IMG/VR virus record: IMGVR_UViG_3300044838_000071
Coordinates: 6,800 to 70,799 of that record
Source: a virus
Direction: 5' to 3' (one strand)
DNA length: 64,000 nucleotides
The notes beneath the pieces were generated by a model, which saw nothing but the letters and a program-made list of their open reading frames with translations, had not been told where the DNA came from and made no database searches. The position numbers and the translations under genes were made by a program. Positions 1-64,000 of the stretch are shown piece by piece. Positions within the stretch are counted from its first letter, which is position 1. Every line of letters starts with the position of its first letter.

Positions 1-297
1 ACGCCGGGGCTAGATGGTCGCCGTGGCCAGCTCGTCGCCAAGGTGACCGCGCGGGGTCTCTCCGAGCACATCGGTGATCTGTTCCGAGGGCTGTCGCCGC
101 CGCGCAGCGTTGACGAGTTGCCGGCGCTCGGCTCCGAGCATGTACTCGGCGAGGGTGCCGTCTTCTACCACGAGATGGAAGGTGCGCAGTGCATCGGCGT
201 GGCGCCCGATGATGAACGCGACGCAGACTGGCTCGACCCGCACGCGCTCTACCGGCTACACGAACAGGAAGTGGAGCTCAGGCTGGTGGAGGCATGA
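1..297 (+). CDS. hypothetical protein (5'-truncated by window edge)
   Basis: Frame open from base 1; GC3-rich codons; stop overlaps next ATG (ATGA). Confidence 0.6.
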   Translation, partial: TPGLDGRRGQLVAKVTARGLSEHIGDLFRGLSPPRSVDELPALGSEHVLGEGAVFYHEMEGAQCIGVAPDDERDADWLDPHALYRLHEQEVELRLVEA

Positions 298-455
298 GCG
301 CCGAGACCCGCAAGAACCTCGTCCTACGGCTCCCCGTGGATCTCCACGCCGAGCTCGTCCGTCGAGCAGAAGAGCAGGGCGTCTCGCTCAATCAGCTCTT
401 GGTCGCGCTGCTCGCCGGTGCTGTGGGGTTCTCGCTGCAGAAGAAGAAGCGATAG
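294..455 (+). CDS. ribbon-helix-helix (Arc/HicB C-terminal-like) DNA-binding protein, 53 aa
   Basis: Hand-translated MSAETRKNLVLRLPVDLHAELVRRAEEQGVSLNQLLVALLA; matches the LRLP..LH..L...A..EGVSLNQ RHH pattern; GGAGG upstream. Confidence 0.8.
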   Translation: MSAETRKNLVLRLPVDLHAELVRRAEEQGVSLNQLLVALLAGAVGFSLQKKKR

Positions 456-460
456 CCGGA

Positions 461-730
461 TCACCGGGCGGTCGCTGACTCGTTGGCGGCCGCCCTCAGC
501 ACTTCCTCGATCTCCGGCTGCGGCAGCGAGCGACCGCAGCGCACACACGATCCTTCGCCATCGCTCCAAGCCGAGTCGCACTTGCAGACGACGGGCGTCG
601 TGTCGTATGTCTTGCCCGCCTGCACATAGCCAACCGGCACGCGACGATGCGGCTTGCCGCTGACGGCTCGCGCCGCCCGCGCACGCGCCGCATCAGCCAC
701 GTCACGCTGAAGGGGCCGGACGTCACCCAC
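461..730 (-). CDS. small Zn-ribbon protein
   Basis: CKC...CVRCG motif; GTG start overlapping upstream stop (start uncertain). Confidence 0.5.
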   Translation of the reverse strand: MGDVRPLQRDVADAARARAARAVSGKPHRRVPVGYVQAGKTYDTTPVVCKCDSAWSDGEGSCVRCGRSLPQPEIEEVLRAAANESATAR

Positions 731-1463
731 GAGCTCGCTCCAGAGGCACGACGAGAGGGGAGCCGCAAGTGCCGGGATCACGCTCAGACTGCGCATCATT
801 GGCGGGCAGCTCGACCGACGACGCAGAATCTACCACCTCCGCGACCGGAAGTTCCGCCTGCAGCTTCGCAAGCTCCCTAGCGATCAGCTTCGCACGGTTG
901 CGGGCCTTCATCGTCAGCATCACGTATTGCACCGTCTCGATGTCCTCCGCCATGCGCCGGATCGCGGCCCGCTGCGGAGCCTGACGCCGCGCCATCGCCA
1001 CCACCCGTGCGTGCTCGCCGGCACCGGGCACCGCGATCACCTCGCCGGCGCTCAGCTGGTCGCTCGTCGTCGTGTAGCCGCTCGTGCGCCGCAGGAAGAC
1101 AGCATCGGTCTGCGTGACGAACTCCGACTCGTCGCCCGCCACGAACGGCACGACCCACACCAGCTGCCCCGGTCTCGGCTGGCCGTGCGCGCGCGTCCAC
1201 GCTTCCAGCGCACCCTGCACGCCGCCGTGGCCTTCCCGGCGCGCGTCCGACAGCGTCAGCTCGTCCAGCGGCTCGCGGCGGACCGGCGGCACGACCGTGA
1301 TCTCGGCCTGGCTCGGCGCGAACAGCCGCGGCTGCAGGTGGTAGACGCCGCCGACCTCGAGCGGGCACTTCGCGCGCGGCGAGCTCGACGCCGGCAGGCG
1401 CATCATGCGGCGCCGCAGCCGTGCGTTGTTGACAAGGTCGATCTCTGCCTGCGGGACGATCAC
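723..1463 (-). CDS. ASCH/PUA-like domain protein with C-terminal extension
   Basis: VRREPLDELTLSDARREG...WVVPF resembles the ASCH core; GTG overlaps upstream stop. Confidence 0.65.
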   Translation of the reverse strand: MIVPQAEIDLVNNARLRRRMMRLPASSSPRAKCPLEVGGVYHLQPRLFAPSQAEITVVPPVRREPLDELTLSDARREGHGGVQGALEAWTRAHGQPRPGQLVWVVPFVAGDESEFVTQTDAVFLRRTSGYTTTSDQLSAGEVIAVPGAGEHARVVAMARRQAPQRAAIRRMAEDIETVQYVMLTMKARNRAKLIARELAKLQAELPVAEVVDSASSVELPANDAQSERDPGTCGSPLVVPLERARG

Positions 1464-2383
1464 GCGACGGTCTCCGTGAGGGTGCGGCCCCACAGCGCGC
1501 GCTCGACGCGGTCAAGACGTGCGTCCGTCGGCTTCTGCTCGGCCAACTTCATCAACAGCTCGACGTAGGCCATCCGCATGTCGAACAGCCCATCGTCCAG
1601 CCGCATCATCAGCGCCGGGTCGACCGCGTCGGGCAGCACCATCGTGCCGCGATCGGTGGCGCCGGCAGGACTCGTCTCCGGTAGCGCCGGCTCGACGCGC
1701 TCTAGCTCAGCGCCGCCAGCGAACGGCGCCGGGGGCTTCGCAGGCTCAGCTCCTCGGAGGCACCACGTCGACGCCCACGCCGCACGGTGCTCGCCGTCAC
1801 TGTCAACGTAGCGGTTGCCGGTGTTTACGCACACGCGGCGCACAAGCTGGCCGGCCGTTTTCCTGTCGCCGATCCCGAGCGCGATCGCAACCTCGCGGAA
1901 CGTCACCTCCCTACCGTCAGCCAGCAACTCGCGCAGCTTCTCCTCCCGCTCACGGGCAATCTGGACGTTTGACGGGCGCATCACAGAGGCAGGAGAATGG
2001 ACGATGGCGGGCAACCTCTCAGGTGAAGGGACCACGGGCTGGCGCTGCGCCACGGGAGGAGCCGCTGCTCGCGGCGCCGACGCAGCGCCAGCGCCGTTCA
2101 GGCTCCCACGCGGAGCGGACCTGACCGGGACGCCACCATTGTCGTCCTCGCCGACGACGTCAGCGATAGAGCTCGCCAGCGGCCGCTCCCCCGAGCCCAT
2201 CGCGCTCTCGATCTTCTCGCGGATTCGCGCCAGCGCCTCCTCGACGCCGTTCTCGCCCTCGTAGACGCCGCGGTAGAGCTGCGCGAGCGCCTGCGGCGAC
2301 TTGCCCTGCGCGGAGCGGCGCAGAAGCGTCTGCTCATGCTCGGAGAGGACTTCTCGGATGACGCGCGCCTCGGCTGCTCCCAT
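1460..2383 (-). CDS. DNA-binding protein: N-terminal LuxR/sigma-region-4-like HTH plus central winged helix
   Basis: LSEHEQTLLRRSAQGKSPQALA...LARIREKI and LLADGREVTFREVAIALGI motifs. Confidence 0.6.
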   Translation of the reverse strand: MGAAEARVIREVLSEHEQTLLRRSAQGKSPQALAQLYRGVYEGENGVEEALARIREKIESAMGSGERPLASSIADVVGEDDNGGVPVRSAPRGSLNGAGAASAPRAAAPPVAQRQPVVPSPERLPAIVHSPASVMRPSNVQIAREREEKLRELLADGREVTFREVAIALGIGDRKTAGQLVRRVCVNTGNRYVDSDGEHRAAWASTWCLRGAEPAKPPAPFAGGAELERVEPALPETSPAGATDRGTMVLPDAVDPALMMRLDDGLFDMRMAYVELLMKLAEQKPTDARLDRVERALWGRTLTETVA

Positions 2384-2415
2384 GCGCGCTACTTTCTAAC
2401 GCACAGTGCGGACGC

Positions 2416-2613
2416 CTACGCCGCTCGGCCCTCCTCGAGCGCGATCCGGTAGACCCACGCCCGCGTCACACCGTAGGCGTCGGCGATCTCCTGGGCGCTG
2501 CCGAGTTTCTGCTTCAGCGCCTTGGCGATGTCCCGGTTGCGCTGCTCAACGGCCGCGTCGTAGGCGTGCTGCGCGCGGTGCCAGCGGCGCGGACCTGGCC
2601 CGAGGTCAGCCAT
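2416..2613 (-). CDS. small HTH protein
   Basis: SAQEIADAYGVTRAWVYRI HTH. Confidence 0.7.
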   Translation of the reverse strand: MADLGPGPRRWHRAQHAYDAAVEQRNRDIAKALKQKLGSAQEIADAYGVTRAWVYRIALEEGRAA

Positions 2614-2872
2614 CGTCCTTCACCAAAAGCCCAGCGAGCAGCGGCTCAATCAGCCCACCGAGCAGCGCGCGATGGCGAGGCAGCCCCGCATCGAGCGCAC
2701 GCTCTATCTGCTCAGCAAGAACGAAGACGTATGCCTGCGCCGAGATGGGATCCACGTCGGTGCCGGTGAATAGCGAGCGGAACGCCACCTCGCCGTCTTC
2801 GGGCACCGTGAGGAATCCCGCCTCGACTCGCTTGCGGGCGCTCGCTGCCGCCACGAGAAGCGGATCAGCCAT
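2606..2872 (-). CDS. hypothetical phage protein
   Basis: Coupled ORF in leftward operon. Confidence 0.55.
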   Translation of the reverse strand: MADPLLVAAASARKRVEAGFLTVPEDGEVAFRSLFTGTDVDPISAQAYVFVLAEQIERALDAGLPRHRALLGGLIEPLLAGLLVKDDG

Positions 2873-3074
2873 CGACCGCTCCCAGCTCGCCGGGCAGCCG
2901 CGCGCCCGGCGTGTTGTAGCGCATGTCGAGCTCCTGGTAGGTCTCGGGGAAGATGCTCCGCAGCGCGACGATGTTGTCGCCGTCGGCGCGCAGCATCGCC
3001 GCCATGATGAGCCCGTAGAAGGGGGCGTCGGCCTTGTCCAACTCGATCGCGTACTGGTACTCGTGCAGGCTCAT
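2865..3074 (-). CDS. hypothetical actinophage-type protein
   Basis: FYGLIMAAMLRAD..N...L...FP....EL..RYNTPG resembles a small actinophage family; coupled ORF. Confidence 0.65.
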   Translation of the reverse strand: MSLHEYQYAIELDKADAPFYGLIMAAMLRADGDNIVALRSIFPETYQELDMRYNTPGARLPGELGAVDG

Positions 3075-3307
3075 CCGCGGTCCTCCATCTCGAAGAAATC
3101 GACCATGTTCTCAGCCACGCCCTCCCACAGCACCTCGTTGGCGAGCTGCACGTAGTAGACGGTCTCGCCGCCGGCGAACTTGACGCCCTCAACTTTGCCC
3201 GGTGCCCACTCCTCGAGCGGGATGTTAGTGCCGAGCAGACAGCACTCGCCGAACGTCTGCCGTCTGACGTACACGCGCTGCTCGATCTCGAACGCCATCG
3301 CAGTCAC
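3071..3307 (-). CDS. hypothetical protein (SH3/KOW-like beta barrel possible)
   Basis: Coupled ORF; FEIEQRVYV...GKVEGV...YYVQL pattern. Confidence 0.55.
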   Translation of the reverse strand: MTAMAFEIEQRVYVRRQTFGECCLLGTNIPLEEWAPGKVEGVKFAGGETVYYVQLANEVLWEGVAENMVDFFEMEDRG

Positions 3308-3657
3308 GGTCGCAGCACCTCGAACTCGATGTGCCAGACCCAGAGCGCGCTGTCGTAGACGCCGTTGATCTCAGCGAACGCCGCCTCAAACTCAGCGGCG
3401 TCAGCGAAGCCCTCGAGCCGCGCTTCGGCGTCGCTTAACTGGCCGAGCAGTTGCCGCCAGCACGCCACCACGCGCGCTTCGCCGATGCGCCGCTCGCCCC
3501 GGCCAGGGTTGATCGTGAAGACCTTGCCGGGCACGTACCGGCACCGCTCGCGCCACCACGGCGAGCGCGGGTTGTCCGAGCACAGGCGGCGCGTGACTGT
3601 CTTCTCGCCGGCGAGCGCCGCCTCCGCAAGGTCGCGCTGAAAGATCATCGACGCCAC
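3304..3657 (-). CDS. ASCH domain protein
   Basis: MIF....A.LAGEKTVTRR (GxKxxTxR) and L.QLSDAEARLEGF...VWHIEF motifs. Confidence 0.85.
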   Translation of the reverse strand: MASMIFQRDLAEAALAGEKTVTRRLCSDNPRSPWWRERCRYVPGKVFTINPGRGERRIGEARVVACWRQLLGQLSDAEARLEGFADAAEFEAAFAEINGVYDSALWVWHIEFEVLRP

Positions 3658-3769
3658 ATCCGATCAACCCAGACATGCCACCGTTTGCCACGCCAGCGCC
3701 GGTAGAAGCGCTGGATCACGATGGGGCCGATCTGCACCTCGTGGGCGCTGTGGCCGCGCACTAGGAGCG

Positions 3770-3955
3770 TCATCGCTCGTCCTTGTGGCGCTTGATCGTG
3801 ATGACCTTCGTGCCGTTCGCGAATAGGGTCACGTTGGCGATGTAGAGCTCGGGGCCCGTCACGACCACGTAGTCGTCAGCCGCGCAGTACTCGGTCTCCT
3901 GCTCGCCGGTCGCGCGCACCGTCGTTGTCACGTCGGCTCCGTCGTCGGGCACCAT
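3770..3955 (-). CDS. hypothetical protein
   Basis: ORF in operon with normal codon use. Confidence 0.5.
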   Translation of the reverse strand: MVPDDGADVTTTVRATGEQETEYCAADDYVVVTGPELYIANVTLFANGTKVITIKRHKDER

Positions 3956-4735
3956 TCAGACATCCTCGCCGAGGAGCAGCCGCACGGCGTAATACCAAGC
4001 GGCGCCGAACGTGTTGCCGCTGTGACCATCGTCCATGCCCGGCATCAACTCTCGCTGACGCTCATACGGGAGATTCGACCACCACAGCAGCCATCGCACT
4101 GCGGGAGTCAACTCAGACGCCGGCCGCTCGGCCTGGCGGGGGTGCTCGCGCTCGAAGCTGCCGTCGCCGAACCACGCGTCTACCTCATGCGTGCCTTCCT
4201 GGGCGTCGGCTGCCACGCGCGCTCGAGCGGCAAAGACATCGGCCTGGGAGCAAGCGAAGATCTCGTAGCCTTCGCTCTCAATCCTGAAGTCGGCACGCTC
4301 GCCACGGAAGCGGTCGATGCGACCTTTCATCGGCTCCGACAGCGCCGCGTAGGTTGCATCCAGCTTCTCGCGCTCCCGCACGAAGCGCTCCCGCTTTTCG
4401 CGGTCGTAGGCAGCGAGCCAGCGGACGCGCTCGGCGAAGCGCTCCCACGGCGTGCGCCAGAACATCTCCACGCCGTTGATGTCGATCCCGTGGAAGGTGC
4501 TCATGCCGTCGACGTAGATCCGAATGGTGTCGCCGACCTTCACCTCGACGCCGTCCTTCGCCGGGCACCCGCAGCCCCGGCTATCCCAGCCCAGTGACCA
4601 CGTCTTGCCATCCTCGCTGAGCGTTGCCTCGGTCAGGACGCCCTCGTCGTAGCGATCCTCGGTCTTCATCTCCGCGATCGTGCGTGGGTCATCGACCTCG
4701 CGCAGCCTTGTCAGTTCGTCGATGTCAGTCACCAC
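3956..4735 (-). CDS. hypothetical protein (C-terminal GHSGNTFG motif)
   Basis: 259-aa coupled ORF. Confidence 0.65.
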   Translation of the reverse strand: MVTDIDELTRLREVDDPRTIAEMKTEDRYDEGVLTEATLSEDGKTWSLGWDSRGCGCPAKDGVEVKVGDTIRIYVDGMSTFHGIDINGVEMFWRTPWERFAERVRWLAAYDREKRERFVREREKLDATYAALSEPMKGRIDRFRGERADFRIESEGYEIFACSQADVFAARARVAADAQEGTHEVDAWFGDGSFEREHPRQAERPASELTPAVRWLLWWSNLPYERQRELMPGMDDGHSGNTFGAAWYYAVRLLLGEDV

Positions 4736-5058
4736 CCGTCCCTCCCCTCGAGGAAGTCCGCGCGTGCTTCCGCGCGCCGCTCAGCCATGTCGTCGTAGTC
4801 CGGCTCCGGGCAGTAGTCCGGGCACACCTCGCCGTCGTAGGAGCGCACCGACTCGACCAGCGCCTCCGGGTTCTCGCGCAGATGCCTCTCGCGCGCCTCG
4901 TCGCCATCGGACGCCTCGAGCGTGTGCTCGCCGTCGTCATCGACCACGATCCACCAGCCGTCCTCGGGTAGCAACGCGCCGCAGTCCGCGCACTTCCATT
5001 CGCCCGTGATCTGAGGCTCGTTCCCAGACACGCCCGGTGGTAGGTTCGATCCGCTCAT
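4729..5058 (-). CDS. Zn-ribbon protein
   Basis: N-terminal NLPPGV motif; CADC...CPDYC. Confidence 0.6.
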   Translation of the reverse strand: MSGSNLPPGVSGNEPQITGEWKCADCGALLPEDGWWIVVDDDGEHTLEASDGDEARERHLRENPEALVESVRSYDGEVCPDYCPEPDYDDMAERRAEARADFLEGRDGW

Positions 5059-5246
5059 CAGATCGCCTCGAGAGGTGCGTCGAGTGTCGAGATGGCCTCC
5101 CAGAGGTCACGCGGGACTTTCCCACGACGCCGCGACTGGCGGTTGTTGTGCGCCATGAACAGCTGGACGATCGCGCTCATCGTCCGCGCCGTGTCTTCGA
5201 CGGCCTCCTGGTCGTTGTCGCCGACCGGGTCGTAGCGTTGCGCCAT
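5058..5246 (-). CDS. hypothetical protein
   Basis: ATG overlaps upstream TGA; coupled. Confidence 0.45.
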   Translation of the reverse strand: MAQRYDPVGDNDQEAVEDTARTMSAIVQLFMAHNNRQSRRRGKVPRDLWEAISTLDAPLEAI

Positions 5247-5407
5247 CAGTCGATCAGCCCCACGCGAATCGCCGCGCCGATGACCGTGTGCACGACCGGC
5301 GCCAGCGCCCGCCGCAGCCGCCGACGGCGCGGGCTCGAGGCCCACAGCCCGCCGGCGAGCAGCAGCAGCCAACCCGCCCCGATGTAGAAGCCAGCGGTGA
5401 AGGTCAT
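5246..5407 (-). CDS. small membrane protein (2 hydrophobic segments)
   Basis: Hand-translated MTFTAGFYIGAGWLLLLAGGLWA...VVHTVIGAAIRVGLID; AGGAGG upstream. Confidence 0.55.
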   Translation of the reverse strand: MTFTAGFYIGAGWLLLLAGGLWASSPRRRRLRRALAPVVHTVIGAAIRVGLID

Positions 5408-5625
5408 CGCCGTGCGTCCTCCTGAGCGCGCGCCAGCATGAAGCCCGCGCGCTGCTTACGATCGCGCCCCGGCTCGACGTGCTCGGGGCAGCGCACCTGC
5501 TCCCCATCGACGTAGAAGCGCGTCGCAGCCCGGATCTCGAGCACGCCGTAGGGCGCCCAGCGGCAGAACATCTTCGGCGTCTCCGTCGCCCCGCACTCGT
5601 CGCAGCGCAGTGTCAGCGTCATCAT
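5404..5625 (-). CDS. small Zn-finger protein
   Basis: CDECG...CPEH. Confidence 0.55.
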   Translation of the reverse strand: MMTLTLRCDECGATETPKMFCRWAPYGVLEIRAATRFYVDGEQVRCPEHVEPGRDRKQRAGFMLARAQEDARR

Positions 5626-6014
5626 CGGCTGACCCTGTCGCGGAGCCATGCGAGCGCCTGCGAGTGCTCGGCCCGCTCCTTCGGCGAAGCGTGCTCGACG
5701 TGGTACTCGCCGCGCCGCGCGCACGCCTCGCAGTCCTCGAACCAGGCGCGGATCACGCGCAGGAACGGGTCCGCATGCTCGTCCCATTCAGCGCGCAGCT
5801 CGTCGTGACGCGCTTTCAACTCGGGCGTCGCGGTCTCAGCTCGCGGCGACAGGAAGCCGAAGTGACCGCCGCACTCCAAGCAGTAGAACTCCGCCCTGGG
5901 GAACGCCATCGTCGAGATCAGCGGCGTCGGCTCGGTGCATCTTGGGCAGCACGCCATCGGCTTCTGCTTGCGGCCGATCAGGTCGAGGCCCTTCGCTACA
6001 TCCAGCGCGCTCAT
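5622..6014 (-). CDS. Zn-ribbon protein
   Basis: CPRC...CLECG...CEAC...H motifs. Confidence 0.6.
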   Translation of the reverse strand: MSALDVAKGLDLIGRKQKPMACCPRCTEPTPLISTMAFPRAEFYCLECGGHFGFLSPRAETATPELKARHDELRAEWDEHADPFLRVIRAWFEDCEACARRGEYHVEHASPKERAEHSQALAWLRDRVSR

Positions 6015-6262
6015 CGCGGCGTCCTGCCCTTCTCCGTCCCGAAGCGCGCGCCGTCGAAGATCCCCGCGAGCGAGCCCGAGACCGCGACCGGCGCATCGCC
6101 CATGTGGATCTCGTGGTCGCCGAAGCGATCCAGGAACGCGTGCGCCTCGTCGGTGCGCAGCGTCAGCGCGCCGCAGAACGCCCGAGGCCCCTCGTCTTCG
6201 CCCGCGAACACCCTGACCCGCGTGTGGCCGTTGCCCGGCCTGACGTACAGCTTGAGGCTCAC
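6011..6262 (-). CDS. hypothetical protein
   Basis: GTG start; HTRVRVFAG...CGALTL. Confidence 0.5.
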   Translation of the reverse strand: MSLKLYVRPGNGHTRVRVFAGEDEGPRAFCGALTLRTDEAHAFLDRFGDHEIHMGDAPVAVSGSLAGIFDGARFGTEKGRTPR

Positions 6263-6379
6263 CACGCGAGCGCGCCCATGATCGTTGCCACCAGCTGCTC
6301 GACCAGACGCAGCGCTTCCAGTGCCGTGTTCATCCCATGATCCTTTCTCCAACTGTATTTCGGATAGTATACACGACAG

Positions 6380-6871
6380 ATGGCCGACTTCAAGCTGATT
6401 CCCCTGCACGGTCGAAAAGGCGTCGTGCGGGGGTACGCGAAGGTCGATCCCGAGGACTATGCCGAGCTGAGCCGTTGGCGATGGCACCTGCTCGGTGGCC
6501 GACACCGCTACGCCGCTCGCACCGTTGCTCTGGGTGGCGGGAAGACGCGGCACGTCCTCATGCACCGGCAGATCCTAGGGACTCCGCCACAGCTACAGAC
6601 CGACCACAAGAACGGCGACAAGCTGGACAATCGGCGCAGCAACCTACGCATCGTCAAGCAGGTGCAGAACGCGCAGAACCTTCGATCGCTCCGCAGCGAC
6701 AACACCTCGGGCTATCGAGGCGTCACGTGGCAGAAGGATGCCCAGAAATGGAAGGCGCAAGGCAAAATCGGTCGTCGCCTGCATCTCATCGGCTACTTCG
6801 ACGATGTCCATGAGGCAGGACGCGCCGCCGCCGCGTGGCGAGCCGAACACATGCCGTTCTCGACGAGCTAA
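6380..6871 (+). CDS. HNH homing endonuclease with AP2 DNA-binding domain
   Basis: MHRQI...DHKNGDKLDNRRSNLR...NTSGYRGV.W....KW.A; antisense to flanking genes. Confidence 0.92.
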   Translation: MADFKLIPLHGRKGVVRGYAKVDPEDYAELSRWRWHLLGGRHRYAARTVALGGGKTRHVLMHRQILGTPPQLQTDHKNGDKLDNRRSNLRIVKQVQNAQNLRSLRSDNTSGYRGVTWQKDAQKWKAQGKIGRRLHLIGYFDDVHEAGRAAAAWRAEHMPFSTS

Positions 6872-6872
6872 C

Positions 6873-6907
6873 CCTCACCGCTCCATCCCTACAGCGGCAG
6901 TGAGAGG
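6873..6907 (+). terminator. imperfect hairpin after HNH gene
   Basis: CTCACCGCT...AGCGGCAGTGAG pairing; no U-tract. Confidence 0.35.
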
Positions 6908-7133
6908 TCGTGTCGGCACCAGCGCCTCGTGTCTCCGAGAACGCCTGACTCACCGCCAGCGTCTACTACATGGCGACTTTGCGATCGATTTTCCGGCTGA
7001 TCTCCATCTCCCCGCCTGTACGGTCCTCTCGGCCGCCTCGGTGCGCGCTTGCCTAGGGCGCTACGGGATCGCGTGCTCGGTGGCATCACTTGGCAGCGAC
7101 AGCGGTTGTCGCCGGGGTGCTCACGGGCCGCGT

Positions 7134-7150
7134 GCCGGGCTGTGCCGGAC
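7134..7150 (-). promoter_or_regulatory. AGCCCGG-N3-AGCCCGG motif, copy 1 (one mismatch)
   Basis: Minus strand AGTCCGG CAC AGCCCGG. Confidence 0.55.
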
Positions 7151-7316
7151 TCTGAGGCGCTTCGCGGCGCTCATCGAGCCCCACGGCCTAGCCGGGTCGA
7201 TCGTGAGCGTACGTCCGCCTGTGCTGTATCCTGACCCTTGCATCTCAACCTGTGAGAAGACTACCTCGTCTCTCTCCTCCCTCACTCGGCCCGCTCCCCC
7301 GCGGGTCGATTTCGTT

Positions 7317-7664
7317 CTAGGTCTTCCTGCCGTTCTCGTCGAACAGCAGCCTGTAGACAGCGCGCTTGCGTTCCGCGCGCTCCTGGCCCGTCGGCTGTGT
7401 GATCTCCAGCCAGCCTTCGCGCTCGAGCGCGTCGAACAACTGCGTGAACCTCGTCGCGATCTTGCGCGTCGGCGGATCCTGCCAGCCGAGGAACGCCAGC
7501 CGCGGTCCGAGCTGGCGCCAGCCGGGTGAGCACTCGCCGGCGTCCGCGTACGCCGCGATCAGGACGAGGAGCTTTCGCCGCTTCTGGCCCTCGATCGGGA
7601 GCTTGAACGCAGCACGCGCGCGAGGACCCATCAGCGGCTGGATCTCCTCGACGGTCACGCTCAC
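7317..7664 (-). CDS. winged-helix protein, replication-initiator N-terminal-like
   Basis: KLLVLIAAYAD..ECSPGWRQLG...LEREGWLE...YRL pattern typical of phage replication-organiser wHTH domains. Confidence 0.6.
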   Translation of the reverse strand: MSVTVEEIQPLMGPRARAAFKLPIEGQKRRKLLVLIAAYADAGECSPGWRQLGPRLAFLGWQDPPTRKIATRFTQLFDALEREGWLEITQPTGQERAERKRAVYRLLFDENGRKT

Positions 7665-7774
7665 CCGAAGAACCGCTCGGCGTCGACGTAGTTGACCTGC
7701 GCTGCGTCCGCCGCCTCGCGGTCGCTGTCCATGTCGCCGACGTAGACCATCGCCGCGTCGCGCGCGCAGGTCAC
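7661..7774 (-). pseudogene. C-terminal remnant of a HAD-family phosphatase (37 aa)
   Basis: Hand-translated MVYVGDMDSDREAADAAQVNYVDAERFFG = HAD motif IV (GDxxxD); motif I absent. Confidence 0.5.
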
Positions 7775-8340
7775 GGCTGCGGCTCCGGATCGATAAGCGA
7801 ACGCTGGGCGCTGGCGCTCCCCTTCGGCTTCGGGGTCATTCCAGGCAAAAGTCCCTCCTCACGGAGCACCTGTAGCGTCTCGACATCGGCGGAGTTCACC
7901 GCCTCCTCGAACCGATCCGTGTCGCGGTAAAGGATGTGCCAGCCGTGGTGATGGCGCGTCGTGCCGTTCGAGCGCGTGCTCACGAAATGGTCGGCCTTCA
8001 GCCCCTCGATCGCCGCGTGATGCACCTCGATCGGGTACTTCTTCAGGAACGGCTCGCACAGCTCGAACACGTCGAGTTTCCACACGCTGCGACGGCCCAT
8101 CACGCGGTTGTAGTGCTGGTGCAGCTCGACCGCCTTCGGCCACAGCGGGTTCTCTTCCGCCTCCTTCTGCTTGTCGCGTTCGAGATCCCCGATGCGATGC
8201 GCCTGGCTGCGGATCGTGCGCTCCTTCTCGCGGAGCTCGTCCTGCAGCCGCACGACCATCCCTTCCAGGCCCTCTTGCGTGACCTCGACGAGCTCGCCGG
8301 TCTCGGGGTGCGGCAGGTTGACCTTGGGCGTGGCGCTCAT
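7771..8340 (-). CDS. coiled-coil protein with replication-protein C-terminal-like helical domain
   Basis: HYNRVMG...AAIEG..D.F....W.ILYRD..RFE resembles the helical C-terminus of phage replication organisers. Confidence 0.5.
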   Translation of the reverse strand: MSATPKVNLPHPETGELVEVTQEGLEGMVVRLQDELREKERTIRSQAHRIGDLERDKQKEAEENPLWPKAVELHQHYNRVMGRRSVWKLDVFELCEPFLKKYPIEVHHAAIEGLKADHFVSTRSNGTTRHHHGWHILYRDTDRFEEAVNSADVETLQVLREEGLLPGMTPKPKGSASAQRSLIDPEPQP

Positions 8341-9716
8341 ACGGCGTCGAACATCGAAGGTGTCACGCCGGCCACGCGCTGCTTCACAAGCCGCGTGCTG
8401 TCGGGATTCAGGTCGATGCCGATCGCCGAGCGCCCGTTGCGCACGGCGACCTCGAGCGTAGTCCCCGAGCCGACGAACGGGTCGAGCACCACGCCCACCT
8501 CGGTACCGTCCTCGTGCTCGCACGTGCACCGCCAGCCAAGGTGCTTGCGCTCGGCTGAGCGCGGCCCGTTCGTCGTGCGGCCGCCGGGGTTCTCGTAGGT
8601 GATCTCGACCATGCGCTCCCACGGTGCGCCGCACACGCCGCAGGCCTGGCGCGGAACCCCGGCGAGCACCATCGGCTCGATCAGCTGCGCCGGGTAGGTC
8701 GCGAAGTGCGCCTCCGGGTAGGGCCTCGTCGCGATCTCCCAGACGGACCGCTTGTTGCGCCCGAGCGCGGCCTGCTCGACCTTCGTCATCGCGTCCCAGC
8801 GCTCGTTGAAGCCAGCGTGGCGGCGGCTGTGGCCGCGCTGCTTGTCCTGGGGGGCCGTCTCCTGCTCGGGCGTGCGCGCGGCGAAGCCCTGCCCGTACGG
8901 GCTGCAGATGGTCCCGTTCGGTCCAGCGTAGGACGCGGGTTCGCGGATCGCCTCGGCGTCGTAGTAGTAGCGCGCCGACTTGCTCAGCAGGAAGACGTAC
9001 TCGTGGGCAGAGGTCGGCCGGTCGATGACACTCTCGGGCATCGGATTCGGCTTGCTCCAGATGATGTCGCGGCGCAGATACCAGCCGTCGGCACGCAGCG
9101 CGAACGCGACCATCCAGGGGATGCCATAGAGGTCCTTGGGCTTGCACCCGGCTTCTCGGATGGTGCCGATGCGGCTCCCTTTCGGGGCGCTCATGATCTG
9201 GCGTCCACTAAGCGGGGAACCCGCTCGTTTCTCGGCACCGTCGATGGTGGAGGTCCCGTTGTCGGCTGCCCCTCGACTTTGCGCACCCCACGAGCCTGCG
9301 TAACTGTCGCCGAGATTCAGCCAGAGCGTCCCGTCATCCCGCAGCACTCGTTTGACCTCGCGGAACACCTCGACGAGCTTCGCCACATACCCGTCCGGTG
9401 TGGACTCAAGGCCGATCTGCTGGTCGATGCGGGTCGCCCCACACTTGCCGCAGAGGCGACCGTAGGCGACATTCTCCACCTCGGCCGCCTTCTTCGCCCC
9501 GCCGCGCGTCGAGTGAACAGACTGCGCGAGATTGACGCCGCGCCGCAGCTCGCCCTTGACGTGGTCGCACTCCGGGTCGCCGCCCTCCCACTCCCCCGTC
9601 CCGTAGTCGCGCAGTCCGTAGAACGGTGGCGAGGTGATGCAGCAGTGCACGGAACGATCCTCCATCTCGGCCAGCTGCTCGAGCGCGTCGCCGATGCGCA
9701 GATCCCAAGCGCTCAC
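8337..9716 (-). CDS. DNA methyltransferase (N4-C/N6-A, beta class) with Zn-ribbon inserts
   Basis: TSPPFY, WLNLGDSY, IIWSKPNPMPESV.DRPT..HEY, HFATYP, VLDPFVGSGTT motifs. Confidence 0.95.
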   Translation of the reverse strand: MSAWDLRIGDALEQLAEMEDRSVHCCITSPPFYGLRDYGTGEWEGGDPECDHVKGELRRGVNLAQSVHSTRGGAKKAAEVENVAYGRLCGKCGATRIDQQIGLESTPDGYVAKLVEVFREVKRVLRDDGTLWLNLGDSYAGSWGAQSRGAADNGTSTIDGAEKRAGSPLSGRQIMSAPKGSRIGTIREAGCKPKDLYGIPWMVAFALRADGWYLRRDIIWSKPNPMPESVIDRPTSAHEYVFLLSKSARYYYDAEAIREPASYAGPNGTICSPYGQGFAARTPEQETAPQDKQRGHSRRHAGFNERWDAMTKVEQAALGRNKRSVWEIATRPYPEAHFATYPAQLIEPMVLAGVPRQACGVCGAPWERMVEITYENPGGRTTNGPRSAERKHLGWRCTCEHEDGTEVGVVLDPFVGSGTTLEVAVRNGRSAIGIDLNPDSTRLVKQRVAGVTPSMFDAV

Positions 9717-9844
9717 TCGTCCTCGCCACCCATCTCATCGACGCAGTCCTGGCAGCACCACTCGCCATCCACCTTGCCGATCGGGTCGCCTTCGTGGATC
9801 GCTTTGCCGCAGCTGCAGCGGCCCTCGTAGCCAGCGGAGATCAC
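9713..9844 (-). CDS. small Zn-finger protein
   Basis: CSCGKAI..GD.I......CCQDC. Confidence 0.55.
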   Translation of the reverse strand: MISAGYEGRCSCGKAIHEGDPIGKVDGEWCCQDCVDEMGGEDE

Positions 9845-10191
9845 GGGATGATCCTCTCTCGGATCGAGCGCGACGTGACGCCCGCTGGCAGCGGCAGCTC
9901 GAGCGCGTCGCTCACCTGGCGCAGCATCATGTTCGCCTGCTCGAGCGCGTCGCGGCGCCCGCACAGGTACGCCTCGCGCAGCCACACAAGGAGGAGGTCG
10001 CCGGTGCCCTGGCACCGATCGCAGTCGACCATCTCAGCCTCCGGGTCCGCCCAGTCGTTGTTGCTCGGGATGCGCCCGACAGCACAGTAGGGACAGACCG
10101 AGAGCAGCGCGACCAGTCGCCGCATGGTCTCGCTCGGCTGCGGAGGGACGGGTGGTGTCGGCTGAGGTGACGCATCGGGCTCCGAACTCAC
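9841..10191 (-). CDS. DnaJ-type Zn-finger (CxxCxGxG) protein
   Basis: CPYC..G...CDRCQGTG. Confidence 0.55.
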   Translation of the reverse strand: MSSEPDASPQPTPPVPPQPSETMRRLVALLSVCPYCAVGRIPSNNDWADPEAEMVDCDRCQGTGDLLLVWLREAYLCGRRDALEQANMMLRQVSDALELPLPAGVTSRSIRERIIP

Positions 10192-10406
10192 GCCCCTGCG
10201 TCCTCGTTGACCGGGCTCTGCCGGGCTGTGGGACGCGCCGACGGTCTGGTGCGCGTGATGTCCCTGAGTCGGCCCCAGAACGCCTTACGCGCGCGATCCT
10301 CACCACCATGGCGGTATCGCGAGCGGCACGTCTCGCCATGGAAAACTGCGTCTGCCCTCATCCCGGTCAGCGGTTCGCCGCAGCCCTTGCAGAGATTGTC
10401 GTTCAC
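10188..10406 (-). CDS. small Zn-finger protein
   Basis: CKGCG...AVFHGETCR. Confidence 0.55.
   Translation of the reverse strand: MNDNLCKGCGEPLTGMRADAVFHGETCRSRYRHGGEDRARKAFWGRLRDITRTRPSARPTARQSPVNEDAGA
10208..10227 (-). promoter_or_regulatory. AGCCCGG-N3-AGCCCGG motif, copy 2
   Basis: Minus strand AGCCCGG CAG AGCCCGG TCA. Confidence 0.6.
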
Positions 10407-10930
10407 GCCGCGACCTCGTCGGCGTCGGCACTGGACGGCATGCTCTGCGCCCTGAACGCCGCCGCCACGCGCGCGGCCTCGTTGACGTCGTCGAACAGGC
10501 CGAGGTGGTGGTGGCGGTAGTTGACGACGGCCTGCGCCGCCCACTTCTGGCGCTGTCGATGCCAAGTGACGCCGCGGTGTCCCGACGTGTTGCGACCGTG
10601 TGGGACGGCGCGGTTCTGTACGTTCTGAATGCACGTGCCTGGCCGAAGATTCGCCCGTCGGTTGTCAAGTTTGTCGCCGTTCCGATGGTCAACGTGGATG
10701 TCGGGATCGGACACCCCGAGCAGGTCGCGCGATAGATAGGCTCCATCGCCGCGAGCAACGCGGCCTCGGCCGGTGAGATGCCATCTGTGGGCGATGACCG
10801 CGATGTAGTCGGCGGCGTCGATGATCGCGTAGGCCCGCACCGATCCGTCGCGGCGCCGGAGGGGAATCAGCGCTACTTGTCCCACGCCTGCGGTAGCCTC
10901 TCCCTTGGATCCTCCCATGATCCTCAGCAT
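10403..10930 (-). CDS. HNH homing endonuclease with AP2 domain (paralog of 6380-6871)
   Basis: DHRNGDKLDNRRANLR...NTSGHRGVTW; start uncertain. Confidence 0.9.
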   Translation of the reverse strand: MLRIMGGSKGEATAGVGQVALIPLRRRDGSVRAYAIIDAADYIAVIAHRWHLTGRGRVARGDGAYLSRDLLGVSDPDIHVDHRNGDKLDNRRANLRPGTCIQNVQNRAVPHGRNTSGHRGVTWHRQRQKWAAQAVVNYRHHHLGLFDDVNEAARVAAAFRAQSMPSSADADEVAA

Positions 10931-10931
10931 T

Positions 10932-10970
10932 ACGCCCCCGTCGGACCGATTCCTACCGCGGGGGCGTTTT
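10932..10970 (+). terminator. intrinsic terminator-like hairpin
   Basis: ACGCCCCCG/CGGGGGCGT stem followed by TTT. Confidence 0.55.
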
Positions 10971-10986
10971 GCATGAAGAGGTGCGA

Positions 10987-11361
10987 CTACTCCGCGTCGG
11001 GGATCACGTGCACGTCGCCGACAATCCGGCAGACCTGCTTACGCGTACATCCCGTCACGGTTTCCGTGGTGCTGTCGATCTTGTCGTCAAAGTGCACGCC
11101 GCTCACGCGGACGCGGCACTGGATCGTCACCTCGGAGCCCTTCTTGAGCTGACCCTTGGGAAGCTCGATGCTGCGGCCGGCGAGTTTCACCTTCGAGGTG
11201 TCGGGCTTCTTGCCGCCGACGTCGAATGACAGCTGGCCGAGCTCCGCCAGCCCGATCACCTGCGCCGCGCGTGCCTGCGCCTCGTCCTCGCCGACGCCCT
11301 CGGGGTGCGTGCCGTTGGTGCTTGCGCCGGTGTCGGGCGGGGCCTGTGTGCCTGCCTCCAT
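10987..11361 (-). CDS. hypothetical beta-rich protein, first gene of leftward arm
   Basis: AAGGAAGG RBS before ATG 11361; contains QLSF. Confidence 0.7.
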   Translation of the reverse strand: MEAGTQAPPDTGASTNGTHPEGVGEDEAQARAAQVIGLAELGQLSFDVGGKKPDTSKVKLAGRSIELPKGQLKKGSEVTIQCRVRVSGVHFDDKIDSTTETVTGCTRKQVCRIVGDVHVIPDAE

Positions 11362-11500
11362 GGTGAACCTTCCTTTGCTCGCTGTTTGCGAAGTGCGTGA
11401 TCGTCGCAGCAGCAAAGGACATACTTTCTGTCCGCCGAAACATGTAGCTTCCGCGCACCAACTGACCGCTGCGTTAAGTCGCGGCGAGCGAAAGGAGATC
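11362..11500. promoter_or_regulatory. divergent control region
   Basis: Arms diverge here; TGTCCG-N10-TAGCTT at 11429-11450 (+); hairpin 11371-11419. Confidence 0.65.
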
Positions 11501-12418
11501 ATGGGAACCTCAGCCAAACCGAAGCCCGCCGAGCAGGCCGACGCGCCGACGCCTGAGCCAGAGGCGGCGCCAGTAGAGGAGCCCTCCGGCAGCGAGCTCG
11601 TCGTCCGCGACATCGGCGACCGCCAGGAGTTCGTCACCGTCGTCGACCGCCACGACGAGGCGATGATCGTCCAGGAGCTGCAGCGCCGCACGCTGAAAGT
11701 GATGCTCTACAGCTTCCGGCAGGACGGTCACACGATCGTCGACCTGTCCTACCTCGGCGTCAACGAGGCGGTGCGCGTGATGAACGACTCGCGCAAGTGG
11801 GAGGTCACGATCGACCCCGGCTCGCTCGTCGTCGAGTCCGTGATGGAGGACCTTGGCGACGGCGAGGAGCCCTGCTGGACGGCGACCGTCTACGCCGTGA
11901 ACCGCATCACCAGCTACGGCCAGTACGGCACGTTCACGCAGCCCAAGCGGATCCACCTCAGCGACGCGCGGAAGATCGCCAAGCGCCGCGAGAAAAAGGA
12001 AGAGCCGCACGACTCGGTCGCCGACAAGTTCGCCCGCCAGAAGGCGATCAACAAGGCGCAGCGCAACGCGCTCCGCGTCCACATCCCCGAGACGATGCGC
12101 CAGACGATCATCGCGCAGTACCAAGGCGACCCCGAGCGCATCAAGCGGATCGAGGTGGGCGCTGGCGCCGAGGCGATGGCTGACCTTCCGCCGCCGCTGG
12201 TCGACGAGAAGGCCGAAGCGCAGAAGGCGCAGGCGCGCGAGCTGTTCGACAGCATCCGAGAGATCGGCCCGCTGATCCTGCTACCGGCGGTGTTCCACAA
12301 GTATCTGCGTGACGCGGAGCACAGCCATGAGCGGCTGGAGGACTTCCTCGGGTATCTGCGGGACGTGCTCGAGCGGGCGCAGAAGGAGCAGGCCAAGACG
12401 ACAGAGGAGGCCAAATGA
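11501..12418 (+). CDS. Rad52/Sak-like single-strand annealing protein
   Basis: LSYLG...ATVYA....YG...KFARQKAINKAQRNAL signature; AAAGGAG RBS; near an exonuclease. Confidence 0.65.
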   Translation: MGTSAKPKPAEQADAPTPEPEAAPVEEPSGSELVVRDIGDRQEFVTVVDRHDEAMIVQELQRRTLKVMLYSFRQDGHTIVDLSYLGVNEAVRVMNDSRKWEVTIDPGSLVVESVMEDLGDGEEPCWTATVYAVNRITSYGQYGTFTQPKRIHLSDARKIAKRREKKEEPHDSVADKFARQKAINKAQRNALRVHIPETMRQTIIAQYQGDPERIKRIEVGAGAEAMADLPPPLVDEKAEAQKAQARELFDSIREIGPLILLPAVFHKYLRDAEHSHERLEDFLGYLRDVLERAQKEQAKTTEEAK

Positions 12419-12684
12419 CAATCGACCTCGCGCGCGAGCTGAGCGTTCGCGCCATCGCCCACAACCTCGCGCTGAAGTTCCCAGCACCACCGACTGACGC
12501 CGGCGAGGGAACCAACGTCGCTGTCATGGAGTACGCGCTGCGTGTCGCCGCGTTGTACGAGATGCAGGATCGCGGCACGCTCGCTGCGGCTGGCGTCGCA
12601 CTGTGGCGGGCGACCGCCCACGAGGACACAACACACACGACGCTGCAGGGTTTGCAGCCAGAGGAGCATCCGGCGTGCGACTAG
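12415..12684 (+). CDS. hypothetical protein
   Basis: Coupled ORF with GGAGG. Confidence 0.55.
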   Translation: MTIDLARELSVRAIAHNLALKFPAPPTDAGEGTNVAVMEYALRVAALYEMQDRGTLAAAGVALWRATAHEDTTHTTLQGLQPEEHPACD

Positions 12685-13118
12685 CGATGCCCCTCCGGTT
12701 CTGGGTCAAGGTCGATTTTCATGGTCCGATGCTCTCGCCCTACCTCGGACCGTGTTGGGATTGGACGCTGAGAACGAGCGATGCTGGGTACGGCAACATA
12801 AAACTGGACGGCTATCCGGTGAGCACACATCGCCTTGCCTACGAACTCGTGCGTGGCCCCATCCCAGAGGGGCTGCACGTCAACCATCTCTGCCGGAGGC
12901 CCAGATGCGTCAATCCAGCCCACCTAGAGGCGGTGACAAGCGTCGAGAACTGGCGCCGCGGCAGTAGCCCGAGCGCGATTGCCGCTCGCCGAGGGTGTTG
13001 CGCTAGGGGCCATCCCTACACGAAGGCCAACACCTACATCACGCCGAGGGGCTACCGCCAATGTCGCATCTGCCAGCGCTCGACCGTGTACTCCTACCGA
13101 GAAAGGCAAGCCGCATGA
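12675..13118 (+). CDS. HNH homing endonuclease with C-terminal Zn finger
   Basis: RFW.KV...CWDW...GYG...HRLAYE...HLC....CVNPAHLE...C.RGH...RQCRIC. Confidence 0.92.
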   Translation: MRLAMPLRFWVKVDFHGPMLSPYLGPCWDWTLRTSDAGYGNIKLDGYPVSTHRLAYELVRGPIPEGLHVNHLCRRPRCVNPAHLEAVTSVENWRRGSSPSAIAARRGCCARGHPYTKANTYITPRGYRQCRICQRSTVYSYRERQAA

Positions 13119-13447
13119 CTGACGAGAAGACACCGCGCCCGAAGAACCCCGCCTACCACGTGTTCGAGCATGGTCCGGGCAGCAAACTATGGAAGCACCT
13201 CACGAGCGAGCCGGTGAACGCCGGGAGCCGCGAGGCGGCGATCAAGGCCGTCGCACCCGGCCGTCCCGCCGACGACGACACGGAGAGGAGCTACCTCGTC
13301 ATCGCGGCGAAGGAGTTCCAGACCTTCGTGCACCGCACCAAGACGACGAAGGAGGACGTGATCGAGCGCGGCAATGTGCCAGCGCCGGTGCCCTCGACGC
13401 CGATCGACGGTGGCGCAAGCGGAGGTGCGGCCGATGCGACTGACTAA
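13115..13447 (+). CDS. hypothetical protein
   Basis: Coupled ORF. Confidence 0.6.
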   Translation: MTDEKTPRPKNPAYHVFEHGPGSKLWKHLTSEPVNAGSREAAIKAVAPGRPADDDTERSYLVIAAKEFQTFVHRTKTTKEDVIERGNVPAPVPSTPIDGGASGGAADATD

Positions 13448-13580
13448 CGACCGCGGCCGGCCCGTCTCGCTCTGGCGCTGGTTCATCGGCGAGCCCGGCT
13501 CCGGCAAGCTGATCCTGCACGGCGTCGTGCTGCTGATGGTCGTGCTGCTCGTCGTGTCGATCGTGAGGCTGGCGACATGA
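13434..13580 (+). CDS. small membrane protein
   Basis: LILHGVVLLMVVLLVVSIV hydrophobic segment; GGAGG. Confidence 0.55.
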   Translation: MRLTNDRGRPVSLWRWFIGEPGSGKLILHGVVLLMVVLLVVSIVRLAT

Positions 13581-13819
13581 GCCTTGCGATCAACCCAGAC
13601 GAGGTGACGCACGTCATCGTCAAGGGCGACCACGTCCACGGCGAGGTGTCGAGCTGGCGGGAGATCGACGCGGCGAGCCTTGAGATCGACACGTACGAAT
13701 TCATCGACGGCGACGGCCAGATCCTGGCGAGCTGCGGGCCTGGCTTTCGCTGCCGCAGCGGCACCGTTGAGATAGCAGGCCACCTGACATCGCTGCTGGC
13801 GGTGAGATTCGATGGCTGA
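13577..13819 (+). CDS. hypothetical protein
   Basis: Coupled ORF. Confidence 0.6.
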   Translation: MSLAINPDEVTHVIVKGDHVHGEVSSWREIDAASLEIDTYEFIDGDGQILASCGPGFRCRSGTVEIAGHLTSLLAVRFDG

Positions 13820-15215
13820 GACAGAGGTCGAGGTGGTCGACGGCGTTGTCGTTGACGAGCACCTGAACCTCCGCCGACTCCCGCCGGTGGACCCGGTCGA
13901 GCCGCCCTCGCGGTGGTCGCAGACGATCCTCCGGCACGGCAACACCTGCCAGCGAGCCGCCTACCTCTACCAGCGCCACCACGGCGGTCTTCCCGGCCAC
14001 CAGCTCGACCGCGGCACCGCGTTTCACCTCGCGTGGGCGAAGACGACGAACCTCATCCTCGAGCGCTACGCGATCGACGCCGGCGAGGACGGCGACGTGG
14101 ACTACAGCGTCGATGAACACACCGCCAAGCTGATGCTCGAGGAGGTCTTCGACGAGCACCCCGAGCTGACCGTGCCGCTGCATGAACGCGACGAACTGCG
14201 GGTGATGATGAGCCACATGGCGAACGGCTTCTCGGTCAACCCGGCGCAGGTCGTGGCGGTCGAGCGCAAGTTCGTGCTGACGCTCGGCGAGTACAAGGTG
14301 AGCGCGATCCTCGACCTGGCGTTGATCAGCGGCACCGCGGCGATCATCCGTGACGCCAAGACGCAGTGGGATGCGCCATCGCAGGCGGAGTACGCGGCGT
14401 CGTTCCAGGGGCGTTTATACGCGGTGGTGCTCGTGTACGGCCAGCCGGTGACGGAGATCCCGTGCGAGGCTGGCTGCGGCACCCGCTGCCCGCTCATCAG
14501 CGACTGCGAGATCTGCGAAGGCCGTGGCTACACCGAGCGCCTAGAAGCGCCCCTCGGCGAGCACCTGCAGGCGATCGACGTCGGCGAGATCTTCCCGCGC
14601 TACATGTCCTGCGGCTCGTGCGGCGCGAAGGCCCACACGGGCGGGCGCTGCGACGAGTGCGGCGGCACGATGGAAGTCGCCGTGCGCAACATGCCGCTCG
14701 CCCGCATCGAAATCGACGCGCTGCGCCGCGACATCGAAGACCAGTGCGCGCAGCTCGCGAAGGCGTTCGAGACCAACCAGTTCCCCGCCGTCACAGGTAG
14801 TCATTGCGCTCGCTGTCCATGCGAGCCGGAGTGTCCATTGCCGCGCAACCTCCGCAACTACGCCGGCGCGATCCAGACCGAGGCCGAGGCCGCCGAGGCG
14901 ATGGAGTGGTATCAGCGCAACAACGGCCGGATCAAGGCCACCAAAGCGGAGGTCAAGAACTTCTGCAAGATCCACGGGCCGCTGCGCTTCGGCGTCGATC
15001 TGATCGCCGAATTCGCGGAGGTCAAACGGTGGGAGACCAACTGGACCGCGATCGAGCAGGGCGCGGCGCGCGCGGCGCAGTACGGTGAGCCGTTCGACAT
15101 GGGCGAGCACCGGCGGCAGAAGGCAGGGACGGACTTCGTCGTGCGCAAACTGACGGAGATCGAGCTCGCCGCAGAGCGCGATGCCAAGCAACAACAGGAC
15201 GAGGAGGCAGCATGA
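13812..15215 (+). CDS. PD-(D/E)XK exonuclease, AddB/Cas4-like with Fe-S Cys cluster and two Zn-ribbon inserts
   Basis: C...RGTAFH...E...ILDL...IRDAKT...Q..LY...CARCPCEPECP. Confidence 0.85.
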   Translation: MAETEVEVVDGVVVDEHLNLRRLPPVDPVEPPSRWSQTILRHGNTCQRAAYLYQRHHGGLPGHQLDRGTAFHLAWAKTTNLILERYAIDAGEDGDVDYSVDEHTAKLMLEEVFDEHPELTVPLHERDELRVMMSHMANGFSVNPAQVVAVERKFVLTLGEYKVSAILDLALISGTAAIIRDAKTQWDAPSQAEYAASFQGRLYAVVLVYGQPVTEIPCEAGCGTRCPLISDCEICEGRGYTERLEAPLGEHLQAIDVGEIFPRYMSCGSCGAKAHTGGRCDECGGTMEVAVRNMPLARIEIDALRRDIEDQCAQLAKAFETNQFPAVTGSHCARCPCEPECPLPRNLRNYAGAIQTEAEAAEAMEWYQRNNGRIKATKAEVKNFCKIHGPLRFGVDLIAEFAEVKRWETNWTAIEQGAARAAQYGEPFDMGEHRRQKAGTDFVVRKLTEIELAAERDAKQQQDEEAA

Positions 15216-15409
15216 AAGCGGCAGCAGTCACCCTGCGGGGCGAGGTAGACGAGCGCGCGGTCGCGCAGCTGATGCGCTGCGTCACGTCCGGCGATGCGCT
15301 CGCGGGCGCGATCTGCGCGGACGGCCATGCGGAGCAGCTGATGCCGATGCTCGACGTGATCGAGCTCGAGAACGCCGTGTCGCGGCCGGCGCTGGGGCCG
15401 GGCCTGTGA
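15212..15409 (+). CDS. hypothetical protein
   Basis: Coupled ORF with GGAGG. Confidence 0.5.
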   Translation: MKAAAVTLRGEVDERAVAQLMRCVTSGDALAGAICADGHAEQLMPMLDVIELENAVSRPALGPGL

Positions 15410-15978
15410 GCTACGTCGACCTCGCCGACCTCGTCACGTTCCGGCCACTGTCGCGCCCTGTCGGCTCGGGCCCCACGCGCTACTCGCAGTTCAAGGCGCC
15501 GTGGCGCACGACGGTGAGCCTGCTCGCCAAAGAGTTGCGCGCGCACGGCGCCAGCCGGACGGTGCTCGAGGTCGACCTCCGCGAGGGCGACATCCGCCAA
15601 GACGGCCTACCGCGCGCCGACCGCAACGCGCGCACGCCTGGGATCGTGCTCAGCTTCCGCGCGCTCAACGTGCCGGGCGAGCCGAACCTCCGGTATGAAG
15701 TCTGCGAGTTCACCGACTGGAAGGACAACGTGCGCGCGGTCGCCCTCGGCCTCCAAGCGCTGCGCGCCGTCGACCGCTACGGCGTCACCAAACGCGGCGA
15801 GCAATATGCTGGCTGGAAGCAGATCGAGGCTGGCGTCGGTGACGGGAACGCTTCGCGTGGCCGCCAGCTGATCGCCGCGGCCGGGAGCGTGCAGGAGGCC
15901 CTGAAGCGCGCGCACCCCGACCATGGTGGCCAGGAGGCTGACTTCCGTGACGTGATGGCTGCGAGGGCGGCGGCGTGA
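15406..15978 (+). CDS. phage protein with C-terminal minimal J-domain
   Basis: ALKRAHPDHGG...F..V..A HPD motif; N-terminal R.DGLP....PG.V....DNVRAVAL.L.ALR...RYG family. Confidence 0.8.
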   Translation: MSYVDLADLVTFRPLSRPVGSGPTRYSQFKAPWRTTVSLLAKELRAHGASRTVLEVDLREGDIRQDGLPRADRNARTPGIVLSFRALNVPGEPNLRYEVCEFTDWKDNVRAVALGLQALRAVDRYGVTKRGEQYAGWKQIEAGVGDGNASRGRQLIAAAGSVQEALKRAHPDHGGQEADFRDVMAARAAA

Positions 15979-16163
15979 TCGTGCGCATGGCGGTCCGCCG
16001 AGCCGGCAACGAGCACCCGCCGCGAGGCACGAGGGTCGTGGTGGGGCAGAACCTCGCTGGGGTGGTGATCTGCGCCCAGGACCGCAACGGCTGGGTCTAC
16101 GCCGACATCCAGTGCACTGAACGCTTCGGGGAACTGCTCTACCTCGCGAGGCTGATCCCGTGA
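15975..16163 (+). CDS. hypothetical protein
   Basis: Coupled ORF. Confidence 0.45.
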   Translation: MIVRMAVRRAGNEHPPRGTRVVVGQNLAGVVICAQDRNGWVYADIQCTERFGELLYLARLIP

Positions 16164-16402
16164 TCGTTGACTCGGTCGCCGCCGAGTTCGCCGCTCGCCG
16201 CCTACTCCACGCGCAGGGCAGCATCGGCGAGGCGTTCGAGAGCCTAGACCTCGGCTGGACGCTGGAGGACGTGCACGAGTACATGAAGGGCAGCCCGACG
16301 TTCCTCGCGATCCCCGAGGACCTGCAGGCCCAGGTCGTCGGGATGACGATGGCGTTCGGGATCGTCGTCGCCGAGCGCAGCCGGGAAGGCGTGCGACGAT
16401 GA
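16160..16402 (+). CDS. hypothetical protein
   Basis: Coupled ORF. Confidence 0.55.
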   Translation: MIVDSVAAEFAARRLLHAQGSIGEAFESLDLGWTLEDVHEYMKGSPTFLAIPEDLQAQVVGMTMAFGIVVAERSREGVRR

Positions 16403-16578
16403 GCGCCAAGGCGATCGACCACCTGCCGATCGAAGTCACCGTCGAACCGCGCTTCCAAGCCGAGGGCTGGGAATGGTGGGTGCGGGTGCCGGGCGAGCGC
16501 AACTGGGAGGGCGTCAGCAAGACACGCGACGGTGCGATCACGGCCGTGCACCGCGCGCTCGAGGAGGCGATCAAGTGA
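16399..16578 (+). CDS. small protein, HicB N-terminal-like fold possible (59 aa)
   Basis: Hand-translated IEVTVEP...WWVRVPG....GVSKTRDGAITAVHRALEEAI. Confidence 0.5.
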   Translation: MSAKAIDHLPIEVTVEPRFQAEGWEWWVRVPGERNWEGVSKTRDGAITAVHRALEEAIK

Positions 16579-17252
16579 CTCAATCCGAGATACCGATACC
16601 AGCAGAGACGATTAGGAGGGCGGCGCAGGCTCACTATGAACGGGCTGAGTCGGAGGCGTGGCGCGCGGATTTCCCGTGGGCGAGCCTCGGCGACAAGCAG
16701 GGCTGGATCGACGGCACAGAGGCCGCCATTCGGGCCTTCCTCTTAGAGATGCAGTTCGAGATTGAGCGGCTTCCCTTGCGATATGGAGCGACAACGGCTA
16801 GCTATCGCCTCGTCTCAGCCTGGCATCCCGACCAGTCCTCCCCCTCCCCCCCCGTCCCGGCAGAGGACACACGCGAGGCTCAGCCACAGGTAGACGAGCG
16901 GGAGTGGACGCTAGAGATATCACGCGGCGGTAGCGCCGGGATCGCACCGACCCATACCGCTCGTTCCCAGGCCTACACCTATGTGCCGGTCGTCCCGAAG
17001 TCCTCCCTCGATGCTGCCCATGTCGAGATAGACCGGGAGCGGGGGCTTCGTGAAGAGGCGCAGCGTGAAGCGATCCGGCACAAGGAGCGGGCGGGCGACT
17101 GTGAGGAGGCGCTAGCCGAGGCGGAGGAGGCGCTGAGGGAGATCAAGGCGGCCATCGAGCGACCGGACACCCTTGCCGTCGAAGATGCAGAGATCGTCCG
17201 CGACATTCTTCGTGCCGCTCTCTCCCCGAGGGAGGACAGCGATGGACAGTGA
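16575..17252 (+). CDS. mosaic hypothetical protein
   Basis: GTG after GGAGG; carries linker repeats shared with neighbours. Confidence 0.55.
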   Translation: MTQSEIPIPAETIRRAAQAHYERAESEAWRADFPWASLGDKQGWIDGTEAAIRAFLLEMQFEIERLPLRYGATTASYRLVSAWHPDQSSPSPPVPAEDTREAQPQVDEREWTLEISRGGSAGIAPTHTARSQAYTYVPVVPKSSLDAAHVEIDRERGLREEAQREAIRHKERAGDCEEALAEAEEALREIKAAIERPDTLAVEDAEIVRDILRAALSPREDSDGQ

Positions 17253-17394
17253 GGGCAAGCGAGCCGTTGTGCTGAGCGAGCAGGACTGGAGCAGGCTACT
17301 GGAGGTCGCACGGCTGACTTACACGGCACAGGATGTGCGGATTCTGAATGCGATCAAAGGAGATGACGATGCTGTCGATAGTCGTGGAGACTGA
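17242..17394 (+). CDS. small hypothetical protein
   Basis: GGAGG then ATG. Confidence 0.45.
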   Translation: MDSEGKRAVVLSEQDWSRLLEVARLTYTAQDVRILNAIKGDDDAVDSRGD

Positions 17395-17539
17395 GAGGTT
17401 CGCCGCTACGCTGCCGCGTTTTGTGGGGCCGTTCGAGAACACAGCCGAGGTATGGGCCTATGTGTATGAGCGGATGCGAGGTGCGGGCTACCCGCGCTTC
17501 CGCATCGAGCGGCTGGAGCGTGACAGCGATGGCCGGTAG
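17369..17539 (+). CDS. small hypothetical protein
   Basis: AAGGAG then ATG; VGPF....E motif. Confidence 0.45.
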   Translation: MLSIVVETERFAATLPRFVGPFENTAEVWAYVYERMRGAGYPRFRIERLERDSDGR

Positions 17540-18554
17540 CGCCCGTGACTCCTCTTCCCCCGAGCCGACGCAAGCCGGTGGAAGCGACGTTGAGGCGCCG
17601 ATCGTCGGCGTCGAGGTGACGGAGATCCTGTGCGCCCGCTGCGCGAGCTGCCGCTCGCCGCTCTCGATGGGCGACGTCGAGCACCTCACGGCGGAGCGGA
17701 GCGTGCCGCTGATGCCGAGTGCGACATATGCGGCCATCCGCTCGCCGAGCCCGATCTGCGACCCGAAGAAAGGGCGCCGTTCCCATGTCGCTAAGGGACC
17801 TCGCCTCCTCCCCCCCCGTCCCGGCAGAGGACACTACGTGATCGACCGCGAGTCGTTTCTCGAAGGATGGGGCTGCGCGAGAGAGGGCGTGGCGAGCGAC
17901 TCCCGAGCAGAGGCAGAGGAGGCGTGGCGCCTCGCGTGGGGCGATGCTCCCGGCGACCTTCGCGGTGCGTACCGGCTCGCGCAGAAGGCACACATGGAGG
18001 CTGTGGGCGAACTCGCAAACGCCGTGTCGCGGGCCGAGGCTGCCGAGGCGGAGGTAGAGAGCTGGCGGAGAACGGCGCGGGATGCGTGGGACGGTGCCGA
18101 GCGACTAGCCCAGGAGCTAGAAGTCGAGATTGAAAGGCGCGAAATCGCGGAGCGGGTCCAAACAGGGGCCGAGTCGGCCGTCGATGAGTTTTGCTCGGCA
18201 TGTGGCGCGGATCGTGGCGAAGAGTGCCATTCGGCGTGTCCCGCCCGTGCTCTTGTGGCTGAGCGCACCCGCTCGGAAACGCTTGAGAGGGAACGGGACG
18301 AGGCGAACGCTTGGGCCGCGAGTTCCGAGAATCCTGCCTTCGATGCTGGTTGGGCGGCCGGGCAGAAGCGAGCCAATATCGACCTTCAGGCCCGCTCTAG
18401 AGAACTGGAGGACGCGCTGAGGGTGATCGCGCAACCGGGAGGCGCGTGTGCGAAAGGTCGCGGTGCCTGTCGGGGTGGAGCGAAGGCCAGCGAGATCGCC
18501 CGTGCCGCTCTCTCTGAGACACGACCCGAGGAGGACCCGGATGGCAAAGCTTGA
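17529..18554 (+). CDS. mosaic coiled-coil/Zn-finger hypothetical protein (may be two genes, second from GTG near 17838)
   Basis: Long ORF with CSACG...H..C and coiled-coil segments. Confidence 0.5.
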   Translation: MAGSARDSSSPEPTQAGGSDVEAPIVGVEVTEILCARCASCRSPLSMGDVEHLTAERSVPLMPSATYAAIRSPSPICDPKKGRRSHVAKGPRLLPPRPGRGHYVIDRESFLEGWGCAREGVASDSRAEAEEAWRLAWGDAPGDLRGAYRLAQKAHMEAVGELANAVSRAEAAEAEVESWRRTARDAWDGAERLAQELEVEIERREIAERVQTGAESAVDEFCSACGADRGEECHSACPARALVAERTRSETLERERDEANAWAASSENPAFDAGWAAGQKRANIDLQARSRELEDALRVIAQPGGACAKGRGACRGGAKASEIARAALSETRPEEDPDGKA

Positions 18555-19126
18555 CCCACCACGTCTTACGCGAGGCCCGTTGAGTGGCGCGGTCTTCGTG
18601 GTCACGCACGGCAAGGTGTACGGACGCTCGGGCCGATGGCCATGAGCTAATCGAGTCGTCCGTGAAGTACGACGTGACCGACCAGTTCATGGCGCTGATG
18701 CACGAAGACGCCGAGTCCCGACCTGTAGAGGAGACGGAGATGCCTGAGATCAAGGTGTCCCTCACGTTGGCCGACGCGGACCATCTCCTCGCGGCCTGCG
18801 AGTGCGTGCTGAATCAAGATGACAGCGGCAAGGCCGCGCTCGGCGTCGGGTTACAGCCCTACGCGCTAGAGGAAGCGGCACGAAAGATCGAGGCTGTTGC
18901 TGACCTTGCACGTCAAGGGATCGTCGATGACCGTTGACCTAACCGCAGAGGAGCGGACGGCGCTTGAGAACGCGCAACTGCTCGTCGTCTCGGACACGTC
19001 GAAGCGGGGCGTAGGAATCGGGTTCCTCGCTCACCGCGCTCTCGCCGCCTCCCGTGAGCCTGTAGAGGCAGGAGAGCCGAGCGAGGCCCGCTCTAGAGAA
19101 CTGGAAGACGCGTTGAGGAAGATCGC
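18388..19126 (+). repeat. 43-bp direct repeat (18388-18430 and 19084-19126), 39/43 identical
   Basis: AGGCCCGCTCTAGAGAACTGGA(G/A)GACGCG(C/T)TGAGG..GATCGC; encodes ARSRELEDALR.IA. Confidence 0.9.
18541..18937 (+). pseudogene. probable single gene split by a frameshift near 18620-18640
   Basis: RBS-ATG frame stops at 18645; GC3-rich coding continues in the +1 frame (ELIESSVKYDVTDQF). Confidence 0.4.
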
Positions 19127-19235
19127 ACTCGCGGCGGAAGAGATGACAACGAACTGGCCTGGCCCGGAGGGTCAGATTTTCGAGTTGATTGCACGCAACG
19201 CCCGTGCCGCTCTATGTGGGGGAGACAGCGAATGA
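18927..19235 (+). CDS. mosaic hypothetical protein
   Basis: Coupled ORF sharing repeat modules. Confidence 0.5.
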   Translation: MTVDLTAEERTALENAQLLVVSDTSKRGVGIGFLAHRALAASREPVEAGEPSEARSRELEDALRKIALAAEEMTTNWPGPEGQIFELIARNARAALCGGDSE

Positions 19236-19681
19236 GCGTCGAGCAGCCCATCGTCAAGATCGAGCCCCGTCGCGTGCTGTGCCCGGCGCACGGCGAGCAC
19301 CTGCGCGCCAACTGGCCGAAGGGCTGGGCGATGACCGGCCTCACGCTGTTTCGGAAGGCGGTCGCCAGCCCCGAGCTGCTGCAGGCGTGCGGCTGGCGCG
19401 AGGGTGGCGCGTCGGTGCCGGTTGAGCGGATCAACGATCTCACGGACACCAAGCCGCTCTGCTACTTCGTGGATGAGGACGAGATCCGCAAAGTCCTGGC
19501 CACGCACGTCGTCGACCGCGTGATGCGCTGCGACGTGTGCGGGATCCCCGGCCACGCCGGGCCCTACACGGTCCGCGACGAGGACGGCAGCGTGAACACG
19601 CTCGACGTGTGTGTCGAGTGCGCGCTGCTGGCTGGCCGCAAGCTGCACAAGTCCCAACCCGAGGGAGGGCCGTTCGAGTGA
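19232..19681 (+). CDS. Cys-rich hypothetical protein
   Basis: CPAH...C...CDVC...CVEC. Confidence 0.6.
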   Translation: MSVEQPIVKIEPRRVLCPAHGEHLRANWPKGWAMTGLTLFRKAVASPELLQACGWREGGASVPVERINDLTDTKPLCYFVDEDEIRKVLATHVVDRVMRCDVCGIPGHAGPYTVRDEDGSVNTLDVCVECALLAGRKLHKSQPEGGPFE

Positions 19682-19863
19682 CCGAGCCACCGCAGCAGAT
19701 CATCCCGCGGCGCAAGCCGATGACGCGCGAGCAGGAACGCCGGCGTGCGGAAGTCGATCGCCGCAACAAGGCGATCCAGCAGGTGAAGCTGCCTGAGCCG
19801 AGTGGTGGCGGGTTCGGTGCGCCACCGAACGAGGAGAAGAAGAAGAAGGCGAAGAAGAAGTGA
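19678..19863 (+). CDS. small basic protein
   Basis: Coupled; ends KKKKAKKK. Confidence 0.5.
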   Translation: MTEPPQQIIPRRKPMTREQERRRAEVDRRNKAIQQVKLPEPSGGGFGAPPNEEKKKKAKKK

Positions 19864-20111
19864 CCGCGCTGGGCTCTACGAGCCAGCACTCGACGTCCTA
19901 CGTCAGCGCGAAAGAGGAGCGGATCGTTGTCATGCGCCTCGCGTGCTGGGGGCATCATCCGATCGTCAACGAGACGCACGAGCGCTGCGGCCGTGAGCTC
20001 AACCAGCGAGAGCTTGCCGTCGCCTACAGGGCGGCGAAGTTCGACCAGCCGTCGCTCCGCGACAACTCGTGGCTGTGGCGTGATCCGACGCGCCAGCGGG
20101 AGGCTGCGTGA
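19860..20111 (+). CDS. hypothetical protein
   Basis: Coupled ORF. Confidence 0.45.
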   Translation: MTALGSTSQHSTSYVSAKEERIVVMRLACWGHHPIVNETHERCGRELNQRELAVAYRAAKFDQPSLRDNSWLWRDPTRQREAA

Positions 20112-20172
20112 ATCAGCTGACGATCGCGGAGGCGAACGACGGGCGCTGCTGCATTGAGCTGAAGGCGACGGC

Positions 20173-20340
20173 GTGAAGCGCGTGGCGGGGATCTGGCTCG
20201 TCGGTGTCGCCTACGGCGTCATCGTCTATCTGCTCGCGCGCTACGCAGTCGTTGAAGGCCCTCACCCTGACGTGCCGATGCACGTAGGCATCGCCGGGGC
20301 CGTGGCGTACATCGTCGGCGCTCTCTCGTGGCGGGACTGA
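20173..20340 (+). CDS. small 2-TM membrane protein
   Basis: Hand-translated MKRVAGIWLVGVAYGVIVYLLARY...VGIAGAVAYIVGALSWRD. Confidence 0.55.
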   Translation: MKRVAGIWLVGVAYGVIVYLLARYAVVEGPHPDVPMHVGIAGAVAYIVGALSWRD

Positions 20341-20741
20341 CAGTGCCCGCCTGCTGGCTAGCGAAACTGCCCAACGCAGGTCCCTGCGAAGGCGCGCTCG
20401 TGCGCGTGCACCTGATCACGAAAGCCGAGATCAAGCGCACGTTCCCGAAGGGCGCGGTCCGCATCGACGGCGTCTGGCAGCGCCCGATCGAGGCGCAGTT
20501 CCTGCCCGAGGACTTCGAGCCAGTGTTCCGCACGCTTGAGCAGCTGCAGGACGACGAGCGGGCGTGGGTGCCTGGCTGCGGCGGGCTCGTCGGGCTGAGC
20601 GGACACCACGGCCAGCTCGACAGTTCGGCGCACGACCGCACACGCCTGCGGATCCCACGCGTCCTGCTTCCGCCGGCGGTCGAGGAGTACGCCGAGGAAC
20701 TGGGCCTCGTCTACTGGCTGACGAAGACGTACGGGCCGTGA
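20328..20741 (+). CDS. divergent HNH-fold nuclease-like protein
   Basis: C......C....HLI...D.R.WV..C......HH..LD arrangement. Confidence 0.5.
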   Translation: MAGLTVPACWLAKLPNAGPCEGALVRVHLITKAEIKRTFPKGAVRIDGVWQRPIEAQFLPEDFEPVFRTLEQLQDDERAWVPGCGGLVGLSGHHGQLDSSAHDRTRLRIPRVLLPPAVEEYAEELGLVYWLTKTYGP

Positions 20742-21001
20742 AGGCCGTCACCTTCGTGATCCCCGACGGCGCGCATTACGTCGCCAACGCGATGGCGCGA
20801 TGCCCCGACGAGATCGAGCGATGGGGCGTGTGCTCCTTCTCCTGGACGCTGCCGGACGACCCGTTCCCGGTCGAAGGCACGTGCATCGAGTGGGAGGTGG
20901 ACGAGGACGGCGACGCCGAGCTGACGGTGCTGATGTCCGACGACCACGCGGCCCGCTTCGCTGTGAGCCCGATCACCAGCGGCGCGGAGTGGGAGCCATG
21001 A
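20738..21001 (+). CDS. hypothetical protein
   Basis: GTG coupled start; acidic, beta-rich. Confidence 0.5.
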   Translation: MKAVTFVIPDGAHYVANAMARCPDEIERWGVCSFSWTLPDDPFPVEGTCIEWEVDEDGDAELTVLMSDDHAARFAVSPITSGAEWEP

Positions 21002-21246
21002 GCGGCACCTGTATCTGGGAGACGGTCCTCGAGGACGTGCACTGGCTGGACGACCAGCCGCTCGGCTCGATGGTCACCGTCGAGCTCGACATCTTCCCCA
21101 CGCCGATCACCGGGCGCTTGCTCAGCTACCGCATGCTCGAGGACAGCCACGTGCAGTTCAAGCTCGAGATCCTGATCGCCATCAAGGAGATGCTTCTCGC
21201 GCTTCTCCCCGACGTTGTGGATCAAAGGGACTTCTCCGCCGTCTAG
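20998..21246 (+). CDS. hypothetical protein
   Basis: ATG coupled start. Confidence 0.5.
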   Translation: MSGTCIWETVLEDVHWLDDQPLGSMVTVELDIFPTPITGRLLSYRMLEDSHVQFKLEILIAIKEMLLALLPDVVDQRDFSAV

Positions 21247-21255
21247 GCGGCTCAC

Positions 21256-21275
21256 AGCCCGGCGTAGCCCGGTCA
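21256..21275 (+). promoter_or_regulatory. AGCCCGG-N3-AGCCCGG motif, copy 3
   Basis: AGCCCGG CGT AGCCCGG TCA, intergenic upstream of rusA. Confidence 0.65.
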
Positions 21276-21335
21276 GCGGGCCAGATTCCCGCACGTTGCA
21301 CCTTTCCCGTCCGACCGGCCCCGAACAATGTGCAT

Positions 21336-21875
21336 ATGACCACGATCACCTTCACACACATCGGCAAGCCGCAGAGCAAGGGCGCGCACACCTCGTTCAT
21401 CCCGCGGAGGCGCGACGGCAGCATGGTCACGCGCCGCGACGGTGCCCCCATGGTGGTGACCAAGGACACCAACCCGAAGCAGGAGCAGGCGCAGCGCGAT
21501 CTCGCCACCACGGCGCTCGTCGCGCGCTCCGAGGCCGGCGAGGGCGTGTGGCTCAGCCCGGTCGTTGTCACGATGCGCTTCTACTTCGACCGCAACAAGG
21601 GCCACTACGGCACCGGCCGCAACGCCGGCGTGATCAAGGAGTCCGCACCCGCGCACCCGGTCACCGCGCCCGACCTCGACAAACTCGAGCGGCAGGTCCT
21701 CGACGCGCTCACCGGCGTGATCGTCCGAGACGACCAGCAGGTCGTGCAGGCGCTCTCCTCGAAGCACTACGTCGAGGGTGACCAGCCCGCGCGCACCGAG
21801 GTCGAAGTCTCCGCCATCGAGCAGCAGACGGTCGGCATGGTCGTGGCCGACGAGCAGATGGCACTCGCCGCCTAG
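21336..21875 (+). CDS. rusA: RusA-family Holliday junction resolvase
   Basis: GKPQSKG...PDLDKL.R.VLDALTG...DDQQV motif. Confidence 0.92.
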   Translation: MTTITFTHIGKPQSKGAHTSFIPRRRDGSMVTRRDGAPMVVTKDTNPKQEQAQRDLATTALVARSEAGEGVWLSPVVVTMRFYFDRNKGHYGTGRNAGVIKESAPAHPVTAPDLDKLERQVLDALTGVIVRDDQQVVQALSSKHYVEGDQPARTEVEVSAIEQQTVGMVVADEQMALAA

Positions 21876-21980
21876 TAGTCTTCTCGCCGCGCGCTCGACG
21901 CTGGACGGGCTGGCCGATGCCGGGTCGGGTCGTGGGGTGGCATCCCCGCGGGCGCGCACCCCTTCACGCCCCGAGCAAAC

Positions 21981-22017
21981 GCGGGCCCCCTAGTAGATGG
22001 CCAGGGGGCCCGCAGCC
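21981..22017 (-). terminator. hairpin between convergent arms
   Basis: 11-bp stem GCGGGCCCCCT/AGGGGGCCCGC; GTTT follows on minus strand. Confidence 0.65.
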
Positions 22018-22044
22018 GGATGGGGACACCGGCGCCTCCGAACG

Positions 22045-22482
22045 CTACCGGACGGTCACCCTCACCGTGCCCTGGCCGGCGCTCACGGAGAAGCCTCCTT
22101 CCCACGGCGCGGCGCCGACGGCGTTCGCGACGTCCGTCGTGAGGTCGAACTCGCGCCCCGCGATGTAGGGCCCACGGTCCGTGACGGATACCTGCACGCA
22201 GTGCGCGGCGCAGATCGTCAGCCGAGTGTGGCACGGCAGCGTCTTGTTGGCGACGCCCCACGAGCCGCCGCCGCACGCACCGGAGCCACCACCGAAGTAG
22301 CTCGCCATGGCCAGGCGGCCGGTCGGCTTCGGCGGTGGGTGCAGGTGGTTCCAGAGGCGATCGACCCTGCGATCACAGCTCGTGCTGTTACAGCCGCGGC
22401 GGTGATGCGTTCGATGGTGATGGCTGGGTACGGCGACTGCGAGTGCGGCGAACAGCGGTGAGACAGCGAGTAGCGGGCGAAT
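22045..22482 (-). CDS. secreted RlpA-like (DPBB) lytic transglycosylase; probable ATT start
   Basis: ASYF...GVANKTLPC...VTDRGPYIAGREFDLT; frame open upstream through a signal peptide to ATT 22482 behind AAGGAGG. Confidence 0.8.
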   Translation of the reverse strand: MRPLLAVSPLFAALAVAVPSHHHRTHHRRGCNSTSCDRRVDRLWNHLHPPPKPTGRLAMASYFGGGSGACGGGSWGVANKTLPCHTRLTICAAHCVQVSVTDRGPYIAGREFDLTTDVANAVGAAPWEGGFSVSAGQGTVRVTVR

Positions 22483-22565
22483 CGGGGATCAACCCTCCTT
22501 CGTCGTTTCGCCAGAGCACAACCTCTGGCCGTTCAGGCGGGCGTCAGGCCAGCCTGCTTCGCTCG

Positions 22566-22706
22566 TTAGGTGGAGCGGTTACGCGGCGGGCAGCCTACCG
22601 GACGCGTCACGCGGAGGCTCCGGGGGCCGCGGATCAGCTTCCCGACGAGCACCCCCAGGCCGACATCTCCGACGCATGCCACAGCGATCCAGCCAGCTAC
22701 TCCCAT
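22566..22706 (-). CDS. small membrane protein
   Basis: MGVAGWIAVACVGDVGLGVLVGKLIR. Confidence 0.45.
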   Translation of the reverse strand: MGVAGWIAVACVGDVGLGVLVGKLIRGPRSLRVTRPVGCPPRNRST

Positions 22707-22779
22707 GGCGCGCGACGCTAACCGACACGGCGGAGGGAAGTCCAGCCCGATCTCGCAAACAGCGGACGAATCCGAGCCA

Positions 22780-22820
22780 GAACGCAAGAACGCCCCGCGC
22801 TCGAAAGCAGCGGGGCGTTC
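22780..22820 (-). terminator. intrinsic terminator after HNH gene
   Basis: GAACGCCCCGC/GCGGGGCGTTC stem then TTGCGTT. Confidence 0.65.
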
Positions 22821-22856
22821 AGGCCAGCCCTGTGAGGGATGGAGACGGCTCTGATG

Positions 22857-23456
22857 CTACCTCACGCGAGGGCTGCCGCGTGGTCGGCGCCGCCGATCAG
22901 CCGCGCGACGACATTCGCGACATTGGCGGAATCCCCTAGGGTCGACGTATGTGTTCTCCGGCGTATAGGCGTGGCCCGCGCTACAGGTGCTCATGCGGTG
23001 CTGCCCCATGTGGCTGCGCTTGGAGTCGTGAGGTTCTAGATGATCGGGGTTCACGCAGGGGCGCTGGTGACAGCGATGATGGAGCTGATGACCTTCGGGG
23101 ATCGGCCCGTTGGCACGCTCGTAGAGGACGCGATGTGCTAGTCGCCGTACGCCATCGGTCACGAGGACGCCATAGCCACCGACAGTCGTGGCGCGCAGCC
23201 AGATCCAGCAGGGTGTCTCATAGCCGCAGTCTCGGACTTCGTACTGCTCGGCTGACCGCGGGGGCCGACCGGCACCCTTAAAGTGCCCAGCGACGAACCG
23301 GCGCGGCTTTCCCTTCACCGCGCCGGTTCGGTGATCCGTTTTAGGTGCGACGGTCGTAATGCCGCCGCACCCGCATTGGCAGTAGCCGTCAGGGATCTTC
23401 GATCTTGATGACCGGGTGAAGCTCGACTCCCGTTGGTGCGACGCCACGTTGACCAT
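22857..23456 (-). CDS. HNH homing endonuclease with N-terminal CxCGCG and C-terminal Zn finger
   Basis: CQCGCG...CWIW...GYG...AHRVLYE...HHRC...CVNPDHLE...RQCREC; start uncertain. Confidence 0.9.
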   Translation of the reverse strand: MVNVASHQRESSFTRSSRSKIPDGYCQCGCGGITTVAPKTDHRTGAVKGKPRRFVAGHFKGAGRPPRSAEQYEVRDCGYETPCWIWLRATTVGGYGVLVTDGVRRLAHRVLYERANGPIPEGHQLHHRCHQRPCVNPDHLEPHDSKRSHMGQHRMSTCSAGHAYTPENTYVDPRGFRQCRECRRAADRRRRPRGSPRVR

Positions 23457-24099
23457 GAATAATATCGTCAAACAGCACGCCCGTCACCGTCACCTTGTGG
23501 TTGATCGGCGTGAAGTGTGACGACGACGGCAGCCCGAACTCGCGTATGAACGCGTTCCGGGCGGCCTCGATCTGGGCCTCAAGCACGCTGACCCCTGCCG
23601 TCACGGGTGGCTCGGTGCAAGCTGGCGCGAACGGGATCTCGGCGATCATCGTCTTGCCAGCATCCACCAGTACTAGGTGGATGTCACTATCGGCCTCGAC
23701 CTTTGCCGCTTCGAGCGTTGCAGTGACCGTGTAGGTCTGTTGCTCAGCTTCGGTGCGAGCCTCGTCGGGGTTGCCGTTGTTCGAGGAGGGCAGTGCGTCT
23801 AGCGCTTCGATCGTCGTGACCTTCGGCGCTAGGACGATGTTCGTCGCCGCAGCATCGGTTGCGGTCTTCACGCTCCACCGCTCACGGCCGCAGGTGGCGC
23901 CGCCGGCGACCACACGGCCATCGTCGCGGCCCTCCGACCCGGCACCAGCCGGGACCGGTGCTGGGTGAGCCTTCGACGTCACGACCGGTGGGCCGGGCTG
24001 ATGCAGTTCCCCGGCCTTCGTCGGCGTCGTCGGGGAGCTGCTGCCACACCCCCCGAGCGCGGCGGCCAAGACGACCGCCGCGAACGTCGCGCGCTTCAT
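23389..24099 (-). CDS. lipoprotein with OB-fold-like domain, unknown function
   Basis: MKR + hydrophobic + LGGC lipobox; CG.ERWSVKT, EADSDIH, HGQ.GVAP..VELHPV motifs. Confidence 0.75.
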   Translation of the reverse strand: MKRATFAAVVLAAALGGCGSSSPTTPTKAGELHQPGPPVVTSKAHPAPVPAGAGSEGRDDGRVVAGGATCGRERWSVKTATDAAATNIVLAPKVTTIEALDALPSSNNGNPDEARTEAEQQTYTVTATLEAAKVEADSDIHLVLVDAGKTMIAEIPFAPACTEPPVTAGVSVLEAQIEAARNAFIREFGLPSSSHFTPINHKVTVTGVLFDDIIHGQRGVAPTGVELHPVIKIEDP

Positions 24100-24320
24100 C
24101 GGTGCGGCGCGCTTGCTTTGATCAGGTGCACCGACTGCAGGTAGCGCCCGATGTTCGTGACGGCGAGCGAGACCAGCCCGATGATCGCCGCCCATTTTTC
24201 AGGGCCACCGATCGTGAGCGCTGAGGCACCTTCTTCGAGCAGTTTGACGACGATGGGCAGCACGCCGCCGAGGGCGGTGAGCCAGCCGATGACCGTGGTG
24301 ATTCCAACTGAGACCTTCAT
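24096..24320 (-). CDS. holin-like 2-TM protein
   Basis: Two hydrophobic helices, 74 aa; GGAGG RBS. Confidence 0.6.
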   Translation of the reverse strand: MKVSVGITTVIGWLTALGGVLPIVVKLLEEGASALTIGGPEKWAAIIGLVSLAVTNIGRYLQSVHLIKASAPHR

Positions 24321-24347
24321 GTGTTGCCTCCTTCTAGTGGACGTTGA

Positions 24348-25229
24348 TTAGCCGATCTCGCCGGGACGCTCGAAAGCCTTGGCCCGCGCTTCGGCCTTGG
24401 GACGATCGCTCCCATATATCTGCCCCCATTCTTCGGGGTTCGCTTCCGGCGCCCTGCTCATATATCCGCCCGGTGCCAGCTCGAACGGCTGCAGGTGCGG
24501 CACCGCCGGCAGCGTCTTCCACGCCTCGCCGTCGTCGCAGAAGCAGACCGCCGTGCGACGCTGCGCCTGCCCCCACCAGTAGGGATAGGCGAAGTCCGCC
24601 ACGATCGCCTCCGGCACGCCGCACGGACGGCCCTCGGGCGCTCCCACGTCGTAGCCGCGGTCCTGCACCGGGTCGCCGACCTCGCCGATGTACCAGAAGT
24701 GATCGGCGGGGTTGAGGTACTTGCGGATGTCCGCTTCGTTCGTCACCCACGGGTCGACGATCATCTCCAGGATCTCGTGCGAGACGACTTCGGTCGGCTC
24801 GATGCCGTCTTCCTTGCTGGTCTTGCAGAACACCTTGGCGAGCGGCTGTTCGGTGCCCGCCGCCTTGCCACGCGCCGAGTGCGCGCTGGACGCGTGCGCT
24901 TCGTCTTCGTGCCAGCCGAGCGCGCCCGGCTCGGTGCTCGTGTCGAGCAGTTCGACGTGGTAGCTGTCCGCCGGCGGCTGCTCGTCCGGGCCGATCAGAA
25001 CGACGTCGGCGATCGGCGCCGAGAGATCACGCTCGACCCACGGGCTGCGGTTGTAGTGGAACAGGTCCTGGTAGCGCTGCGCCCAGACGAGGTTCCTCAG
25101 CCGGTCGGCGTCGAACGTGCCCGGCGACGTGCGGTCCACGATCGTGATGACGACCGCGGGGTGCGAGTTTTCGGGCACGTGCACGTCGAAGTGCTCGCCG
25201 AGGACCGGCGCGGGGATGCTGGCTTGCAT
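24348..25229 (-). CDS. zincin-like (Phi-1/EXORDIUM-like) protein
   Basis: GALGWH...SHEILEMIVDP...EVGDPV motifs; AAGGAG RBS. Confidence 0.65.
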   Translation of the reverse strand: MQASIPAPVLGEHFDVHVPENSHPAVVITIVDRTSPGTFDADRLRNLVWAQRYQDLFHYNRSPWVERDLSAPIADVVLIGPDEQPPADSYHVELLDTSTEPGALGWHEDEAHASSAHSARGKAAGTEQPLAKVFCKTSKEDGIEPTEVVSHEILEMIVDPWVTNEADIRKYLNPADHFWYIGEVGDPVQDRGYDVGAPEGRPCGVPEAIVADFAYPYWWGQAQRRTAVCFCDDGEAWKTLPAVPHLQPFELAPGGYMSRAPEANPEEWGQIYGSDRPKAEARAKAFERPGEIG

Positions 25230-25289
25230 GGCAATCTCCTTATGTGACGCGGTTTCGTGGGAGAGGGTTGTGGCAGGTGCGTCGGACGC

Positions 25290-25813
25290 CTATGCGCCGT
25301 GGAGCGCCGCGTACCTCACTGAGCCAGCGAAGTCGTTGATCGCCGATTCGCCGGTCCAGCCACCGGTGTCCAGGCCGACCGCCATTTCGCTCGGCGGAGG
25401 CGGCGGCGGTTCTTTGGGGGGTTCTTCTTCTTTCGGCGGCGGTTCTTTTTCGACGGGCGGTTCTTCTTTCACGCCGCCGGGGATCGTCTGCAGGCGGCAG
25501 TTGCACGGCGGTTCGTCCGAGGCCCAGCTGCCCACGTAGGACGTGCCGACCTTCGCCAGGACATCGACCCACGGCAGCGTCACCGGCGGCGTGATCGGCA
25601 GTTCGGAGAGCTTGACGTCGAAGTAGCGGATCCCGGTGCGGTTGTTGTCGGCCATCACCGCGACGTGGATCCCGGTCGTACCGGCGGGCAAGCTCGAGGA
25701 GTCGACTTCGACGCTCCGCTTGTCGGGCGTCAGATGGTCAGTGATCGCCTGCGCTGAGACAGGCGCTGCGAGGGCTAGGGCAGCAAGAGCTGCCAACAGA
25801 CGAAAGGGCGCAT
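25290..25813 (-). CDS. secreted protein with Pro/Glu/Lys linker; probably needs a -1 frameshift at codons 2-4; C-terminus may be truncated
   Basis: AAGGAGG-N5-ATG CGC CCT TTC; the signal peptide is in the -1 frame. Confidence 0.6.
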
Positions 25814-25835
25814 CGGGTCCTCCTTGGTCGGGGAG

Positions 25836-26327
25836 TTAGCGTGCCTTGGTGAGGGTCTTCAACTGCGCGCAGTTGACGGTGCCGGCCGATGAAGCGTGGA
25901 AGTCACGTTTGTGGCTCACCTCCACGATCAAGCCCTTGGCCTTGCTACCGACCGCCTCTACTACGGCGTCGCCGATCGCCTTGGTGTAGGCGTCCGCCTG
26001 CACCACGGCGGCCTTTTCACGCGCCTCTTTAGGCGGGAAACCTTCTTTTAGTAGCCGCGCTTCGAGCTTCGCCGGGAGAGCCTGCGCGCTCGACGCGACG
26101 ATGAAAGCATGGCTGCCGCGAAGGATGCTCGAGGTGATCACGCAGGTGATCGTGGTCCCGGTCTTGCGCCCGTTGCGCTGTTCGTTGACCTCGTCCGCAA
26201 GGGCTTTCACCGTGAACAGCAGCACCACGCTGATCAGCACGAGCCACAGGTCGCGATACCAGCGGGTCGGAAGTCGCCTGGCGAGCTCGACCACCTTATG
26301 CGGGCAGTCACGAATCCAGCGGATCAT
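25836..26327 (-). CDS. membrane-anchored lysis-region protein
   Basis: Single TM followed by a soluble domain with two Cys. Confidence 0.65.
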   Translation of the reverse strand: MIRWIRDCPHKVVELARRLPTRWYRDLWLVLISVVLLFTVKALADEVNEQRNGRKTGTTITCVITSSILRGSHAFIVASSAQALPAKLEARLLKEGFPPKEAREKAAVVQADAYTKAIGDAVVEAVGSKAKGLIVEVSHKRDFHASSAGTVNCAQLKTLTKAR

Positions 26328-26500
26328 GGATGTTTCCTCTCGTAGATGCTGCCCTCAGCGTGGACGTGTAGCCCGACAGAGATCGCGACAGCGATCAATG
26401 CGACAACGGCGAACGAGACCGACCAGGCAGCTCCCAGCGCCGTCAGCAGCGCCAGCGCCAAGAGCACCAGCATCGGCGAGTATTGGCGGAGCGTGATCAC
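26324..26500 (-). CDS. small 2-TM membrane protein (holin-like)
   Basis: Hand-translated MITLRQYSPMLVLLALALLTALGAAWSVSFAVVALIAVAISVGL; GGAGG. Confidence 0.6.
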   Translation of the reverse strand: MITLRQYSPMLVLLALALLTALGAAWSVSFAVVALIAVAISVGLHVHAEGSIYERKHP

Positions 26501-26739
26501 TTGTCACCTCCCTTCATGCCGAAGAACTTCTCGATCAGCGCGAGGATGGTGGTCTCGGATAGCTGCGCGCCGGCCATCATGAACGCGCTGTAGGCGAGCA
26601 CGACTGCGTTGGGCGATCCGCTGTGCGTGCCGATCTCGTGAACGCCGACGTAGAGCCCGGCGAGCTTGGTTACGTTCGTCACGACGAGCGTCACGACGCG
26701 GGAAATCGTCTCTAGCATCCATGAGCCGCCGGGGTCCAC
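26497..26739 (-). CDS. small membrane protein (holin-like)
   Basis: Two hydrophobic segments; lysis cluster. Confidence 0.6.
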   Translation of the reverse strand: MDPGGSWMLETISRVVTLVVTNVTKLAGLYVGVHEIGTHSGSPNAVVLAYSAFMMAGAQLSETTILALIEKFFGMKGGDK

Positions 26740-26891
26740 TGGCAATCCTCACGGCGCTCAAACAGCACCGGCCACGGCTCGACCTCGACGTAGGGCTTGT
26801 GCTTGCGCCAGACACGGCGCCACGCGAGGTGCGTGAGCAGGTTGATCGCCGCGAGCAGCAGCATCCCTGCCAGACGGACGCGCGGGCTCAC
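26712..26891 (-). CDS. small membrane protein
   Basis: LAGMLLLAAINLLTHLAW followed by basic residues. Confidence 0.4.
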   Translation of the reverse strand: MSPRVRLAGMLLLAAINLLTHLAWRRVWRKHKPYVEVEPWPVLFERREDCQWTPAAHGC

Positions 26892-27346
26892 TTCGGGCTC
26901 CTGGCCGTGTAGCCCTGCGCGACCGAGCGGTCCCACTTGTCCTGCCAGCCGCAGATCGTGCCCGTGTGACGCGCTGCCGACCAGTGATGCGGACGGCCCG
27001 GCACCCTCAGCTCGAGGAAGCAGTGGTGCAGCCCGCTCGGTGCCGCGTCGTCGTGGACCCACACGGTGACGTAGCGGCCCTCGCCGGGGCGCCCCCAGTG
27101 CTCGAAGGCGTGCGTGTCGAGCGCGATCTCGCTTTCGAGCATGCCACCGTGCCACAGGATCGAGGAGACCCACGCGGAGCAGTCATAGCCCCGCGGGCCA
27201 TGCGGGTCATCGCCGCTCGTGGGCGGCAGCACCCCGCCGATCTGCTTCACGCCGTGGCCACCGCCGAGAACGTATGGGTAGTGCGCCAGCGCCAGCTTGT
27301 CGGCGGCGTTGTAGGCCCACTGAGCGCGCTCGAGCACGGTCGCCAT
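26888..27346 (-). CDS. NlpC/P60 cell-wall peptidase
   Basis: PYVLGGGHG...YDCSAWVS...HCF. Confidence 0.85.
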   Translation of the reverse strand: MATVLERAQWAYNAADKLALAHYPYVLGGGHGVKQIGGVLPPTSGDDPHGPRGYDCSAWVSSILWHGGMLESEIALDTHAFEHWGRPGEGRYVTVWVHDDAAPSGLHHCFLELRVPGRPHHWSAARHTGTICGWQDKWDRSVAQGYTARSPK

Positions 27347-28272
27347 CAGCTGATCCGTTCCCTGCGCAGCCGCTTGATTTCGGCGTTGTGGCGCTGGCCC
27401 TTGCGCAGCGTCGCGTTGCATTCCCTGCGCCAGTAGCGGCGCTCGCGCGCGGTCCGTCGCGGCCGTGCGTGGTGGCCGCGGCCGACGCGGCAGTCGTGAC
27501 GGGTGATGAACGCCCGGTCCCGGTCGCGGGCCCGTTGCAGCGCGTGCAGGCGCTTCACCTTTTCGGCGTGCGTGACGTGGTGCGCCGGCGGCGGCTGGTG
27601 GCCGGAGTAGAACAGCGCGCACTCGGCGCGGCGCCGGCGCGTCAACCCGTACAGGCGCACCCCGCCGGCATGGTCGTAGCCGAGCAGCGGACCGCAGTTG
27701 TGCGCGCGGAACGACCCGGCGAGACGGTAGATGATGCCCGGCCCGAGGTTGTAGCTCGCGCTGCACATCGCGTCGAACTGGTTCTGCGTGTAGCCGCCGC
27801 CAATCCGCCTCACGGCCGAGCAGTAGTTCTGGTCGAGCAGGCGGCGCAGGTTGCCGATCGCGAAGCTGCGGCTGATGCAGCGGTGCCCGAACGTGTCGCC
27901 GAAGTCCGTTTCGCCGTAGCCGCGCGTCGCCACCGAGCCGTAGGCGTCCCAGTAGGGGCAGCTCGAGAAGCCCTCGAAGTCGGCGACGAACCTGACGCCG
28001 TGGTCGCTGATGTGCTGGACGCCGAAGGCCGTGCTCGGCGCTGAGCTCGGGACGCTCCGCAGATGCAGCGCTTCGGAGTCGGCGACCGCCGTTTCCGGCG
28101 TCGGCTTCACCGGCAAGCAGCTGCCGTCCGGGGTGCGCACTTCGCCGGCGTGGCAGGCTGGCGTGGCGTGCTGCACGGTCACGGTGCGTGTCACCGTCGC
28201 GCCGCAGCCGGTGAGTGAAACAGCGACCGCGAGCACTGTCAGATGTCGCGGCTTGACCATGCGTCGGAGCAT
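27346..28272 (-). CDS. GH24 lysozyme endolysin with lipoprotein signal
   Basis: FEGF...PY.D....T.GYG, QNQFDA..S..YNLG, GLTRRRRAE; LTGC lipobox; AGGAGG RBS. Confidence 0.9.
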   Translation of the reverse strand: MLRRMVKPRHLTVLAVAVSLTGCGATVTRTVTVQHATPACHAGEVRTPDGSCLPVKPTPETAVADSEALHLRSVPSSAPSTAFGVQHISDHGVRFVADFEGFSSCPYWDAYGSVATRGYGETDFGDTFGHRCISRSFAIGNLRRLLDQNYCSAVRRIGGGYTQNQFDAMCSASYNLGPGIIYRLAGSFRAHNCGPLLGYDHAGGVRLYGLTRRRRAECALFYSGHQPPPAHHVTHAEKVKRLHALQRARDRDRAFITRHDCRVGRGHHARPRRTARERRYWRRECNATLRKGQRHNAEIKRLRRERIS

Positions 28273-28289
28273 AGGGTGACCTCCTGTCG

Positions 28290-29954
28290 TCACGAGAGAC
28301 CGAGTCCAACGAGGCTGACGCTGAGTCGTTCCAGCAGCGCCTGCATCGATTCCGGTGGCTGGTCGAGCTGAAGCGAGTTGGTCTTGCTGTTGTCGTCGTA
28401 GTGGGCACTGACGACCCGGCGCGGCGAGGGGTCGGCGGCGTCGACGAAGGACACGGAGTCGCCGCCCTTCACCATCCACGCCGGCCACAGCGTGCCGCCC
28501 TCGTCTTCGACATGGCCGACGAGGGACGCCTGGCCGGACGAGTCGAGTCCGCGCGATTCTTCGAGGAACTTGCGCCCTACCGTTTTCGCGCCTTCGAGGG
28601 TGCTCGTGCCCATCTTCAGCAGCGCCCACTTGCGGTCGCCGATCTTATTCAGCGGGTTTTCGGGGTCGCTGTCGAGCAGGTTCGGGTCTTCGGTTTCGGC
28701 GTTGCCGCCGGCGAAACCCGGGGGTCCGACCATCATCGACGCACCGGTGACATCCTGGTAGGCGACGGCCACGCCGTTCCATAGCCGGCTGACCTGTTTG
28801 CCCGTCTGCTGCAGCTGCGCCGGCCCGACCCGCGCGCGCCATTTGCGCCCGCGCGTGCCGCGTTCGTTCATGTAGAAGGTCCGCTCGTCCCACACCGCCC
28901 AGTCCTGCAGCTCGAAGCGCGCCGCCTGCCGCAGGATCTCGGCGACGTTCGTCGGGTCGGTGAACGCGAGCTGCGGGATGATGAAGGTCGACGGCTGGAT
29001 CGTGCCTTCGGGCCCGGTGGTGAACGACAGCCCTGTCCAGCGCCTGACAGCGTTGGCGACGATGTCAGAGGCGAGGAGGCCACCCTCGGCACCGGCGCCG
29101 TAGATCGGCAGGCCGTGGCGCCCGTAGACGACTACGTGCTGCCACAGCACCGCGTACAGCTGGTCGGTGCCTTTTTCCCCTTCGGCGTAGAGCAGGCTCA
29201 GGATCGCGTGGTTCAAGCCAGGCCCAGGGGCGACGAGCGTGGTGGCGCCGGGAAACCCCGTGGTCCGCAGGTTGCCGCTGCGCGTCGTACCCGCGCCGTG
29301 ATCGTTCGGGGAGAGCGAGATCTCCCAGTCCCATTTCGTGTCTGCGGGGTTGACCGCGCTCCCGAAGGCTGCCCATTCCGCATAGACCTTGCCGATGTCG
29401 ATGCCGTGCGCGTCGTACCACGCCTCCGACAGCGGCGCCCCGATCCATGGGCCATTGAAGCCGGTCTGCACCGCGTTCGGCGAGCCACCGATGGTCGTCG
29501 GGGCGCTCATCGACAGCGCCGTGTTTTCCAGCTTGCGCGCGAGCGCCATGTCTTCCCACCGCGACTGGTCTTGGTCGATGTAGATCTCGCGCGCCGTCGC
29601 GTCGTCTTCGAGCTCCACCTGATAGCCGACAGCTTCCGGCGTCTTCTGCGACTGGAAGCCTGCGGTGTCCGGTGACTTCTCGAGCCGGCCCTGCCACGCG
29701 GTCGTGCCACCCGGCCCCATCGCCGTCAGTTTCGACAGCGGCTGCGTGTCGGGGTAGGTGAACCGGGGGTTGCGCTCGAGCGTGCAGTTGAAGCGGTCAT
29801 AGCCGCCCGGCATCACGCTGCCGAAGTTCACGTCTTTCGGCGCGTTACGTGGGTCGGGGTCGTCGATCGCCCAGCGCACCCGCGCACCGTCGGGCGACTC
29901 GATGAGATAGCTCAGGCGCAGCGGTGGCCGCTCCCTGACGCCGAGGGGTGACAC
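28290..29954 (-). CDS. minor tail / baseplate hub protein
   Basis: Second gene after the tape measure; PGG...WQGRLE...EAVGY hub-like N-terminus. Confidence 0.75.
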   Translation of the reverse strand: MSPLGVRERPPLRLSYLIESPDGARVRWAIDDPDPRNAPKDVNFGSVMPGGYDRFNCTLERNPRFTYPDTQPLSKLTAMGPGGTTAWQGRLEKSPDTAGFQSQKTPEAVGYQVELEDDATAREIYIDQDQSRWEDMALARKLENTALSMSAPTTIGGSPNAVQTGFNGPWIGAPLSEAWYDAHGIDIGKVYAEWAAFGSAVNPADTKWDWEISLSPNDHGAGTTRSGNLRTTGFPGATTLVAPGPGLNHAILSLLYAEGEKGTDQLYAVLWQHVVVYGRHGLPIYGAGAEGGLLASDIVANAVRRWTGLSFTTGPEGTIQPSTFIIPQLAFTDPTNVAEILRQAARFELQDWAVWDERTFYMNERGTRGRKWRARVGPAQLQQTGKQVSRLWNGVAVAYQDVTGASMMVGPPGFAGGNAETEDPNLLDSDPENPLNKIGDRKWALLKMGTSTLEGAKTVGRKFLEESRGLDSSGQASLVGHVEDEGGTLWPAWMVKGGDSVSFVDAADPSPRRVVSAHYDDNSKTNSLQLDQPPESMQALLERLSVSLVGLGLS

Positions 29955-32030
29955 CTAGATCCTGCCGATGTAGCAGGGGCGATAGATGACCTGCGCCTGG
30001 ATTTTGTCCTGTGCTTCGTCTTCGGCGCCGGGTACCAGCAGGCCGCGGGAGTTCTTCACAAACAGCTCTGCGGGGCGCCCCTCGAGGCCGGAGGGCGGCA
30101 GTCGCGGCAGGTCGCCGGTAAGCTCGGACACTGGGATGTACGCGTTAGTGTTGACATCCTGGCGCAGGCCGCTGTCGAAGCGGATCTCACTTTTCCGGTT
30201 GGAGTAGAGCACGGCGTCTGCGGAGATCGCCCCGGCGCTGTAGGAGTAGTAGACGCGGATCGTGACCGTGTCAACGGTGAAAAAGCCAGACCCAGATGAG
30301 GTAAGCCATGTCGCGACCCCAAACGCGGCTTCGTTGATCTGCGCCGGAGTCCAGGTCGTGCCCCACAGGTCAGCAGGGCCACCAAGGGTGTTCGTCCCGC
30401 TAATCGCCGCGCCACTCCTTTCGGCGCCGACCAGTGCGCCCGCCTTCAACATGCGGGCCGAGAGGCTTAGCGGGCCGCTCTCGGTAGCACCGCCTAGCGT
30501 GACGGCGATACCCTTGATCGTGACGCCAGTCGGCAGCGCGAAGCCCATCGCCTTTGCAACGAGTGCCTGACTCGTTTCGGCTGGTCCCGCGAAGGCGACC
30601 TGGGCCCAGCCACCCGACGGGTTGCCGGCCTGAATGTTTGTGGGCGTCGTCCACGCTTTTCCCGCGTGGAGCGTGTTGTTGCTTTCGCCCGTGGCCGGTT
30701 CCTTGCTCGGCCCGAGCAGCGTTGAAGTCGGGGCAGATGTCGCACGCAGCTTGCCCGCGCCATCGTCGATTGGCTGCAGCCAGATGCGGTCGACCGAGAT
30801 GCCGCCGACACCAGGTAACGCCTTGACCTGCAGCACGCCCCGCCACCAAGGGTCGCCGACGGGTGGCTTGTCGATCCGGATCTCGCCGAGATCCACCATC
30901 GCCCCTTCGTCGATTGATGCGCCGAGGACGACGGCCGGATTGTAGGTCACTGCAGCGGCATCGTCGACCGACCACGCGAGGCGCAGTTCGCTCCCCTGCA
31001 CAGGTAGCACGCGCGCCCACATTCGGTAGCTGCCGAGATGGGAGAGCGGCACCGCACCCGATACCAAGTCGGTATGCAGGAACGGGTGCCAGATCCCCAC
31101 CTGCGGTTCGTGGAGGTGGATCCAATTGCCGCTGAAGCCGCTGCCCGGTTCTTCAATTGTCGCCCCGTTGATCGGCGTCAGCAGATAGGCGTCGTAGAAC
31201 AGCGCCGCGCTTGCTGCCGAGTCGTAGTGTGTGGAGCGCAATCCCCACAGCAGGCCCTTCTGGTTATGGTTACCGCCGCTACCCTTCTCGGTCAGCACGA
31301 TGCGGGTACGCGCCGGGTAATCGCCCTTGATGACAGCCGGCGCTTTGCCCTCTTCGAGTACCGCGACGATCTGACCGCGCTGTTCGACGGCGTCGAGTTC
31401 GATCTCATCGCCGTAGAAGTCCGGCAGGCACTCGAGCTTCAGCACCACCCCCGGCTCGACGCTGCCCGTCTCGCCCCACACGTCGGGGAGCGTCAGCGAC
31501 GCGTTCACGATGTCCGCATAGAGGGGCGACGTCCACGCCCAGGCTTCCCACCATTCCCCGAGCGATTCCGTTGGGAGGTGCGCTTTGTTGCCCGACGCCA
31601 ACGACCGGTATTCCTTGGTTTCGACCTGCACCACATCGTTCAGGCTGTAGGTGCTGCCCGGTTTGAATGAGCCCTTGAACACGGTGGGCACTGCGGCTGC
31701 CCTCTGGCGCAACAGCGCGCCACCCTGACGCTGCAACAGGCCCACCTTCTGTTGGAGCCTGCGCCGGGCGAGCTCCTCGAGGGCTTCGTCTTCCACCGGG
31801 CCGCCGGGGGCGATCTCCATGCCGATCCCCATCGGGATCGTGACTATCCGGTTCGGCACGCGGTAGTCCGACGGCGTTTCCCCGAAGCGCTGTTCAGCCA
31901 TAAACGCCTTGATCGCCGACTCGCCCCAGTCGATGCCGGCGTGGTCGACGCTCAGGGCACCGTCGTTCAGGTCGAGCGCGGTGCGCCCGTCGATCGCTGC
32001 TGCCGGGTCGAGTACGACGCTCCAACTCAT
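29955..32030 (-). CDS. distal tail-like protein with carbohydrate-binding inserts
   Basis: Directly after tape measure; insert FKPGSTYSLNDVV....EYRSL...N...P....WW resembles CBM5/12. Confidence 0.75.
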   Translation of the reverse strand: MSWSVVLDPAAAIDGRTALDLNDGALSVDHAGIDWGESAIKAFMAEQRFGETPSDYRVPNRIVTIPMGIGMEIAPGGPVEDEALEELARRRLQQKVGLLQRQGGALLRQRAAAVPTVFKGSFKPGSTYSLNDVVQVETKEYRSLASGNKAHLPTESLGEWWEAWAWTSPLYADIVNASLTLPDVWGETGSVEPGVVLKLECLPDFYGDEIELDAVEQRGQIVAVLEEGKAPAVIKGDYPARTRIVLTEKGSGGNHNQKGLLWGLRSTHYDSAASAALFYDAYLLTPINGATIEEPGSGFSGNWIHLHEPQVGIWHPFLHTDLVSGAVPLSHLGSYRMWARVLPVQGSELRLAWSVDDAAAVTYNPAVVLGASIDEGAMVDLGEIRIDKPPVGDPWWRGVLQVKALPGVGGISVDRIWLQPIDDGAGKLRATSAPTSTLLGPSKEPATGESNNTLHAGKAWTTPTNIQAGNPSGGWAQVAFAGPAETSQALVAKAMGFALPTGVTIKGIAVTLGGATESGPLSLSARMLKAGALVGAERSGAAISGTNTLGGPADLWGTTWTPAQINEAAFGVATWLTSSGSGFFTVDTVTIRVYYSYSAGAISADAVLYSNRKSEIRFDSGLRQDVNTNAYIPVSELTGDLPRLPPSGLEGRPAELFVKNSRGLLVPGAEDEAQDKIQAQVIYRPCYIGRI

Positions 32031-35000
32031 GCGTGCAGTCCTCCTCCGCGGCTCGGGAGTGGTCGGGACGCGGCGACCGCCTGCCCGCGCTCGTGCCGTC
32101 TGACCTCGACGCTGATCAGATCCTTCAGCCAGCCCATGCCGTCGGCGACGTGCACGTGCGCCGAGTATCTGTTGCCGCCGGCCTTCAGGATCTCCTCGCC
32201 GCCGTGGGCGACGACCATGCGCGGCTCGCCGAGATAGCCCGGCACGATCCCACCCTCGGCGAAGTGGCCGCCGAAGCGCGGTAGCTGCCCGAGCACTTTG
32301 TACTGCGCCTGGGAGACCGCGAGTTCGAGGCTGCGCTTTTCGAGCTGCTGTTTGGTCAGCGCGAGCAGTTCGGCGTCGCCGGGTTTTTCGGCGGCGGTGG
32401 CGGCTTCGGCTTCGGCCGGCTGCGCTACCGGGCGCACGGCTTCGGCGGAGTCCTGGAGCGCCTGCACGATCCCTTCGATGGACAGCGTCAGCTGCGGGAT
32501 CGTCGAGCCGACGGCCTCCTTGATCTTGCCGTCGATCGTGGTGGCGCCCGACTGCAGGCCGGTGATCTGGCTGGTGAGCGCGCCGATCTGGCCGCCGGTG
32601 GCGACTTTCGTCGGGCTGCCGCCGAGGAAGCTCATTTCGTCTTCGATCGGGTGGAGCTCTTTTTTGAGGTCGTCGCGCATGAGTGCTTCCCGCGCGGCCG
32701 AGATCGCGTCGCTCGGGCCGTGCAGCCGGCTGAGGAAGCCCGAGATGCGCCCCTGCTCTGCTTTCCAGCTCTGGATCAGCGCTTCGTTGCGTTCCCACGG
32801 CGGGAGCTGTTTCTCGGCGCTGATCGCTTCCGAGAGCGCCTGGTGGTGCACCTGCGCGTCTTCGCGCTGCTCGCGTACGTGCTGCGCGGCGACCGCGCGG
32901 CCGAGTTTGCGCTGCAGCCCGTGACGGTGCACTTCTTCGAGCTGCTTCTTGATCCGTGCGTAGCGCTGGTGCGCCGCTCGCAGCAGACGCATCATCGCGG
33001 CGCGGCGCGCGATCCTGCGCTTGATGAATTCGACCGCCTTGTCTTTCTGTCGACGCAGCAGGCGCACAAGCACTTCCTGCCAGCGGCGCTCGGCTTCGAG
33101 GACGGACTGCTGTGCTTTGAAGACGGGGTAGCCGACGGGGAACGGCATCTGCTGGCGGTTCGTCTTGAAGTCCTTGGCGAGCACGCCGATGTCGGGTGCG
33201 GACAGCAGGCGGTGGTCGTCGAGGCCCGCGATCTGGCCGAGCAGAGAGCTCTGGAGTTGCAGTGCCTGGTTGTCGCCGCCGGCGCCGGCGCGCTGCATCT
33301 GACGTTCAGCGTGTGTCACGAGTTCCCCGACGTTGAAGTGCTCGCCCGGCTGGAGCGTCGGCATCAGGTAGGGCATGTCAGCGGCGAGCAGCGATGCGGG
33401 GTTCGAGGCCATCTGGCCGAGCAGCCCGAACTCGTCGCCGAGGACGTTGATCGTGTCTTCGGCTGGGGCAAGTTCGTGGCTGATCTCGCCCATGCCGGGG
33501 ATCTTCGCGAGGTCGGTGATCAGCGGCTTGAGGCCTGGCTTGCGCGGCGTCCGCGTGTGCGGGACGTGGCGGGTGCCCTTCACGTGCGTGATCCGCTGCG
33601 GCGCGCCGTGCTCCTTGTGGGAGATCGGGCCGCCTGCCGCGAAGCCCGGCACGACGCCGCCGCGCTGGAAGCCGCGGATCGCGCCGCCGAGCCCCATGAA
33701 CCGACGATAGGAGCCGTTTGTGTACGCTTCCCACGCCCTGATCCCCTGTGCGTGGAAGATCGCGACAGCCGCTCGAGCGTTCGCCAGCGGATCCTCCGGC
33801 GAGCCGTGCATGTAGGCGTTGTTCGCCGGGAGCATGATCTGCCACAGCCCGCGCGCGCGACCGCCGCTTGTGGCCACGCCGACGCTCTGCGGGTTGCCGC
33901 CCGACTCGGCCATCGCGACCGCTGCCATCGTGTGCGCCATGTTGCGCGGGCCGCCGGCGGCGATCCAGAGAGCTTCGAGCTGCGGGCGCTTGACGGCGCC
34001 GTGCGCTTCGCTCGAGCCCGGCACGCCCGTCGGCAGACCGTGCTTTTCGACGTAGGCGTTGGCCGCGTGCGCCATTTTGATCATGCCGTGGCGCAGCGCG
34101 TCGGCCTGGGGACCGGTGCCCTTCACGCCCGGTGGTGAGATCTGCCCGAACGCCGCTTCGCCGGGCTTCAGCGGCGCGTGACGTACCGCGAAGCCCGGCC
34201 GTGCGCCGCCGGCGTACCACCCCGCGCCGCTCGAGCCGTGCGTGCCGAAGAAGCGCCCCATGATCGACATGAACGTGTGTTCTGGGTTCGCATAGACCGT
34301 GACATCGCCGGGCCCCGGCTGGCCGAAGCTCATCAGCTCGCCGGAGGTCTCAGGGCGCCCGAGCAGGCCGGCGCTGTGCAGCACCGCGCTCACCGCGCCC
34401 GAGCAGTCGTACGGGCCGTTGAAGTTGCCGTGGCCACCGCCCCACACGTAGGGGTAGTGGTGACCGGTGATTTCGCTCGCCTTGCCGACCATCTTGCCGA
34501 CGAGGCCACCTTCGGCCATGAAGTGCGGCGTGTTGACGTGGTCGAAGAAGCCGTGCAGGCCACCCTCCGGCGCCAGGCGCTCGTTGAGATACGCCTGCTG
34601 GTGGCGCGTCAGGACAGCGCCGACCTCGCCGGGGCCAACGGCGATGTCCGTGCCCCCCATGTTGAGGTAGATCGAGTCGTGGCCACGGTCTCCGGGCTGA
34701 CCGAACTGCACCATGCCACCGCCGTAGCGCGCCACTCCCGGCCCAAAGGAGCGGTTCTGGGAGGACGCGCCGACGGAGCCGTGCGGGGCGTGGCCGCTCT
34801 GGGCGAGGTGCGCCTGGATCTTGGGCTGCGCGATTTTCGCTCCGCCGAGGGCCTTGAGCTCGGCGTTGGTCGCGGTGGTGATCAGTTCCGCGCCTTCGGC
34901 CATGGTGAGCGCGCCGGCTTCGACGGCGTCGTGCACGGCGGCGGTGAACTTCGCGAGTTCCTGTTCGGCGGCGGGCCCGGCGATCGAGAGGCCGCCGCGG

Positions 35001-38000
35001 AGCAATTCGCCCCATTTCTTCATGTTCGTGTCGGTGCTGTGCAGCATGTTTTTGAACACGCTGTCGGAGTGGTGCTCGAGCTCGCTGAGCTTGTGCTGGA
35101 GCTCTTTGTTGCCGGGGTCCTGTTTGAGTAGCGCTTTCAGATCGCGCATCGCCAGGCCGAGGTTGTGCACCATGTTCTTGCCGTTGACGTTGCGGTCGAG
35201 ATTGAACAGGCCCCATTCGGCGCGCAGGTTGTTCAGCGATTCGGTCAGATTGCGTTCGGCGCCCTGCAGCCTCATCGCTGCGGCGACCTGGCGGGAGGTG
35301 CCGAGCGCGTGTTCGCGCATGTAGTCGGCGAAGCCTGGGAACTGGCTCTGCAGCGACGTGAGCACCTTGTGCACGGCGCCCTTCGGTAGCTGGCCCTTCT
35401 GTTCGAGTTCTGCGGCGTAGGCGACCATCGCTCGCCCTGCCGACAGGCGCGCCTCGCCCGACAGTCTGCGCAGCCCGAGCGCGGTGTCCATCGTGAAGGC
35501 GCCGACCGTCTTGTGCGAGATCGTCTCGAGCCCAGCCTTCATCTGTTCGGCGGCAGCCAGGCCCTCGCGGAGTTCCAGCTTGAAGCGGTTCTGGAAGGCA
35601 CGGTTGAACTCGCTCGCCTGCTGGGTCGGGCTCTGCGGATTCAGGAAGCCGGGTTCGCGTTCCTGCGCCTGGCGGCGCTGCACCTCGTCGAACTGCTGGC
35701 GGGCGCGGGTGACGCCACCGCCGATCTTGTGCAGTTCCGCTTCGAGATGCTTGTCGACGTAGGGCGTCAGCCCCGCCCCGAATTGCGAGGTGAAGCCTTT
35801 GGCGAAGTTCTTGCCGTAGTCGGGCGCCTTCTTGGCGAACAGCCCCATCGCTGCCTCGAGCCCCACGCCGACGGCCGCGCCCGCCGCGGCGCCCCACGGC
35901 CCGAACGCAGCGCCGGTGGCGGCGCCGGTGATCGCGCCCTGCAGCACGCCCTTCACTTCGTGGCCGACGGGTAGCGCGCTCGTCAGCACTTCCGCGCCGA
36001 GCGCACCGGCGATGCCGTACGCACCGCCCTTCAGCAGCTTCGGGCCGAGACCCTTCGCCGCAGCACTGACCCCGCCGAACAGACCGCCACCGGCCCCAGC
36101 CGCGGCACGCTCGGCGTTAGTGGTGGCGTTCGCGCGCTCCGCCGCCGAGAGATTCGTCCCGCCAGGAAGCATCATGCCGCCGCCACCCGCTAGCTCCACA
36201 GCGCCGAGGCGACCCACGGCCGGTGCCGCTACGTCTGCGGTCGCGGCGACGCGCGCCTGTGCAGCGGCCAGCTCGTTCTGGGCGGCGGCATCCGCTGTGG
36301 CCAGCCCGGACGCCTCGCCGAGCGAGCGCGCCACACCACGGATCCCGCCCCACACAGCCTGCGCGCCGAACGCCCGCAGCGAGATCAGGATGCCACCCAG
36401 CATCAGCGCGAACACCTGCGAGTGGGCGGCCATCGAGGAGATCGCGTCGACGATCGGCGTGAACGCTTGCAGCGCCAGGATCGTCAGTTTCGTCAGCCCC
36501 GGTGCCACGGCCAGGTAGACGTGGCCGAACGCGGTGATCATCGGCAGTAGGGCGTGGCCAAGCGCCTCGAGCTGTTCCTTGTGGACCTCGAAGATGGTCC
36601 TGAGCTGGGCGGAGCCGCGCGTCGACTTCTCCCATTCGCGGAGCTTTTCGAGGGCGTGCGTGAGACCTTCGACGATCGAGGAGGCGGTGCCCGAGGACTG
36701 CTTGAAGAGGTAGTAGACGTCCTGGCCGAGCACCTTCACGAGCGCCGACCACATCTGGAACATCCCGATCATTTTCCCGATGAAGGCGCCGATCTGGGCG
36801 TCTTCCAGCCCGTTCAGCCGCGTGAAGAAATGGTCGAGCGTTTTGACGAAGCCACCGGTGAAGTGCGAAGCCTGGTCGATCACGCGCAGGAACAGCTCGA
36901 AGCCCTGCGTGCCGGCGTGGATCGCGGTCGGCAGCTGCTCGCGGAAGCGTTTCTCGAGGTCGTTGAAGATGCCGACGCCCTTCGGCCCCTCGAGCCACGA
37001 GAACATCGGCCGGATGTCGCGGTTTATGATCGCGAGGTTCATCTGCGCTGCCGCAGCGACACGCGGGACGTAGTCGTGGCCGAGCCGCAGCACCTGGCTC
37101 AGGATCTCGGTCGCGTTGACACGCGCCTGGCTGGTCTGCGTGTTCCAGAACTCGTGCAGCGCGTGCTCCTGCTTGGCTAGCCCGAGCTCCGCTTTCACGC
37201 CGGCGGTGTTGCCGAGTTCGGCCATCAGCATGTTCAATTCGTGCTGCGCCATCACGGCCTGTTTGCTGCCGGCGCCGTACTTCGCGACCGCCTGCGCGAC
37301 TTTCTCGTAGGCGGTGTCGAGTTCCTTGGTCTGCGCGATCGTCGAGTGCATCACCGCCGCGTCCGCGCCACCGCCGACGGCCTGCTGGCCCGCCATGCCC
37401 AGCCCGAGGAAGCCCGCACCGATACCGGCGCCCGCGGCCGACCCGCCGAGGCCGAGCAGCGTCGTCAGGATGTGCTCGTTGCCGAGCCCCGCGAAGCCCG
37501 CGAGGCTCCCCACGGCCGCGCCGGCGCCGATCGCCGGGCCCAGCAGATAGCCGGCCCAGCCAGGCGGGCGCCCGTGGCCACCGCCGCGGTGTCCGACGAG
37601 CATTCGGCCAAGCGCCACGTCCGCGAACAGATTGCTGTCTTCCCCGCCACCACCGCCGGCAGGCGCGACCGCCGTGGGAGGTAGACCTCCGCCCCCCCTG
37701 CCTCCCATGCCGCTGAGGGCACCTGCGTCGAGCGCCCTCGCCTCGGCAGCATGCCGCTCCAGGCTGCGTATATACGCCGCGTCGGCCCGTGACTTCTCGG
37801 CGTCGGAGAGAACGACCGCGTCCTTGGCCGCTTTCGCTGCGGCAGCCTCCTCGCCGTAGGCGCGGGCCACCTCGCGCACAGCGCCGGTCTGTGTGCGCCC
37901 AGCGGCCTGCGAGACAGCCGCGCTGTGCTCCATGTCACGCGACAGCGCCGCCTGCTCGATCCGCATCTGCGCGACCGAGCCATCGACCTCTTTCGCCATG

Positions 38001-38230
38001 CGCGCCGTCGCCGTCCCGAAGCGCGCGATCGGCTCGCTCAGGCTGCGGTCGTAGTCCTGGCCGATGCGACCGAAGCTCGTGCCCATCCGGGCGGTATCCC
38101 GGTCGAGCATCTGCTGCATCGTGGCCGTCGCAAGCGCGACCCGTCGCTCGGCCGTCAGCAGCCCGCGATCGAGCGGGCCGAGATCGACGTCGAGCTCGAG
38201 GATCGCCTCGCCCAGCAGCTCAGGACTCAC
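32027..38230 (-). CDS. tape measure protein with NlpC/P60 and lytic transglycosylase domains
   Basis: 2067 aa, Ala/Gly-rich, helical; YPYVWGGGH..YDCSG; AMAESGG..GLWQI..WEAY. Confidence 0.92.
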   Translation of the reverse strand: MSPELLGEAILELDVDLGPLDRGLLTAERRVALATATMQQMLDRDTARMGTSFGRIGQDYDRSLSEPIARFGTATARMAKEVDGSVAQMRIEQAALSRDMEHSAAVSQAAGRTQTGAVREVARAYGEEAAAAKAAKDAVVLSDAEKSRADAAYIRSLERHAAEARALDAGALSGMGGRGGGGLPPTAVAPAGGGGGEDSNLFADVALGRMLVGHRGGGHGRPPGWAGYLLGPAIGAGAAVGSLAGFAGLGNEHILTTLLGLGGSAAGAGIGAGFLGLGMAGQQAVGGGADAAVMHSTIAQTKELDTAYEKVAQAVAKYGAGSKQAVMAQHELNMLMAELGNTAGVKAELGLAKQEHALHEFWNTQTSQARVNATEILSQVLRLGHDYVPRVAAAAQMNLAIINRDIRPMFSWLEGPKGVGIFNDLEKRFREQLPTAIHAGTQGFELFLRVIDQASHFTGGFVKTLDHFFTRLNGLEDAQIGAFIGKMIGMFQMWSALVKVLGQDVYYLFKQSSGTASSIVEGLTHALEKLREWEKSTRGSAQLRTIFEVHKEQLEALGHALLPMITAFGHVYLAVAPGLTKLTILALQAFTPIVDAISSMAAHSQVFALMLGGILISLRAFGAQAVWGGIRGVARSLGEASGLATADAAAQNELAAAQARVAATADVAAPAVGRLGAVELAGGGGMMLPGGTNLSAAERANATTNAERAAAGAGGGLFGGVSAAAKGLGPKLLKGGAYGIAGALGAEVLTSALPVGHEVKGVLQGAITGAATGAAFGPWGAAAGAAVGVGLEAAMGLFAKKAPDYGKNFAKGFTSQFGAGLTPYVDKHLEAELHKIGGGVTRARQQFDEVQRRQAQEREPGFLNPQSPTQQASEFNRAFQNRFKLELREGLAAAEQMKAGLETISHKTVGAFTMDTALGLRRLSGEARLSAGRAMVAYAAELEQKGQLPKGAVHKVLTSLQSQFPGFADYMREHALGTSRQVAAAMRLQGAERNLTESLNNLRAEWGLFNLDRNVNGKNMVHNLGLAMRDLKALLKQDPGNKELQHKLSELEHHSDSVFKNMLHSTDTNMKKWGELLRGGLSIAGPAAEQELAKFTAAVHDAVEAGALTMAEGAELITTATNAELKALGGAKIAQPKIQAHLAQSGHAPHGSVGASSQNRSFGPGVARYGGGMVQFGQPGDRGHDSIYLNMGGTDIAVGPGEVGAVLTRHQQAYLNERLAPEGGLHGFFDHVNTPHFMAEGGLVGKMVGKASEITGHHYPYVWGGGHGNFNGPYDCSGAVSAVLHSAGLLGRPETSGELMSFGQPGPGDVTVYANPEHTFMSIMGRFFGTHGSSGAGWYAGGARPGFAVRHAPLKPGEAAFGQISPPGVKGTGPQADALRHGMIKMAHAANAYVEKHGLPTGVPGSSEAHGAVKRPQLEALWIAAGGPRNMAHTMAAVAMAESGGNPQSVGVATSGGRARGLWQIMLPANNAYMHGSPEDPLANARAAVAIFHAQGIRAWEAYTNGSYRRFMGLGGAIRGFQRGGVVPGFAAGGPISHKEHGAPQRITHVKGTRHVPHTRTPRKPGLKPLITDLAKIPGMGEISHELAPAEDTINVLGDEFGLLGQMASNPASLLAADMPYLMPTLQPGEHFNVGELVTHAERQMQRAGAGGDNQALQLQSSLLGQIAGLDDHRLLSAPDIGVLAKDFKTNRQQMPFPVGYPVFKAQQSVLEAERRWQEVLVRLLRRQKDKAVEFIKRRIARRAAMMRLLRAAHQRYARIKKQLEEVHRHGLQRKLGRAVAAQHVREQREDAQVHHQALSEAISAEKQLPPWERNEALIQSWKAEQGRISGFLSRLHGPSDAISAAREALMRDDLKKELHPIEDEMSFLGGSPTKVATGGQIGALTSQITGLQSGATTIDGKIKEAVGSTIPQLTLSIEGIVQALQDSAEAVRPVAQPAEAEAATAAEKPGDAELLALTKQQLEKRSLELAVSQAQYKVLGQLPRFGGHFAEGGIVPGYLGEPRMVVAHGGEEILKAGGNRYSAHVHVADGMGWLKDLISVEVRRHERGQAVAASRPLPSRGGGLHA

Positions 38231-38247
38231 CTATCACCTCCCTTCTG

Positions 38248-38253
38248 TACGCT
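38248..38253 (+). promoter_or_regulatory. putative -10 (TACGCT) for tRNA pair
   Basis: TANNNT about 55 nt upstream of the first tRNA. Confidence 0.35.
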
Positions 38254-38306
38254 CGGGGCGTGCGATCACCGCGCCAGCACCGAAGTCCCTCGCGCTAACC
38301 CAACTG

Positions 38307-38393
38307 GGAGGGCGCTGCCGGGCTGGCTGGCAACCGGACTCGAAATCCGGGGCACGACACTCGCGCGTGGGGGTTCGACTCCTCCGCCCTCCG
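38307..38393 (+). tRNA. tRNA-Ser(CGA), long variable arm, 8/4 fold likely
   Basis: GGAGGGCG/CGCCCTCC acceptor; CCGGA-CTCGAAA-TCCGG; TTCGACT T-loop; G discriminator; no encoded CCA. Confidence 0.85.
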
Positions 38394-38396
38394 CTT

Positions 38397-38482
38397 GGAA
38401 GGCGTCCGGCTGGACGAGGAGCACGGCCGCTACCCGTGTGGGCGCTCAAGGCGTCTTAGAGGTTCGAGTCCTCTGCCTTCCG
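38397..38482 (+). tRNA. tRNA-Ser(GCT), atypical anticodon loop (C33, C38)
   Basis: GGAAGGC/GCCTTCC; CACGG-CCGCTAC-CCGTG; AGAGG-TTCGAGT-CCTCT; long V arm. Confidence 0.8.
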
Positions 38483-38952
38483 CCTCGTTTCACCGGGCTA
38501 CGCCGGGCTACAGGACGTTTCCGGGGCTTCGCCGGGGGTTTCTTCGCCTTCGGCTCCTCGGCGGGCTCTAGGACGACCTCGATGCCCGCACCCTGCAGCT
38601 TGGTCATGTCCGGCTTCTCACGACGGCGCCGGCGCTGCTGTCCCTCCGCCCGACGCTCGAGCTGAGCCAGCAACTCCGAACGCGCGCGGTCCTCGAGCAT
38701 CTGGCCGCCCGCCGCGAGCGCAGCCTGGATCAGGTCGAGCTGCCGTTCGGCTTCGAGCCGCGGCAGCATCACCAGGTACATCCGCAGGATCGGCGGGCGG
38801 ACCGTCAGCCAGTCGCCGTTGTCGTTCGGCGCAGGGCCGTAGAACGCATGAAGGCGCGGGATCAGCTCGCCGTAGTCGAGCCGGTCTCCCGCGCCATCTC
38901 CTGACTCCGTTCCCGCGCCACCGTCTGAGACAGCGGCGCGAGCGTAAAAGCC
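38446..38952 (-). CDS. tail assembly chaperone frameshift extension (gpT-like)
   Basis: -1 frame open from GGCTTTT (38946-38952) through LDYGELIPRLHAFYG...DWL... Confidence 0.7.
   Translation of the reverse strand, partial: GFYARAAVSDGGAGTESGDGAGDRLDYGELIPRLHAFYGPAPNDNGDWLTVRPPILRMYLVMLPRLEAERQLDLIQAALAAGGQMLEDRARSELLAQLERRAEGQQRRRRREKPDMTKLQGAGIEVVLEPAEEPKAKKPPAKPRKRPVARRSPVKRGGRQRTRTSKTP
38490..38509 (-). promoter_or_regulatory. AGCCCGG-N3-AGCCCGG motif, copy 4
   Basis: Minus strand AGCCCGG CGT AGCCCGG TGA. Confidence 0.6.
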
Positions 38953-39302
38953 AGCACGATCTGCGACCGCTGGCCGTCCTTCAGGTGTTTCTTGACCGGC
39001 GCCGGCGCGTCGAGCACCTTCTCGAGCATGTGGTCGAGCAGCGTCTTCAGCCGCTTGCGCTGGGCGCTGTTCAGGTCCTGCGTGTTCCAGAGAGCGTCGA
39101 ACTCCTTGCCTTCCATCGTCAGCTGCTGCTGTTCGGCGATCCCGAAGTCATCCATCGACCGGAGATCGAACAGCTCGCCCTCCTCGCTCTCGGGCGTGGG
39201 GAGACGGACTTTCGAGCGTTTCGGTGCGAGCGTGGTGAGGTCGAGGATCATGTCCTCGTCGACAGCCTCCACTGGTGGGGCTGGCGGGGTTTTAGTAGCC
39301 AC
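38862..39302 (-). CDS. tail assembly chaperone (gpG-like)
   Basis: Between major tail and tape measure; AAGGAGG-GTG. Confidence 0.8.
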   Translation of the reverse strand: MATKTPPAPPVEAVDEDMILDLTTLAPKRSKVRLPTPESEEGELFDLRSMDDFGIAEQQQLTMEGKEFDALWNTQDLNSAQRKRLKTLLDHMLEKVLDAPAPVKKHLKDGQRSQIVLAFTLAPLSQTVARERSQEMARETGSTTAS

Positions 39303-39339
39303 TTGGCCTCCTTGGGCTTGGTGGTTTGGTATGTGTGCT

Positions 39340-39570
39340 TCAGGCTTGGATGCGGAGCGTCGGCGCGCCGCCGGGAGGCGCAGCGTTCTCCCTTGGCGGC
39401 GTGCCGGGCTCCTCGAGGACGAAGCGAATGTCGTGCTCTTCGCAGAACTCCTGGAGCTCGCGCATCTTGGCTTTCGCCCGACGGCGATGGTGGTCTTGCT
39501 GGCGCTTGTGATCACGCGCCGAGTCGCGCATGGACCTGGCCTTGGCTATCGCTGTGGCACGGGCGTCCAT
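39340..39570 (-). CDS. small basic hypothetical protein
   Basis: ORF filling the gap. Confidence 0.5.
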   Translation of the reverse strand: MDARATAIAKARSMRDSARDHKRQQDHHRRRAKAKMRELQEFCEEHDIRFVLEEPGTPPRENAAPPGGAPTLRIQA

Positions 39571-39573
39571 GAG

Positions 39574-40158
39574 CTAGGTCAGCTGGCGGAACGTCGCCCA
39601 CTTGCCAGCTTCAAATTCGAGCACGTCCCACTGCACAGCGAGCATCGCCGGCCCGGATTTGAGGCTGTATTTGATCTGCTGGGCGCCCGCCTGGCAGGCC
39701 GTCGGGATCTCGTACTGGCCTTCCTTTTCTTCGTTCTCCGTCGAGACGCCGCGCAGCAGCAGCGCGTAGAACGCGAGCCGGACGCCTCGTTTGAGGTCGA
39801 CCGACTTCTCGGCGTTGGCGCCGGTGACGGTCGTGACGGTCGCCTTGTCCATGATCAGCGCGTACTGGGCGACGGAGAGGTCGACCAGGTCGAACGCGAC
39901 CGACATGGTTTCGTCCGTGCGCCATTTCTTTCGCGGCACGATGCCGCCGGCGGAGGTGAATCCCGCCTGCGTCTGGCCGTGCGAGACCGTCACGCCGGCG
40001 TCGGAGTAGTTCTTGTCGCCCGACGTGCCGACCTTCGTCCAGCTCGACGCGAACGCGCCTTCAGCGGTCGAGAGCGGCGGGAACGCCGTCCCGACCGGGG
40101 CCACCCACGCTGTATACGGGGCGGCGATTACCTCCGGTAGCTGTCCAACTACTGCCAT
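39574..40158 (-). CDS. major tail tube protein
   Basis: WVAPVGTAFP...W..VG.....GVTV motif; synteny. Confidence 0.85.
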   Translation of the reverse strand: MAVVGQLPEVIAAPYTAWVAPVGTAFPPLSTAEGAFASSWTKVGTSGDKNYSDAGVTVSHGQTQAGFTSAGGIVPRKKWRTDETMSVAFDLVDLSVAQYALIMDKATVTTVTGANAEKSVDLKRGVRLAFYALLLRGVSTENEEKEGQYEIPTACQAGAQQIKYSLKSGPAMLAVQWDVLEFEAGKWATFRQLT

Positions 40159-40174
40159 TTCGCATCATCTCCCA

Positions 40175-40489
40175 TCAGGTCGATTTGTTGGCCGCTGTGC
40201 CGCCCGATGGGGGGCTTTGCGATGCGCTGTCTTCTGCGGCTGCCGCCTCAGCAATAGAGGCAGCGGCGGATGTCTCGTCCTCGTCCTGCTTGCGGCGCGG
40301 ATCGACGCTCGACCCACTCTTGCGGACCTGGTCTGCGGTTCCGGGGTTCGTCAGCATCTCTTCCGCGTCAGCCTCCGACACCTCGAACGTCTCGCCCGCC
40401 TTGATGGTCTCGCCATCCTCGCCGAGCTTCAGCAGATCGTTGGGCTGCGGCGGGATGAACTGCAGCCGTACCTTGTCCTCCTTGGTCAT
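40175..40489 (-). CDS. hypothetical virion-associated protein
   Basis: AGGAGG RBS; IKAGETFEV.EA.A..L. Confidence 0.6.
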   Translation of the reverse strand: MTKEDKVRLQFIPPQPNDLLKLGEDGETIKAGETFEVSEADAEEMLTNPGTADQVRKSGSSVDPRRKQDEDETSAAASIAEAAAAEDSASQSPPSGGTAANKST

Positions 40490-40497
40490 CTGACCTC

Positions 40498-40935
40498 CTA
40501 GGGAATCGTGTGGATCGAGTGCATGACCTGCGTGGTGACGAGCGAGAAGTTCCAGTTGGTCTGCGGGTCGATCGCCGAGGCGACGCCACCGACGATGCGC
40601 GCCCAGTAGACCTTCACCTCTTCCCATTTGCCGACCCGCAGGTCCTTCAGGGCCAGCTGCACCTCGCGCCCGATGTTCTCCGCCTCCAGCCGCGTCGAGC
40701 CGTAGCAGACGACATCGAGGCGGCTGTCGATCACCGGCAGGTTGCTGCGCCCGAACATCTGGCCGCCGCCGGCGGGGCGCACGACGACCAGGCCCTCACC
40801 CATCTTGGGCTCCTCGCCCTCGGGCAGTTCGGGTCGGAAGACGCGCCCCTCCGTCGCGTCGAACACCGGCGCCTGCGCCTTTAGGTACGCGGCGATCGCA
40901 AGCGTCGGGTCGGCGGCAGCCGTAGCGGGACTCAC
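40498..40935 (-). CDS. tail terminator protein
   Basis: Synteny; L....V...RVF..ELP...VV...GG...DVVCYG...EA. Confidence 0.75.
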   Translation of the reverse strand: MSPATAAADPTLAIAAYLKAQAPVFDATEGRVFRPELPEGEEPKMGEGLVVVRPAGGGQMFGRSNLPVIDSRLDVVCYGSTRLEAENIGREVQLALKDLRVGKWEEVKVYWARIVGGVASAIDPQTNWNFSLVTTQVMHSIHTIP

Positions 40936-41393
40936 GGCAGTTGCTCCCCACGGAACGCCGCGCCGATGCGCGGCGCGAGCAGCGGATACTCGGCGTCGGT
41001 CGCAGGGCGCAAGTAGGGGCGCGGCGCCATCAGCGGGCCCACCGGTGGCGGGATCAGGTCCATGTCGCCCATCCCCTCGATCGCGCGCGCTTCGGCGGAC
41101 GGGCCGGCGATGCTCGTGCCGATCTCGAGGTACAGCGAGTAGTTCGCGTCTGAGCCCCACTGCCCGCTGATGTGCTCGCCCTCCGACGACGCGCCGTCGA
41201 GGATCTGGATCGAGTTCACCAAGAACGCGGTGCGGTTGGCGAAGCGTGTGTCCGGCAGTGACGCCGGCGGGTAGGACGGGTGATTGTCCTTCGCGTGGCT
41301 CACGCACTCCGCCATCGTCTTGTCGGTGCCGAGCTTCGCGGCCTCCGCGACCTTCGCCCGGACCGCCGCGCCGTGCCAGTGGAGCCTGGCCAT
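40932..41393 (-). CDS. HK97 gp10-like tail completion protein
   Basis: T..L.NSI...YSLYLEIGT...PRPYLRPA. Confidence 0.85.
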   Translation of the reverse strand: MARLHWHGAAVRAKVAEAAKLGTDKTMAECVSHAKDNHPSYPPASLPDTRFANRTAFLVNSIQILDGASSEGEHISGQWGSDANYSLYLEIGTSIAGPSAEARAIEGMGDMDLIPPPVGPLMAPRPYLRPATDAEYPLLAPRIGAAFRGEQLP

Positions 41394-41557
41394 CAGCTCA
41401 CCTCGCGCAGCAGATCGTCCCGGCACTCGTCGACCATCTCTTTGAGGGTCAGATCGACCTCGCTGTGCGCGTGGCTCTCGACCTCCTCAAGGAACTTGAC
41501 GAGGCGCGCGAACAGCGGCAGGTCAACGACCGTCACCTCGATGGTGTGCTCGGGCAT
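41393..41557 (-). CDS. small hypothetical protein
   Basis: AGGAGG RBS. Confidence 0.5.
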   Translation of the reverse strand: MPEHTIEVTVVDLPLFARLVKFLEEVESHAHSEVDLTLKEMVDECRDDLLREVS

Positions 41558-41568
41558 CGCTGACCTCC

Positions 41569-41943
41569 TTACGGGCGCATCAGCGCGCACTCGGTGTGGC
41601 TTCCCCACTGCTCGACTGCGACCACGCGGAACGGGCCCTCGACGACCACGTTGCCTTCGGTGTCCTGAATCGCCGTGACCCAGTCGCCGTCCCGCACGTC
41701 GACGTCGGGCCGCACGATGATGCCGCCGCCGGTGAAGTTGATCGTGCGCGTCGGCGTCGCGTACTCCTTGGAGGCCGAGCGAGCTCCGCCCTCTTTCCAC
41801 CACCAGAAGCGGCACGGGATCGGCTTCTTGCCGACGACCACCCGTTTCGCTTTCGCGATGCCGCCGAACTCGTCGCGCGCGCCCTCTTCGCGCTCGAGCA
41901 CGGCGCGCTGCGTGAGCGAGCGGCTGAGGGTGTAGGCGAGCAT
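41569..41943 (-). CDS. head closure (stopper) protein
   Basis: DEFGG...PCR...DV..GD.V...V..V...H.E pattern. Confidence 0.75.
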   Translation of the reverse strand: MLAYTLSRSLTQRAVLEREEGARDEFGGIAKAKRVVVGKKPIPCRFWWWKEGGARSASKEYATPTRTINFTGGGIIVRPDVDVRDGDWVTAIQDTEGNVVVEGPFRVVAVEQWGSHTECALMRP

Positions 41944-41946
41944 CCG

Positions 41947-42273
41947 TCAGAGCGAGCGCGTGATGATCAGGATTTCGTAGCTGTCGTTCGGCACCGACTC
42001 TTTGGTGCCGTCTTTCCAGTAGATCTTCGCTTCGGCCTGGTAGGTGCCGTCGGCGGCCGTGTTCATTTCGGCCCATTTGACGATGACTTCGCCTTTTTTG
42101 GCGTTGCCGATGTCCATTTTCAGCTGCAGCGCGGCGCCTTCGCTGCCTTCGATCCGCAGCCACAGTTCGAGTTTTTCGGCGTTGGTCAGGTCGATCGCGC
42201 CGTTGACGTCTTCGAGCGTCGCCGTGAACGGAGGGGCCGTATCTTTCGTCTTCAGCGTGTAGCGGCTAGCCAT
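41947..42273 (-). CDS. BppU N-terminal-like Ig-fold protein
   Basis: KDT.P...L....AIDLT...G.V...W....T...G.Y.AE......PN..Y. Confidence 0.75.
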   Translation of the reverse strand: MASRYTLKTKDTAPPFTATLEDVNGAIDLTNAEKLELWLRIEGSEGAALQLKMDIGNAKKGEVIVKWAEMNTAADGTYQAEAKIYWKDGTKESVPNDSYEILIITRSL

Positions 42274-42646
42274 AGTTCGTCACCACCAGCCTTGTCGTGT
42301 TGGGCTTGACGGAGAGGCGCGTCTTCTTGGAGGCGACCGTCATCAGCGTGCGATCGGGCACCACGATGTTCATGTGCGTGTCTACGCGCTCGTCGACGTT
42401 GAGCTGCGTCGGCGGGTGCACTTTGCCGCTGCCGAAGCCGGGGATGAAGACCGACAGCGAGCCCGCGCTGGACGAGCTCGACGGCGCCAGCGGCAGCCGC
42501 GTCCTCGTGCGCAGCGTCAGCGTGGCTTTGCTCGAGCTGGACGCCGGCGCGAGTTCCAGCAGCGCGGGCCCCGGTTTCGCAGCTTCACCGACGCCGAACA
42601 GTTCGTCGCCCGGATAGAAGCTGCCCGGATAGCCCTCGCCCGGCAC
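42266..42646 (-). CDS. small virion protein with Ser-rich repeats
   Basis: YPG..YPG start; LAPASSSS repeats as in 56479-58476. Confidence 0.6.
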   Translation of the reverse strand: MPGEGYPGSFYPGDELFGVGEAAKPGPALLELAPASSSSKATLTLRTRTRLPLAPSSSSSAGSLSVFIPGFGSGKVHPPTQLNVDERVDTHMNIVVPDRTLMTVASKKTRLSVKPNTTRLVVTNYG

Positions 42647-43051
42647 CTACTCGCCCTTCGGCCGGTGCACCATCACGATTCGCTCCTGCGGCATCGAGAA
42701 CAGCTCCTCGTCGCCGATCTTCAGCGTGGTGTAGCCGTATTTGGAGTGGTAGACCCGGTCGCCCTCCTTGACGTGCATCGGCATCGACACGGGGCCGCCG
42801 ACGGTCGCCACGTCGACGCCCTTGCCGACGCCGACGACGACGCCGGTGATCGCCTCCTCGATGCGGTCGTTGCCGGGCTCGTGGACGGTGAACAGCTCCT
42901 TGTCACCGGCCTGCCGGCGCACCATGCCGTCCGCTTCGCGCGCGAGCACGCCCTGCTCCTCGTCTGGGCGTACCACCACACGGTCGCCCAGCACCTCGTA
43001 GTCGAGCTCGCTCAGGTACTCCCAGCCCACGGTCTCGTCTACTGCGCTCAT
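42647..43051 (-). CDS. groES: GroES/Cpn10-like co-chaperonin
   Basis: LGDRVVVRP...GVVVGVGKG...PMHVKEGDRV..SKYG.T.LKI.DEE. Confidence 0.88.
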   Translation of the reverse strand: MSAVDETVGWEYLSELDYEVLGDRVVVRPDEEQGVLAREADGMVRRQAGDKELFTVHEPGNDRIEEAITGVVVGVGKGVDVATVGGPVSMPMHVKEGDRVYHSKYGYTTLKIGDEELFSMPQERIVMVHRPKGE

Positions 43052-46000
43052 ATCTCGATCACCACCACTCCTCCTTCGTCTGGGCCCGCGACGGACCCGA
43101 CCTTGTAGCCAGCAGTGTCGCCCGGCCCGCTGACGGGCTCGAGCACGCCCTTGTCGCCGTCGGAGTTGCGAGGCGACGCGCTGAAGCGCGCACGCACGAC
43201 CTGGTCGGCCGTGACCGTGCGGGCCATCGCCGGCGTCACCGGCTGGCCGATGACGAAGCTCAAGTCGAGTGTCGCTTCGCTGAGTTCGAGGAATTCGGGG
43301 CGGATTTTGACCGTCGAGCCTTCGGCGATCGTGCCGCTGGCGCCGCCCGTTTCGACGCCTTCAAATTTACCGACGACCGTTTTCGCGTATTTGTAGATGG
43401 TCGTGCCGAGCTTGATGAAGCCGTTCGTCGCAGGGAAGCCTTCCGTGCTCTGCACGTTGATCGTGATCGTGCCGCCAAGCGTCACCGGTTTAGTCAGGCG
43501 CGTGTGCAGGTCGGCGACGTCGTTGTAGTGCACTTCGGCGGCGCCGATGCGCAGCCAGCCCGAGCTGCGGAAGCCGTCGATGCTCGAGACCTGCAGCGCC
43601 GTGACGCCGCCCGTCAGCAGTTTCGTCACGGCCGCGGTGAGGACCGTGCCGCCGATCGCCGCCTTGCCCTGCGGTGGGCCGCCTGTGATCAGGCTGTTGT
43701 TGTTGACGACGAGATAGGCGCGGATCAGGTTTTCAGCGAGCGCCGCCTGAGCTTCGGCGTTGAATTCGGGGTTGGGTTCTTCTTCGCCTTCGGGTTCTTC
43801 GGTCGTTTCTTCGGGCACCTCGCCGCCCGACTGCGACACGATCATTTCGTAGGGGATCTGCGCGCTGTTGCCGGAGATCACCGACGCCGGGCCAGCCGGG
43901 TAGCCGCTCGAGCCGGCGATCGGGAACACGCACAGGTCGGTCACGGTCTTACCCGAGGCGATCGCCACGGCGACACCTTCAGAGTTGGTGAAGCCCGTCG
44001 CGCAGCTGACGCCCACCAGGTAGTTGCGGGGCGTCGAGAGCGCCACGCCGATCGCCGCGCCCGGCTTGATCTTGTACGTCGACGCGGCGCCTTTCGTGAG
44101 CGTGCAGCCCGTCAGCGTCTCCATGCTCAGCACGGTGGCCGCGGCGAACGTGCCGTTGCCTTCGGTGACGCCCGTGAGGAAGAATTTGCCGCCGCTCGTT
44201 TCGGTGCCCGTGTACTGGATTTCGGTGTTGCCAAAGCGCAGCCAGCCGCGGGTCGGGAGGTTGGTCAGCGTCGTGACCTCGAGCTTGCCTTTCGCAGCTT
44301 CGGCGAGCGGGAACGCCACCTGCGCCACCAGCGCCGTCGTGACTTCGCTCTTGCCGGTGTAGTGCACTTCGATGTTGCTGGTGCCGGCTGGGCTCGCGCG
44401 CACGACCGGGATCAGCGCCGTGCCTTCGCCGGGGAGCAGCGCATGGGAGCCGACGCCGACGATGGCGGGGATCACGTTGGCGGCCGCTTCCGGGCCGATG
44501 TAGCGCGTTTTCGCTTCCGGTTCGCTGTAGACGCCCTGGTAGTAGCAGGTGACCGTCTTGCCGGCTTCCGGTTCGATCCTGAACGCGCCGCCGTTCGCGG
44601 AGAAGCCCAGCAGCGAGTTGACCTGCGCCGCGCGGAGCAGTTTCGCCTTCGTCGCCACGCCACCTTTCGCGGTGCCGCCGGACAGCCCGCGCAGTTCGGC
44701 GGGGCTGCCTTCGAGCAGCACGACCGCGCCTTTCGGGACGTTCGGCACCGGCATGATCACGTCCGTCAGTTCGGGGAAGCCTTTCACCGTCGTGCCGATC
44801 GGGATGTTGTGCGTGACCGCCCCGACTTCGCCTTCTTTGGCGATGTTCTTGATCAGCGCGACCCCTTCGACGACTTCGGCGGAGGCGTACTGCAGATCCT
44901 GCGTGACGCCGCCGACGACGACGCGCACCGCGCCGAAACGAGCCGGCAGCCCGGCGATGCTCGCAACTTTCATCTGGCGGTCGCCGACTTTGACTTCTGC
45001 CCCCACGGTGGTCGTCGTGGGGATTTCGCTGTTCTTGACGCCGGCGTAGGTCGCCTGCGTGCCAGCGCCGAGGCGCACTAGCCCGAGCGGTTCCTTCAGC
45101 ACGCTCACGCCGTTGCCCTGCTGGAAGTTGGTCAGCGTCGCGGTGAGATCACGCACGAGCCCCGTGAGGCCGCCCTGGAAGCTCAGCGTGATCGTCTGCC
45201 CGAGGATCGACGTGGTGGCACCACCGCTCGCCGCGACGGAGGCGACGGGCAGTTCCTGGCCGGCGGGCCCTTCCGCCTGTTCGACGAACGCCGCGAGTTC
45301 TTCGGCGCTGGTCGTCGGGACGGTGATCGCCGAGCCCGCCGGGTAGGTGCCGGTCCCGCCCGTGACGCCTTCAAAGATGTTGCCGGAGATTTTGGTGTAT
45401 TTGAGCGGTTCGCTGTTGCCGATCTGGATCCAGCCGTTTGTCGCCGGGAAGCCCGCGGTGCTGCTCGCTTCGACGATCCCGCCCGCCGCCGGCAGCGTGT
45501 AGGCACCGAGCGTCTGCGACGGCGGGGGTATGACGCTGACCTTCCTGAACACCTTGATCAGTTCAGTGGTGTAGACGACGCCTTTCCACGTAAACGAGAT
45601 CGTGAATTCGCCTTCCGTCCATTTGCTCGCAGCCTGCCCCGTCAGCTGGAATTTCACCGCTTCGTAGGTCGCGCCGGCGGGGAAGTTCGCCGCGTCGAGG
45701 ATCTGCAGCCGATGGGCGTCCGCCCCGGTTTCGGACGCGAGCGCCGTCGTCGGGATCGGCACGCCCTTTTTGTAGTGGAACAGCGAGCCACCGGCGTAGG
45801 CGACGCCGCCCGTCAGCGGGAAGTCCGCCACGCTCGAGAGGTTCGCCGCTTTGATCTTCTCCGTGTTCATCTGCGCGATCCGCAGGAACAGCGGCGGCGT
45901 GGCACCGGTGCCGAGATCGAGCGGCGCGACGAGCGTCGTGGTCTGTCCGCGTGGGTTCAGCGGCCACTGCACGAGCAGCAGCGACGTGCTCGTTTTGACT

Positions 46001-48399
46001 TCGATGGCTTTCGATCCGGGGTTGGCGACGCCCGTGAATTCCGTCGGCGTGATCCCCGTGTACGTCAGGGTGCCGGCGCCGGTCGTGAATTCGCCCGTCG
46101 GCGGGAAGCCGTTGGTCAGAGCTTTCAGCGTGCCGCCCGAGCTGCCTATGGCGAAGTTCGCCGTCGCGGTCGGTTTCGTCGACACCGTCTGTTCGTCGGC
46201 GGTGCCCGTCCCGAGGTGCGCGAGGCGCGTCAGGATCGTGCTGCGGATCGGCTGCGGCACGACGGCGACGGGCATGTGGAATTCTTCGCCCGGTCCCACG
46301 GTCGCGGACTGCATCGCGAAGCCCTCCGGCAGCGCACCCGGCGAGTCGAAGATCGTCGCGTTGCCGAGCACCGGTCCGACGTTCGGTTCGACGCGAGTGA
46401 CCTTCCGCAGCAGGTCGTATTTCGCGATCGACGTCGGCAGCCCGGGGAGTTCGCCGGGCGCTGGCGCCGGTGGCCCCAGGACCGTGCGGAACGCGAGCTG
46501 TAGACGCGTGCCGCCAGCGTCGAACATGTTCGCCTTGTTGTCTTCCTGGCCGCCGGCGCGCATGAACGGCAGGCCCAGCGCGCGCGCCATCTTCAGCCCT
46601 TCGGTGATGTCTCCGAAGTCACAGTGGTTGACGGTGCCCGACGCGCGCACGCAGCAGCCGGTGCCCGGTTCAAAGCCCGAGTTGGTGAACAGGTGGCCGT
46701 CGACGGTGAGCTCGCTGATCCCGCCGCACTTCACGATCGCGTCCGACGGCTGCGTGACGTCGCCTCTGACGCGCCCTCCGAGTGGCCCCGTGCCACCGGA
46801 GGAGACCAGGGTGTCTTTGACCTTCACTTTCAGGATTTTGCTTTCCATCGAGTCGTCGACGAACACGCCGCGCGCCGGTTCCTCGATCGTGACGCGGTCG
46901 AGCTGCACGCCGGCCATGAACGTCTCGCCGTTCTGTTCGCACGCCGCCTTGTAGATGCACGGGCCGTTGCTGAAGCCCCAGTGGCCGAGGACGAACGACG
47001 TGCCACCGATCGCGGCACCCGGCTCGACGTATCCTGCGCAGAAGCCGGACACCATCGCGCAGTTGTAGACGAGGATGTTGCCGCCGCCTTTTTTGAACGT
47101 CGCCCAGCGGAGCTTCGCCCAGCCGCCGATGTCCGTTTCAAAGATCGTGAAGTGGTCGCAGTCGAGCAGGATGCCGCTCGCAACGGCGCCATAGACTTTC
47201 GACTTCCAGATGCTCCCCGGCCCGGCCGCGAGCACCAGATCGATCAGGTTCGGTACCTGCTTGGTCGTCGTGCGAAGGTTCGGCGCCGCGTCCTGCGTCG
47301 TGACCTCGACCGAGTCGAGCACCTTGACCGCTTTCGAGGCGGCCGTGAACTTGTTGAGCGCGATCCCGTAGCCGCGGCTGTTGCTGTTCGCCTTTTCGAG
47401 CGGGCCGATCGCGTTGCAGCCTTTGGCGAGCAGGAACGTCAGCTCGTTGTGGCCGCGTCGCCCGTGCACGGAGGTGTTCTTCGGCAGGTGCAGGTGCGCG
47501 TAGACCTTGTTGTACGGCGACGCGAAGCCCGTGTATTCGCGCAACGTGCGCCCGAGTGATTCCAGCGCGACGTTGCCCAGCAGCACATCGCCTGGGTCAC
47601 CCGAGATGCTGCTCGTCGCACCGTCGCGCGTTTCACCGGCGTGGTCAGCGGCGGCCTGGCACTTCGCGCTCTGGTCGCCGTTTTCGGTCCCGACCTGCAC
47701 GCCGTGCTCCTGCAGCCAGACGCTCTCATGGCGCAGCGTGATCCCGAGATTCGTCCATTTCGCGGGATCCCACGCGGCTTTCGCGGCGATGTCTTCGTTC
47801 GCTTCCCAGATCAGACCTTCGCGTTCGACGATCGCTCTCTTGCGCCACGCGTGCGTGCTCGTCCACGTCGCCGGATGCTTGACCGCCGGCACGAGGCCCT
47901 GCAGCGACCAGCCCTCGTTGACGCCGGTGCCGAACGTCGCACCCGTCGTGAACGACGTGCCGGTCGTCGGGTTGGCCATCAGCGTTTCCCCGGCGTGGGT
48001 GCGCACTTCGCCGGCGTTGACGACTTCTTCCGGTTTCCATTCCGGCGGGATTGGTGCGGCGGCAGCGAGCTGAGAGGTCTTCCTGAAGCCGCGCAGCAGC
48101 CCCTCCGTCGTGCCACCGAAGATCGCGTCGCCGGCTTTGATGTTGCGGGCCGCGCTGTTCTCGGCCTGCCGTTCGACGGTCAGTTTGTCGCCGGCGACCG
48201 CGATCACCGTCACGACCTCAGCGTTGCCGGGCGTAGCCGGTTCGCCGGTCGGCCGCACCGTGGCCACGTACGGTGGCCCGCTCGCTGGCGGCGTGCCCGC
48301 GAAGCGAGCTCCCTGCCCGGCCTGCACTTCGATGATGAGGCCGGCGGCGCCGGGGTTGTTGGCGACGGCGCCGACCGAGAAGTTGGGAGCGCCAGGCAT
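43048..48399 (-). CDS. large fibre/spike protein (1783 aa): CBM-like, beta-helix-like and repeated beta modules
   Basis: N-terminal EVVTV..V.GD.LTVER..E motif; repeated V.S..GFP..G.I.IG...Y...F.GV units. Confidence 0.75.
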   Translation of the reverse strand: MPGAPNFSVGAVANNPGAAGLIIEVQAGQGARFAGTPPASGPPYVATVRPTGEPATPGNAEVVTVIAVAGDKLTVERQAENSAARNIKAGDAIFGGTTEGLLRGFRKTSQLAAAAPIPPEWKPEEVVNAGEVRTHAGETLMANPTTGTSFTTGATFGTGVNEGWSLQGLVPAVKHPATWTSTHAWRKRAIVEREGLIWEANEDIAAKAAWDPAKWTNLGITLRHESVWLQEHGVQVGTENGDQSAKCQAAADHAGETRDGATSSISGDPGDVLLGNVALESLGRTLREYTGFASPYNKVYAHLHLPKNTSVHGRRGHNELTFLLAKGCNAIGPLEKANSNSRGYGIALNKFTAASKAVKVLDSVEVTTQDAAPNLRTTTKQVPNLIDLVLAAGPGSIWKSKVYGAVASGILLDCDHFTIFETDIGGWAKLRWATFKKGGGNILVYNCAMVSGFCAGYVEPGAAIGGTSFVLGHWGFSNGPCIYKAACEQNGETFMAGVQLDRVTIEEPARGVFVDDSMESKILKVKVKDTLVSSGGTGPLGGRVRGDVTQPSDAIVKCGGISELTVDGHLFTNSGFEPGTGCCVRASGTVNHCDFGDITEGLKMARALGLPFMRAGGQEDNKANMFDAGGTRLQLAFRTVLGPPAPAPGELPGLPTSIAKYDLLRKVTRVEPNVGPVLGNATIFDSPGALPEGFAMQSATVGPGEEFHMPVAVVPQPIRSTILTRLAHLGTGTADEQTVSTKPTATANFAIGSSGGTLKALTNGFPPTGEFTTGAGTLTYTGITPTEFTGVANPGSKAIEVKTSTSLLLVQWPLNPRGQTTTLVAPLDLGTGATPPLFLRIAQMNTEKIKAANLSSVADFPLTGGVAYAGGSLFHYKKGVPIPTTALASETGADAHRLQILDAANFPAGATYEAVKFQLTGQAASKWTEGEFTISFTWKGVVYTTELIKVFRKVSVIPPPSQTLGAYTLPAAGGIVEASSTAGFPATNGWIQIGNSEPLKYTKISGNIFEGVTGGTGTYPAGSAITVPTTSAEELAAFVEQAEGPAGQELPVASVAASGGATTSILGQTITLSFQGGLTGLVRDLTATLTNFQQGNGVSVLKEPLGLVRLGAGTQATYAGVKNSEIPTTTTVGAEVKVGDRQMKVASIAGLPARFGAVRVVVGGVTQDLQYASAEVVEGVALIKNIAKEGEVGAVTHNIPIGTTVKGFPELTDVIMPVPNVPKGAVVLLEGSPAELRGLSGGTAKGGVATKAKLLRAAQVNSLLGFSANGGAFRIEPEAGKTVTCYYQGVYSEPEAKTRYIGPEAAANVIPAIVGVGSHALLPGEGTALIPVVRASPAGTSNIEVHYTGKSEVTTALVAQVAFPLAEAAKGKLEVTTLTNLPTRGWLRFGNTEIQYTGTETSGGKFFLTGVTEGNGTFAAATVLSMETLTGCTLTKGAASTYKIKPGAAIGVALSTPRNYLVGVSCATGFTNSEGVAVAIASGKTVTDLCVFPIAGSSGYPAGPASVISGNSAQIPYEMIVSQSGGEVPEETTEEPEGEEEPNPEFNAEAQAALAENLIRAYLVVNNNSLITGGPPQGKAAIGGTVLTAAVTKLLTGGVTALQVSSIDGFRSSGWLRIGAAEVHYNDVADLHTRLTKPVTLGGTITINVQSTEGFPATNGFIKLGTTIYKYAKTVVGKFEGVETGGASGTIAEGSTVKIRPEFLELSEATLDLSFVIGQPVTPAMARTVTADQVVRARFSASPRNSDGDKGVLEPVSGPGDTAGYKVGSVAGPDEGGVVVIEI

Positions 48400-48866
48400 C
48401 AGCGTCCCCCTTCGCTCGAGCGGATGTCGCCGACACCGGCGTTCTGCGGCATCGTGAACTGGTCGCGCGTGAACGGCGACTGCACGCGGTCGGGGTCATC
48501 TCGCCGCGCCTGCTTCTCCGACAGGCTGAGGCCGCCGGCCCATGGCGCGTGCATGCTCGCCGCGCGACTGCGAGCTTCCTTGGCACGTTCCGCGTAGACC
48601 TTCGCCTGCTTGCTGTATGTCGTCTGCAGGACGCCGATCTGCTCGTCGGCCTGCATCGCGAACAGCCGCGCGAGCGATTCCATGCACCGCGCGACTGCCG
48701 AGAGCACTTCACCCTCGCTAGGCGGAGAACCCGGCGCCTCCCTCGAGATCGCGTACTCGACCTCTTCGTCCGTCAGGAGGGGCGCCGCCGAGTTCGTGTC
48801 CGAGATCTCGAAGCGCACAGCGTCGAGGACGCTGCTCGCCGGGTTTCCGCTGTAGCTAAACGCGAT
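48399..48866 (-). CDS. head-tail adaptor; probable ATC start
   Basis: (M)AFSYSGNP...DAVRF.I.DT....LL.DEE; GGAGGTGA-N6-ATC with in-frame stop upstream. Confidence 0.8.
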   Translation of the reverse strand: MAFSYSGNPASSVLDAVRFEISDTNSAAPLLTDEEVEYAISREAPGSPPSEGEVLSAVARCMESLARLFAMQADEQIGVLQTTYSKQAKVYAERAKEARSRAASMHAPWAGGLSLSEKQARRDDPDRVQSPFTRDQFTMPQNAGVGDIRSSEGGR

Positions 48867-48872
48867 GGCCGC

Positions 48873-49355
48873 TCACCTCCCCCGCTTTGTAAGGGTCCGC
48901 ATTGCCGCATAGATCCGCTGCCGCTCGGCTAGTACGGCATCACTGATGCGGTTATTGCCAAGCACGATCGTCGCTCGCATCTCAAGCGCGAGATCGGCCA
49001 CTTCACGCTTTATGACCAGGTAGGGCAGCGCGATTCGTAGAACGGCCTCTGCACGACGCGACTCAAGCTGCCAGTGGTGTAGCGGCTTGCACTTCTGATC
49101 GCGATAACGATGGCAGCCAGTATTGCCAGGCCACCGTGCCTGAAGCCACCCTATAAGCCGCTGGTCAGTATTAGCGACCCGCAGCACCAATGAGTAGTGT
49201 CGGGCGGACTTTGTGTCCGTCCGGTGGCGGAGCCCGATGTAGCCCTCGCCGTCGATGATCCCGGCGAGATATGCGAGCTCGACTCGTGCCGAGCCCTGGG
49301 ACGCCGGGGAAGGCGTCACCAGGGCGCAACTTGGCACGGGTTCTGGACAGGCCAT
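48873..49355 (-). CDS. LAGLIDADG homing endonuclease (single motif)
   Basis: LAYLAGIIDGEGYI...NTD...PYLVIKR. Confidence 0.92.
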   Translation of the reverse strand: MACPEPVPSCALVTPSPASQGSARVELAYLAGIIDGEGYIGLRHRTDTKSARHYSLVLRVANTDQRLIGWLQARWPGNTGCHRYRDQKCKPLHHWQLESRRAEAVLRIALPYLVIKREVADLALEMRATIVLGNNRISDAVLAERQRIYAAMRTLTKRGR

Positions 49356-49367
49356 CTACCTATCCGA

Positions 49368-49691
49368 TCAGGACTCGTCCGACTCTGATTTGCCTGCCTC
49401 GGATTTGCCGGCACCGGTCACTGCGACGGTGCTGGGCGCCGACCGTTTGGCTTCGGCGCCTGCCGGCTTCGCCTTCGACCGGCGAGAACGCGAGCGTGAC
49501 CGCGCTTTCGCCGGTTTGCTGGCTTTCGCTGCGGGCCTGCTGGCTTTCGCTGCCTTGGGCGCGCTCCCGACCTCGGCGACGTGACCGAGCCGCTGCATCA
49601 GCCCGTAGTCCCGGCCCTCTTCGACCGGGACCTCATCGCCGGGTTCGAGCCACGCATCCCCGACCTTGATCCGCTGCAGCGCAACGAACAT
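49368..49691 (-). CDS. small capsid-associated protein with basic tail
   Basis: Directly after capsid gene; LEPGDEV...L.R.G.V motif. Confidence 0.65.
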   Translation of the reverse strand: MFVALQRIKVGDAWLEPGDEVPVEEGRDYGLMQRLGHVAEVGSAPKAAKASRPAAKASKPAKARSRSRSRRSKAKPAGAEAKRSAPSTVAVTGAGKSEAGKSESDES

Positions 49692-49693
49692 CG

Positions 49694-50677
49694 CTACGCC
49701 ACCGCTTTTTCAAAGAACTGCCCGAGGTCCGACGCGACGATCTGCACGTCGTAGGCAGCCCGGATCTGCAGGATGTCCGAGTGCGCCAGCTCTTCGCGGC
49801 CACGCTCGATCACCCCACCGAACGCGTTTGTGAGGCCGGGAAGCAGCCCGGTCCACGCGAACGTGTAGCCCGCCGAGGGCTCTTCGAGGCTCGGCGCCGG
49901 TGCGGAGTAGACCATCAGCATGCTCTTGCTGCCGACGAGGAAGTCGATCGAGTCGGCTTCGCCCTCCGCAGCGCTGTTGATCACGCCATAGGGCACCAGG
50001 ACCCTGTCAAACCCGAACAGCTCGGCCAGGAGCTCGACCGTCAGCACACCGCGCTGCGTGTACTTGATCCGGTCGGTGATAGCCGAGTGGTTCTCCAGCA
50101 CGTCGACGACATCCGGGCCCAGCACGAGCGTGTTGGGCATGAAGCCCGTCGCGCGCGCCATTTCCGTACGCCGTTTTTTGAAGAACGAGATCGGTTCCGA
50201 GCCCGACTGGTCGAACTGCAGGAATTTTTTGGCAGTCGCGCCCGAGGACACGCCTTCCCAGTCGGCGCTCCACACGCCCGTTTTGTAGTACTTTTCCGCC
50301 CACATCCGGTCACGGCGGATCAGCGCTTGGGTCGTGAGGAGGCGCATCCCTGCACGGTCCGGCTCGAACACCGAGTCAGCGTTCGCCCGCACACGGTCAT
50401 CGATCGCGTGCTCAAGGCCCCACTCCTCAGCGTTGTACCGGCCCTTGTCGACTTCGTAGCCTGCCCGCGGCGGCCGTCCACCGAGCGGGCGCACTTTGAG
50501 CTCGTCCCTGAAGAACGCGCCTTTCTTGTAGATCGCGTAGAAGTTGGATTCCTTCAGCACCGGCACGGTCGGGAAGACCTTGTCGGCGATGAAGTTCGCC
50601 TGCTTCTGCGCGTACGCCACACTGATCTCCGTCAGATAGGTATCGATGTGTAGCGCTGGGGGTGTGACATCAGGCAT
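49694..50677 (-). CDS. major capsid protein (lambda gpE-like family)
   Basis: HID.YLT.ISVAY...FIAD.VFP.VPV...PNTLVLG...PSAGYTF; AAAGGAG RBS. Confidence 0.92.
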   Translation of the reverse strand: MPDVTPPALHIDTYLTEISVAYAQKQANFIADKVFPTVPVLKESNFYAIYKKGAFFRDELKVRPLGGRPPRAGYEVDKGRYNAEEWGLEHAIDDRVRANADSVFEPDRAGMRLLTTQALIRRDRMWAEKYYKTGVWSADWEGVSSGATAKKFLQFDQSGSEPISFFKKRRTEMARATGFMPNTLVLGPDVVDVLENHSAITDRIKYTQRGVLTVELLAELFGFDRVLVPYGVINSAAEGEADSIDFLVGSKSMLMVYSAPAPSLEEPSAGYTFAWTGLLPGLTNAFGGVIERGREELAHSDILQIRAAYDVQIVASDLGQFFEKAVA

Positions 50678-50711
50678 TGCAGTCTCCTTTCAGATCATCC
50701 TGAGCCTGCGC

Positions 50712-51077
50712 CTAAGCCTTGGCCCCAGTTCCAGCGTGGATAAGCACCGGCACGTACGACCCAGCTTTGCCCGTTTCGAGCGCCTGGCCGAGGATGAACT
50801 GCCCCGACGCAGCGGGCTGGATCGTGCCGTCGTTCTTCGGCGCCACGAATTCGCCCTCTTTCACTTCGGTGCCGACCTTCACCTTCGCGACACCGCCGAG
50901 AGCGACCGTGCCGTGGAGGTTTTCCTTCGGGTTGTCGATCAGGACCACGCCGACATCGCCCGACGCCGCAGCGACGATCGTGTCCGACGAGGTGATCTTG
51001 ACCACCGTGTACTGCTTTGCTGAGAGATCTGCGCCGGCCTTGAAGGTCCACCGCAGAGTCACCTTGTCAACTGCCAT
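50712..51077 (-). CDS. capsid cement/decoration protein (DUF2190-like)
   Basis: AGADLSAKQY..VK...GV....P...G.AKV...G.ALE. Confidence 0.85.
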   Translation of the reverse strand: MAVDKVTLRWTFKAGADLSAKQYTVVKITSSDTIVAAASGDVGVVLIDNPKENLHGTVALGGVAKVKVGTEVKEGEFVAPKNDGTIQPAASGQFILGQALETGKAGSYVPVLIHAGTGAKA

Positions 51078-51112
51078 GTGCTCTCACGTCCTTTCTGCTG
51101 GTCGTTGTGGAC

Positions 51113-51979
51113 CTAGCGGCGAATCTCGCCCGCGTACTCGCGCTCGAGGTCGGGGTTGTCCTGCATGGCCTTGTCCAGCGCCTCGGCTGCGCTGAGGCTC
51201 GAGTCGCTCTTGCGCAGCTCCTCGGCCTTGCTCTGCAGCTTCGACAGCGCGTCCGTGCCGGAGCCCGGAGCGGTGCTCGCGCCGACCTCCTTGAACAGGT
51301 CGCTGCGGCGGATCTGCTCGTCGGCCGCCTTGAGGATCCTGTTCAGCTCCTCGTTCTGCTCCTTGGTCAGCGGCACGCCCTCGTCGGCGCTCTTGAGAAT
51401 CGGGCCGAGCGTGACGGCCTGCGCCGGCAAGGCGCGCAGCTCCTCGGCCTTGCTGATGAACTCGCGGGTGACACGCTGGTTGCGCTCCGCCTTCGCGAGC
51501 TCGTCAGCGGCCTCCGCCTGCTTCTCTGCCTTCGTCAGACGCTCGGCCAGGGCCGCGTTGTCCGACTCCGCCTTCTCGAGCGCGGCACGAGCCTCGGGCG
51601 AGAGGTCCTCCTTTTTCACCGGGGGCTTCTTGGGGTCGGTGGTGTCGTCCTTGTCGCCACCTTCACCCGGCGATTTCGCTGCGGCCTTGGCCAGCGCCTC
51701 GTCGCGCTCCTTCTCGACCTTCTCGACGGCAGCTTTCGCTGCATCGCGGGCCTCTTCGGCCTCCTTCTTCTCGCGCTCGGACTTCTCGAGCTCCGCGCGC
51801 AGCTCCTCTGCACTCTTCTCCATGTGATCGCCTCCTTTGGCGGTCGTTGGTAGCTCGGCCCCCTCGCGCTTCCAGACCAGGAAGCGCCTCGGCTCCGACT
51901 TGTGTTGGGGATCGCGCACGGCGGCCCGATCAACGAGACTCACGTAATCGACCGTGAGGTCCTGCAAACGGTTTGGCAT
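51113..51979 (-). CDS. scaffolding protein with conserved N-terminal peptide; internal start at 51823
   Basis: L.DL.V.YVSLVDRAA...FLVWK then Glu/Lys/Ala coiled coil; AAAGGAGG before ATG 51823. Confidence 0.8.
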   Translation of the reverse strand: MPNRLQDLTVDYVSLVDRAAVRDPQHKSEPRRFLVWKREGAELPTTAKGGDHMEKSAEELRAELEKSEREKKEAEEARDAAKAAVEKVEKERDEALAKAAAKSPGEGGDKDDTTDPKKPPVKKEDLSPEARAALEKAESDNAALAERLTKAEKQAEAADELAKAERNQRVTREFISKAEELRALPAQAVTLGPILKSADEGVPLTKEQNEELNRILKAADEQIRRSDLFKEVGASTAPGSGTDALSKLQSKAEELRKSDSSLSAAEALDKAMQDNPDLEREYAGEIRR

Positions 51980-52010
51980 GCGTTCCTCCTCGCGGGCACC
52001 CATCGCCCGT

Positions 52011-52027
52011 GGGTCGTTTAGACTCGG
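52011..52027 (+). promoter_or_regulatory. 17-bp promoter-like repeat, copy A
   Basis: GGGTCGTTTAGACTCGG; contains TAGACT. Confidence 0.6.
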
Positions 52028-52034
52028 AGGCACG

Positions 52035-52073
52035 AAAAGGTGCCCCCGCGCGAGGTCAGAATCGCCGGGGGCA
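52035..52073 (-). terminator. hairpin with U-tract on minus strand
   Basis: TGCCCCCG/CGGGGGCA stem; CCTTTT follows on minus strand. Confidence 0.5.
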
Positions 52074-52100
52074 GGCCACACCTAACTAGGAGGTGCGACG

Positions 52101-52580
52101 GTGCCGAAGGGTATCTATCCTCGTAAGCGTAAGTACGGCGATCCAGCCAAACGCTTCTGGCCGAAGGTCAATAGGGACGGTCCTATACCCGTCACGCGCC
52201 CGGACCTTGGTCGATGCTGGCTCTGGACCGGCTGTCTCTCCAAGGGCTATGGACAATTGAAGGTCAGTGGCCGTGCGATTCGGGCTTACCGCTTCGCCTA
52301 CGAGCTACTGATCGGGCCGATTCCAGATGGCCTAGAGCCCGATCATCTCTGCCGCAACATCGCCTGCGTGAATCCGCACCATCTGGAGCTGGTTACACAC
52401 CGTGAGAACGTCCTGCGGGGCGACAGCCCATCCGCACACGCTGCCCGTAAGACACATTGCGCGCGGGGTCACGCGTTCGACATGAGCAACACCCTGATCC
52501 GACCCGATGGCTCACGCCAATGTCGAACCTGTCGACGCGAGCGCAACCGACGGCCTACCCGGAGGGCGCTCCACCGTTGA
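52101..52580 (+). CDS. HNH homing endonuclease with Zn finger (antisense)
   Basis: RFWPKV...CWLWTG...GYG...DHLCRN..CVNP.HLE...THC.RGH...RQCRTC. Confidence 0.92.
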
Positions 52581-52821
52581 CTCGCGCTTGGCCGCCCGGC
52601 ACCACGATCCTTCGGCCGGCGGCTTGGCGTGCAGTTGCTACTCGAAGCTCCTCGTCGGAGACGGCGAGAGCCTTCGAGATTTCGTCGCATCCCTGTGTGG
52701 GGAGCGGGATGCGGAAGATGTTGTCGCCGACCGTGACGATGAGGTTGCGGTGGATGAACTCACCGTCGCCCTCCGCGAGGCTCACCGGCCCGCGCAGCAC
52801 GTGTTCAATCTCGCCAAGCAT
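52555..52821 (-). CDS. hypothetical protein
   Basis: AAGGGAG RBS. Confidence 0.55.
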
Positions 52822-52840
52822 GGCGTTCTCCCTTCGTGTT

Positions 52841-52860
52841 TGACCGGGCTGTGCCGGGCT
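52841..52860 (-). promoter_or_regulatory. AGCCCGG-N3-AGCCCGG motif, copy 5
   Basis: Minus strand AGCCCGG CAC AGCCCGG TCA, intergenic. Confidence 0.65.
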
Positions 52861-52877
52861 AGGACTGGCTCTGCGAG

Positions 52878-53525
52878 CTACAGCGGCCGGTAGAGCGTCT
52901 GAGCCGGGGATCCCCGGTAGCCGTCGTTTCTGCGGTCGCCCGTGATGACGAGGCCGAGGCCGCCCCACCACTGGTTCGCGAACGGTCCCTCGGCGAACTC
53001 GCGGCCAGGGACGAAGTCGAGCTCGTGGTAGACGATCTTCGCGTGCGCGGCGATCGCCAGTTCCACGCCCAGCCGCACATCGAGGTTCGCGGTGTCGTGC
53101 AGCAGGATCACGGTGGAGGGCGTCGCCGAGGAGTCGAGCAGCGCGGAGAGATCTTCGCGCGCCCCCTCCGGCGTGTGGTCGCCATCGACGAAGGCGAACT
53201 CGACCATGCAGCCGCGGCCGGCGAGGGACGCCAGCGTGGCCGGCAGCAGCTTGTGGCTGTCGCCGGTGTGGCAGGTCACGTTCCCGAGCGCCGCGACCTC
53301 GTCCGCAGGCAGCACCAGGTCGAAGCTGTGAACGCTGTGGCTGTACGCGGCGATGCGCGCCAGGCTCCCGCCGGCGGCGCTCCCGACCTCGAGCGCGATC
53401 TTCGGTCTCAGCTGCAGCAGGACGCCCTCGAGCGCCGCGCGCTCGCCGAAGGACATCTGCGTGCGCTCGTCGGCGAGCAGGGGGATCGGCGCGTTGCCGA
53501 GCGGCTGCGGGAGATGTGTCGTCAC
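52878..53525 (-). CDS. class I SAM-dependent methyltransferase (Methyltransf_24-like)
   Basis: LEVGSAAGGS...SFD...GDS...FVDGDH...LHD. Confidence 0.85.
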   Translation of the reverse strand: MTTHLPQPLGNAPIPLLADERTQMSFGERAALEGVLLQLRPKIALEVGSAAGGSLARIAAYSHSVHSFDLVLPADEVAALGNVTCHTGDSHKLLPATLASLAGRGCMVEFAFVDGDHTPEGAREDLSALLDSSATPSTVILLHDTANLDVRLGVELAIAAHAKIVYHELDFVPGREFAEGPFANQWWGGLGLVITGDRRNDGYRGSPAQTLYRPL

Positions 53526-54028
53526 GGTCGGCACAGCGCGATCACCTCCTCGTGCCACACGGGCTGACCGGCCAGACGGGCCGTGCTGGCGATGAAGTCG
53601 TAGTCGCCCTCGTAGCGGTCGCCCCACCAGCCGCGCCGCTCGGGCACGTTCGGCACCACGACCATCTGCGTCGAGACGTTGCCGCAGATCAGCGCCGGCG
53701 TGCGCCAGATCGTGTCGCCGTTCGGGTAGCGCATCCTGAAGACGTGCATCCGGCTCGGCTCGATGTCGAGTGCCGCGCGCACGGCCACCAGTGCGCCGTC
53801 GGCGTACTCGTCGTCGTCGTCCATGAACAGCAGCGAGTCGCCCCTGGCGCGGGTCATCAGCTCGTTGCGCGCCCTGTGGCCCCACGGCGCGTCGTCGTTG
53901 ACGCTCACCAGCAGCTCGTCGCCCGGCAGCATCTGCGTCGCGGCGCTGTCGAGCGTGCGCGCCAGCGTCGGACGCCCGCTCGAAGCGACGATGATCGACA
54001 GGCGGATGCGGTTCGCCTTGACGGTCAT
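53522..54028 (-). CDS. glycosyltransferase family 2
   Basis: SIIVAS.GR..L.RTL.S...G..ARN...A.GD.LLFMDDDD. Confidence 0.88.
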   Translation of the reverse strand: MTVKANRIRLSIIVASSGRPTLARTLDSAATQMLPGDELLVSVNDDAPWGHRARNELMTRARGDSLLFMDDDDEYADGALVAVRAALDIEPSRMHVFRMRYPNGDTIWRTPALICGNVSTQMVVVPNVPERRGWWGDRYEGDYDFIASTARLAGQPVWHEEVIALCRP

Positions 54029-54273
54029 CGCCCGCGGATAAGCCTCGCGTCCCTACGCGTCAAGATGCCCCTGAACGCGGTGCGTAGCGGGTACGCGGAC
54101 TTCGGAGGTGTGGGCCGCGCCTTCCTCGGCCGTTTCGTCTGCACGCGCTCGACCACGCTCTGCATGTCGGTCTTGATCGCCACGCCCTCCGGCGCGCGGC
54201 TGACATCGTCGCGCTGACGGCGCTCGTGACGCCGACGCATCCGATCCAAGATGAACCTCTTGCGCAGTCCCAT
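54025..54273 (-). CDS. small Arg-rich protein
   Basis: ORF filling the gap. Confidence 0.45.
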   Translation of the reverse strand: MGLRKRFILDRMRRRHERRQRDDVSRAPEGVAIKTDMQSVVERVQTKRPRKARPTPPKSAYPLRTAFRGILTRRDARLIRGR

Positions 54274-54388
54274 CGCTAGTACCCCCTCTTGATTTGACGC
54301 CGCCACGACCACTCATCCCACGCGTAGACCACGATCAGCGCGACCGTCGAACCGGCGAACACGCCGACCGGGATCAGCAGCGCGAGCT

Positions 54389-55468
54389 TCACGCCGCCAC
54401 CCGGTGCCGTGCTCGAGCGCCGTCCCACGCCTCCTGCCACTTCCAGCCCTGGCCCTCGTACGTGTGCCTCTCGGCGACGATCTCACGGCCACGCGCAGCC
54501 ATCTCCTTGCGCAGCGGCTCGTCCTCCATCAGCCGCACCAGCTGGGCGCGCCAGTTGCGTGACCGTGGAGGCGCCAGCAACCCGATGCCCTGCTCGGCCA
54601 GCCACTCGTACTCCGGCAGCGGAGAGGCGACGAACGGCACGCCGCGGGCGGCGAACTCAATCCCCTTCAGGTAGCTCTTCGCGGCGTTGAAGGCCGTGTC
54701 GCCGAGCGGCACGATCCCGACGTTGAGCACGCCGAGCGCGCTGTGCCACTCGTCGATCCCGAGGAAGCCCGTGCCCTCCACCTGGCCAATGCCCAGCTGC
54801 TCGCCGACATCGTCGGGCTTGCCCACCACGCGGAAGCGCCAGCCCGTCCGCTTCAGCGCCTCGGCGACGCCGCCATGCGTCACCGCGAGGTCGCCGGGGT
54901 GGATCTCCGCCACGCCGGTCCAGCCGAGCGTCAGCCGGCCCGCGTCCCAGCGGGGCTTCTCGAGCAGCGACTGCGGCACGCAGTTCGGCAGCACCGCCAC
55001 ACGGCCATGCGCGCCGTAGCGGTCGGCGAGCGCTGGTGTCGTGACCGTCACGAGATCCGCCATCGCGCACGCCTTGTGCAGGTTCTGCCAGTTGACGCGC
55101 CCGTTCAGCGCGGGGTTGAAGTGGTCGTGGAACGGATGCTGCGCGTGCAGGCAGGAGAAGTCGTCGTCGACGTCCACGATCACCGTCTGGCCCTGCGCCT
55201 GGAAGAGCCGGATCAGCTCCTGCGTCTCCTTCTTCGCGGGACGCTGCATCACGATCACGTCCGCCTCGATCTTCGGGTGCATCTCCTGCCCATCGATGAC
55301 GCGCGATTCCTGGTCCGCGGCGACAATCGAGCCGTCGTGATCCCGGCCGATCGTGTACGTGTTGTCCACCACCACCTCGTGGCCTTCGAGCTCGGCGATG
55401 CGCGCCGGCTCGGCCATGCGGTAGAAGCAGCAGCCCGCCTCGTCGGCCGGGAGGAAGCGGATCCTCAT
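54389..55468 (-). CDS. glycosyltransferase, GT-B (GT4-like)
   Basis: GC.FYR..P...DVDDD...ADLVTVTT..LA...LPN...PL....FN.AKS.LK..E..A.GVP.VAS. Confidence 0.9.
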   Translation of the reverse strand: MRIRFLPADEAGCCFYRMAEPARIAELEGHEVVVDNTYTIGRDHDGSIVAADQESRVIDGQEMHPKIEADVIVMQRPAKKETQELIRLFQAQGQTVIVDVDDDFSCLHAQHPFHDHFNPALNGRVNWQNLHKACAMADLVTVTTPALADRYGAHGRVAVLPNCVPQSLLEKPRWDAGRLTLGWTGVAEIHPGDLAVTHGGVAEALKRTGWRFRVVGKPDDVGEQLGIGQVEGTGFLGIDEWHSALGVLNVGIVPLGDTAFNAAKSYLKGIEFAARGVPFVASPLPEYEWLAEQGIGLLAPPRSRNWRAQLVRLMEDEPLRKEMAARGREIVAERHTYEGQGWKWQEAWDGARARHRVAA

Positions 55469-55571
55469 CGGCGGGTCTTGCGGTCGGGGATCTTCGCCTG
55501 CGCCGCTGCGAGGACCGCCTCCATGCGCCGCGCGTCGGCCTTGATCACGACGACCACCACCGCGCGCGCCA

Positions 55572-56201
55572 TCACGCCTCCTCTGCGAGGCGGACGCCGC
55601 TGCCGCCGATCGAGTAGCCCGTCAGCTCGCCCTTGCAGATCCGGCCCCAGAGCTCGCTGTCGTGGATCTTGTGCGCGATGACCCACGCGCCCTTCTGCAC
55701 GCGCTGGCCGGCGACTTCGAGATCGCACGGCGCCACGTAGCTCTCGACCACGTCGACGCCCGCAGCCATCTCGTTGTGCTGCACGTCCGAGCGGCGCGAG
55801 TCGGCGAGATACGTGTGCGCGGCCTTCTCGATTTCCTGCGGGCTGACGATGTCGCCCTGCGAGTCGACCTGGTCGGGCTCGAGCACGACGCCGTAGACGA
55901 TCTGCTTGCTCTCGTCCTTCCAGATCGGCACGACGATCTCGGCGTCGGACTTCTTGAGCGCCGGATACTTGCTGTGCACCGCCGCCTTGACCTTGCCCTC
56001 CTCGGGCTTGCCGGACGCGCGCGAGAGCGCGTTGGCGGCGTGCGATTGGTCGTGGATCGGGTATTCGCGCTTGTCGGGGATCGCGAACGCCGAGCTGGGA
56101 AGCTTCTCGCGCTCCTCGGTGGTGAGAGTGGCCATGGCTGCTCCTTTCCGGCTCCCGCCGTAGCTGTCGATGTGCAGATCGCTGGGGGTCGCGTCGGGCA
56201 T
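55572..56201 (-). CDS. XkdF-like prohead serine protease with N-terminal DUF6582-like domain; two in-frame starts (56201, 56135)
   Basis: KQIVYGVVLEP...D.QGD...EIEKAAH..H...VVESY...GAW...W..I.KGELTGYSIGG. Confidence 0.88.
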   Translation of the reverse strand: MPDATPSDLHIDSYGGSRKGAAMATLTTEEREKLPSSAFAIPDKREYPIHDQSHAANALSRASGKPEEGKVKAAVHSKYPALKKSDAEIVVPIWKDESKQIVYGVVLEPDQVDSQGDIVSPQEIEKAAHTYLADSRRSDVQHNEMAAGVDVVESYVAPCDLEVAGQRVQKGAWVIAHKIHDSELWGRICKGELTGYSIGGSGVRLAEEA

Positions 56202-56482
56202 CAGAAGTGGGAGGGTTCGACCTCGATCGGGAATTCGTCGAGCGCCACGATTTCGCCCGATTCGTCCTGGCCCTCCACGCGCCCCCACCATGTGCCCGCC
56301 GGCGAGAGCTTCACCTGCTCTTCCCAGACGCCCTGTGCGTTGCGGACCGCTACCGGCGTCGCGACCGCGCCGTGCGGATCCTTGAAGCGCGCGACGATCG
56401 TGCCGGGGTCGAACGGCAGCCCGGTGCGGTCGTCGGTGTACGTCGTCACTGCACGGATGCGCTGCCCCTCCTTGAACTTCAT
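56201..56482 (-). CDS. small Ig-like virion protein
   Basis: G...R....TD...DP.T.....P.G...GV......AGTW..R.EG. Confidence 0.65.
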   Translation of the reverse strand: MKFKEGQRIRAVTTYTDDRTGLPFDPGTIVARFKDPHGAVATPVAVRNAQGVWEEQVKLSPAGTWWGRVEGQDESGEIVALDEFPIEVEPSHF

Positions 56483-58476
56483 TCGCCACCTCCGGCGGGT
56501 TCGAGGGCGGTTTCCGCGCGCACGACGGGGCTGAGCTTCGTCTTCGCGCGGCCGAACTTCTTGACGTACACGCGTGCCTGCGCGCTCGAGACGCTGGACG
56601 CCGGCGCGAGCTGGAGGCGCAGCCGCGTCACGAGCTGCATGCTGGCGGCTGAGCCCACGCTCGCCGGCGCGAGTGGCACCGGTTGACGGCCCACGAGCGC
56701 CAGACTCGCCGAGCTCGCGCTGGCCGCCGGACTCAGCACGACCTCCGAGCGCGTGCGCAGCGCCATCGACGCGCCGCTTTTCGAGCCCGCCGTGGACATG
56801 TCGATGAACTGCGGCGTGTAGAGCGTCAGCGAGGCCGAGGACTGGCTGGCTGCGGCGGCGAGCGCGACCGTGACCGGATGGCTCAGCGTGGCGCTCGCCG
56901 AGCTTGAGCTGGCCGCGGGCGCCAATGGCAGTTTCGTCGGGGCGTGGACGCTGACCGACGCCGAGCTCTGGCCGGTGGCCGTCAACGACAGCTTCGGCGT
57001 GCCTCTGACGCTCGCCTGCGCGGCGCTGCTCGCCTGCGCCGCTGCGAGCGGCAGTCGCGGCGTGGCCGTCGGCTGTGCGCTCGCCGCGCTCGAGGCTTTC
57101 GCCGCAGCCAGCACCGCGAGGGCCTTGGCTGTGAACACGGCAGACGCCCCGCTCGAGGAGCCCGCCGCAGCCAGCCCGAGCTTCGGCGTGGCCCTGACGC
57201 CCGCGCTCGCCGCCGACGAGGACGACGCCGCTGCGAGCACGAGCGGCGCGCCGGGGTTCGCTTCAAATTTCAGCCCCGTGTTGCCCGACACGTTGGTCGA
57301 GTTGGCGCCCGCATAGAACAGCGCGCCGCCTTCGGCCGTGATGTCTCTGACGCGCGTCCAGTCGAACGTCGCGAGACCGGACGCCTTTTTCAGTTTCGCC
57401 GCTTCACCCGGTTTGCCCGAAGCGAGGCGCGCCGGTTCGCCAGATTTGCCGTTCGTGGTGAAGGTCGTGACGGTCTGCGTCGAGCCACCGGCGAACAGCA
57501 GGCCGGGGCCGAAGCGTTCGATCGTGACCGTGCCGGTCGCAGTGGCGGCGGCGCTCATTTCGGTGTTGCTCAACAGGACCGTCCCGGCCGGGATGCCTGA
57601 GCCGGCGATTTCCTCACCGATGACCAGCGCTTCGCCCGTCACCTGCGCGATCGTTTTCGAGCCGTTCGTCGTCGAGATCGACGCCGCGCGTGGGGCCTTC
57701 GCGGAGTTGTCGTTGATCGTCGTGAACGTGTTCGAGCCGGTCACTTCGAGCGCCGGATAGCCCACCGCTGCGGCGGCGAACGTCAGCGTGCCATAAGTCT
57801 TGCCGCCGCCAACGAACTTCAGCACCGCCGCCGCCGCAGTGGTGGTGCCCAGCACTTCGATCGTGCAGCCCGCACCGTTGAACGTCAGATTCGTCGTCGT
57901 CGTGAGGTCCCACGGGTTCGTAGCTGCTTCGATCCGCAGCTTGATCGTGCTGTTTTCGATCGTCAGCGTCCGCGTCAACGCGCCCGTGCCGGAGAACGCG
58001 CCGATGTCGAGTTCCTGGCCGTTCGTGTTGAGGATCCCCTGCGTGTGCGACACCAGCGACGTCGGCGCCGTTTTCAGTTTGTCTTCCAGCTTGTAGCTCG
58101 AACCGTTACCTTCAAATTTCGTCGGCGGCATGATCTTCCCCGCCGTCTTGATCGCCAGCTGCGTGCCGACCGTCGCTTTGAAGTTGACCGTCGATCCCGC
58201 TTCCGTCGTGAACGTCATTTCCGGCCCGAGTTCCAACGCAATATTCCCCGCCGGGGCGGTGCCGTCGCCGACGGTGATCGTCCCTACCCCGATGCTCAGA
58301 GCACCTTTGTACGTTGAGGCGAGCAGGCTGCGGCATTTCGCGGTCACAGCCCCGACTTCGAGGTTGAAGGACGAGCCTTTCAGGTCGATTTCGTCTTCCG
58401 CCGCAGGCACGCCTTCCGGCGACCACGTGTTCGCCGTGCCCCATTTCCCCGATTTGGCGAGTTTCTTGACCGCCAC
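56479..58476 (-). CDS. fibre-like virion protein: beta-solenoid N-terminus plus about 21-aa Ala/Ser repeats
   Basis: SGKW....TWS..GVP...D autotransporter-like start; AGGAGG-GTG. Confidence 0.75.
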   Translation of the reverse strand: MAVKKLAKSGKWGTANTWSPEGVPAAEDEIDLKGSSFNLEVGAVTAKCRSLLASTYKGALSIGVGTITVGDGTAPAGNIALELGPEMTFTTEAGSTVNFKATVGTQLAIKTAGKIMPPTKFEGNGSSYKLEDKLKTAPTSLVSHTQGILNTNGQELDIGAFSGTGALTRTLTIENSTIKLRIEAATNPWDLTTTTNLTFNGAGCTIEVLGTTTAAAAVLKFVGGGKTYGTLTFAAAAVGYPALEVTGSNTFTTINDNSAKAPRAASISTTNGSKTIAQVTGEALVIGEEIAGSGIPAGTVLLSNTEMSAAATATGTVTIERFGPGLLFAGGSTQTVTTFTTNGKSGEPARLASGKPGEAAKLKKASGLATFDWTRVRDITAEGGALFYAGANSTNVSGNTGLKFEANPGAPLVLAAASSSSAASAGVRATPKLGLAAAGSSSGASAVFTAKALAVLAAAKASSAASAQPTATPRLPLAAAQASSAAQASVRGTPKLSLTATGQSSASVSVHAPTKLPLAPAASSSSASATLSHPVTVALAAAASQSSASLTLYTPQFIDMSTAGSKSGASMALRTRSEVVLSPAASASSASLALVGRQPVPLAPASVGSAASMQLVTRLRLQLAPASSVSSAQARVYVKKFGRAKTKLSPVVRAETALEPAGGGE

Positions 58477-58487
58477 GGCCTCACCTC

Positions 58488-59261
58488 CTAGAGCCGACGC
58501 ACCTCCACGTTCACCGAGCCGCAGTCGAGGCAGACGTGCACCGCACCATTGCCGTGACTGCCCTGCCGCAATTGCAGGTTCTCGATCGCGTTGTTGCTCC
58601 GGTCGCCGTCGATGTGGTGGACCTGCTCGCTGCGCAGCAATGGTCGGCCGAGATCTCGCGCCATGACGAGGCGATGCTCCATGACGTAGCCGTTGCAATT
58701 CGCCATCGCTGCGAGCACGTCTGCGGAGTCCAGGAAGACCATCCGGTAGCCCTCCCGAGTGAGCCGAGGCTTAGGTCTCCACGCGGTGTCCTTCCGGTGC
58801 TGCGTAGCCAGTCCCGCTCGACGGAGAATCTGGCTGATGGTGCTCTGCGTGGCCCCGAACTCTGATGCGATTACTTCTTGGCTTACGCCCTCGCGACGCC
58901 TCGCAATGATCGCGTCTATCTCGGACTGCGGCCGTTTCGACCAGCCACCCTCCTTACGGAGAACGCCCCCGGCGCGTACGACCGCATTGCGGATCGCAAC
59001 GCGCCCGACACCTTCACGTCGCGCCAGCGTTTCTAGGCTGGCACCAGCCTCATACTCACGCCGGAGCCCGCGGCCTTGACTCTCATTGAGCTTCGTCTTG
59101 GCGAAGCTCGGCGCTCGCCGTTTGACGCCGATGCGATCCAGCGCATTGCATATAGCTGCGGTTGAGCATCCGTGCTCCGAAGCCAGATCGTAGATCGTCG
59201 CGCCAGCCTTGTACTGCGTGCCCAACTGCCTTGCCTCGGTGGAATCGAATCGTGGTTGCAT
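58488..59261 (-). CDS. HNH endonuclease with three N-terminal HTH repeats; leaderless
   Basis: GYVMEHRLVMA..LGR.L...EQVHHIDGDRSNN.IENL; TACCAT-N6-ATG. Confidence 0.9.
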   Translation of the reverse strand: MQPRFDSTEARQLGTQYKAGATIYDLASEHGCSTAAICNALDRIGVKRRAPSFAKTKLNESQGRGLRREYEAGASLETLARREGVGRVAIRNAVVRAGGVLRKEGGWSKRPQSEIDAIIARRREGVSQEVIASEFGATQSTISQILRRAGLATQHRKDTAWRPKPRLTREGYRMVFLDSADVLAAMANCNGYVMEHRLVMARDLGRPLLRSEQVHHIDGDRSNNAIENLQLRQGSHGNGAVHVCLDCGSVNVEVRRL

Positions 59262-59300
59262 ACACACATGGTAGCAACCGTGCGGACGGAAAACTACATG

Positions 59301-59852
59301 CTATTTTAGTTCCCCACGAAGTTTACCGCTGCCTACAGTCGGCGGCGTCTGCGTCGCGGAGATCACGGTGCTCGCGCACGTGCCCCACATGATCGCGTTG
59401 CCTTTGTTCGTTTCCGCGCTGTCGACGAGGGCCCAGCCGATGACGGTCGCTTCCCCCGATTCGATGTTGTTGAAGACGAGTTCGGCCGTCGTTTCGATGA
59501 CCGACGTTTCGCCTTCCACGGCGGCTTTGATGTTCGCGACCGGCACTTCCTTGCGGGCGTAGCCGACCGCGCCAGTGGCCTCCGTGATCGTGACGCCCGT
59601 GCTCGAGCTGGTCGGCACGACCGTCGTGAGCGCGAGGAACACTTTCGCCGGTTTGGAGAGCGGCGCGTCTTCCTTGCCCCAGCGGTAGTTCAGCGACGAG
59701 GCCGCCGCTTTCTGGCTGAAGCCCGACATCGCCGAGATGAACCTGTCCCACAGGCCCAGCTGGTCCGTGACGCCCGCCCAGCGTGCGAGCTCGCGCCGCT
59801 GACGACCGGTGACGCCTGGGGCGAAGCCCCCGAGTGTGATTGCGTGATCCAT
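59301..59852 (-). CDS. small fibre/whisker structural protein
   Basis: MSGFS...LAL.T..P...E.T...GYAR...F...W.L.D...GN...G; core may start at ATG 59729. Confidence 0.7.
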   Translation of the reverse strand: MDHAITLGGFAPGVTGRQRRELARWAGVTDQLGLWDRFISAMSGFSQKAAASSLNYRWGKEDAPLSKPAKVFLALTTVVPTSSSTGVTITEATGAVGYARKEVPVANIKAAVEGETSVIETTAELVFNNIESGEATVIGWALVDSAETNKGNAIMWGTCASTVISATQTPPTVGSGKLRGELK

Positions 59853-59855
59853 GCT

Positions 59856-60221
59856 CTAAGCCTCCGCGGTCGCTGTTGCCTGAGCCGGCGCGAGGTCGAG
59901 GAAGACCTCTCCCGGCACCTGCTCCTCGGCGTCGTCACGCGGAGCGTGCAACGCGTCGAAGCCCGCCTGCGTCATGCGGTAGTTGCCGTCCTTGTCCACC
60001 TCTGCGAGACCGTGCTCGACAAGCGGCTCCAGGCAGACGAGCACCTGGTCTTCGCTCATGTCCGCCGTGTGCGGATCTTCGAGCAGCCGCTCTGTCAGCT
60101 GCTGCAGGTTGTAGGAACGGACGCTTTCCTTCGCGCCGCCCTCTGCCTTGATGAGGGCCTTCTCGTTCTTCGCCCACACCGGTAGATGGCCGAGCACGCG
60201 CCGGCCGAGATCGCTCAACAT
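59856..60221 (-). CDS. winged-helix-like hypothetical protein
   Basis: L..LVEHGLAE...G.YRMTQAG..AL; AAAGGAG RBS. Confidence 0.6.
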   Translation of the reverse strand: MLSDLGRRVLGHLPVWAKNEKALIKAEGGAKESVRSYNLQQLTERLLEDPHTADMSEDQVLVCLEPLVEHGLAEVDKDGNYRMTQAGFDALHAPRDDAEEQVPGEVFLDLAPAQATATAEA

Positions 60222-60235
60222 GATTCTCCTTTCGA

Positions 60236-60252
60236 GGGTCGATTAGACTCGG
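60236..60252 (+). promoter_or_regulatory. 17-bp promoter-like repeat, copy B
   Basis: GGGTCGATTAGACTCGG; TAGACT is 6 nt before GTG 60256. Confidence 0.65.
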
Positions 60253-60255
60253 CGC

Positions 60256-60975
60256 GTGTTCACGCTTACGTGTGACCGTTGCGGCGAGACCTTTCAGCGC
60301 GTCAAGCCCCAGCGATACGCACATGCCTACTGCTCACGTGCGTGCGCCAACCGCGCGAGTGCACGGACTGGGACCGCGCATCCAAGATGGACGCGCATCA
60401 CGCTTGACTGCCCTGTCTGTGGCACCGCTTTCGAGCGGCCACGGTGCCGAATACGCAAGAGTTGGAACTGCTGCTCAGCTACGTGTGATTCCGAGTACCG
60501 CCGCACGCTGACCGGTGCCGCACGCTACAACTACGCCGGTCCGCCGAAGCCGATGGTCTGCGAGGTCTGCGGCGCCGTCAAGCACGTTCAGGGCAAGTAC
60601 ATGCAGACCCGCTTCCGCGCCTGCTCGCGAAGCTGCGCTGCGGTTCTCGGACAGCGCACGTGGCCGCGTACCTCGAGCTTGGAGGCGACGATGTTCGCCG
60701 CGTTCGAGCGTGCCGGTATGCACCCCGAAGATCAGTACGAAATCGACCGCGCCACGACCGACTTCGCTTTCCCCGCCGCGCGGCTCATCGTCGAGTGCGA
60801 CGGCTCCTATTGGCACTCGCTGCCTGCGGTCAAGGCGCGCGACCAACGACGCGACGGCTGGCTGCGGTCGCTCGGTTGGTGCATCCTGCGTCTCCCTGAA
60901 GCGGACATCCAAGAGGACGCTGACCGCTGTGTAGCGAAGGTCAAGCGGATGCTGGCACTACGGCCCGTCGGCTGA
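60256..60975 (+). CDS. DUF559/Vsr-like endonuclease with three Zn-finger repeats (antisense)
   Basis: C..CG..F...CSR.C x3; DFA.....IVECDGSYWH.....RD..RD..L...GW.ILR. Confidence 0.88.
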   Translation: MFTLTCDRCGETFQRVKPQRYAHAYCSRACANRASARTGTAHPRWTRITLDCPVCGTAFERPRCRIRKSWNCCSATCDSEYRRTLTGAARYNYAGPPKPMVCEVCGAVKHVQGKYMQTRFRACSRSCAAVLGQRTWPRTSSLEATMFAAFERAGMHPEDQYEIDRATTDFAFPAARLIVECDGSYWHSLPAVKARDQRRDGWLRSLGWCILRLPEADIQEDADRCVAKVKRMLALRPVG

Positions 60976-63814
60976 CGATTGGGTTGTAGCTGACTGTGCA
61001 CATGGGGTGAAGTTCCGGCACGAGCGCTGCCGCCTCGCTCAACGGTACGCGCTCGCCTCCCCGCTCGATGCAGGTCGCGTCACTCCTAGGCTCACCGAAG
61101 ATTCCGTCCATCACTTCGACCTCGTCGATGTGCGGATTCGAGTCGTACGCAGCGAGGGTCGCCAAGCGCTGGGCGTGCAGCGTTTCTGTCCGCGCGATCA
61201 GCCTCGCGCGGTACTGCGGCCCGGCGTGCACGAAGCGCCCGGCCGGGACCATGCCACGGATCCGCTGCGCGGTGCGCTCGGGGTTATCGCCGGCGCGGAA
61301 GCCCGCGTCGACCGCCTGGAAGATCGCCTCGCGGATCTGCGGTTCGATGTCGGGCAGGCGCAGATGGCGGCCGGCCTCGCCTTCGAGCGCCGCCACGGCC
61401 TCGGAGGCGATCCGCGTCTCGGAGCCCACCTCGGCCTGCAGCACGCGCTGCGTGTCGCCGGCGACACGTGCGGCGTGGTTGCGCAGCAGCGGCAGCAGAT
61501 GGTCATCGACCCAGCGCTTGAGGTTCAGCGACGCCATCACGCGACGCACGACCGGTCCTATCTCGGGTTTGCGCGCCTTGTAGACCGCGCTCAGGTACGC
61601 AGTCGCGGCGTCTTCGCCAAGGCGGTGCAGCGCGCCCTGCATCTCCTGCTCAAGACCGAGCGCCAGCACCCTCGCGCGGTCGGCGAGCTGCGGCGTCACC
61701 GACACCACGCCTTTTGGGCGAGCATCATCCGCCTTGCGCACACCCGTCAGCGGGAAGCGGGAGACCTCGTCGCCGAGCACCAGCGCGATCTCGCCGAACG
61801 CCAGCGGCTCGTTGTTGACATCCGCGTCGAGATCGTCGTAGGCGAGCGTGATGTGCGGCGTGAAGCCGTGCGCCGTGTCGGGCGCGAAGCCGGCGTGCTC
61901 GAGCGCCTGCACCAGCCGCTCGCGCGCCTGCGGCAACGTCGGCGCGTCGACGCTCGCGTACGTCACCGGTTCGGGCCCGGCGGTGAAGTGCCCCACGCCG
62001 GAGATCGCGCCGGCCAGCGGCGCGCACGACGCCGCGAAGCCCTCGATCACGCTGCGCAGCCGGTCGGGGTCTTCGATCGCCGCAGCGTCGCCGAGGTAGG
62101 CGAGCGTCACGTGCAGCTCGTCTGCCGGTTCTCCGCCGGGCTGTGCGAGGCTCGCAGCGACCTCGGGGGCCGGGTACAGGGCGACCATCGCCCCGGAGGT
62201 GTGGTCGGCCTTGGACAGCGGCTGCGGCGCCTTGCCCATCAGGATCGGCTGGCCGCTCGTGGGGCACACCGCGCAGTGCGTCAGCGCCGGTTCTGAGCCC
62301 TGCTCGACGGGCCTGCTCAGCGGCACGAAGGTGAGGCCCTTGTGGTCCTCGCCGCAGCGCGCGCAGTTGCCGATGTCGCTGGTGATCGTGGCGCCCTGCG
62401 CCTTGTGGACGTTCTCCGTCGATTCGCCGGGGAAGTTCAACGGCAGCCCGACCTCGCCGAAGAGCTGTTCCAGCATCTCGTGGTTCTCGTCCCACGGGAT
62501 CTGCACGCCGGCCGCGGCCAGGTGGTAGAAGAGGTTGCCGATCTTTTCGATGTCGATCCGGCCCGCGCTCGAGTGCTTGATGCGCGGCATGTCCTTCACA
62601 GTGAAGCCGTTGACCCGCATCAGCCGCGGGATCGCGTAGCGGTTCATCGTCTCGCAGAGCATGTCGAGGACCGCGTCGACGGCGATCCCGAACAGCTGCG
62701 CCTTGACGTCGACCATCGCGTAGCTGCCCATGTTGTCGAGCCCGACGTGGATGAAGTCCGACAGCACCGAGCTCGCGATTTCCTGGCGGTAGCGGCGGAT
62801 CACCTCGTCGGTGTCGACCTGACGCGCGCCGCCGCTTTTCATCAGCTCGAGTTCCCAGCCGAACGGCAGCACGACGCCCTGCTGCTCGTCTTTTTCGATC
62901 GACGAGACAAGCTCTTCGGCGCGCTCCAGGATCTCTTTGTTCTCGGGGGCGAAGATGTCCAGACCCTCGGGCGCCGTCAGCTTCGGGATGCCCGTCAGGT
63001 CGCGCGAGATGCCGATCGCCTCGTCGGTCTGGATGTTCTTCATGTAGTAGAAGGATTCGTAGGCGTTGCGCAGGATCGAGCGGCCCTCAGGGTTGCCGCG
63101 CGTCGCCTTGGTGCGGAACAGCAGCGCCTTCTCGATCGGGATGATGTGGCGGCCGCCGTGCCCGTCGATCTGTTCCATCGCGCGCAGCCCCGCGTAGCCG
63201 ACGAACTCCCAGCGCTGCAGCGTCTCCTGCGCGCGGATCGGCAGCTTGCGCCAGCCGACCAAGCCGTCGTCGAACTTCGAGGACGCCGGCGAGTCGTCTT
63301 CCTCGGTCATCGGCGTCTCTTCGGCGTCGGCCTCCACCAGCGGCTGCTCGCCCAGACGCCGCTTGAGCACTTCCTCGTGCAGCGCCCAGCCGTACGGGAG
63401 CATCGACAGCGCTTCGCTGACGAAGTCGCCCCACGTGTGCGACATGTCGTGCATGCAGCCGTCGACGAACTCCGTCGCGCGCAGGCCGGGCACGACCTCC
63501 TCGTCGCTGCCCTCCACGCGCCACGTCGACTGGCGCGCAAGCATCTCGATCGCGAACATGATCGCGCCGACGACGCTTGAGTTGTCGAGCATTTCGCGGT
63601 AGGCGAACGCCGCGCGTTTGCCCGCGAGCTTGCGCAGCCACTCCTCGAGCACGAACCCGCCGTACTGCTTCAGGCCGGTCGTGCCGATCTCCGAGAACGG
63701 GTCCGGCGCCACCGAGCGCTGGCGCGCGAACAGGCGCCCGTCGCGTGTCGTCATCGCGCCCGCAGCCTGTGTCGGCACGGGCGGGGCGCTGCCGTTGCTT
63801 GTCGCTGACGCCAT
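60941..63814 (-). CDS. portal protein fused to Zn-ribbon, 2H phosphoesterase and MuF-like head morphogenesis domains
   Basis: EIGTTGL...NPEGRSILRNAY portal; HVTLAY (62113) and HITLAY (61855); RARLIARTET...HPMC MuF. Confidence 0.88.
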   Translation of the reverse strand: MASATSNGSAPPVPTQAAGAMTTRDGRLFARQRSVAPDPFSEIGTTGLKQYGGFVLEEWLRKLAGKRAAFAYREMLDNSSVVGAIMFAIEMLARQSTWRVEGSDEEVVPGLRATEFVDGCMHDMSHTWGDFVSEALSMLPYGWALHEEVLKRRLGEQPLVEADAEETPMTEEDDSPASSKFDDGLVGWRKLPIRAQETLQRWEFVGYAGLRAMEQIDGHGGRHIIPIEKALLFRTKATRGNPEGRSILRNAYESFYYMKNIQTDEAIGISRDLTGIPKLTAPEGLDIFAPENKEILERAEELVSSIEKDEQQGVVLPFGWELELMKSGGARQVDTDEVIRRYRQEIASSVLSDFIHVGLDNMGSYAMVDVKAQLFGIAVDAVLDMLCETMNRYAIPRLMRVNGFTVKDMPRIKHSSAGRIDIEKIGNLFYHLAAAGVQIPWDENHEMLEQLFGEVGLPLNFPGESTENVHKAQGATITSDIGNCARCGEDHKGLTFVPLSRPVEQGSEPALTHCAVCPTSGQPILMGKAPQPLSKADHTSGAMVALYPAPEVAASLAQPGGEPADELHVTLAYLGDAAAIEDPDRLRSVIEGFAASCAPLAGAISGVGHFTAGPEPVTYASVDAPTLPQARERLVQALEHAGFAPDTAHGFTPHITLAYDDLDADVNNEPLAFGEIALVLGDEVSRFPLTGVRKADDARPKGVVSVTPQLADRARVLALGLEQEMQGALHRLGEDAATAYLSAVYKARKPEIGPVVRRVMASLNLKRWVDDHLLPLLRNHAARVAGDTQRVLQAEVGSETRIASEAVAALEGEAGRHLRLPDIEPQIREAIFQAVDAGFRAGDNPERTAQRIRGMVPAGRFVHAGPQYRARLIARTETLHAQRLATLAAYDSNPHIDEVEVMDGIFGEPRSDATCIERGGERVPLSEAAALVPELHPMCTVSYNPIVSRRAVVPASA

Positions 63815-63884
63815 GCGCCTCCTTTCGTAGCTGGGACGCCTGCCCGATGAGCTCCGGCCGGGGCAGGCCCACTAACCTGTTCCC

Positions 63885-64000
63885 ATGGCCTATGCCGACT
63901 CCAACGAACAGCGCGAGTATCAGCGACGCTGGATAGCGGGCCGTCGGGCCGAGTACCTCAGCGACAAGCGATGCGTTGACTGCGGCGCGACTGAGGATCT
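63885..64000 (+). CDS. probable HNH endonuclease, 3'-truncated by window edge
   Basis: MAYADSNEQREYQRRW...CVDCGATED; TAACCT-N6-ATG leaderless. Confidence 0.6.
   Translation, partial: MAYADSNEQREYQRRWIAGRRAEYLSDKRCVDCGATED

Follow-up and report, generated by a model that had tools for sequence, protein, structure and literature searches.

Synonymous codons are assumed to be interchangeable except for speed and accuracy. In Streptomyces, the rare codon TTA depends on one dedicated tRNA, bldA, is nearly absent from housekeeping genes and serves as a developmental switch. Phages reportedly adapt their codon usage to that of the host, and structural genes are said to be more adapted than early ones, as Lucks et al. 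described in 2008. In Magnaporthe oryzae, codon enrichment in effectors has reportedly been linked to wobble-U tRNAs. A preprint describes an enrichment of AA-ending codons in the secreted effector mRNAs of this species (bioRxiv 10.1101/2025.11.10.687658). Alloacceptor tRNA remolding is described for mitochondria and eukaryotic nuclear genomes (PMC4783518, PMC3923123), and the preference for GAA or GAG is set by lineage and tRNA set and not by G+C content (PMC5066170).

Here we analyse a 64,000-nucleotide stretch of DNA (the window) that makes up most of the 70.8-kb genome of a soil siphophage. We propose, with a probability of about 0.6, that the genes of this phage obey a Glu/Lys codon rule of a host lineage and not a phage-only rule. 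In that lineage, Glu, and less so Lys, is written GAA/AAA where the residue ends outside the cytoplasm and GAG/AAG inside; the phage follows suit, with GAA/AAA in proteins on the outside of the virion and in lysis proteins that are exported, and GAG/AAG in those confined to the cytoplasm.

Virion genes of the phage are rich in GAA and AAA

Per-gene codon counts, based on 99 gene calls over the 70.8-kb genome, revealed very strong heterogeneity among genes in the use of GAA or GAG (chi2 470 on 80 df, p 1e-56) and strong heterogeneity in that of AAA or AAG (chi2 126 on 46 df, p 2e-9); in nine other codon pairs, heterogeneity between genes was mild or nil. The pooled virion genes contained GAA 284:GAG 191 and AAA 140:AAG 183 (shares of 0.60 and 0.43), compared with 20:149 and 11:75 (0.12 and 0.13) in late genes whose products remain in the cytoplasm (scaffold, protease, glycosyl- and methyltransferases, and a Cpn10-like protein); the virion split was significant in Fisher tests (Glu, p 4e-29; Lys, p 7e-8). 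These counts exclude uniform usage and bear out a preliminary description of the window, which had placed GAA/AAA in surface, tail and exported proteins. Its local tallies were reproduced exactly: 13 of 13 Glu/Lys codons as GAA/AAA (9 GAA, 4 AAA) in a linker at 25386-25470; 10 GAA and 1 GAG at 43750-43822; 10 GAG, 1 GAA, 4 AAG and 1 AAA at 51722-51823 of the scaffold gene; and, over 274 codons of the fibre gene (43939-44760), no Asp and 17 Glu (15 GAA, 2 GAG).

Genes of the A-type (rich in GAA/AAA), followed by other virion and lysis genes, are:

43048..48399, minus strand: 1783-aa fibre-like protein, extreme A-type (GAA 89:GAG 19, AAA 42:AAG 36, CAA 0:CAG 49, Asp 2.6%)
56479..58476, minus strand: 665-aa Ala/Ser/Thr-rich protein of no known family, A-type (GAA 25:GAG 2, AAA 19:AAG 16, Asp 1.5%)
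59301..59852, minus strand: 183-aa protein of no known family, A-type (GAA 10:GAG 2, AAA 7:AAG 2)
41947..42273, minus strand: 108-aa protein with weak tail-fibre PHROG matches, A-type (GAA 9:GAG 1, AAA 8:AAG 2)
28290..32030, minus strand: two distal tail genes, role by position, no known family (554 aa, GAA 18:GAG 13; 691 aa, GAA 24:GAG 16)
39574..40104, minus strand: 176-aa protein at the major-tail-protein position, role by gene order only, no Pfam match (GAA 7:GAG 3, AAA 4:AAG 7)
24096..28236, minus strand: lysis region, four proteins including one with Phage_lysozyme (Pfam PF00959)

Genes of the G-type (rich in GAG/AAG) are:

42647..43051, minus strand: Cpn10-like (GroES-like) gene (Pfam PF00166, E 1.8e-8; GAA 1:GAG 15)
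51113..52003, minus strand: scaffold-like Glu/Lys-rich protein upstream of the capsid gene, role by position and composition (GAA 3:GAG 42, AAA 4:AAG 26)
52878..56201, minus strand: cytoplasmic enzymes within the head module, from Pfam and PHROG (glycosyltransferase), all G-type (GAA:GAG for methyltransferase 2:10, GT2 0:8, glycosyltransferase 2:25, S78 prohead protease 3:15)
60941..63814, minus strand: fusion of a Mu-type portal, a 2H phosphoesterase and a MuF-like domain, mostly G-type (GAA 24:GAG 55)
1..22400, no strand assigned: early/replication arm (GAA 74:GAG 512 and AAA 32:AAG 202, pooled with the first 6.8 kb of the genome)

Some roles (scaffold, major tail and distal tail) were assigned by position alone. 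For the fibre-like protein there was no Pfam match, PHROG matches were weak only, and protein-atlas leads below 0.9 pointed to tail-fibre and beta-helix clusters; for the 665-aa protein, viral clusters of the atlas reached at most 0.83, a lead only. Within the lysis region, GAA:GAG was 3:0 in a 74-aa membrane protein, 12:0 in a 121-aa protein with a Pro/Glu/Lys linker, 4:5 in a 152-aa protein with an N-terminal hydrophobic segment and 8:3 in the lipobox-bearing Phage_lysozyme protein; phage genes with a transmembrane segment or lipobox pooled to GAA 15:GAG 14 and AAA 8:AAG 18. The contrast holds between neighbours in one operon: the fibre gene is followed immediately by the Cpn10-like gene on the same strand, and the two differ with a Fisher p of 3e-9.

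The split is confined to two codon pairs. The five most extreme genes contained GAA 145:GAG 24 (86% GAA), AAA 80:AAG 58 and CAA 1:CAG 70, and the 54 G-type genes GAA 99:GAG 692, AAA 43:AAG 302 and CAA 32:CAG 266; CAA enrichment was looked for in the GAA/AAA genes and was absent, as had been noted before. All other codon families of the GAA set were as G/C-ending as in the G-type genes or more so, GC3 was the same or higher, and neighbouring base, local charge and local GC explained little of the choice between GAA and GAG. The GAA-rich proteins had been called Asp-poor, which is correct (2.6% versus 6.1%) but incomplete, as Glu and Arg are also reduced.

Two virion genes are mixed:

32027..38230, minus strand: 2067-aa tape measure protein with an SLT lysozyme-like domain (Pfam PF18896, PF01464; GAA 61:GAG 65)
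49694..50677, minus strand: major capsid protein (gpE-like), homologues annotated as major capsid protein (GAA 10:GAG 13, AAA 8:AAG 8)

Both ends of the tape measure protein (~300 aa at the N-terminus, ~70 aa at the C-terminus) are G-type, and the stretch of residues ~1700-2000 is A-type, a clustering seen in a runs test (z -3.0) and in 100-aa bins. Within the capsid gene, GAG occupies conserved Glu columns, and most GAA/AAA codons fall at variable positions: across 41 homologues, the identical residue had a mean share of 0.59 at the 13 GAG sites and 0.30 at the 10 GAA sites. The earlier claim that conserved Glu tends to GAG stands, with the exceptions of E295 (88% Glu; GAA) and, for Lys, K52 (88% Lys; AAA).

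A Solirubrobacteraceae clade shows the same split

A search of phage and viral collections returned no close relative of the phage. A related prophage, L082, lies in Solirubrobacteraceae genome G001; this prophage and a metagenome relative (L002) show the same GAA/AAA split. Over 20 genomes of the family hold genes with 65-72% DNA identity to the phage methyltransferase gene; capsid relatives were sought in 400 other genomes of the order and none was found. We infer that the host of the phage belongs to the clade of G001.

The split extends to the bacterial genes in five of five clade genomes (G001, G004, G006, G014 and G018, all uncultured soil Solirubrobacteraceae). Pooled over these genomes, 37 exported-like genes used GAA for 340 of 540 Glu codons (0.63) and AAA for 109 of 338 Lys codons (0.32), compared with 855 of 7449 (0.115) and 187 of 2162 (0.086) in 369 cytoplasmic-like genes; the export classes, like the gene calls and membrane topologies, are crude heuristics, with only 290 genes called in 420 kb of G001. 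Between exported and cytoplasmic genes, the A-ending share of ten other codon families differed by at most 0.02. The phage shares match those of the clade, and its extreme genes exceed the clade's exported average. The exported proteins of the clade are likewise poor in Glu, Arg and Asp. A rare codon, GAA, is concentrated in one functional gene class in clade and phage alike. The exported/cytoplasmic split was absent in six of six comparison genomes (G086, G118, G020, G026, an Acidimicrobiaceae MAG and Azospirillum) and in Microbacterium phage ValentiniPuff and Arthrobacter phage Salgado.

The choice also follows position within single proteins. In 50 polytopic proteins, predicted outside loops contained GAA 125:GAG 224 and inside loops 107:413 (Mantel-Haenszel odds ratio 0.45, p 3e-5); in short loops, the ratios were 36:58 outside and 20:120 inside. 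The difference was maximal at zero codon offset and was not accounted for by local Lys/Arg density. For Lys, AAA shares in the loops were equal inside and outside (0.17 versus 0.17). The three SecY sequences compared have three Glu columns that all of them conserve; the two clade members spell these GAA and the outgroup GAG, which makes this a synonymous shift and not an Asp-to-Glu change; several GAA sites of SecY lie in loops that we take to be cytoplasmic. An effect at the level of whole genes is contradicted by the loop odds ratio, the domain split of the tape measure protein and the site split of the capsid protein.

GAA is read by an unusual tRNA and still means Glu

All five split-bearing genomes encode a 97-nt tRNA(UUC) with an extra 23-nt D-loop hairpin, which also occurs in G090 and G010, outside the set scored for the split. 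Because the five host genomes form one clade, this co-occurrence amounts to effectively a single evolutionary event. The tRNA matches an outgroup tRNA-Lys(UUU) at 65 of 74 positions (88%) and the outgroup canonical tRNA-Glu(UUC) at 53 of 73. No canonical tRNA-Glu(UUC) was present among the 47 tRNA hits of G006 (a single contig) or the 49 of G001, and the G006 hits held no other UUC tRNA; the outgroup G086 keeps one canonical copy. As judged from its structure, the GAA reader of the candidate host clade would be a tRNA of altered identity. These comparisons carry the hallmark of alloacceptor remolding, the GAA reader being nearer to tRNA-Lys than to tRNA-Glu and the ancestral UUC gene apparently lost in G001 and G006. 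Leu-like class-II tRNAs with anticodons UUC, UUU and AUC occur sporadically in the clade, two copies flanking prophage L082, and each of three clade genomes searched has one GluRS gene. In the phage genome, ARAGORN yielded two Ser-type candidates only and none reached the Rfam gathering score, so that supplementation of the over-used codons by phage-encoded tRNAs can be set aside.

The preliminary description had offered three readings, one of which was that GAA/AAA are decoded as something other than plain Glu/Lys. Alignments show that GAA still encodes Glu, with its standard amino-acid meaning, and contradict that reading in the form of a plain reassignment. EF-G, EF-Tu and SecY of G001 together have 22 GAA sites; in the best-matching solved homologue, the aligned residue is Glu at 12 of them, Asp at 3, Gln at 3 and Lys at 1. 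GAA is not depleted in EF-Tu (6/41) or EF-G (8/74) relative to the 11.5% cytoplasmic average, and at capsid residue 238, an invariant Glu, L082 and L003 have GAA where the window has GAG.

Another of the three readings, control through U34-modified tRNAs, is compatible with the data but unproven: the clade indeed reads GAA by one unusual tRNA, and the inside/outside difference within proteins argues against purely gene-level control. In the model that we favour, GAG/AAG would be decoded by ordinary C34 tRNAs and GAA by the single 97-nt tRNA(UUC) on a tRNA-Lys body, and selection, which probably maintains the pattern, would act through this two-tRNA arrangement; the pattern would not be a product of mutation. 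The leading candidates for the advantage of the A-ending spelling are codon-biased translation of an 'outside' proteome through U34 tRNAs and an effect on fidelity. Under standard decoding, no force is known that would favour one synonymous spelling over another according to where the residue ends up, so the explanation stands without its last step.

Alternative explanations

Subtle or mixed decoding may occur at GAA. In its fuller form, GAA and GAG, and likewise AAA and AAG, would differ in what they deliver in this lineage and its phages: the residue placed by the lysine-derived, five-armed tRNA would be slightly altered or mixed (a minor Glu/Lys mixture, for example, or a glutamate in altered form), cells and phages would use GAA/AAA deliberately for residues exposed to the outside, and the unambiguous, C34-read codons would be kept for the cytoplasm; we regard such a compartment-specific sub-code as improbable. 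The more general proposal, that GAA read through a lysine-tRNA body yields a partly non-plain Glu tolerated or useful only on extracellular surfaces, is likewise unlikely. It draws on the apparent loss of the canonical tRNA-Glu(UUC), the tRNA-Lys-like body and hairpin of the sole conserved GAA reader, the Leu-like tRNAs beside the prophage and the fact that codon choice tracks the residue's own location. The alignment of GAA to Glu 12 times and to Lys once, its normal cytoplasmic level in the elongation factors, its use at capsid Glu 238 of relatives, the single GluRS genes and the want of a phage tRNA passing Rfam all count against it.

The remaining reading of the preliminary description, resurfacing of extracellular proteins by C-to-A changes, corresponds to a mutational, 'young codon' origin, in which fast-evolving surface residues have newly arisen from Asp or Asn and have not yet become GAG/AAG. 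The variable capsid columns occupied by GAA/AAA and the low Asp content fit this account, which we nevertheless consider very unlikely: no other A-ending codon is raised in phage or hosts, the exported proteins are also short of Glu and Arg, and the three conserved SecY columns changed synonymously. In addition, at mutation-selection equilibrium the GAA:GAG ratio should be independent of a site's rate of residue change.

Ordinary translational selection, with abundant late proteins using host-optimal GAA/AAA as in beta- and gamma-proteobacteria, is highly improbable for the phage and already contradicted for the candidate host clade. The slightly more G/C-ending state of other codon families in GAA-rich genes resembles that of well-adapted genes. 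Yet the scaffold-like protein, expected to be abundant, is G-type and the low-copy tape measure protein is mixed, and the split is not followed by A-ending usage in the codons of other residues (Spearman -0.18, p 0.14); the shift across many codon families that such selection entails is not seen in phage or hosts, in which Glu and Lys alone are affected. In the only available host-prophage pair, the ribosomal-protein, EF-Tu and EF-G regions of G001, host of the related prophage and possibly not of the phage itself, contained GAA 61:GAG 475 and AAA 18:AAG 351 (GAG 89%, AAG 95%). GAA is the optimal Glu codon in beta- and gamma-proteobacteria at any G+C content, and the optimum in Actinobacteria is GAG (PMC5066170). 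Finally, a mosaic origin from phages or hosts with other codon usage is hardly credible: the GAA-rich genes are orphans without database relatives, but the difference is limited to two codon pairs, GC3 is equal or higher, the split runs inside the tape measure and capsid genes, it recurs in chromosomal housekeeping genes of the clade such as that for SecY, and no donor lineage with a matching whole-codon table was seen.

A host-lineage codon rule is our preferred reading, in which two codon pairs are partitioned about five-fold by the residue's final place and all other codon families are untouched. What the window newly contributes is that a phage obeys the partition although its virion proteins never cross a membrane or translocon, which argues against explanations based on secretion kinetics. 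The options left are a property of the product or the way in which one peculiar tRNA makes it. The split sharply marks the host range of phages that infect an uncultured soil lineage and can serve as a sequence-only predictor of virion-exposed phage proteins, and it opens to direct testing the question of whether synonymous codons carry location-specific information.

Comparison with known systems

As in phage codon adaptation, the late structural genes differ from the early ones and resemble a subset of host genes; unlike in that case, the matched subset is exported and not highly expressed, only Glu/Lys codons are involved, and late non-virion genes of the same operons lack the pattern. The lineage-specific Glu codon preference agrees with the rule given in PMC5066170, which concerns highly expressed genes; here those keep GAG, and exported and virion proteins shift. 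The GAA reader resembles the described cases of remolding in being nearer to tRNA-Lys than to tRNA-Glu, with no canonical UUC gene found in G001 and G006, and differs in its bacterial setting and its D-loop hairpin. Like bldA, it couples a rare codon, concentrated in one gene class of a high-GC actinobacterium, to one tRNA; unlike TTA, GAA makes up ~11% of Glu codons in cytoplasmic genes, including that for EF-Tu, and its choice varies by residue position within proteins. As reported for Magnaporthe oryzae, proteins destined for the outside of the cell are distinguished by A-ending two-fold codons. That case is eukaryotic, gene-level and includes CAA, whereas here CAA is untouched, the Glu split is ~five-fold, and the partition also runs inside single membrane proteins and through the virion proteins of a phage.

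Glutamate and lysine spelling divides the phage genes

The window comprises bases 6800-70799 of a contig of 70,799 bases with 67% G+C, and gene calling over that contig with a GC3/codon-model heuristic gave 99 genes. The right arm carries the late region of a siphophage on the minus strand, in which the scaffold, major tail and distal tail roles are assigned by gene order only.

Features of the late region
60941-63814, minus strand: Mu-type portal with fused 2H (LigT-like) phosphoesterase and MuF-like domains
Late region, minus strand: S78 prohead protease
52878-55468, minus strand: methyltransferase and two glycosyltransferases, between the protease and scaffold genes
Late region, minus strand: scaffold-like protein, rich in Glu and Lys (role by gene order only)
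Late region, minus strand: gpE-like major capsid protein
Late region, minus strand: fibre-like protein of 1783 aa
42647-43051, minus strand: Cpn10/GroES-like gene, directly 3' of the 1783-aa fibre gene
Late region, minus strand: tape measure protein of 2067 aa with an SLT domain
Late region, minus strand: lysis region with a lipobox-bearing lysozyme
Late region, minus strand: distal tail genes (role by gene order only)

The methyltransferase and glycosyltransferases may form a cassette of host origin that modifies the virion, as chromosomal matches of the methyltransferase (below) suggest, and the Cpn10/GroES-like protein may be a dedicated folding helper for the fibre. The 2H phosphoesterase and MuF-like domains fused to the portal may package RNA-repair or signalling-nucleotide functions with the head; Arthrobacter phage Salgado, whose capsid protein is distantly related, encodes an RNA ligase and an RNase as separate genes close to its portal. 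Five stretches of 550-1400 bases each, in which no gene was called (17252-18662, 22308-23389, 48819-49368, 52003-52555 and 58742-59301), may hold genes of atypical codon usage or non-coding elements.

The preliminary description had drawn two codon spellings, GAA/AAA and GAG/AAG, from four local counts, all of which were exact on recounting. Across the phage genes, the choice between GAA and GAG is strongly heterogeneous (chi-squared 470 on 80 degrees of freedom), as is that between AAA and AAG (126 on 46), with little or no heterogeneity in nine control codon pairs. The per-gene shares of GAA and AAA rise together (Spearman 0.61, 39 genes). The contrast between genes that spell Glu and Lys mainly GAA/AAA (A-type) and those that use mainly GAG/AAG (G-type) does not extend to Gln, and the remaining codon families end in G or C equally or more often in the A-type set.

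Codon counts in phage gene sets (GAA:GAG; AAA:AAG; CAA:CAG where counted)
Five most A-type genes: 145:24; 80:58; 1:70
54 G-type genes: 99:692; 43:302; 32:266
Virion genes: 284:191; 140:183
Lysis-region membrane and lipobox genes: 15:14; 8:18
Late genes cytoplasm-only by annotation: 20:149; 11:75
Early arm: 74:512; 32:202

Neighbours in one operon can be opposed, with GAA 89:GAG 19 in the fibre gene and 1:15 in the Cpn10-like gene, and the tape measure protein is itself divided, G-type at its N terminus and A-type at residues ~1700-2000. In the capsid protein, conserved Glu columns are GAG and the GAA and AAA codons lie mostly in variable columns, with exceptions. Among four capsid genes, Glu codons at the same site agree in 38 of 50 pairs (null 24.8; reached by none of 2,000 shuffles), but Ala (41 of 62 pairs; 4 of 2,000 shuffles) and Thr (24 of 34; 36 of 2,000) likewise exceed their shuffles, so shared ancestry contributes to the agreement and we give it no weight.

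Taken one at a time, the neighbouring base and the local charge, GC12 and Ser/Thr/Gly content account for little of the choice of GAA in phage genes. Avoidance of internal Shine-Dalgarno sequences was dropped because the dependence on flanking G is weak. Because just two codon pairs move, we rejected both a general drift towards A/T and a mosaic origin of the A-type genes; the latter is further opposed by the occurrence of the split inside genes. Supplementation by phage tRNAs was also rejected. ARAGORN proposes two tandem Ser-type tRNA candidates at 38307-38484 (plus strand), antisense to the tail operon; no Rfam family reaches its gathering score anywhere in the window, including at both candidates.

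A parallel split in a soil Solirubrobacteraceae clade

Searches of phage records with blastn and tblastn, two viral-contig scans and plasmid-free collections yielded no close phage relative, and 400 genomes of the order yielded no capsid relative. Metagenomic relatives of the capsid protein reach at most 67% identity, and two large orphan proteins gave only sub-threshold leads in a protein atlas. Among 200 family genomes, a 20-kb DNA search matched only a host-like methyltransferase gene, a weakly similar prophage region in the genome G001 and short stretches, which we do not read as spacers. The phage methyltransferase gene has chromosomal counterparts, at 65-72% DNA identity, in over 20 Solirubrobacteraceae-family genomes.

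Two capsid-relative loci show a phage-like split. The metagenomic locus L002, with a capsid 62-63% identical to that of the phage, has GAA 5:GAG 48 in its scaffold-like gene, 11:1 in a 140-aa tail gene and 8:3 (AAA 7:AAG 6) in a 133-aa head gene. The second, L082, is a prophage in G001, an uncultured Actinomycetota MAG, and has GAA 1:GAG 26 in its scaffold-like gene, 19:10 in its capsid gene and 106:62 in its tape measure gene. EF-Tu homologues at 94-99% identity are labelled Solirubrobacteraceae.

The G001 chromosome divides its own genes in the same two codon pairs. Its ribosomal-protein, EF-Tu and EF-G regions use almost only GAG and AAG (GAA 61:GAG 475, AAA 18:AAG 351); GAA and AAA are therefore not its high-expression codons. 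Over 420 kb, the GAA share is 0.37-0.48 in proteins with an N-terminal hydrophobic segment against 0.11 in those without hydrophobic segments, with identical usage in the remaining codon families. The distribution is bimodal: low-charge signal-bearing proteins lie at about 0.6 and cytoplasmic proteins at 0.11 whatever their charge content. The split recurs in 100-kb samples of four relatives of G001. Pooled over the five genomes, the 37 exported-like genes spell 340 of 540 Glu codons GAA and 109 of 338 Lys codons AAA, against 855 of 7,449 and 187 of 2,162 in 369 cytoplasmic-like genes, with 101 ambiguous genes left out and 72 polytopic genes handled apart. When genes of 8 or more Glu codons are compared (21 versus 299), the GAA difference has a Mann-Whitney p of 4e-11. 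The CAA share is 0.107 in exported-like and 0.099 in cytoplasmic-like genes, and ten other codon families differ by no more than 0.02. The exported-cytoplasmic difference holds in all base contexts and at all local Lys/Arg densities. Host exported proteins are also low in Asp, Glu and Arg, like the A-type proteins of the phage, and the class values of phage and host are close.

Four comparison genomes from the order or its neighbourhood (G086, G118, G020 and G026) lack the split, as do an Acidimicrobiaceae MAG and an Azospirillum genome, both with few exported genes, and, in their virion genes, Microbacterium phage ValentiniPuff and Arthrobacter phage Salgado. The shared split, the prophage in G001, the similar codon tables and the methyltransferase identity together point to this Solirubrobacteraceae clade as the probable host of the phage.

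GAA spelling follows predicted topology within membrane proteins

The positive-inside rule gave a predicted topology for 50 polytopic membrane proteins, each with at least four hydrophobic windows and a Lys+Arg margin of 4 or more. GAA:GAG counts are 125:224 in the predicted outside loops and 107:413 in the predicted inside loops (inside/outside odds ratio stratified by protein 0.45, p 3e-5); in loops of at most 40 residues the counts are 36:58 outside and 20:120 inside. In both cytoplasmic and exported proteins, the GAA share is independent of local Lys/Arg density. AAA shows no inside/outside difference in the polytopic proteins, in which Lys itself was used to set the topology. An explanation by translocation kinetics was set aside because the inside/outside difference is maximal at zero codon offset and gone by 30-40 codons, and because phage virion proteins are not translocated.

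SecY has GAA 8:GAG 4 in G001 and 6:6 in its clade relative G014, against 0:12 in the outgroup G086. At three Glu columns conserved across these sequences, G001 and G014 both have GAA and G086 has GAG. Some of these columns probably lie on the cytoplasmic side, so a gene-level component may act beside the residue-level one.

GAA aligns mainly with glutamate

The suggestion that GAA might be decoded as something other than plain Glu is contradicted, in the form of a plain reassignment, by three observations. The 22 GAA codons of G001 EF-G, EF-Tu and SecY align, in the best-matching solved homologues, with Glu at 12 sites, Asp at 3, Gln at 3, Ala at 2, Ile at 1 and Lys at 1. EF-Tu (6 of 41) and EF-G (8 of 74) show no depletion of GAA. 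Glu 238 of the capsid protein, an invariant residue spelled GAG in the window, is GAA in L082 and in L003, a further capsid relative, and other capsid Glu columns also exchange the two spellings among relatives. A minor or subtle difference in decoding would still be compatible with these data.

An unusual GAA-reading tRNA accompanies the split

Neither the 49 tRNA hits of G001 nor the 47 of G006, a genome in one contig, include a canonical tRNA-Glu(UUC). Searched by pattern, all five split-showing genomes proved to share one conserved tRNA with the anticodon UUC; it is 97 nt long and is misfolded by ARAGORN. Its acceptor stem, anticodon arm and T arm are ordinary, and a 23-nt hairpin lies within the D-loop. 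Of its aligned positions, 65 of 74 match the tRNA-Lys(UUU) of the outgroup G086, against 53 of 73 for the canonical tRNA-Glu(UUC) of the same genome, which points to descent of this GAA reader from a lysine tRNA. The split and this tRNA occur together in five of five genomes, all of one clade, and are jointly absent from the four order-level comparison genomes. A further genome, G090, has one copy. G001, G006 and G014, the clade genomes searched for GluRS, have one such gene apiece.

In G010, the matched stretch, from the UUC anticodon arm to the T arm of the 97-nt tRNA, occurs four times. Two identical 85-nt class-II tRNAs (Leu-like, A73) with the anticodon UUC lie on either side of the ~31-kb body of prophage L082; homologues with bodies 89-91% identical have UUC in G018, UUU in G002 and AUC in G006, so that the anticodon of this Leu-like family alternates among readers of GAA, AAA and GAU. 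A conserved 73-nt class-I tRNA with the anticodon UAA, in G001 and in G006 (locus L220), stands beside or replaces the usual class-II tRNA-Leu(UAA).

Positions of atypical tRNAs
G010, copies of the 97-nt tRNA stretch: C3:45914, C8:109903, C8:116854, C8:128435 (three within 19 kb)
G001, class-II tRNAs(UUC) flanking L082: C7:325761-325845, C7:357207-357291
G001, class-I tRNA(UAA): C7:415872-415944
G001, class-I tRNA with anticodon AAA: C6:66473-66546

Interpretation and comparison with known systems

The phage appears to follow the codon rule of its probable host clade. The phage itself supplies the discriminating fact: its virion proteins never cross a translocon, yet they take the 'outside' spelling, and adjacent genes whose products act only in the cytoplasm use the 'inside' one. 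Selection probably acts through the two-tRNA arrangement, in which GAA has the 97-nt tRNA and GAG an ordinary C34 tRNA.

Related themes include bldA, codon-biased translation in mycobacteria, selective tRNA charging, selection for accuracy at conserved sites, allo-tRNAs, mistranslating tRNAs and MazF-mt9. In open-access full texts we found no description of a compartment-specific split of Glu and Lys codons or of a bacterial tRNA remolded from Lys to Glu. For Actinobacteria, one study gives GAG as the optimal Glu codon (PMC5066170). The nearest case found concerns fungal effectors and their AA-ending codons, in a preprint of 2025 (bioRxiv 10.1101/2025.11.10.687658).
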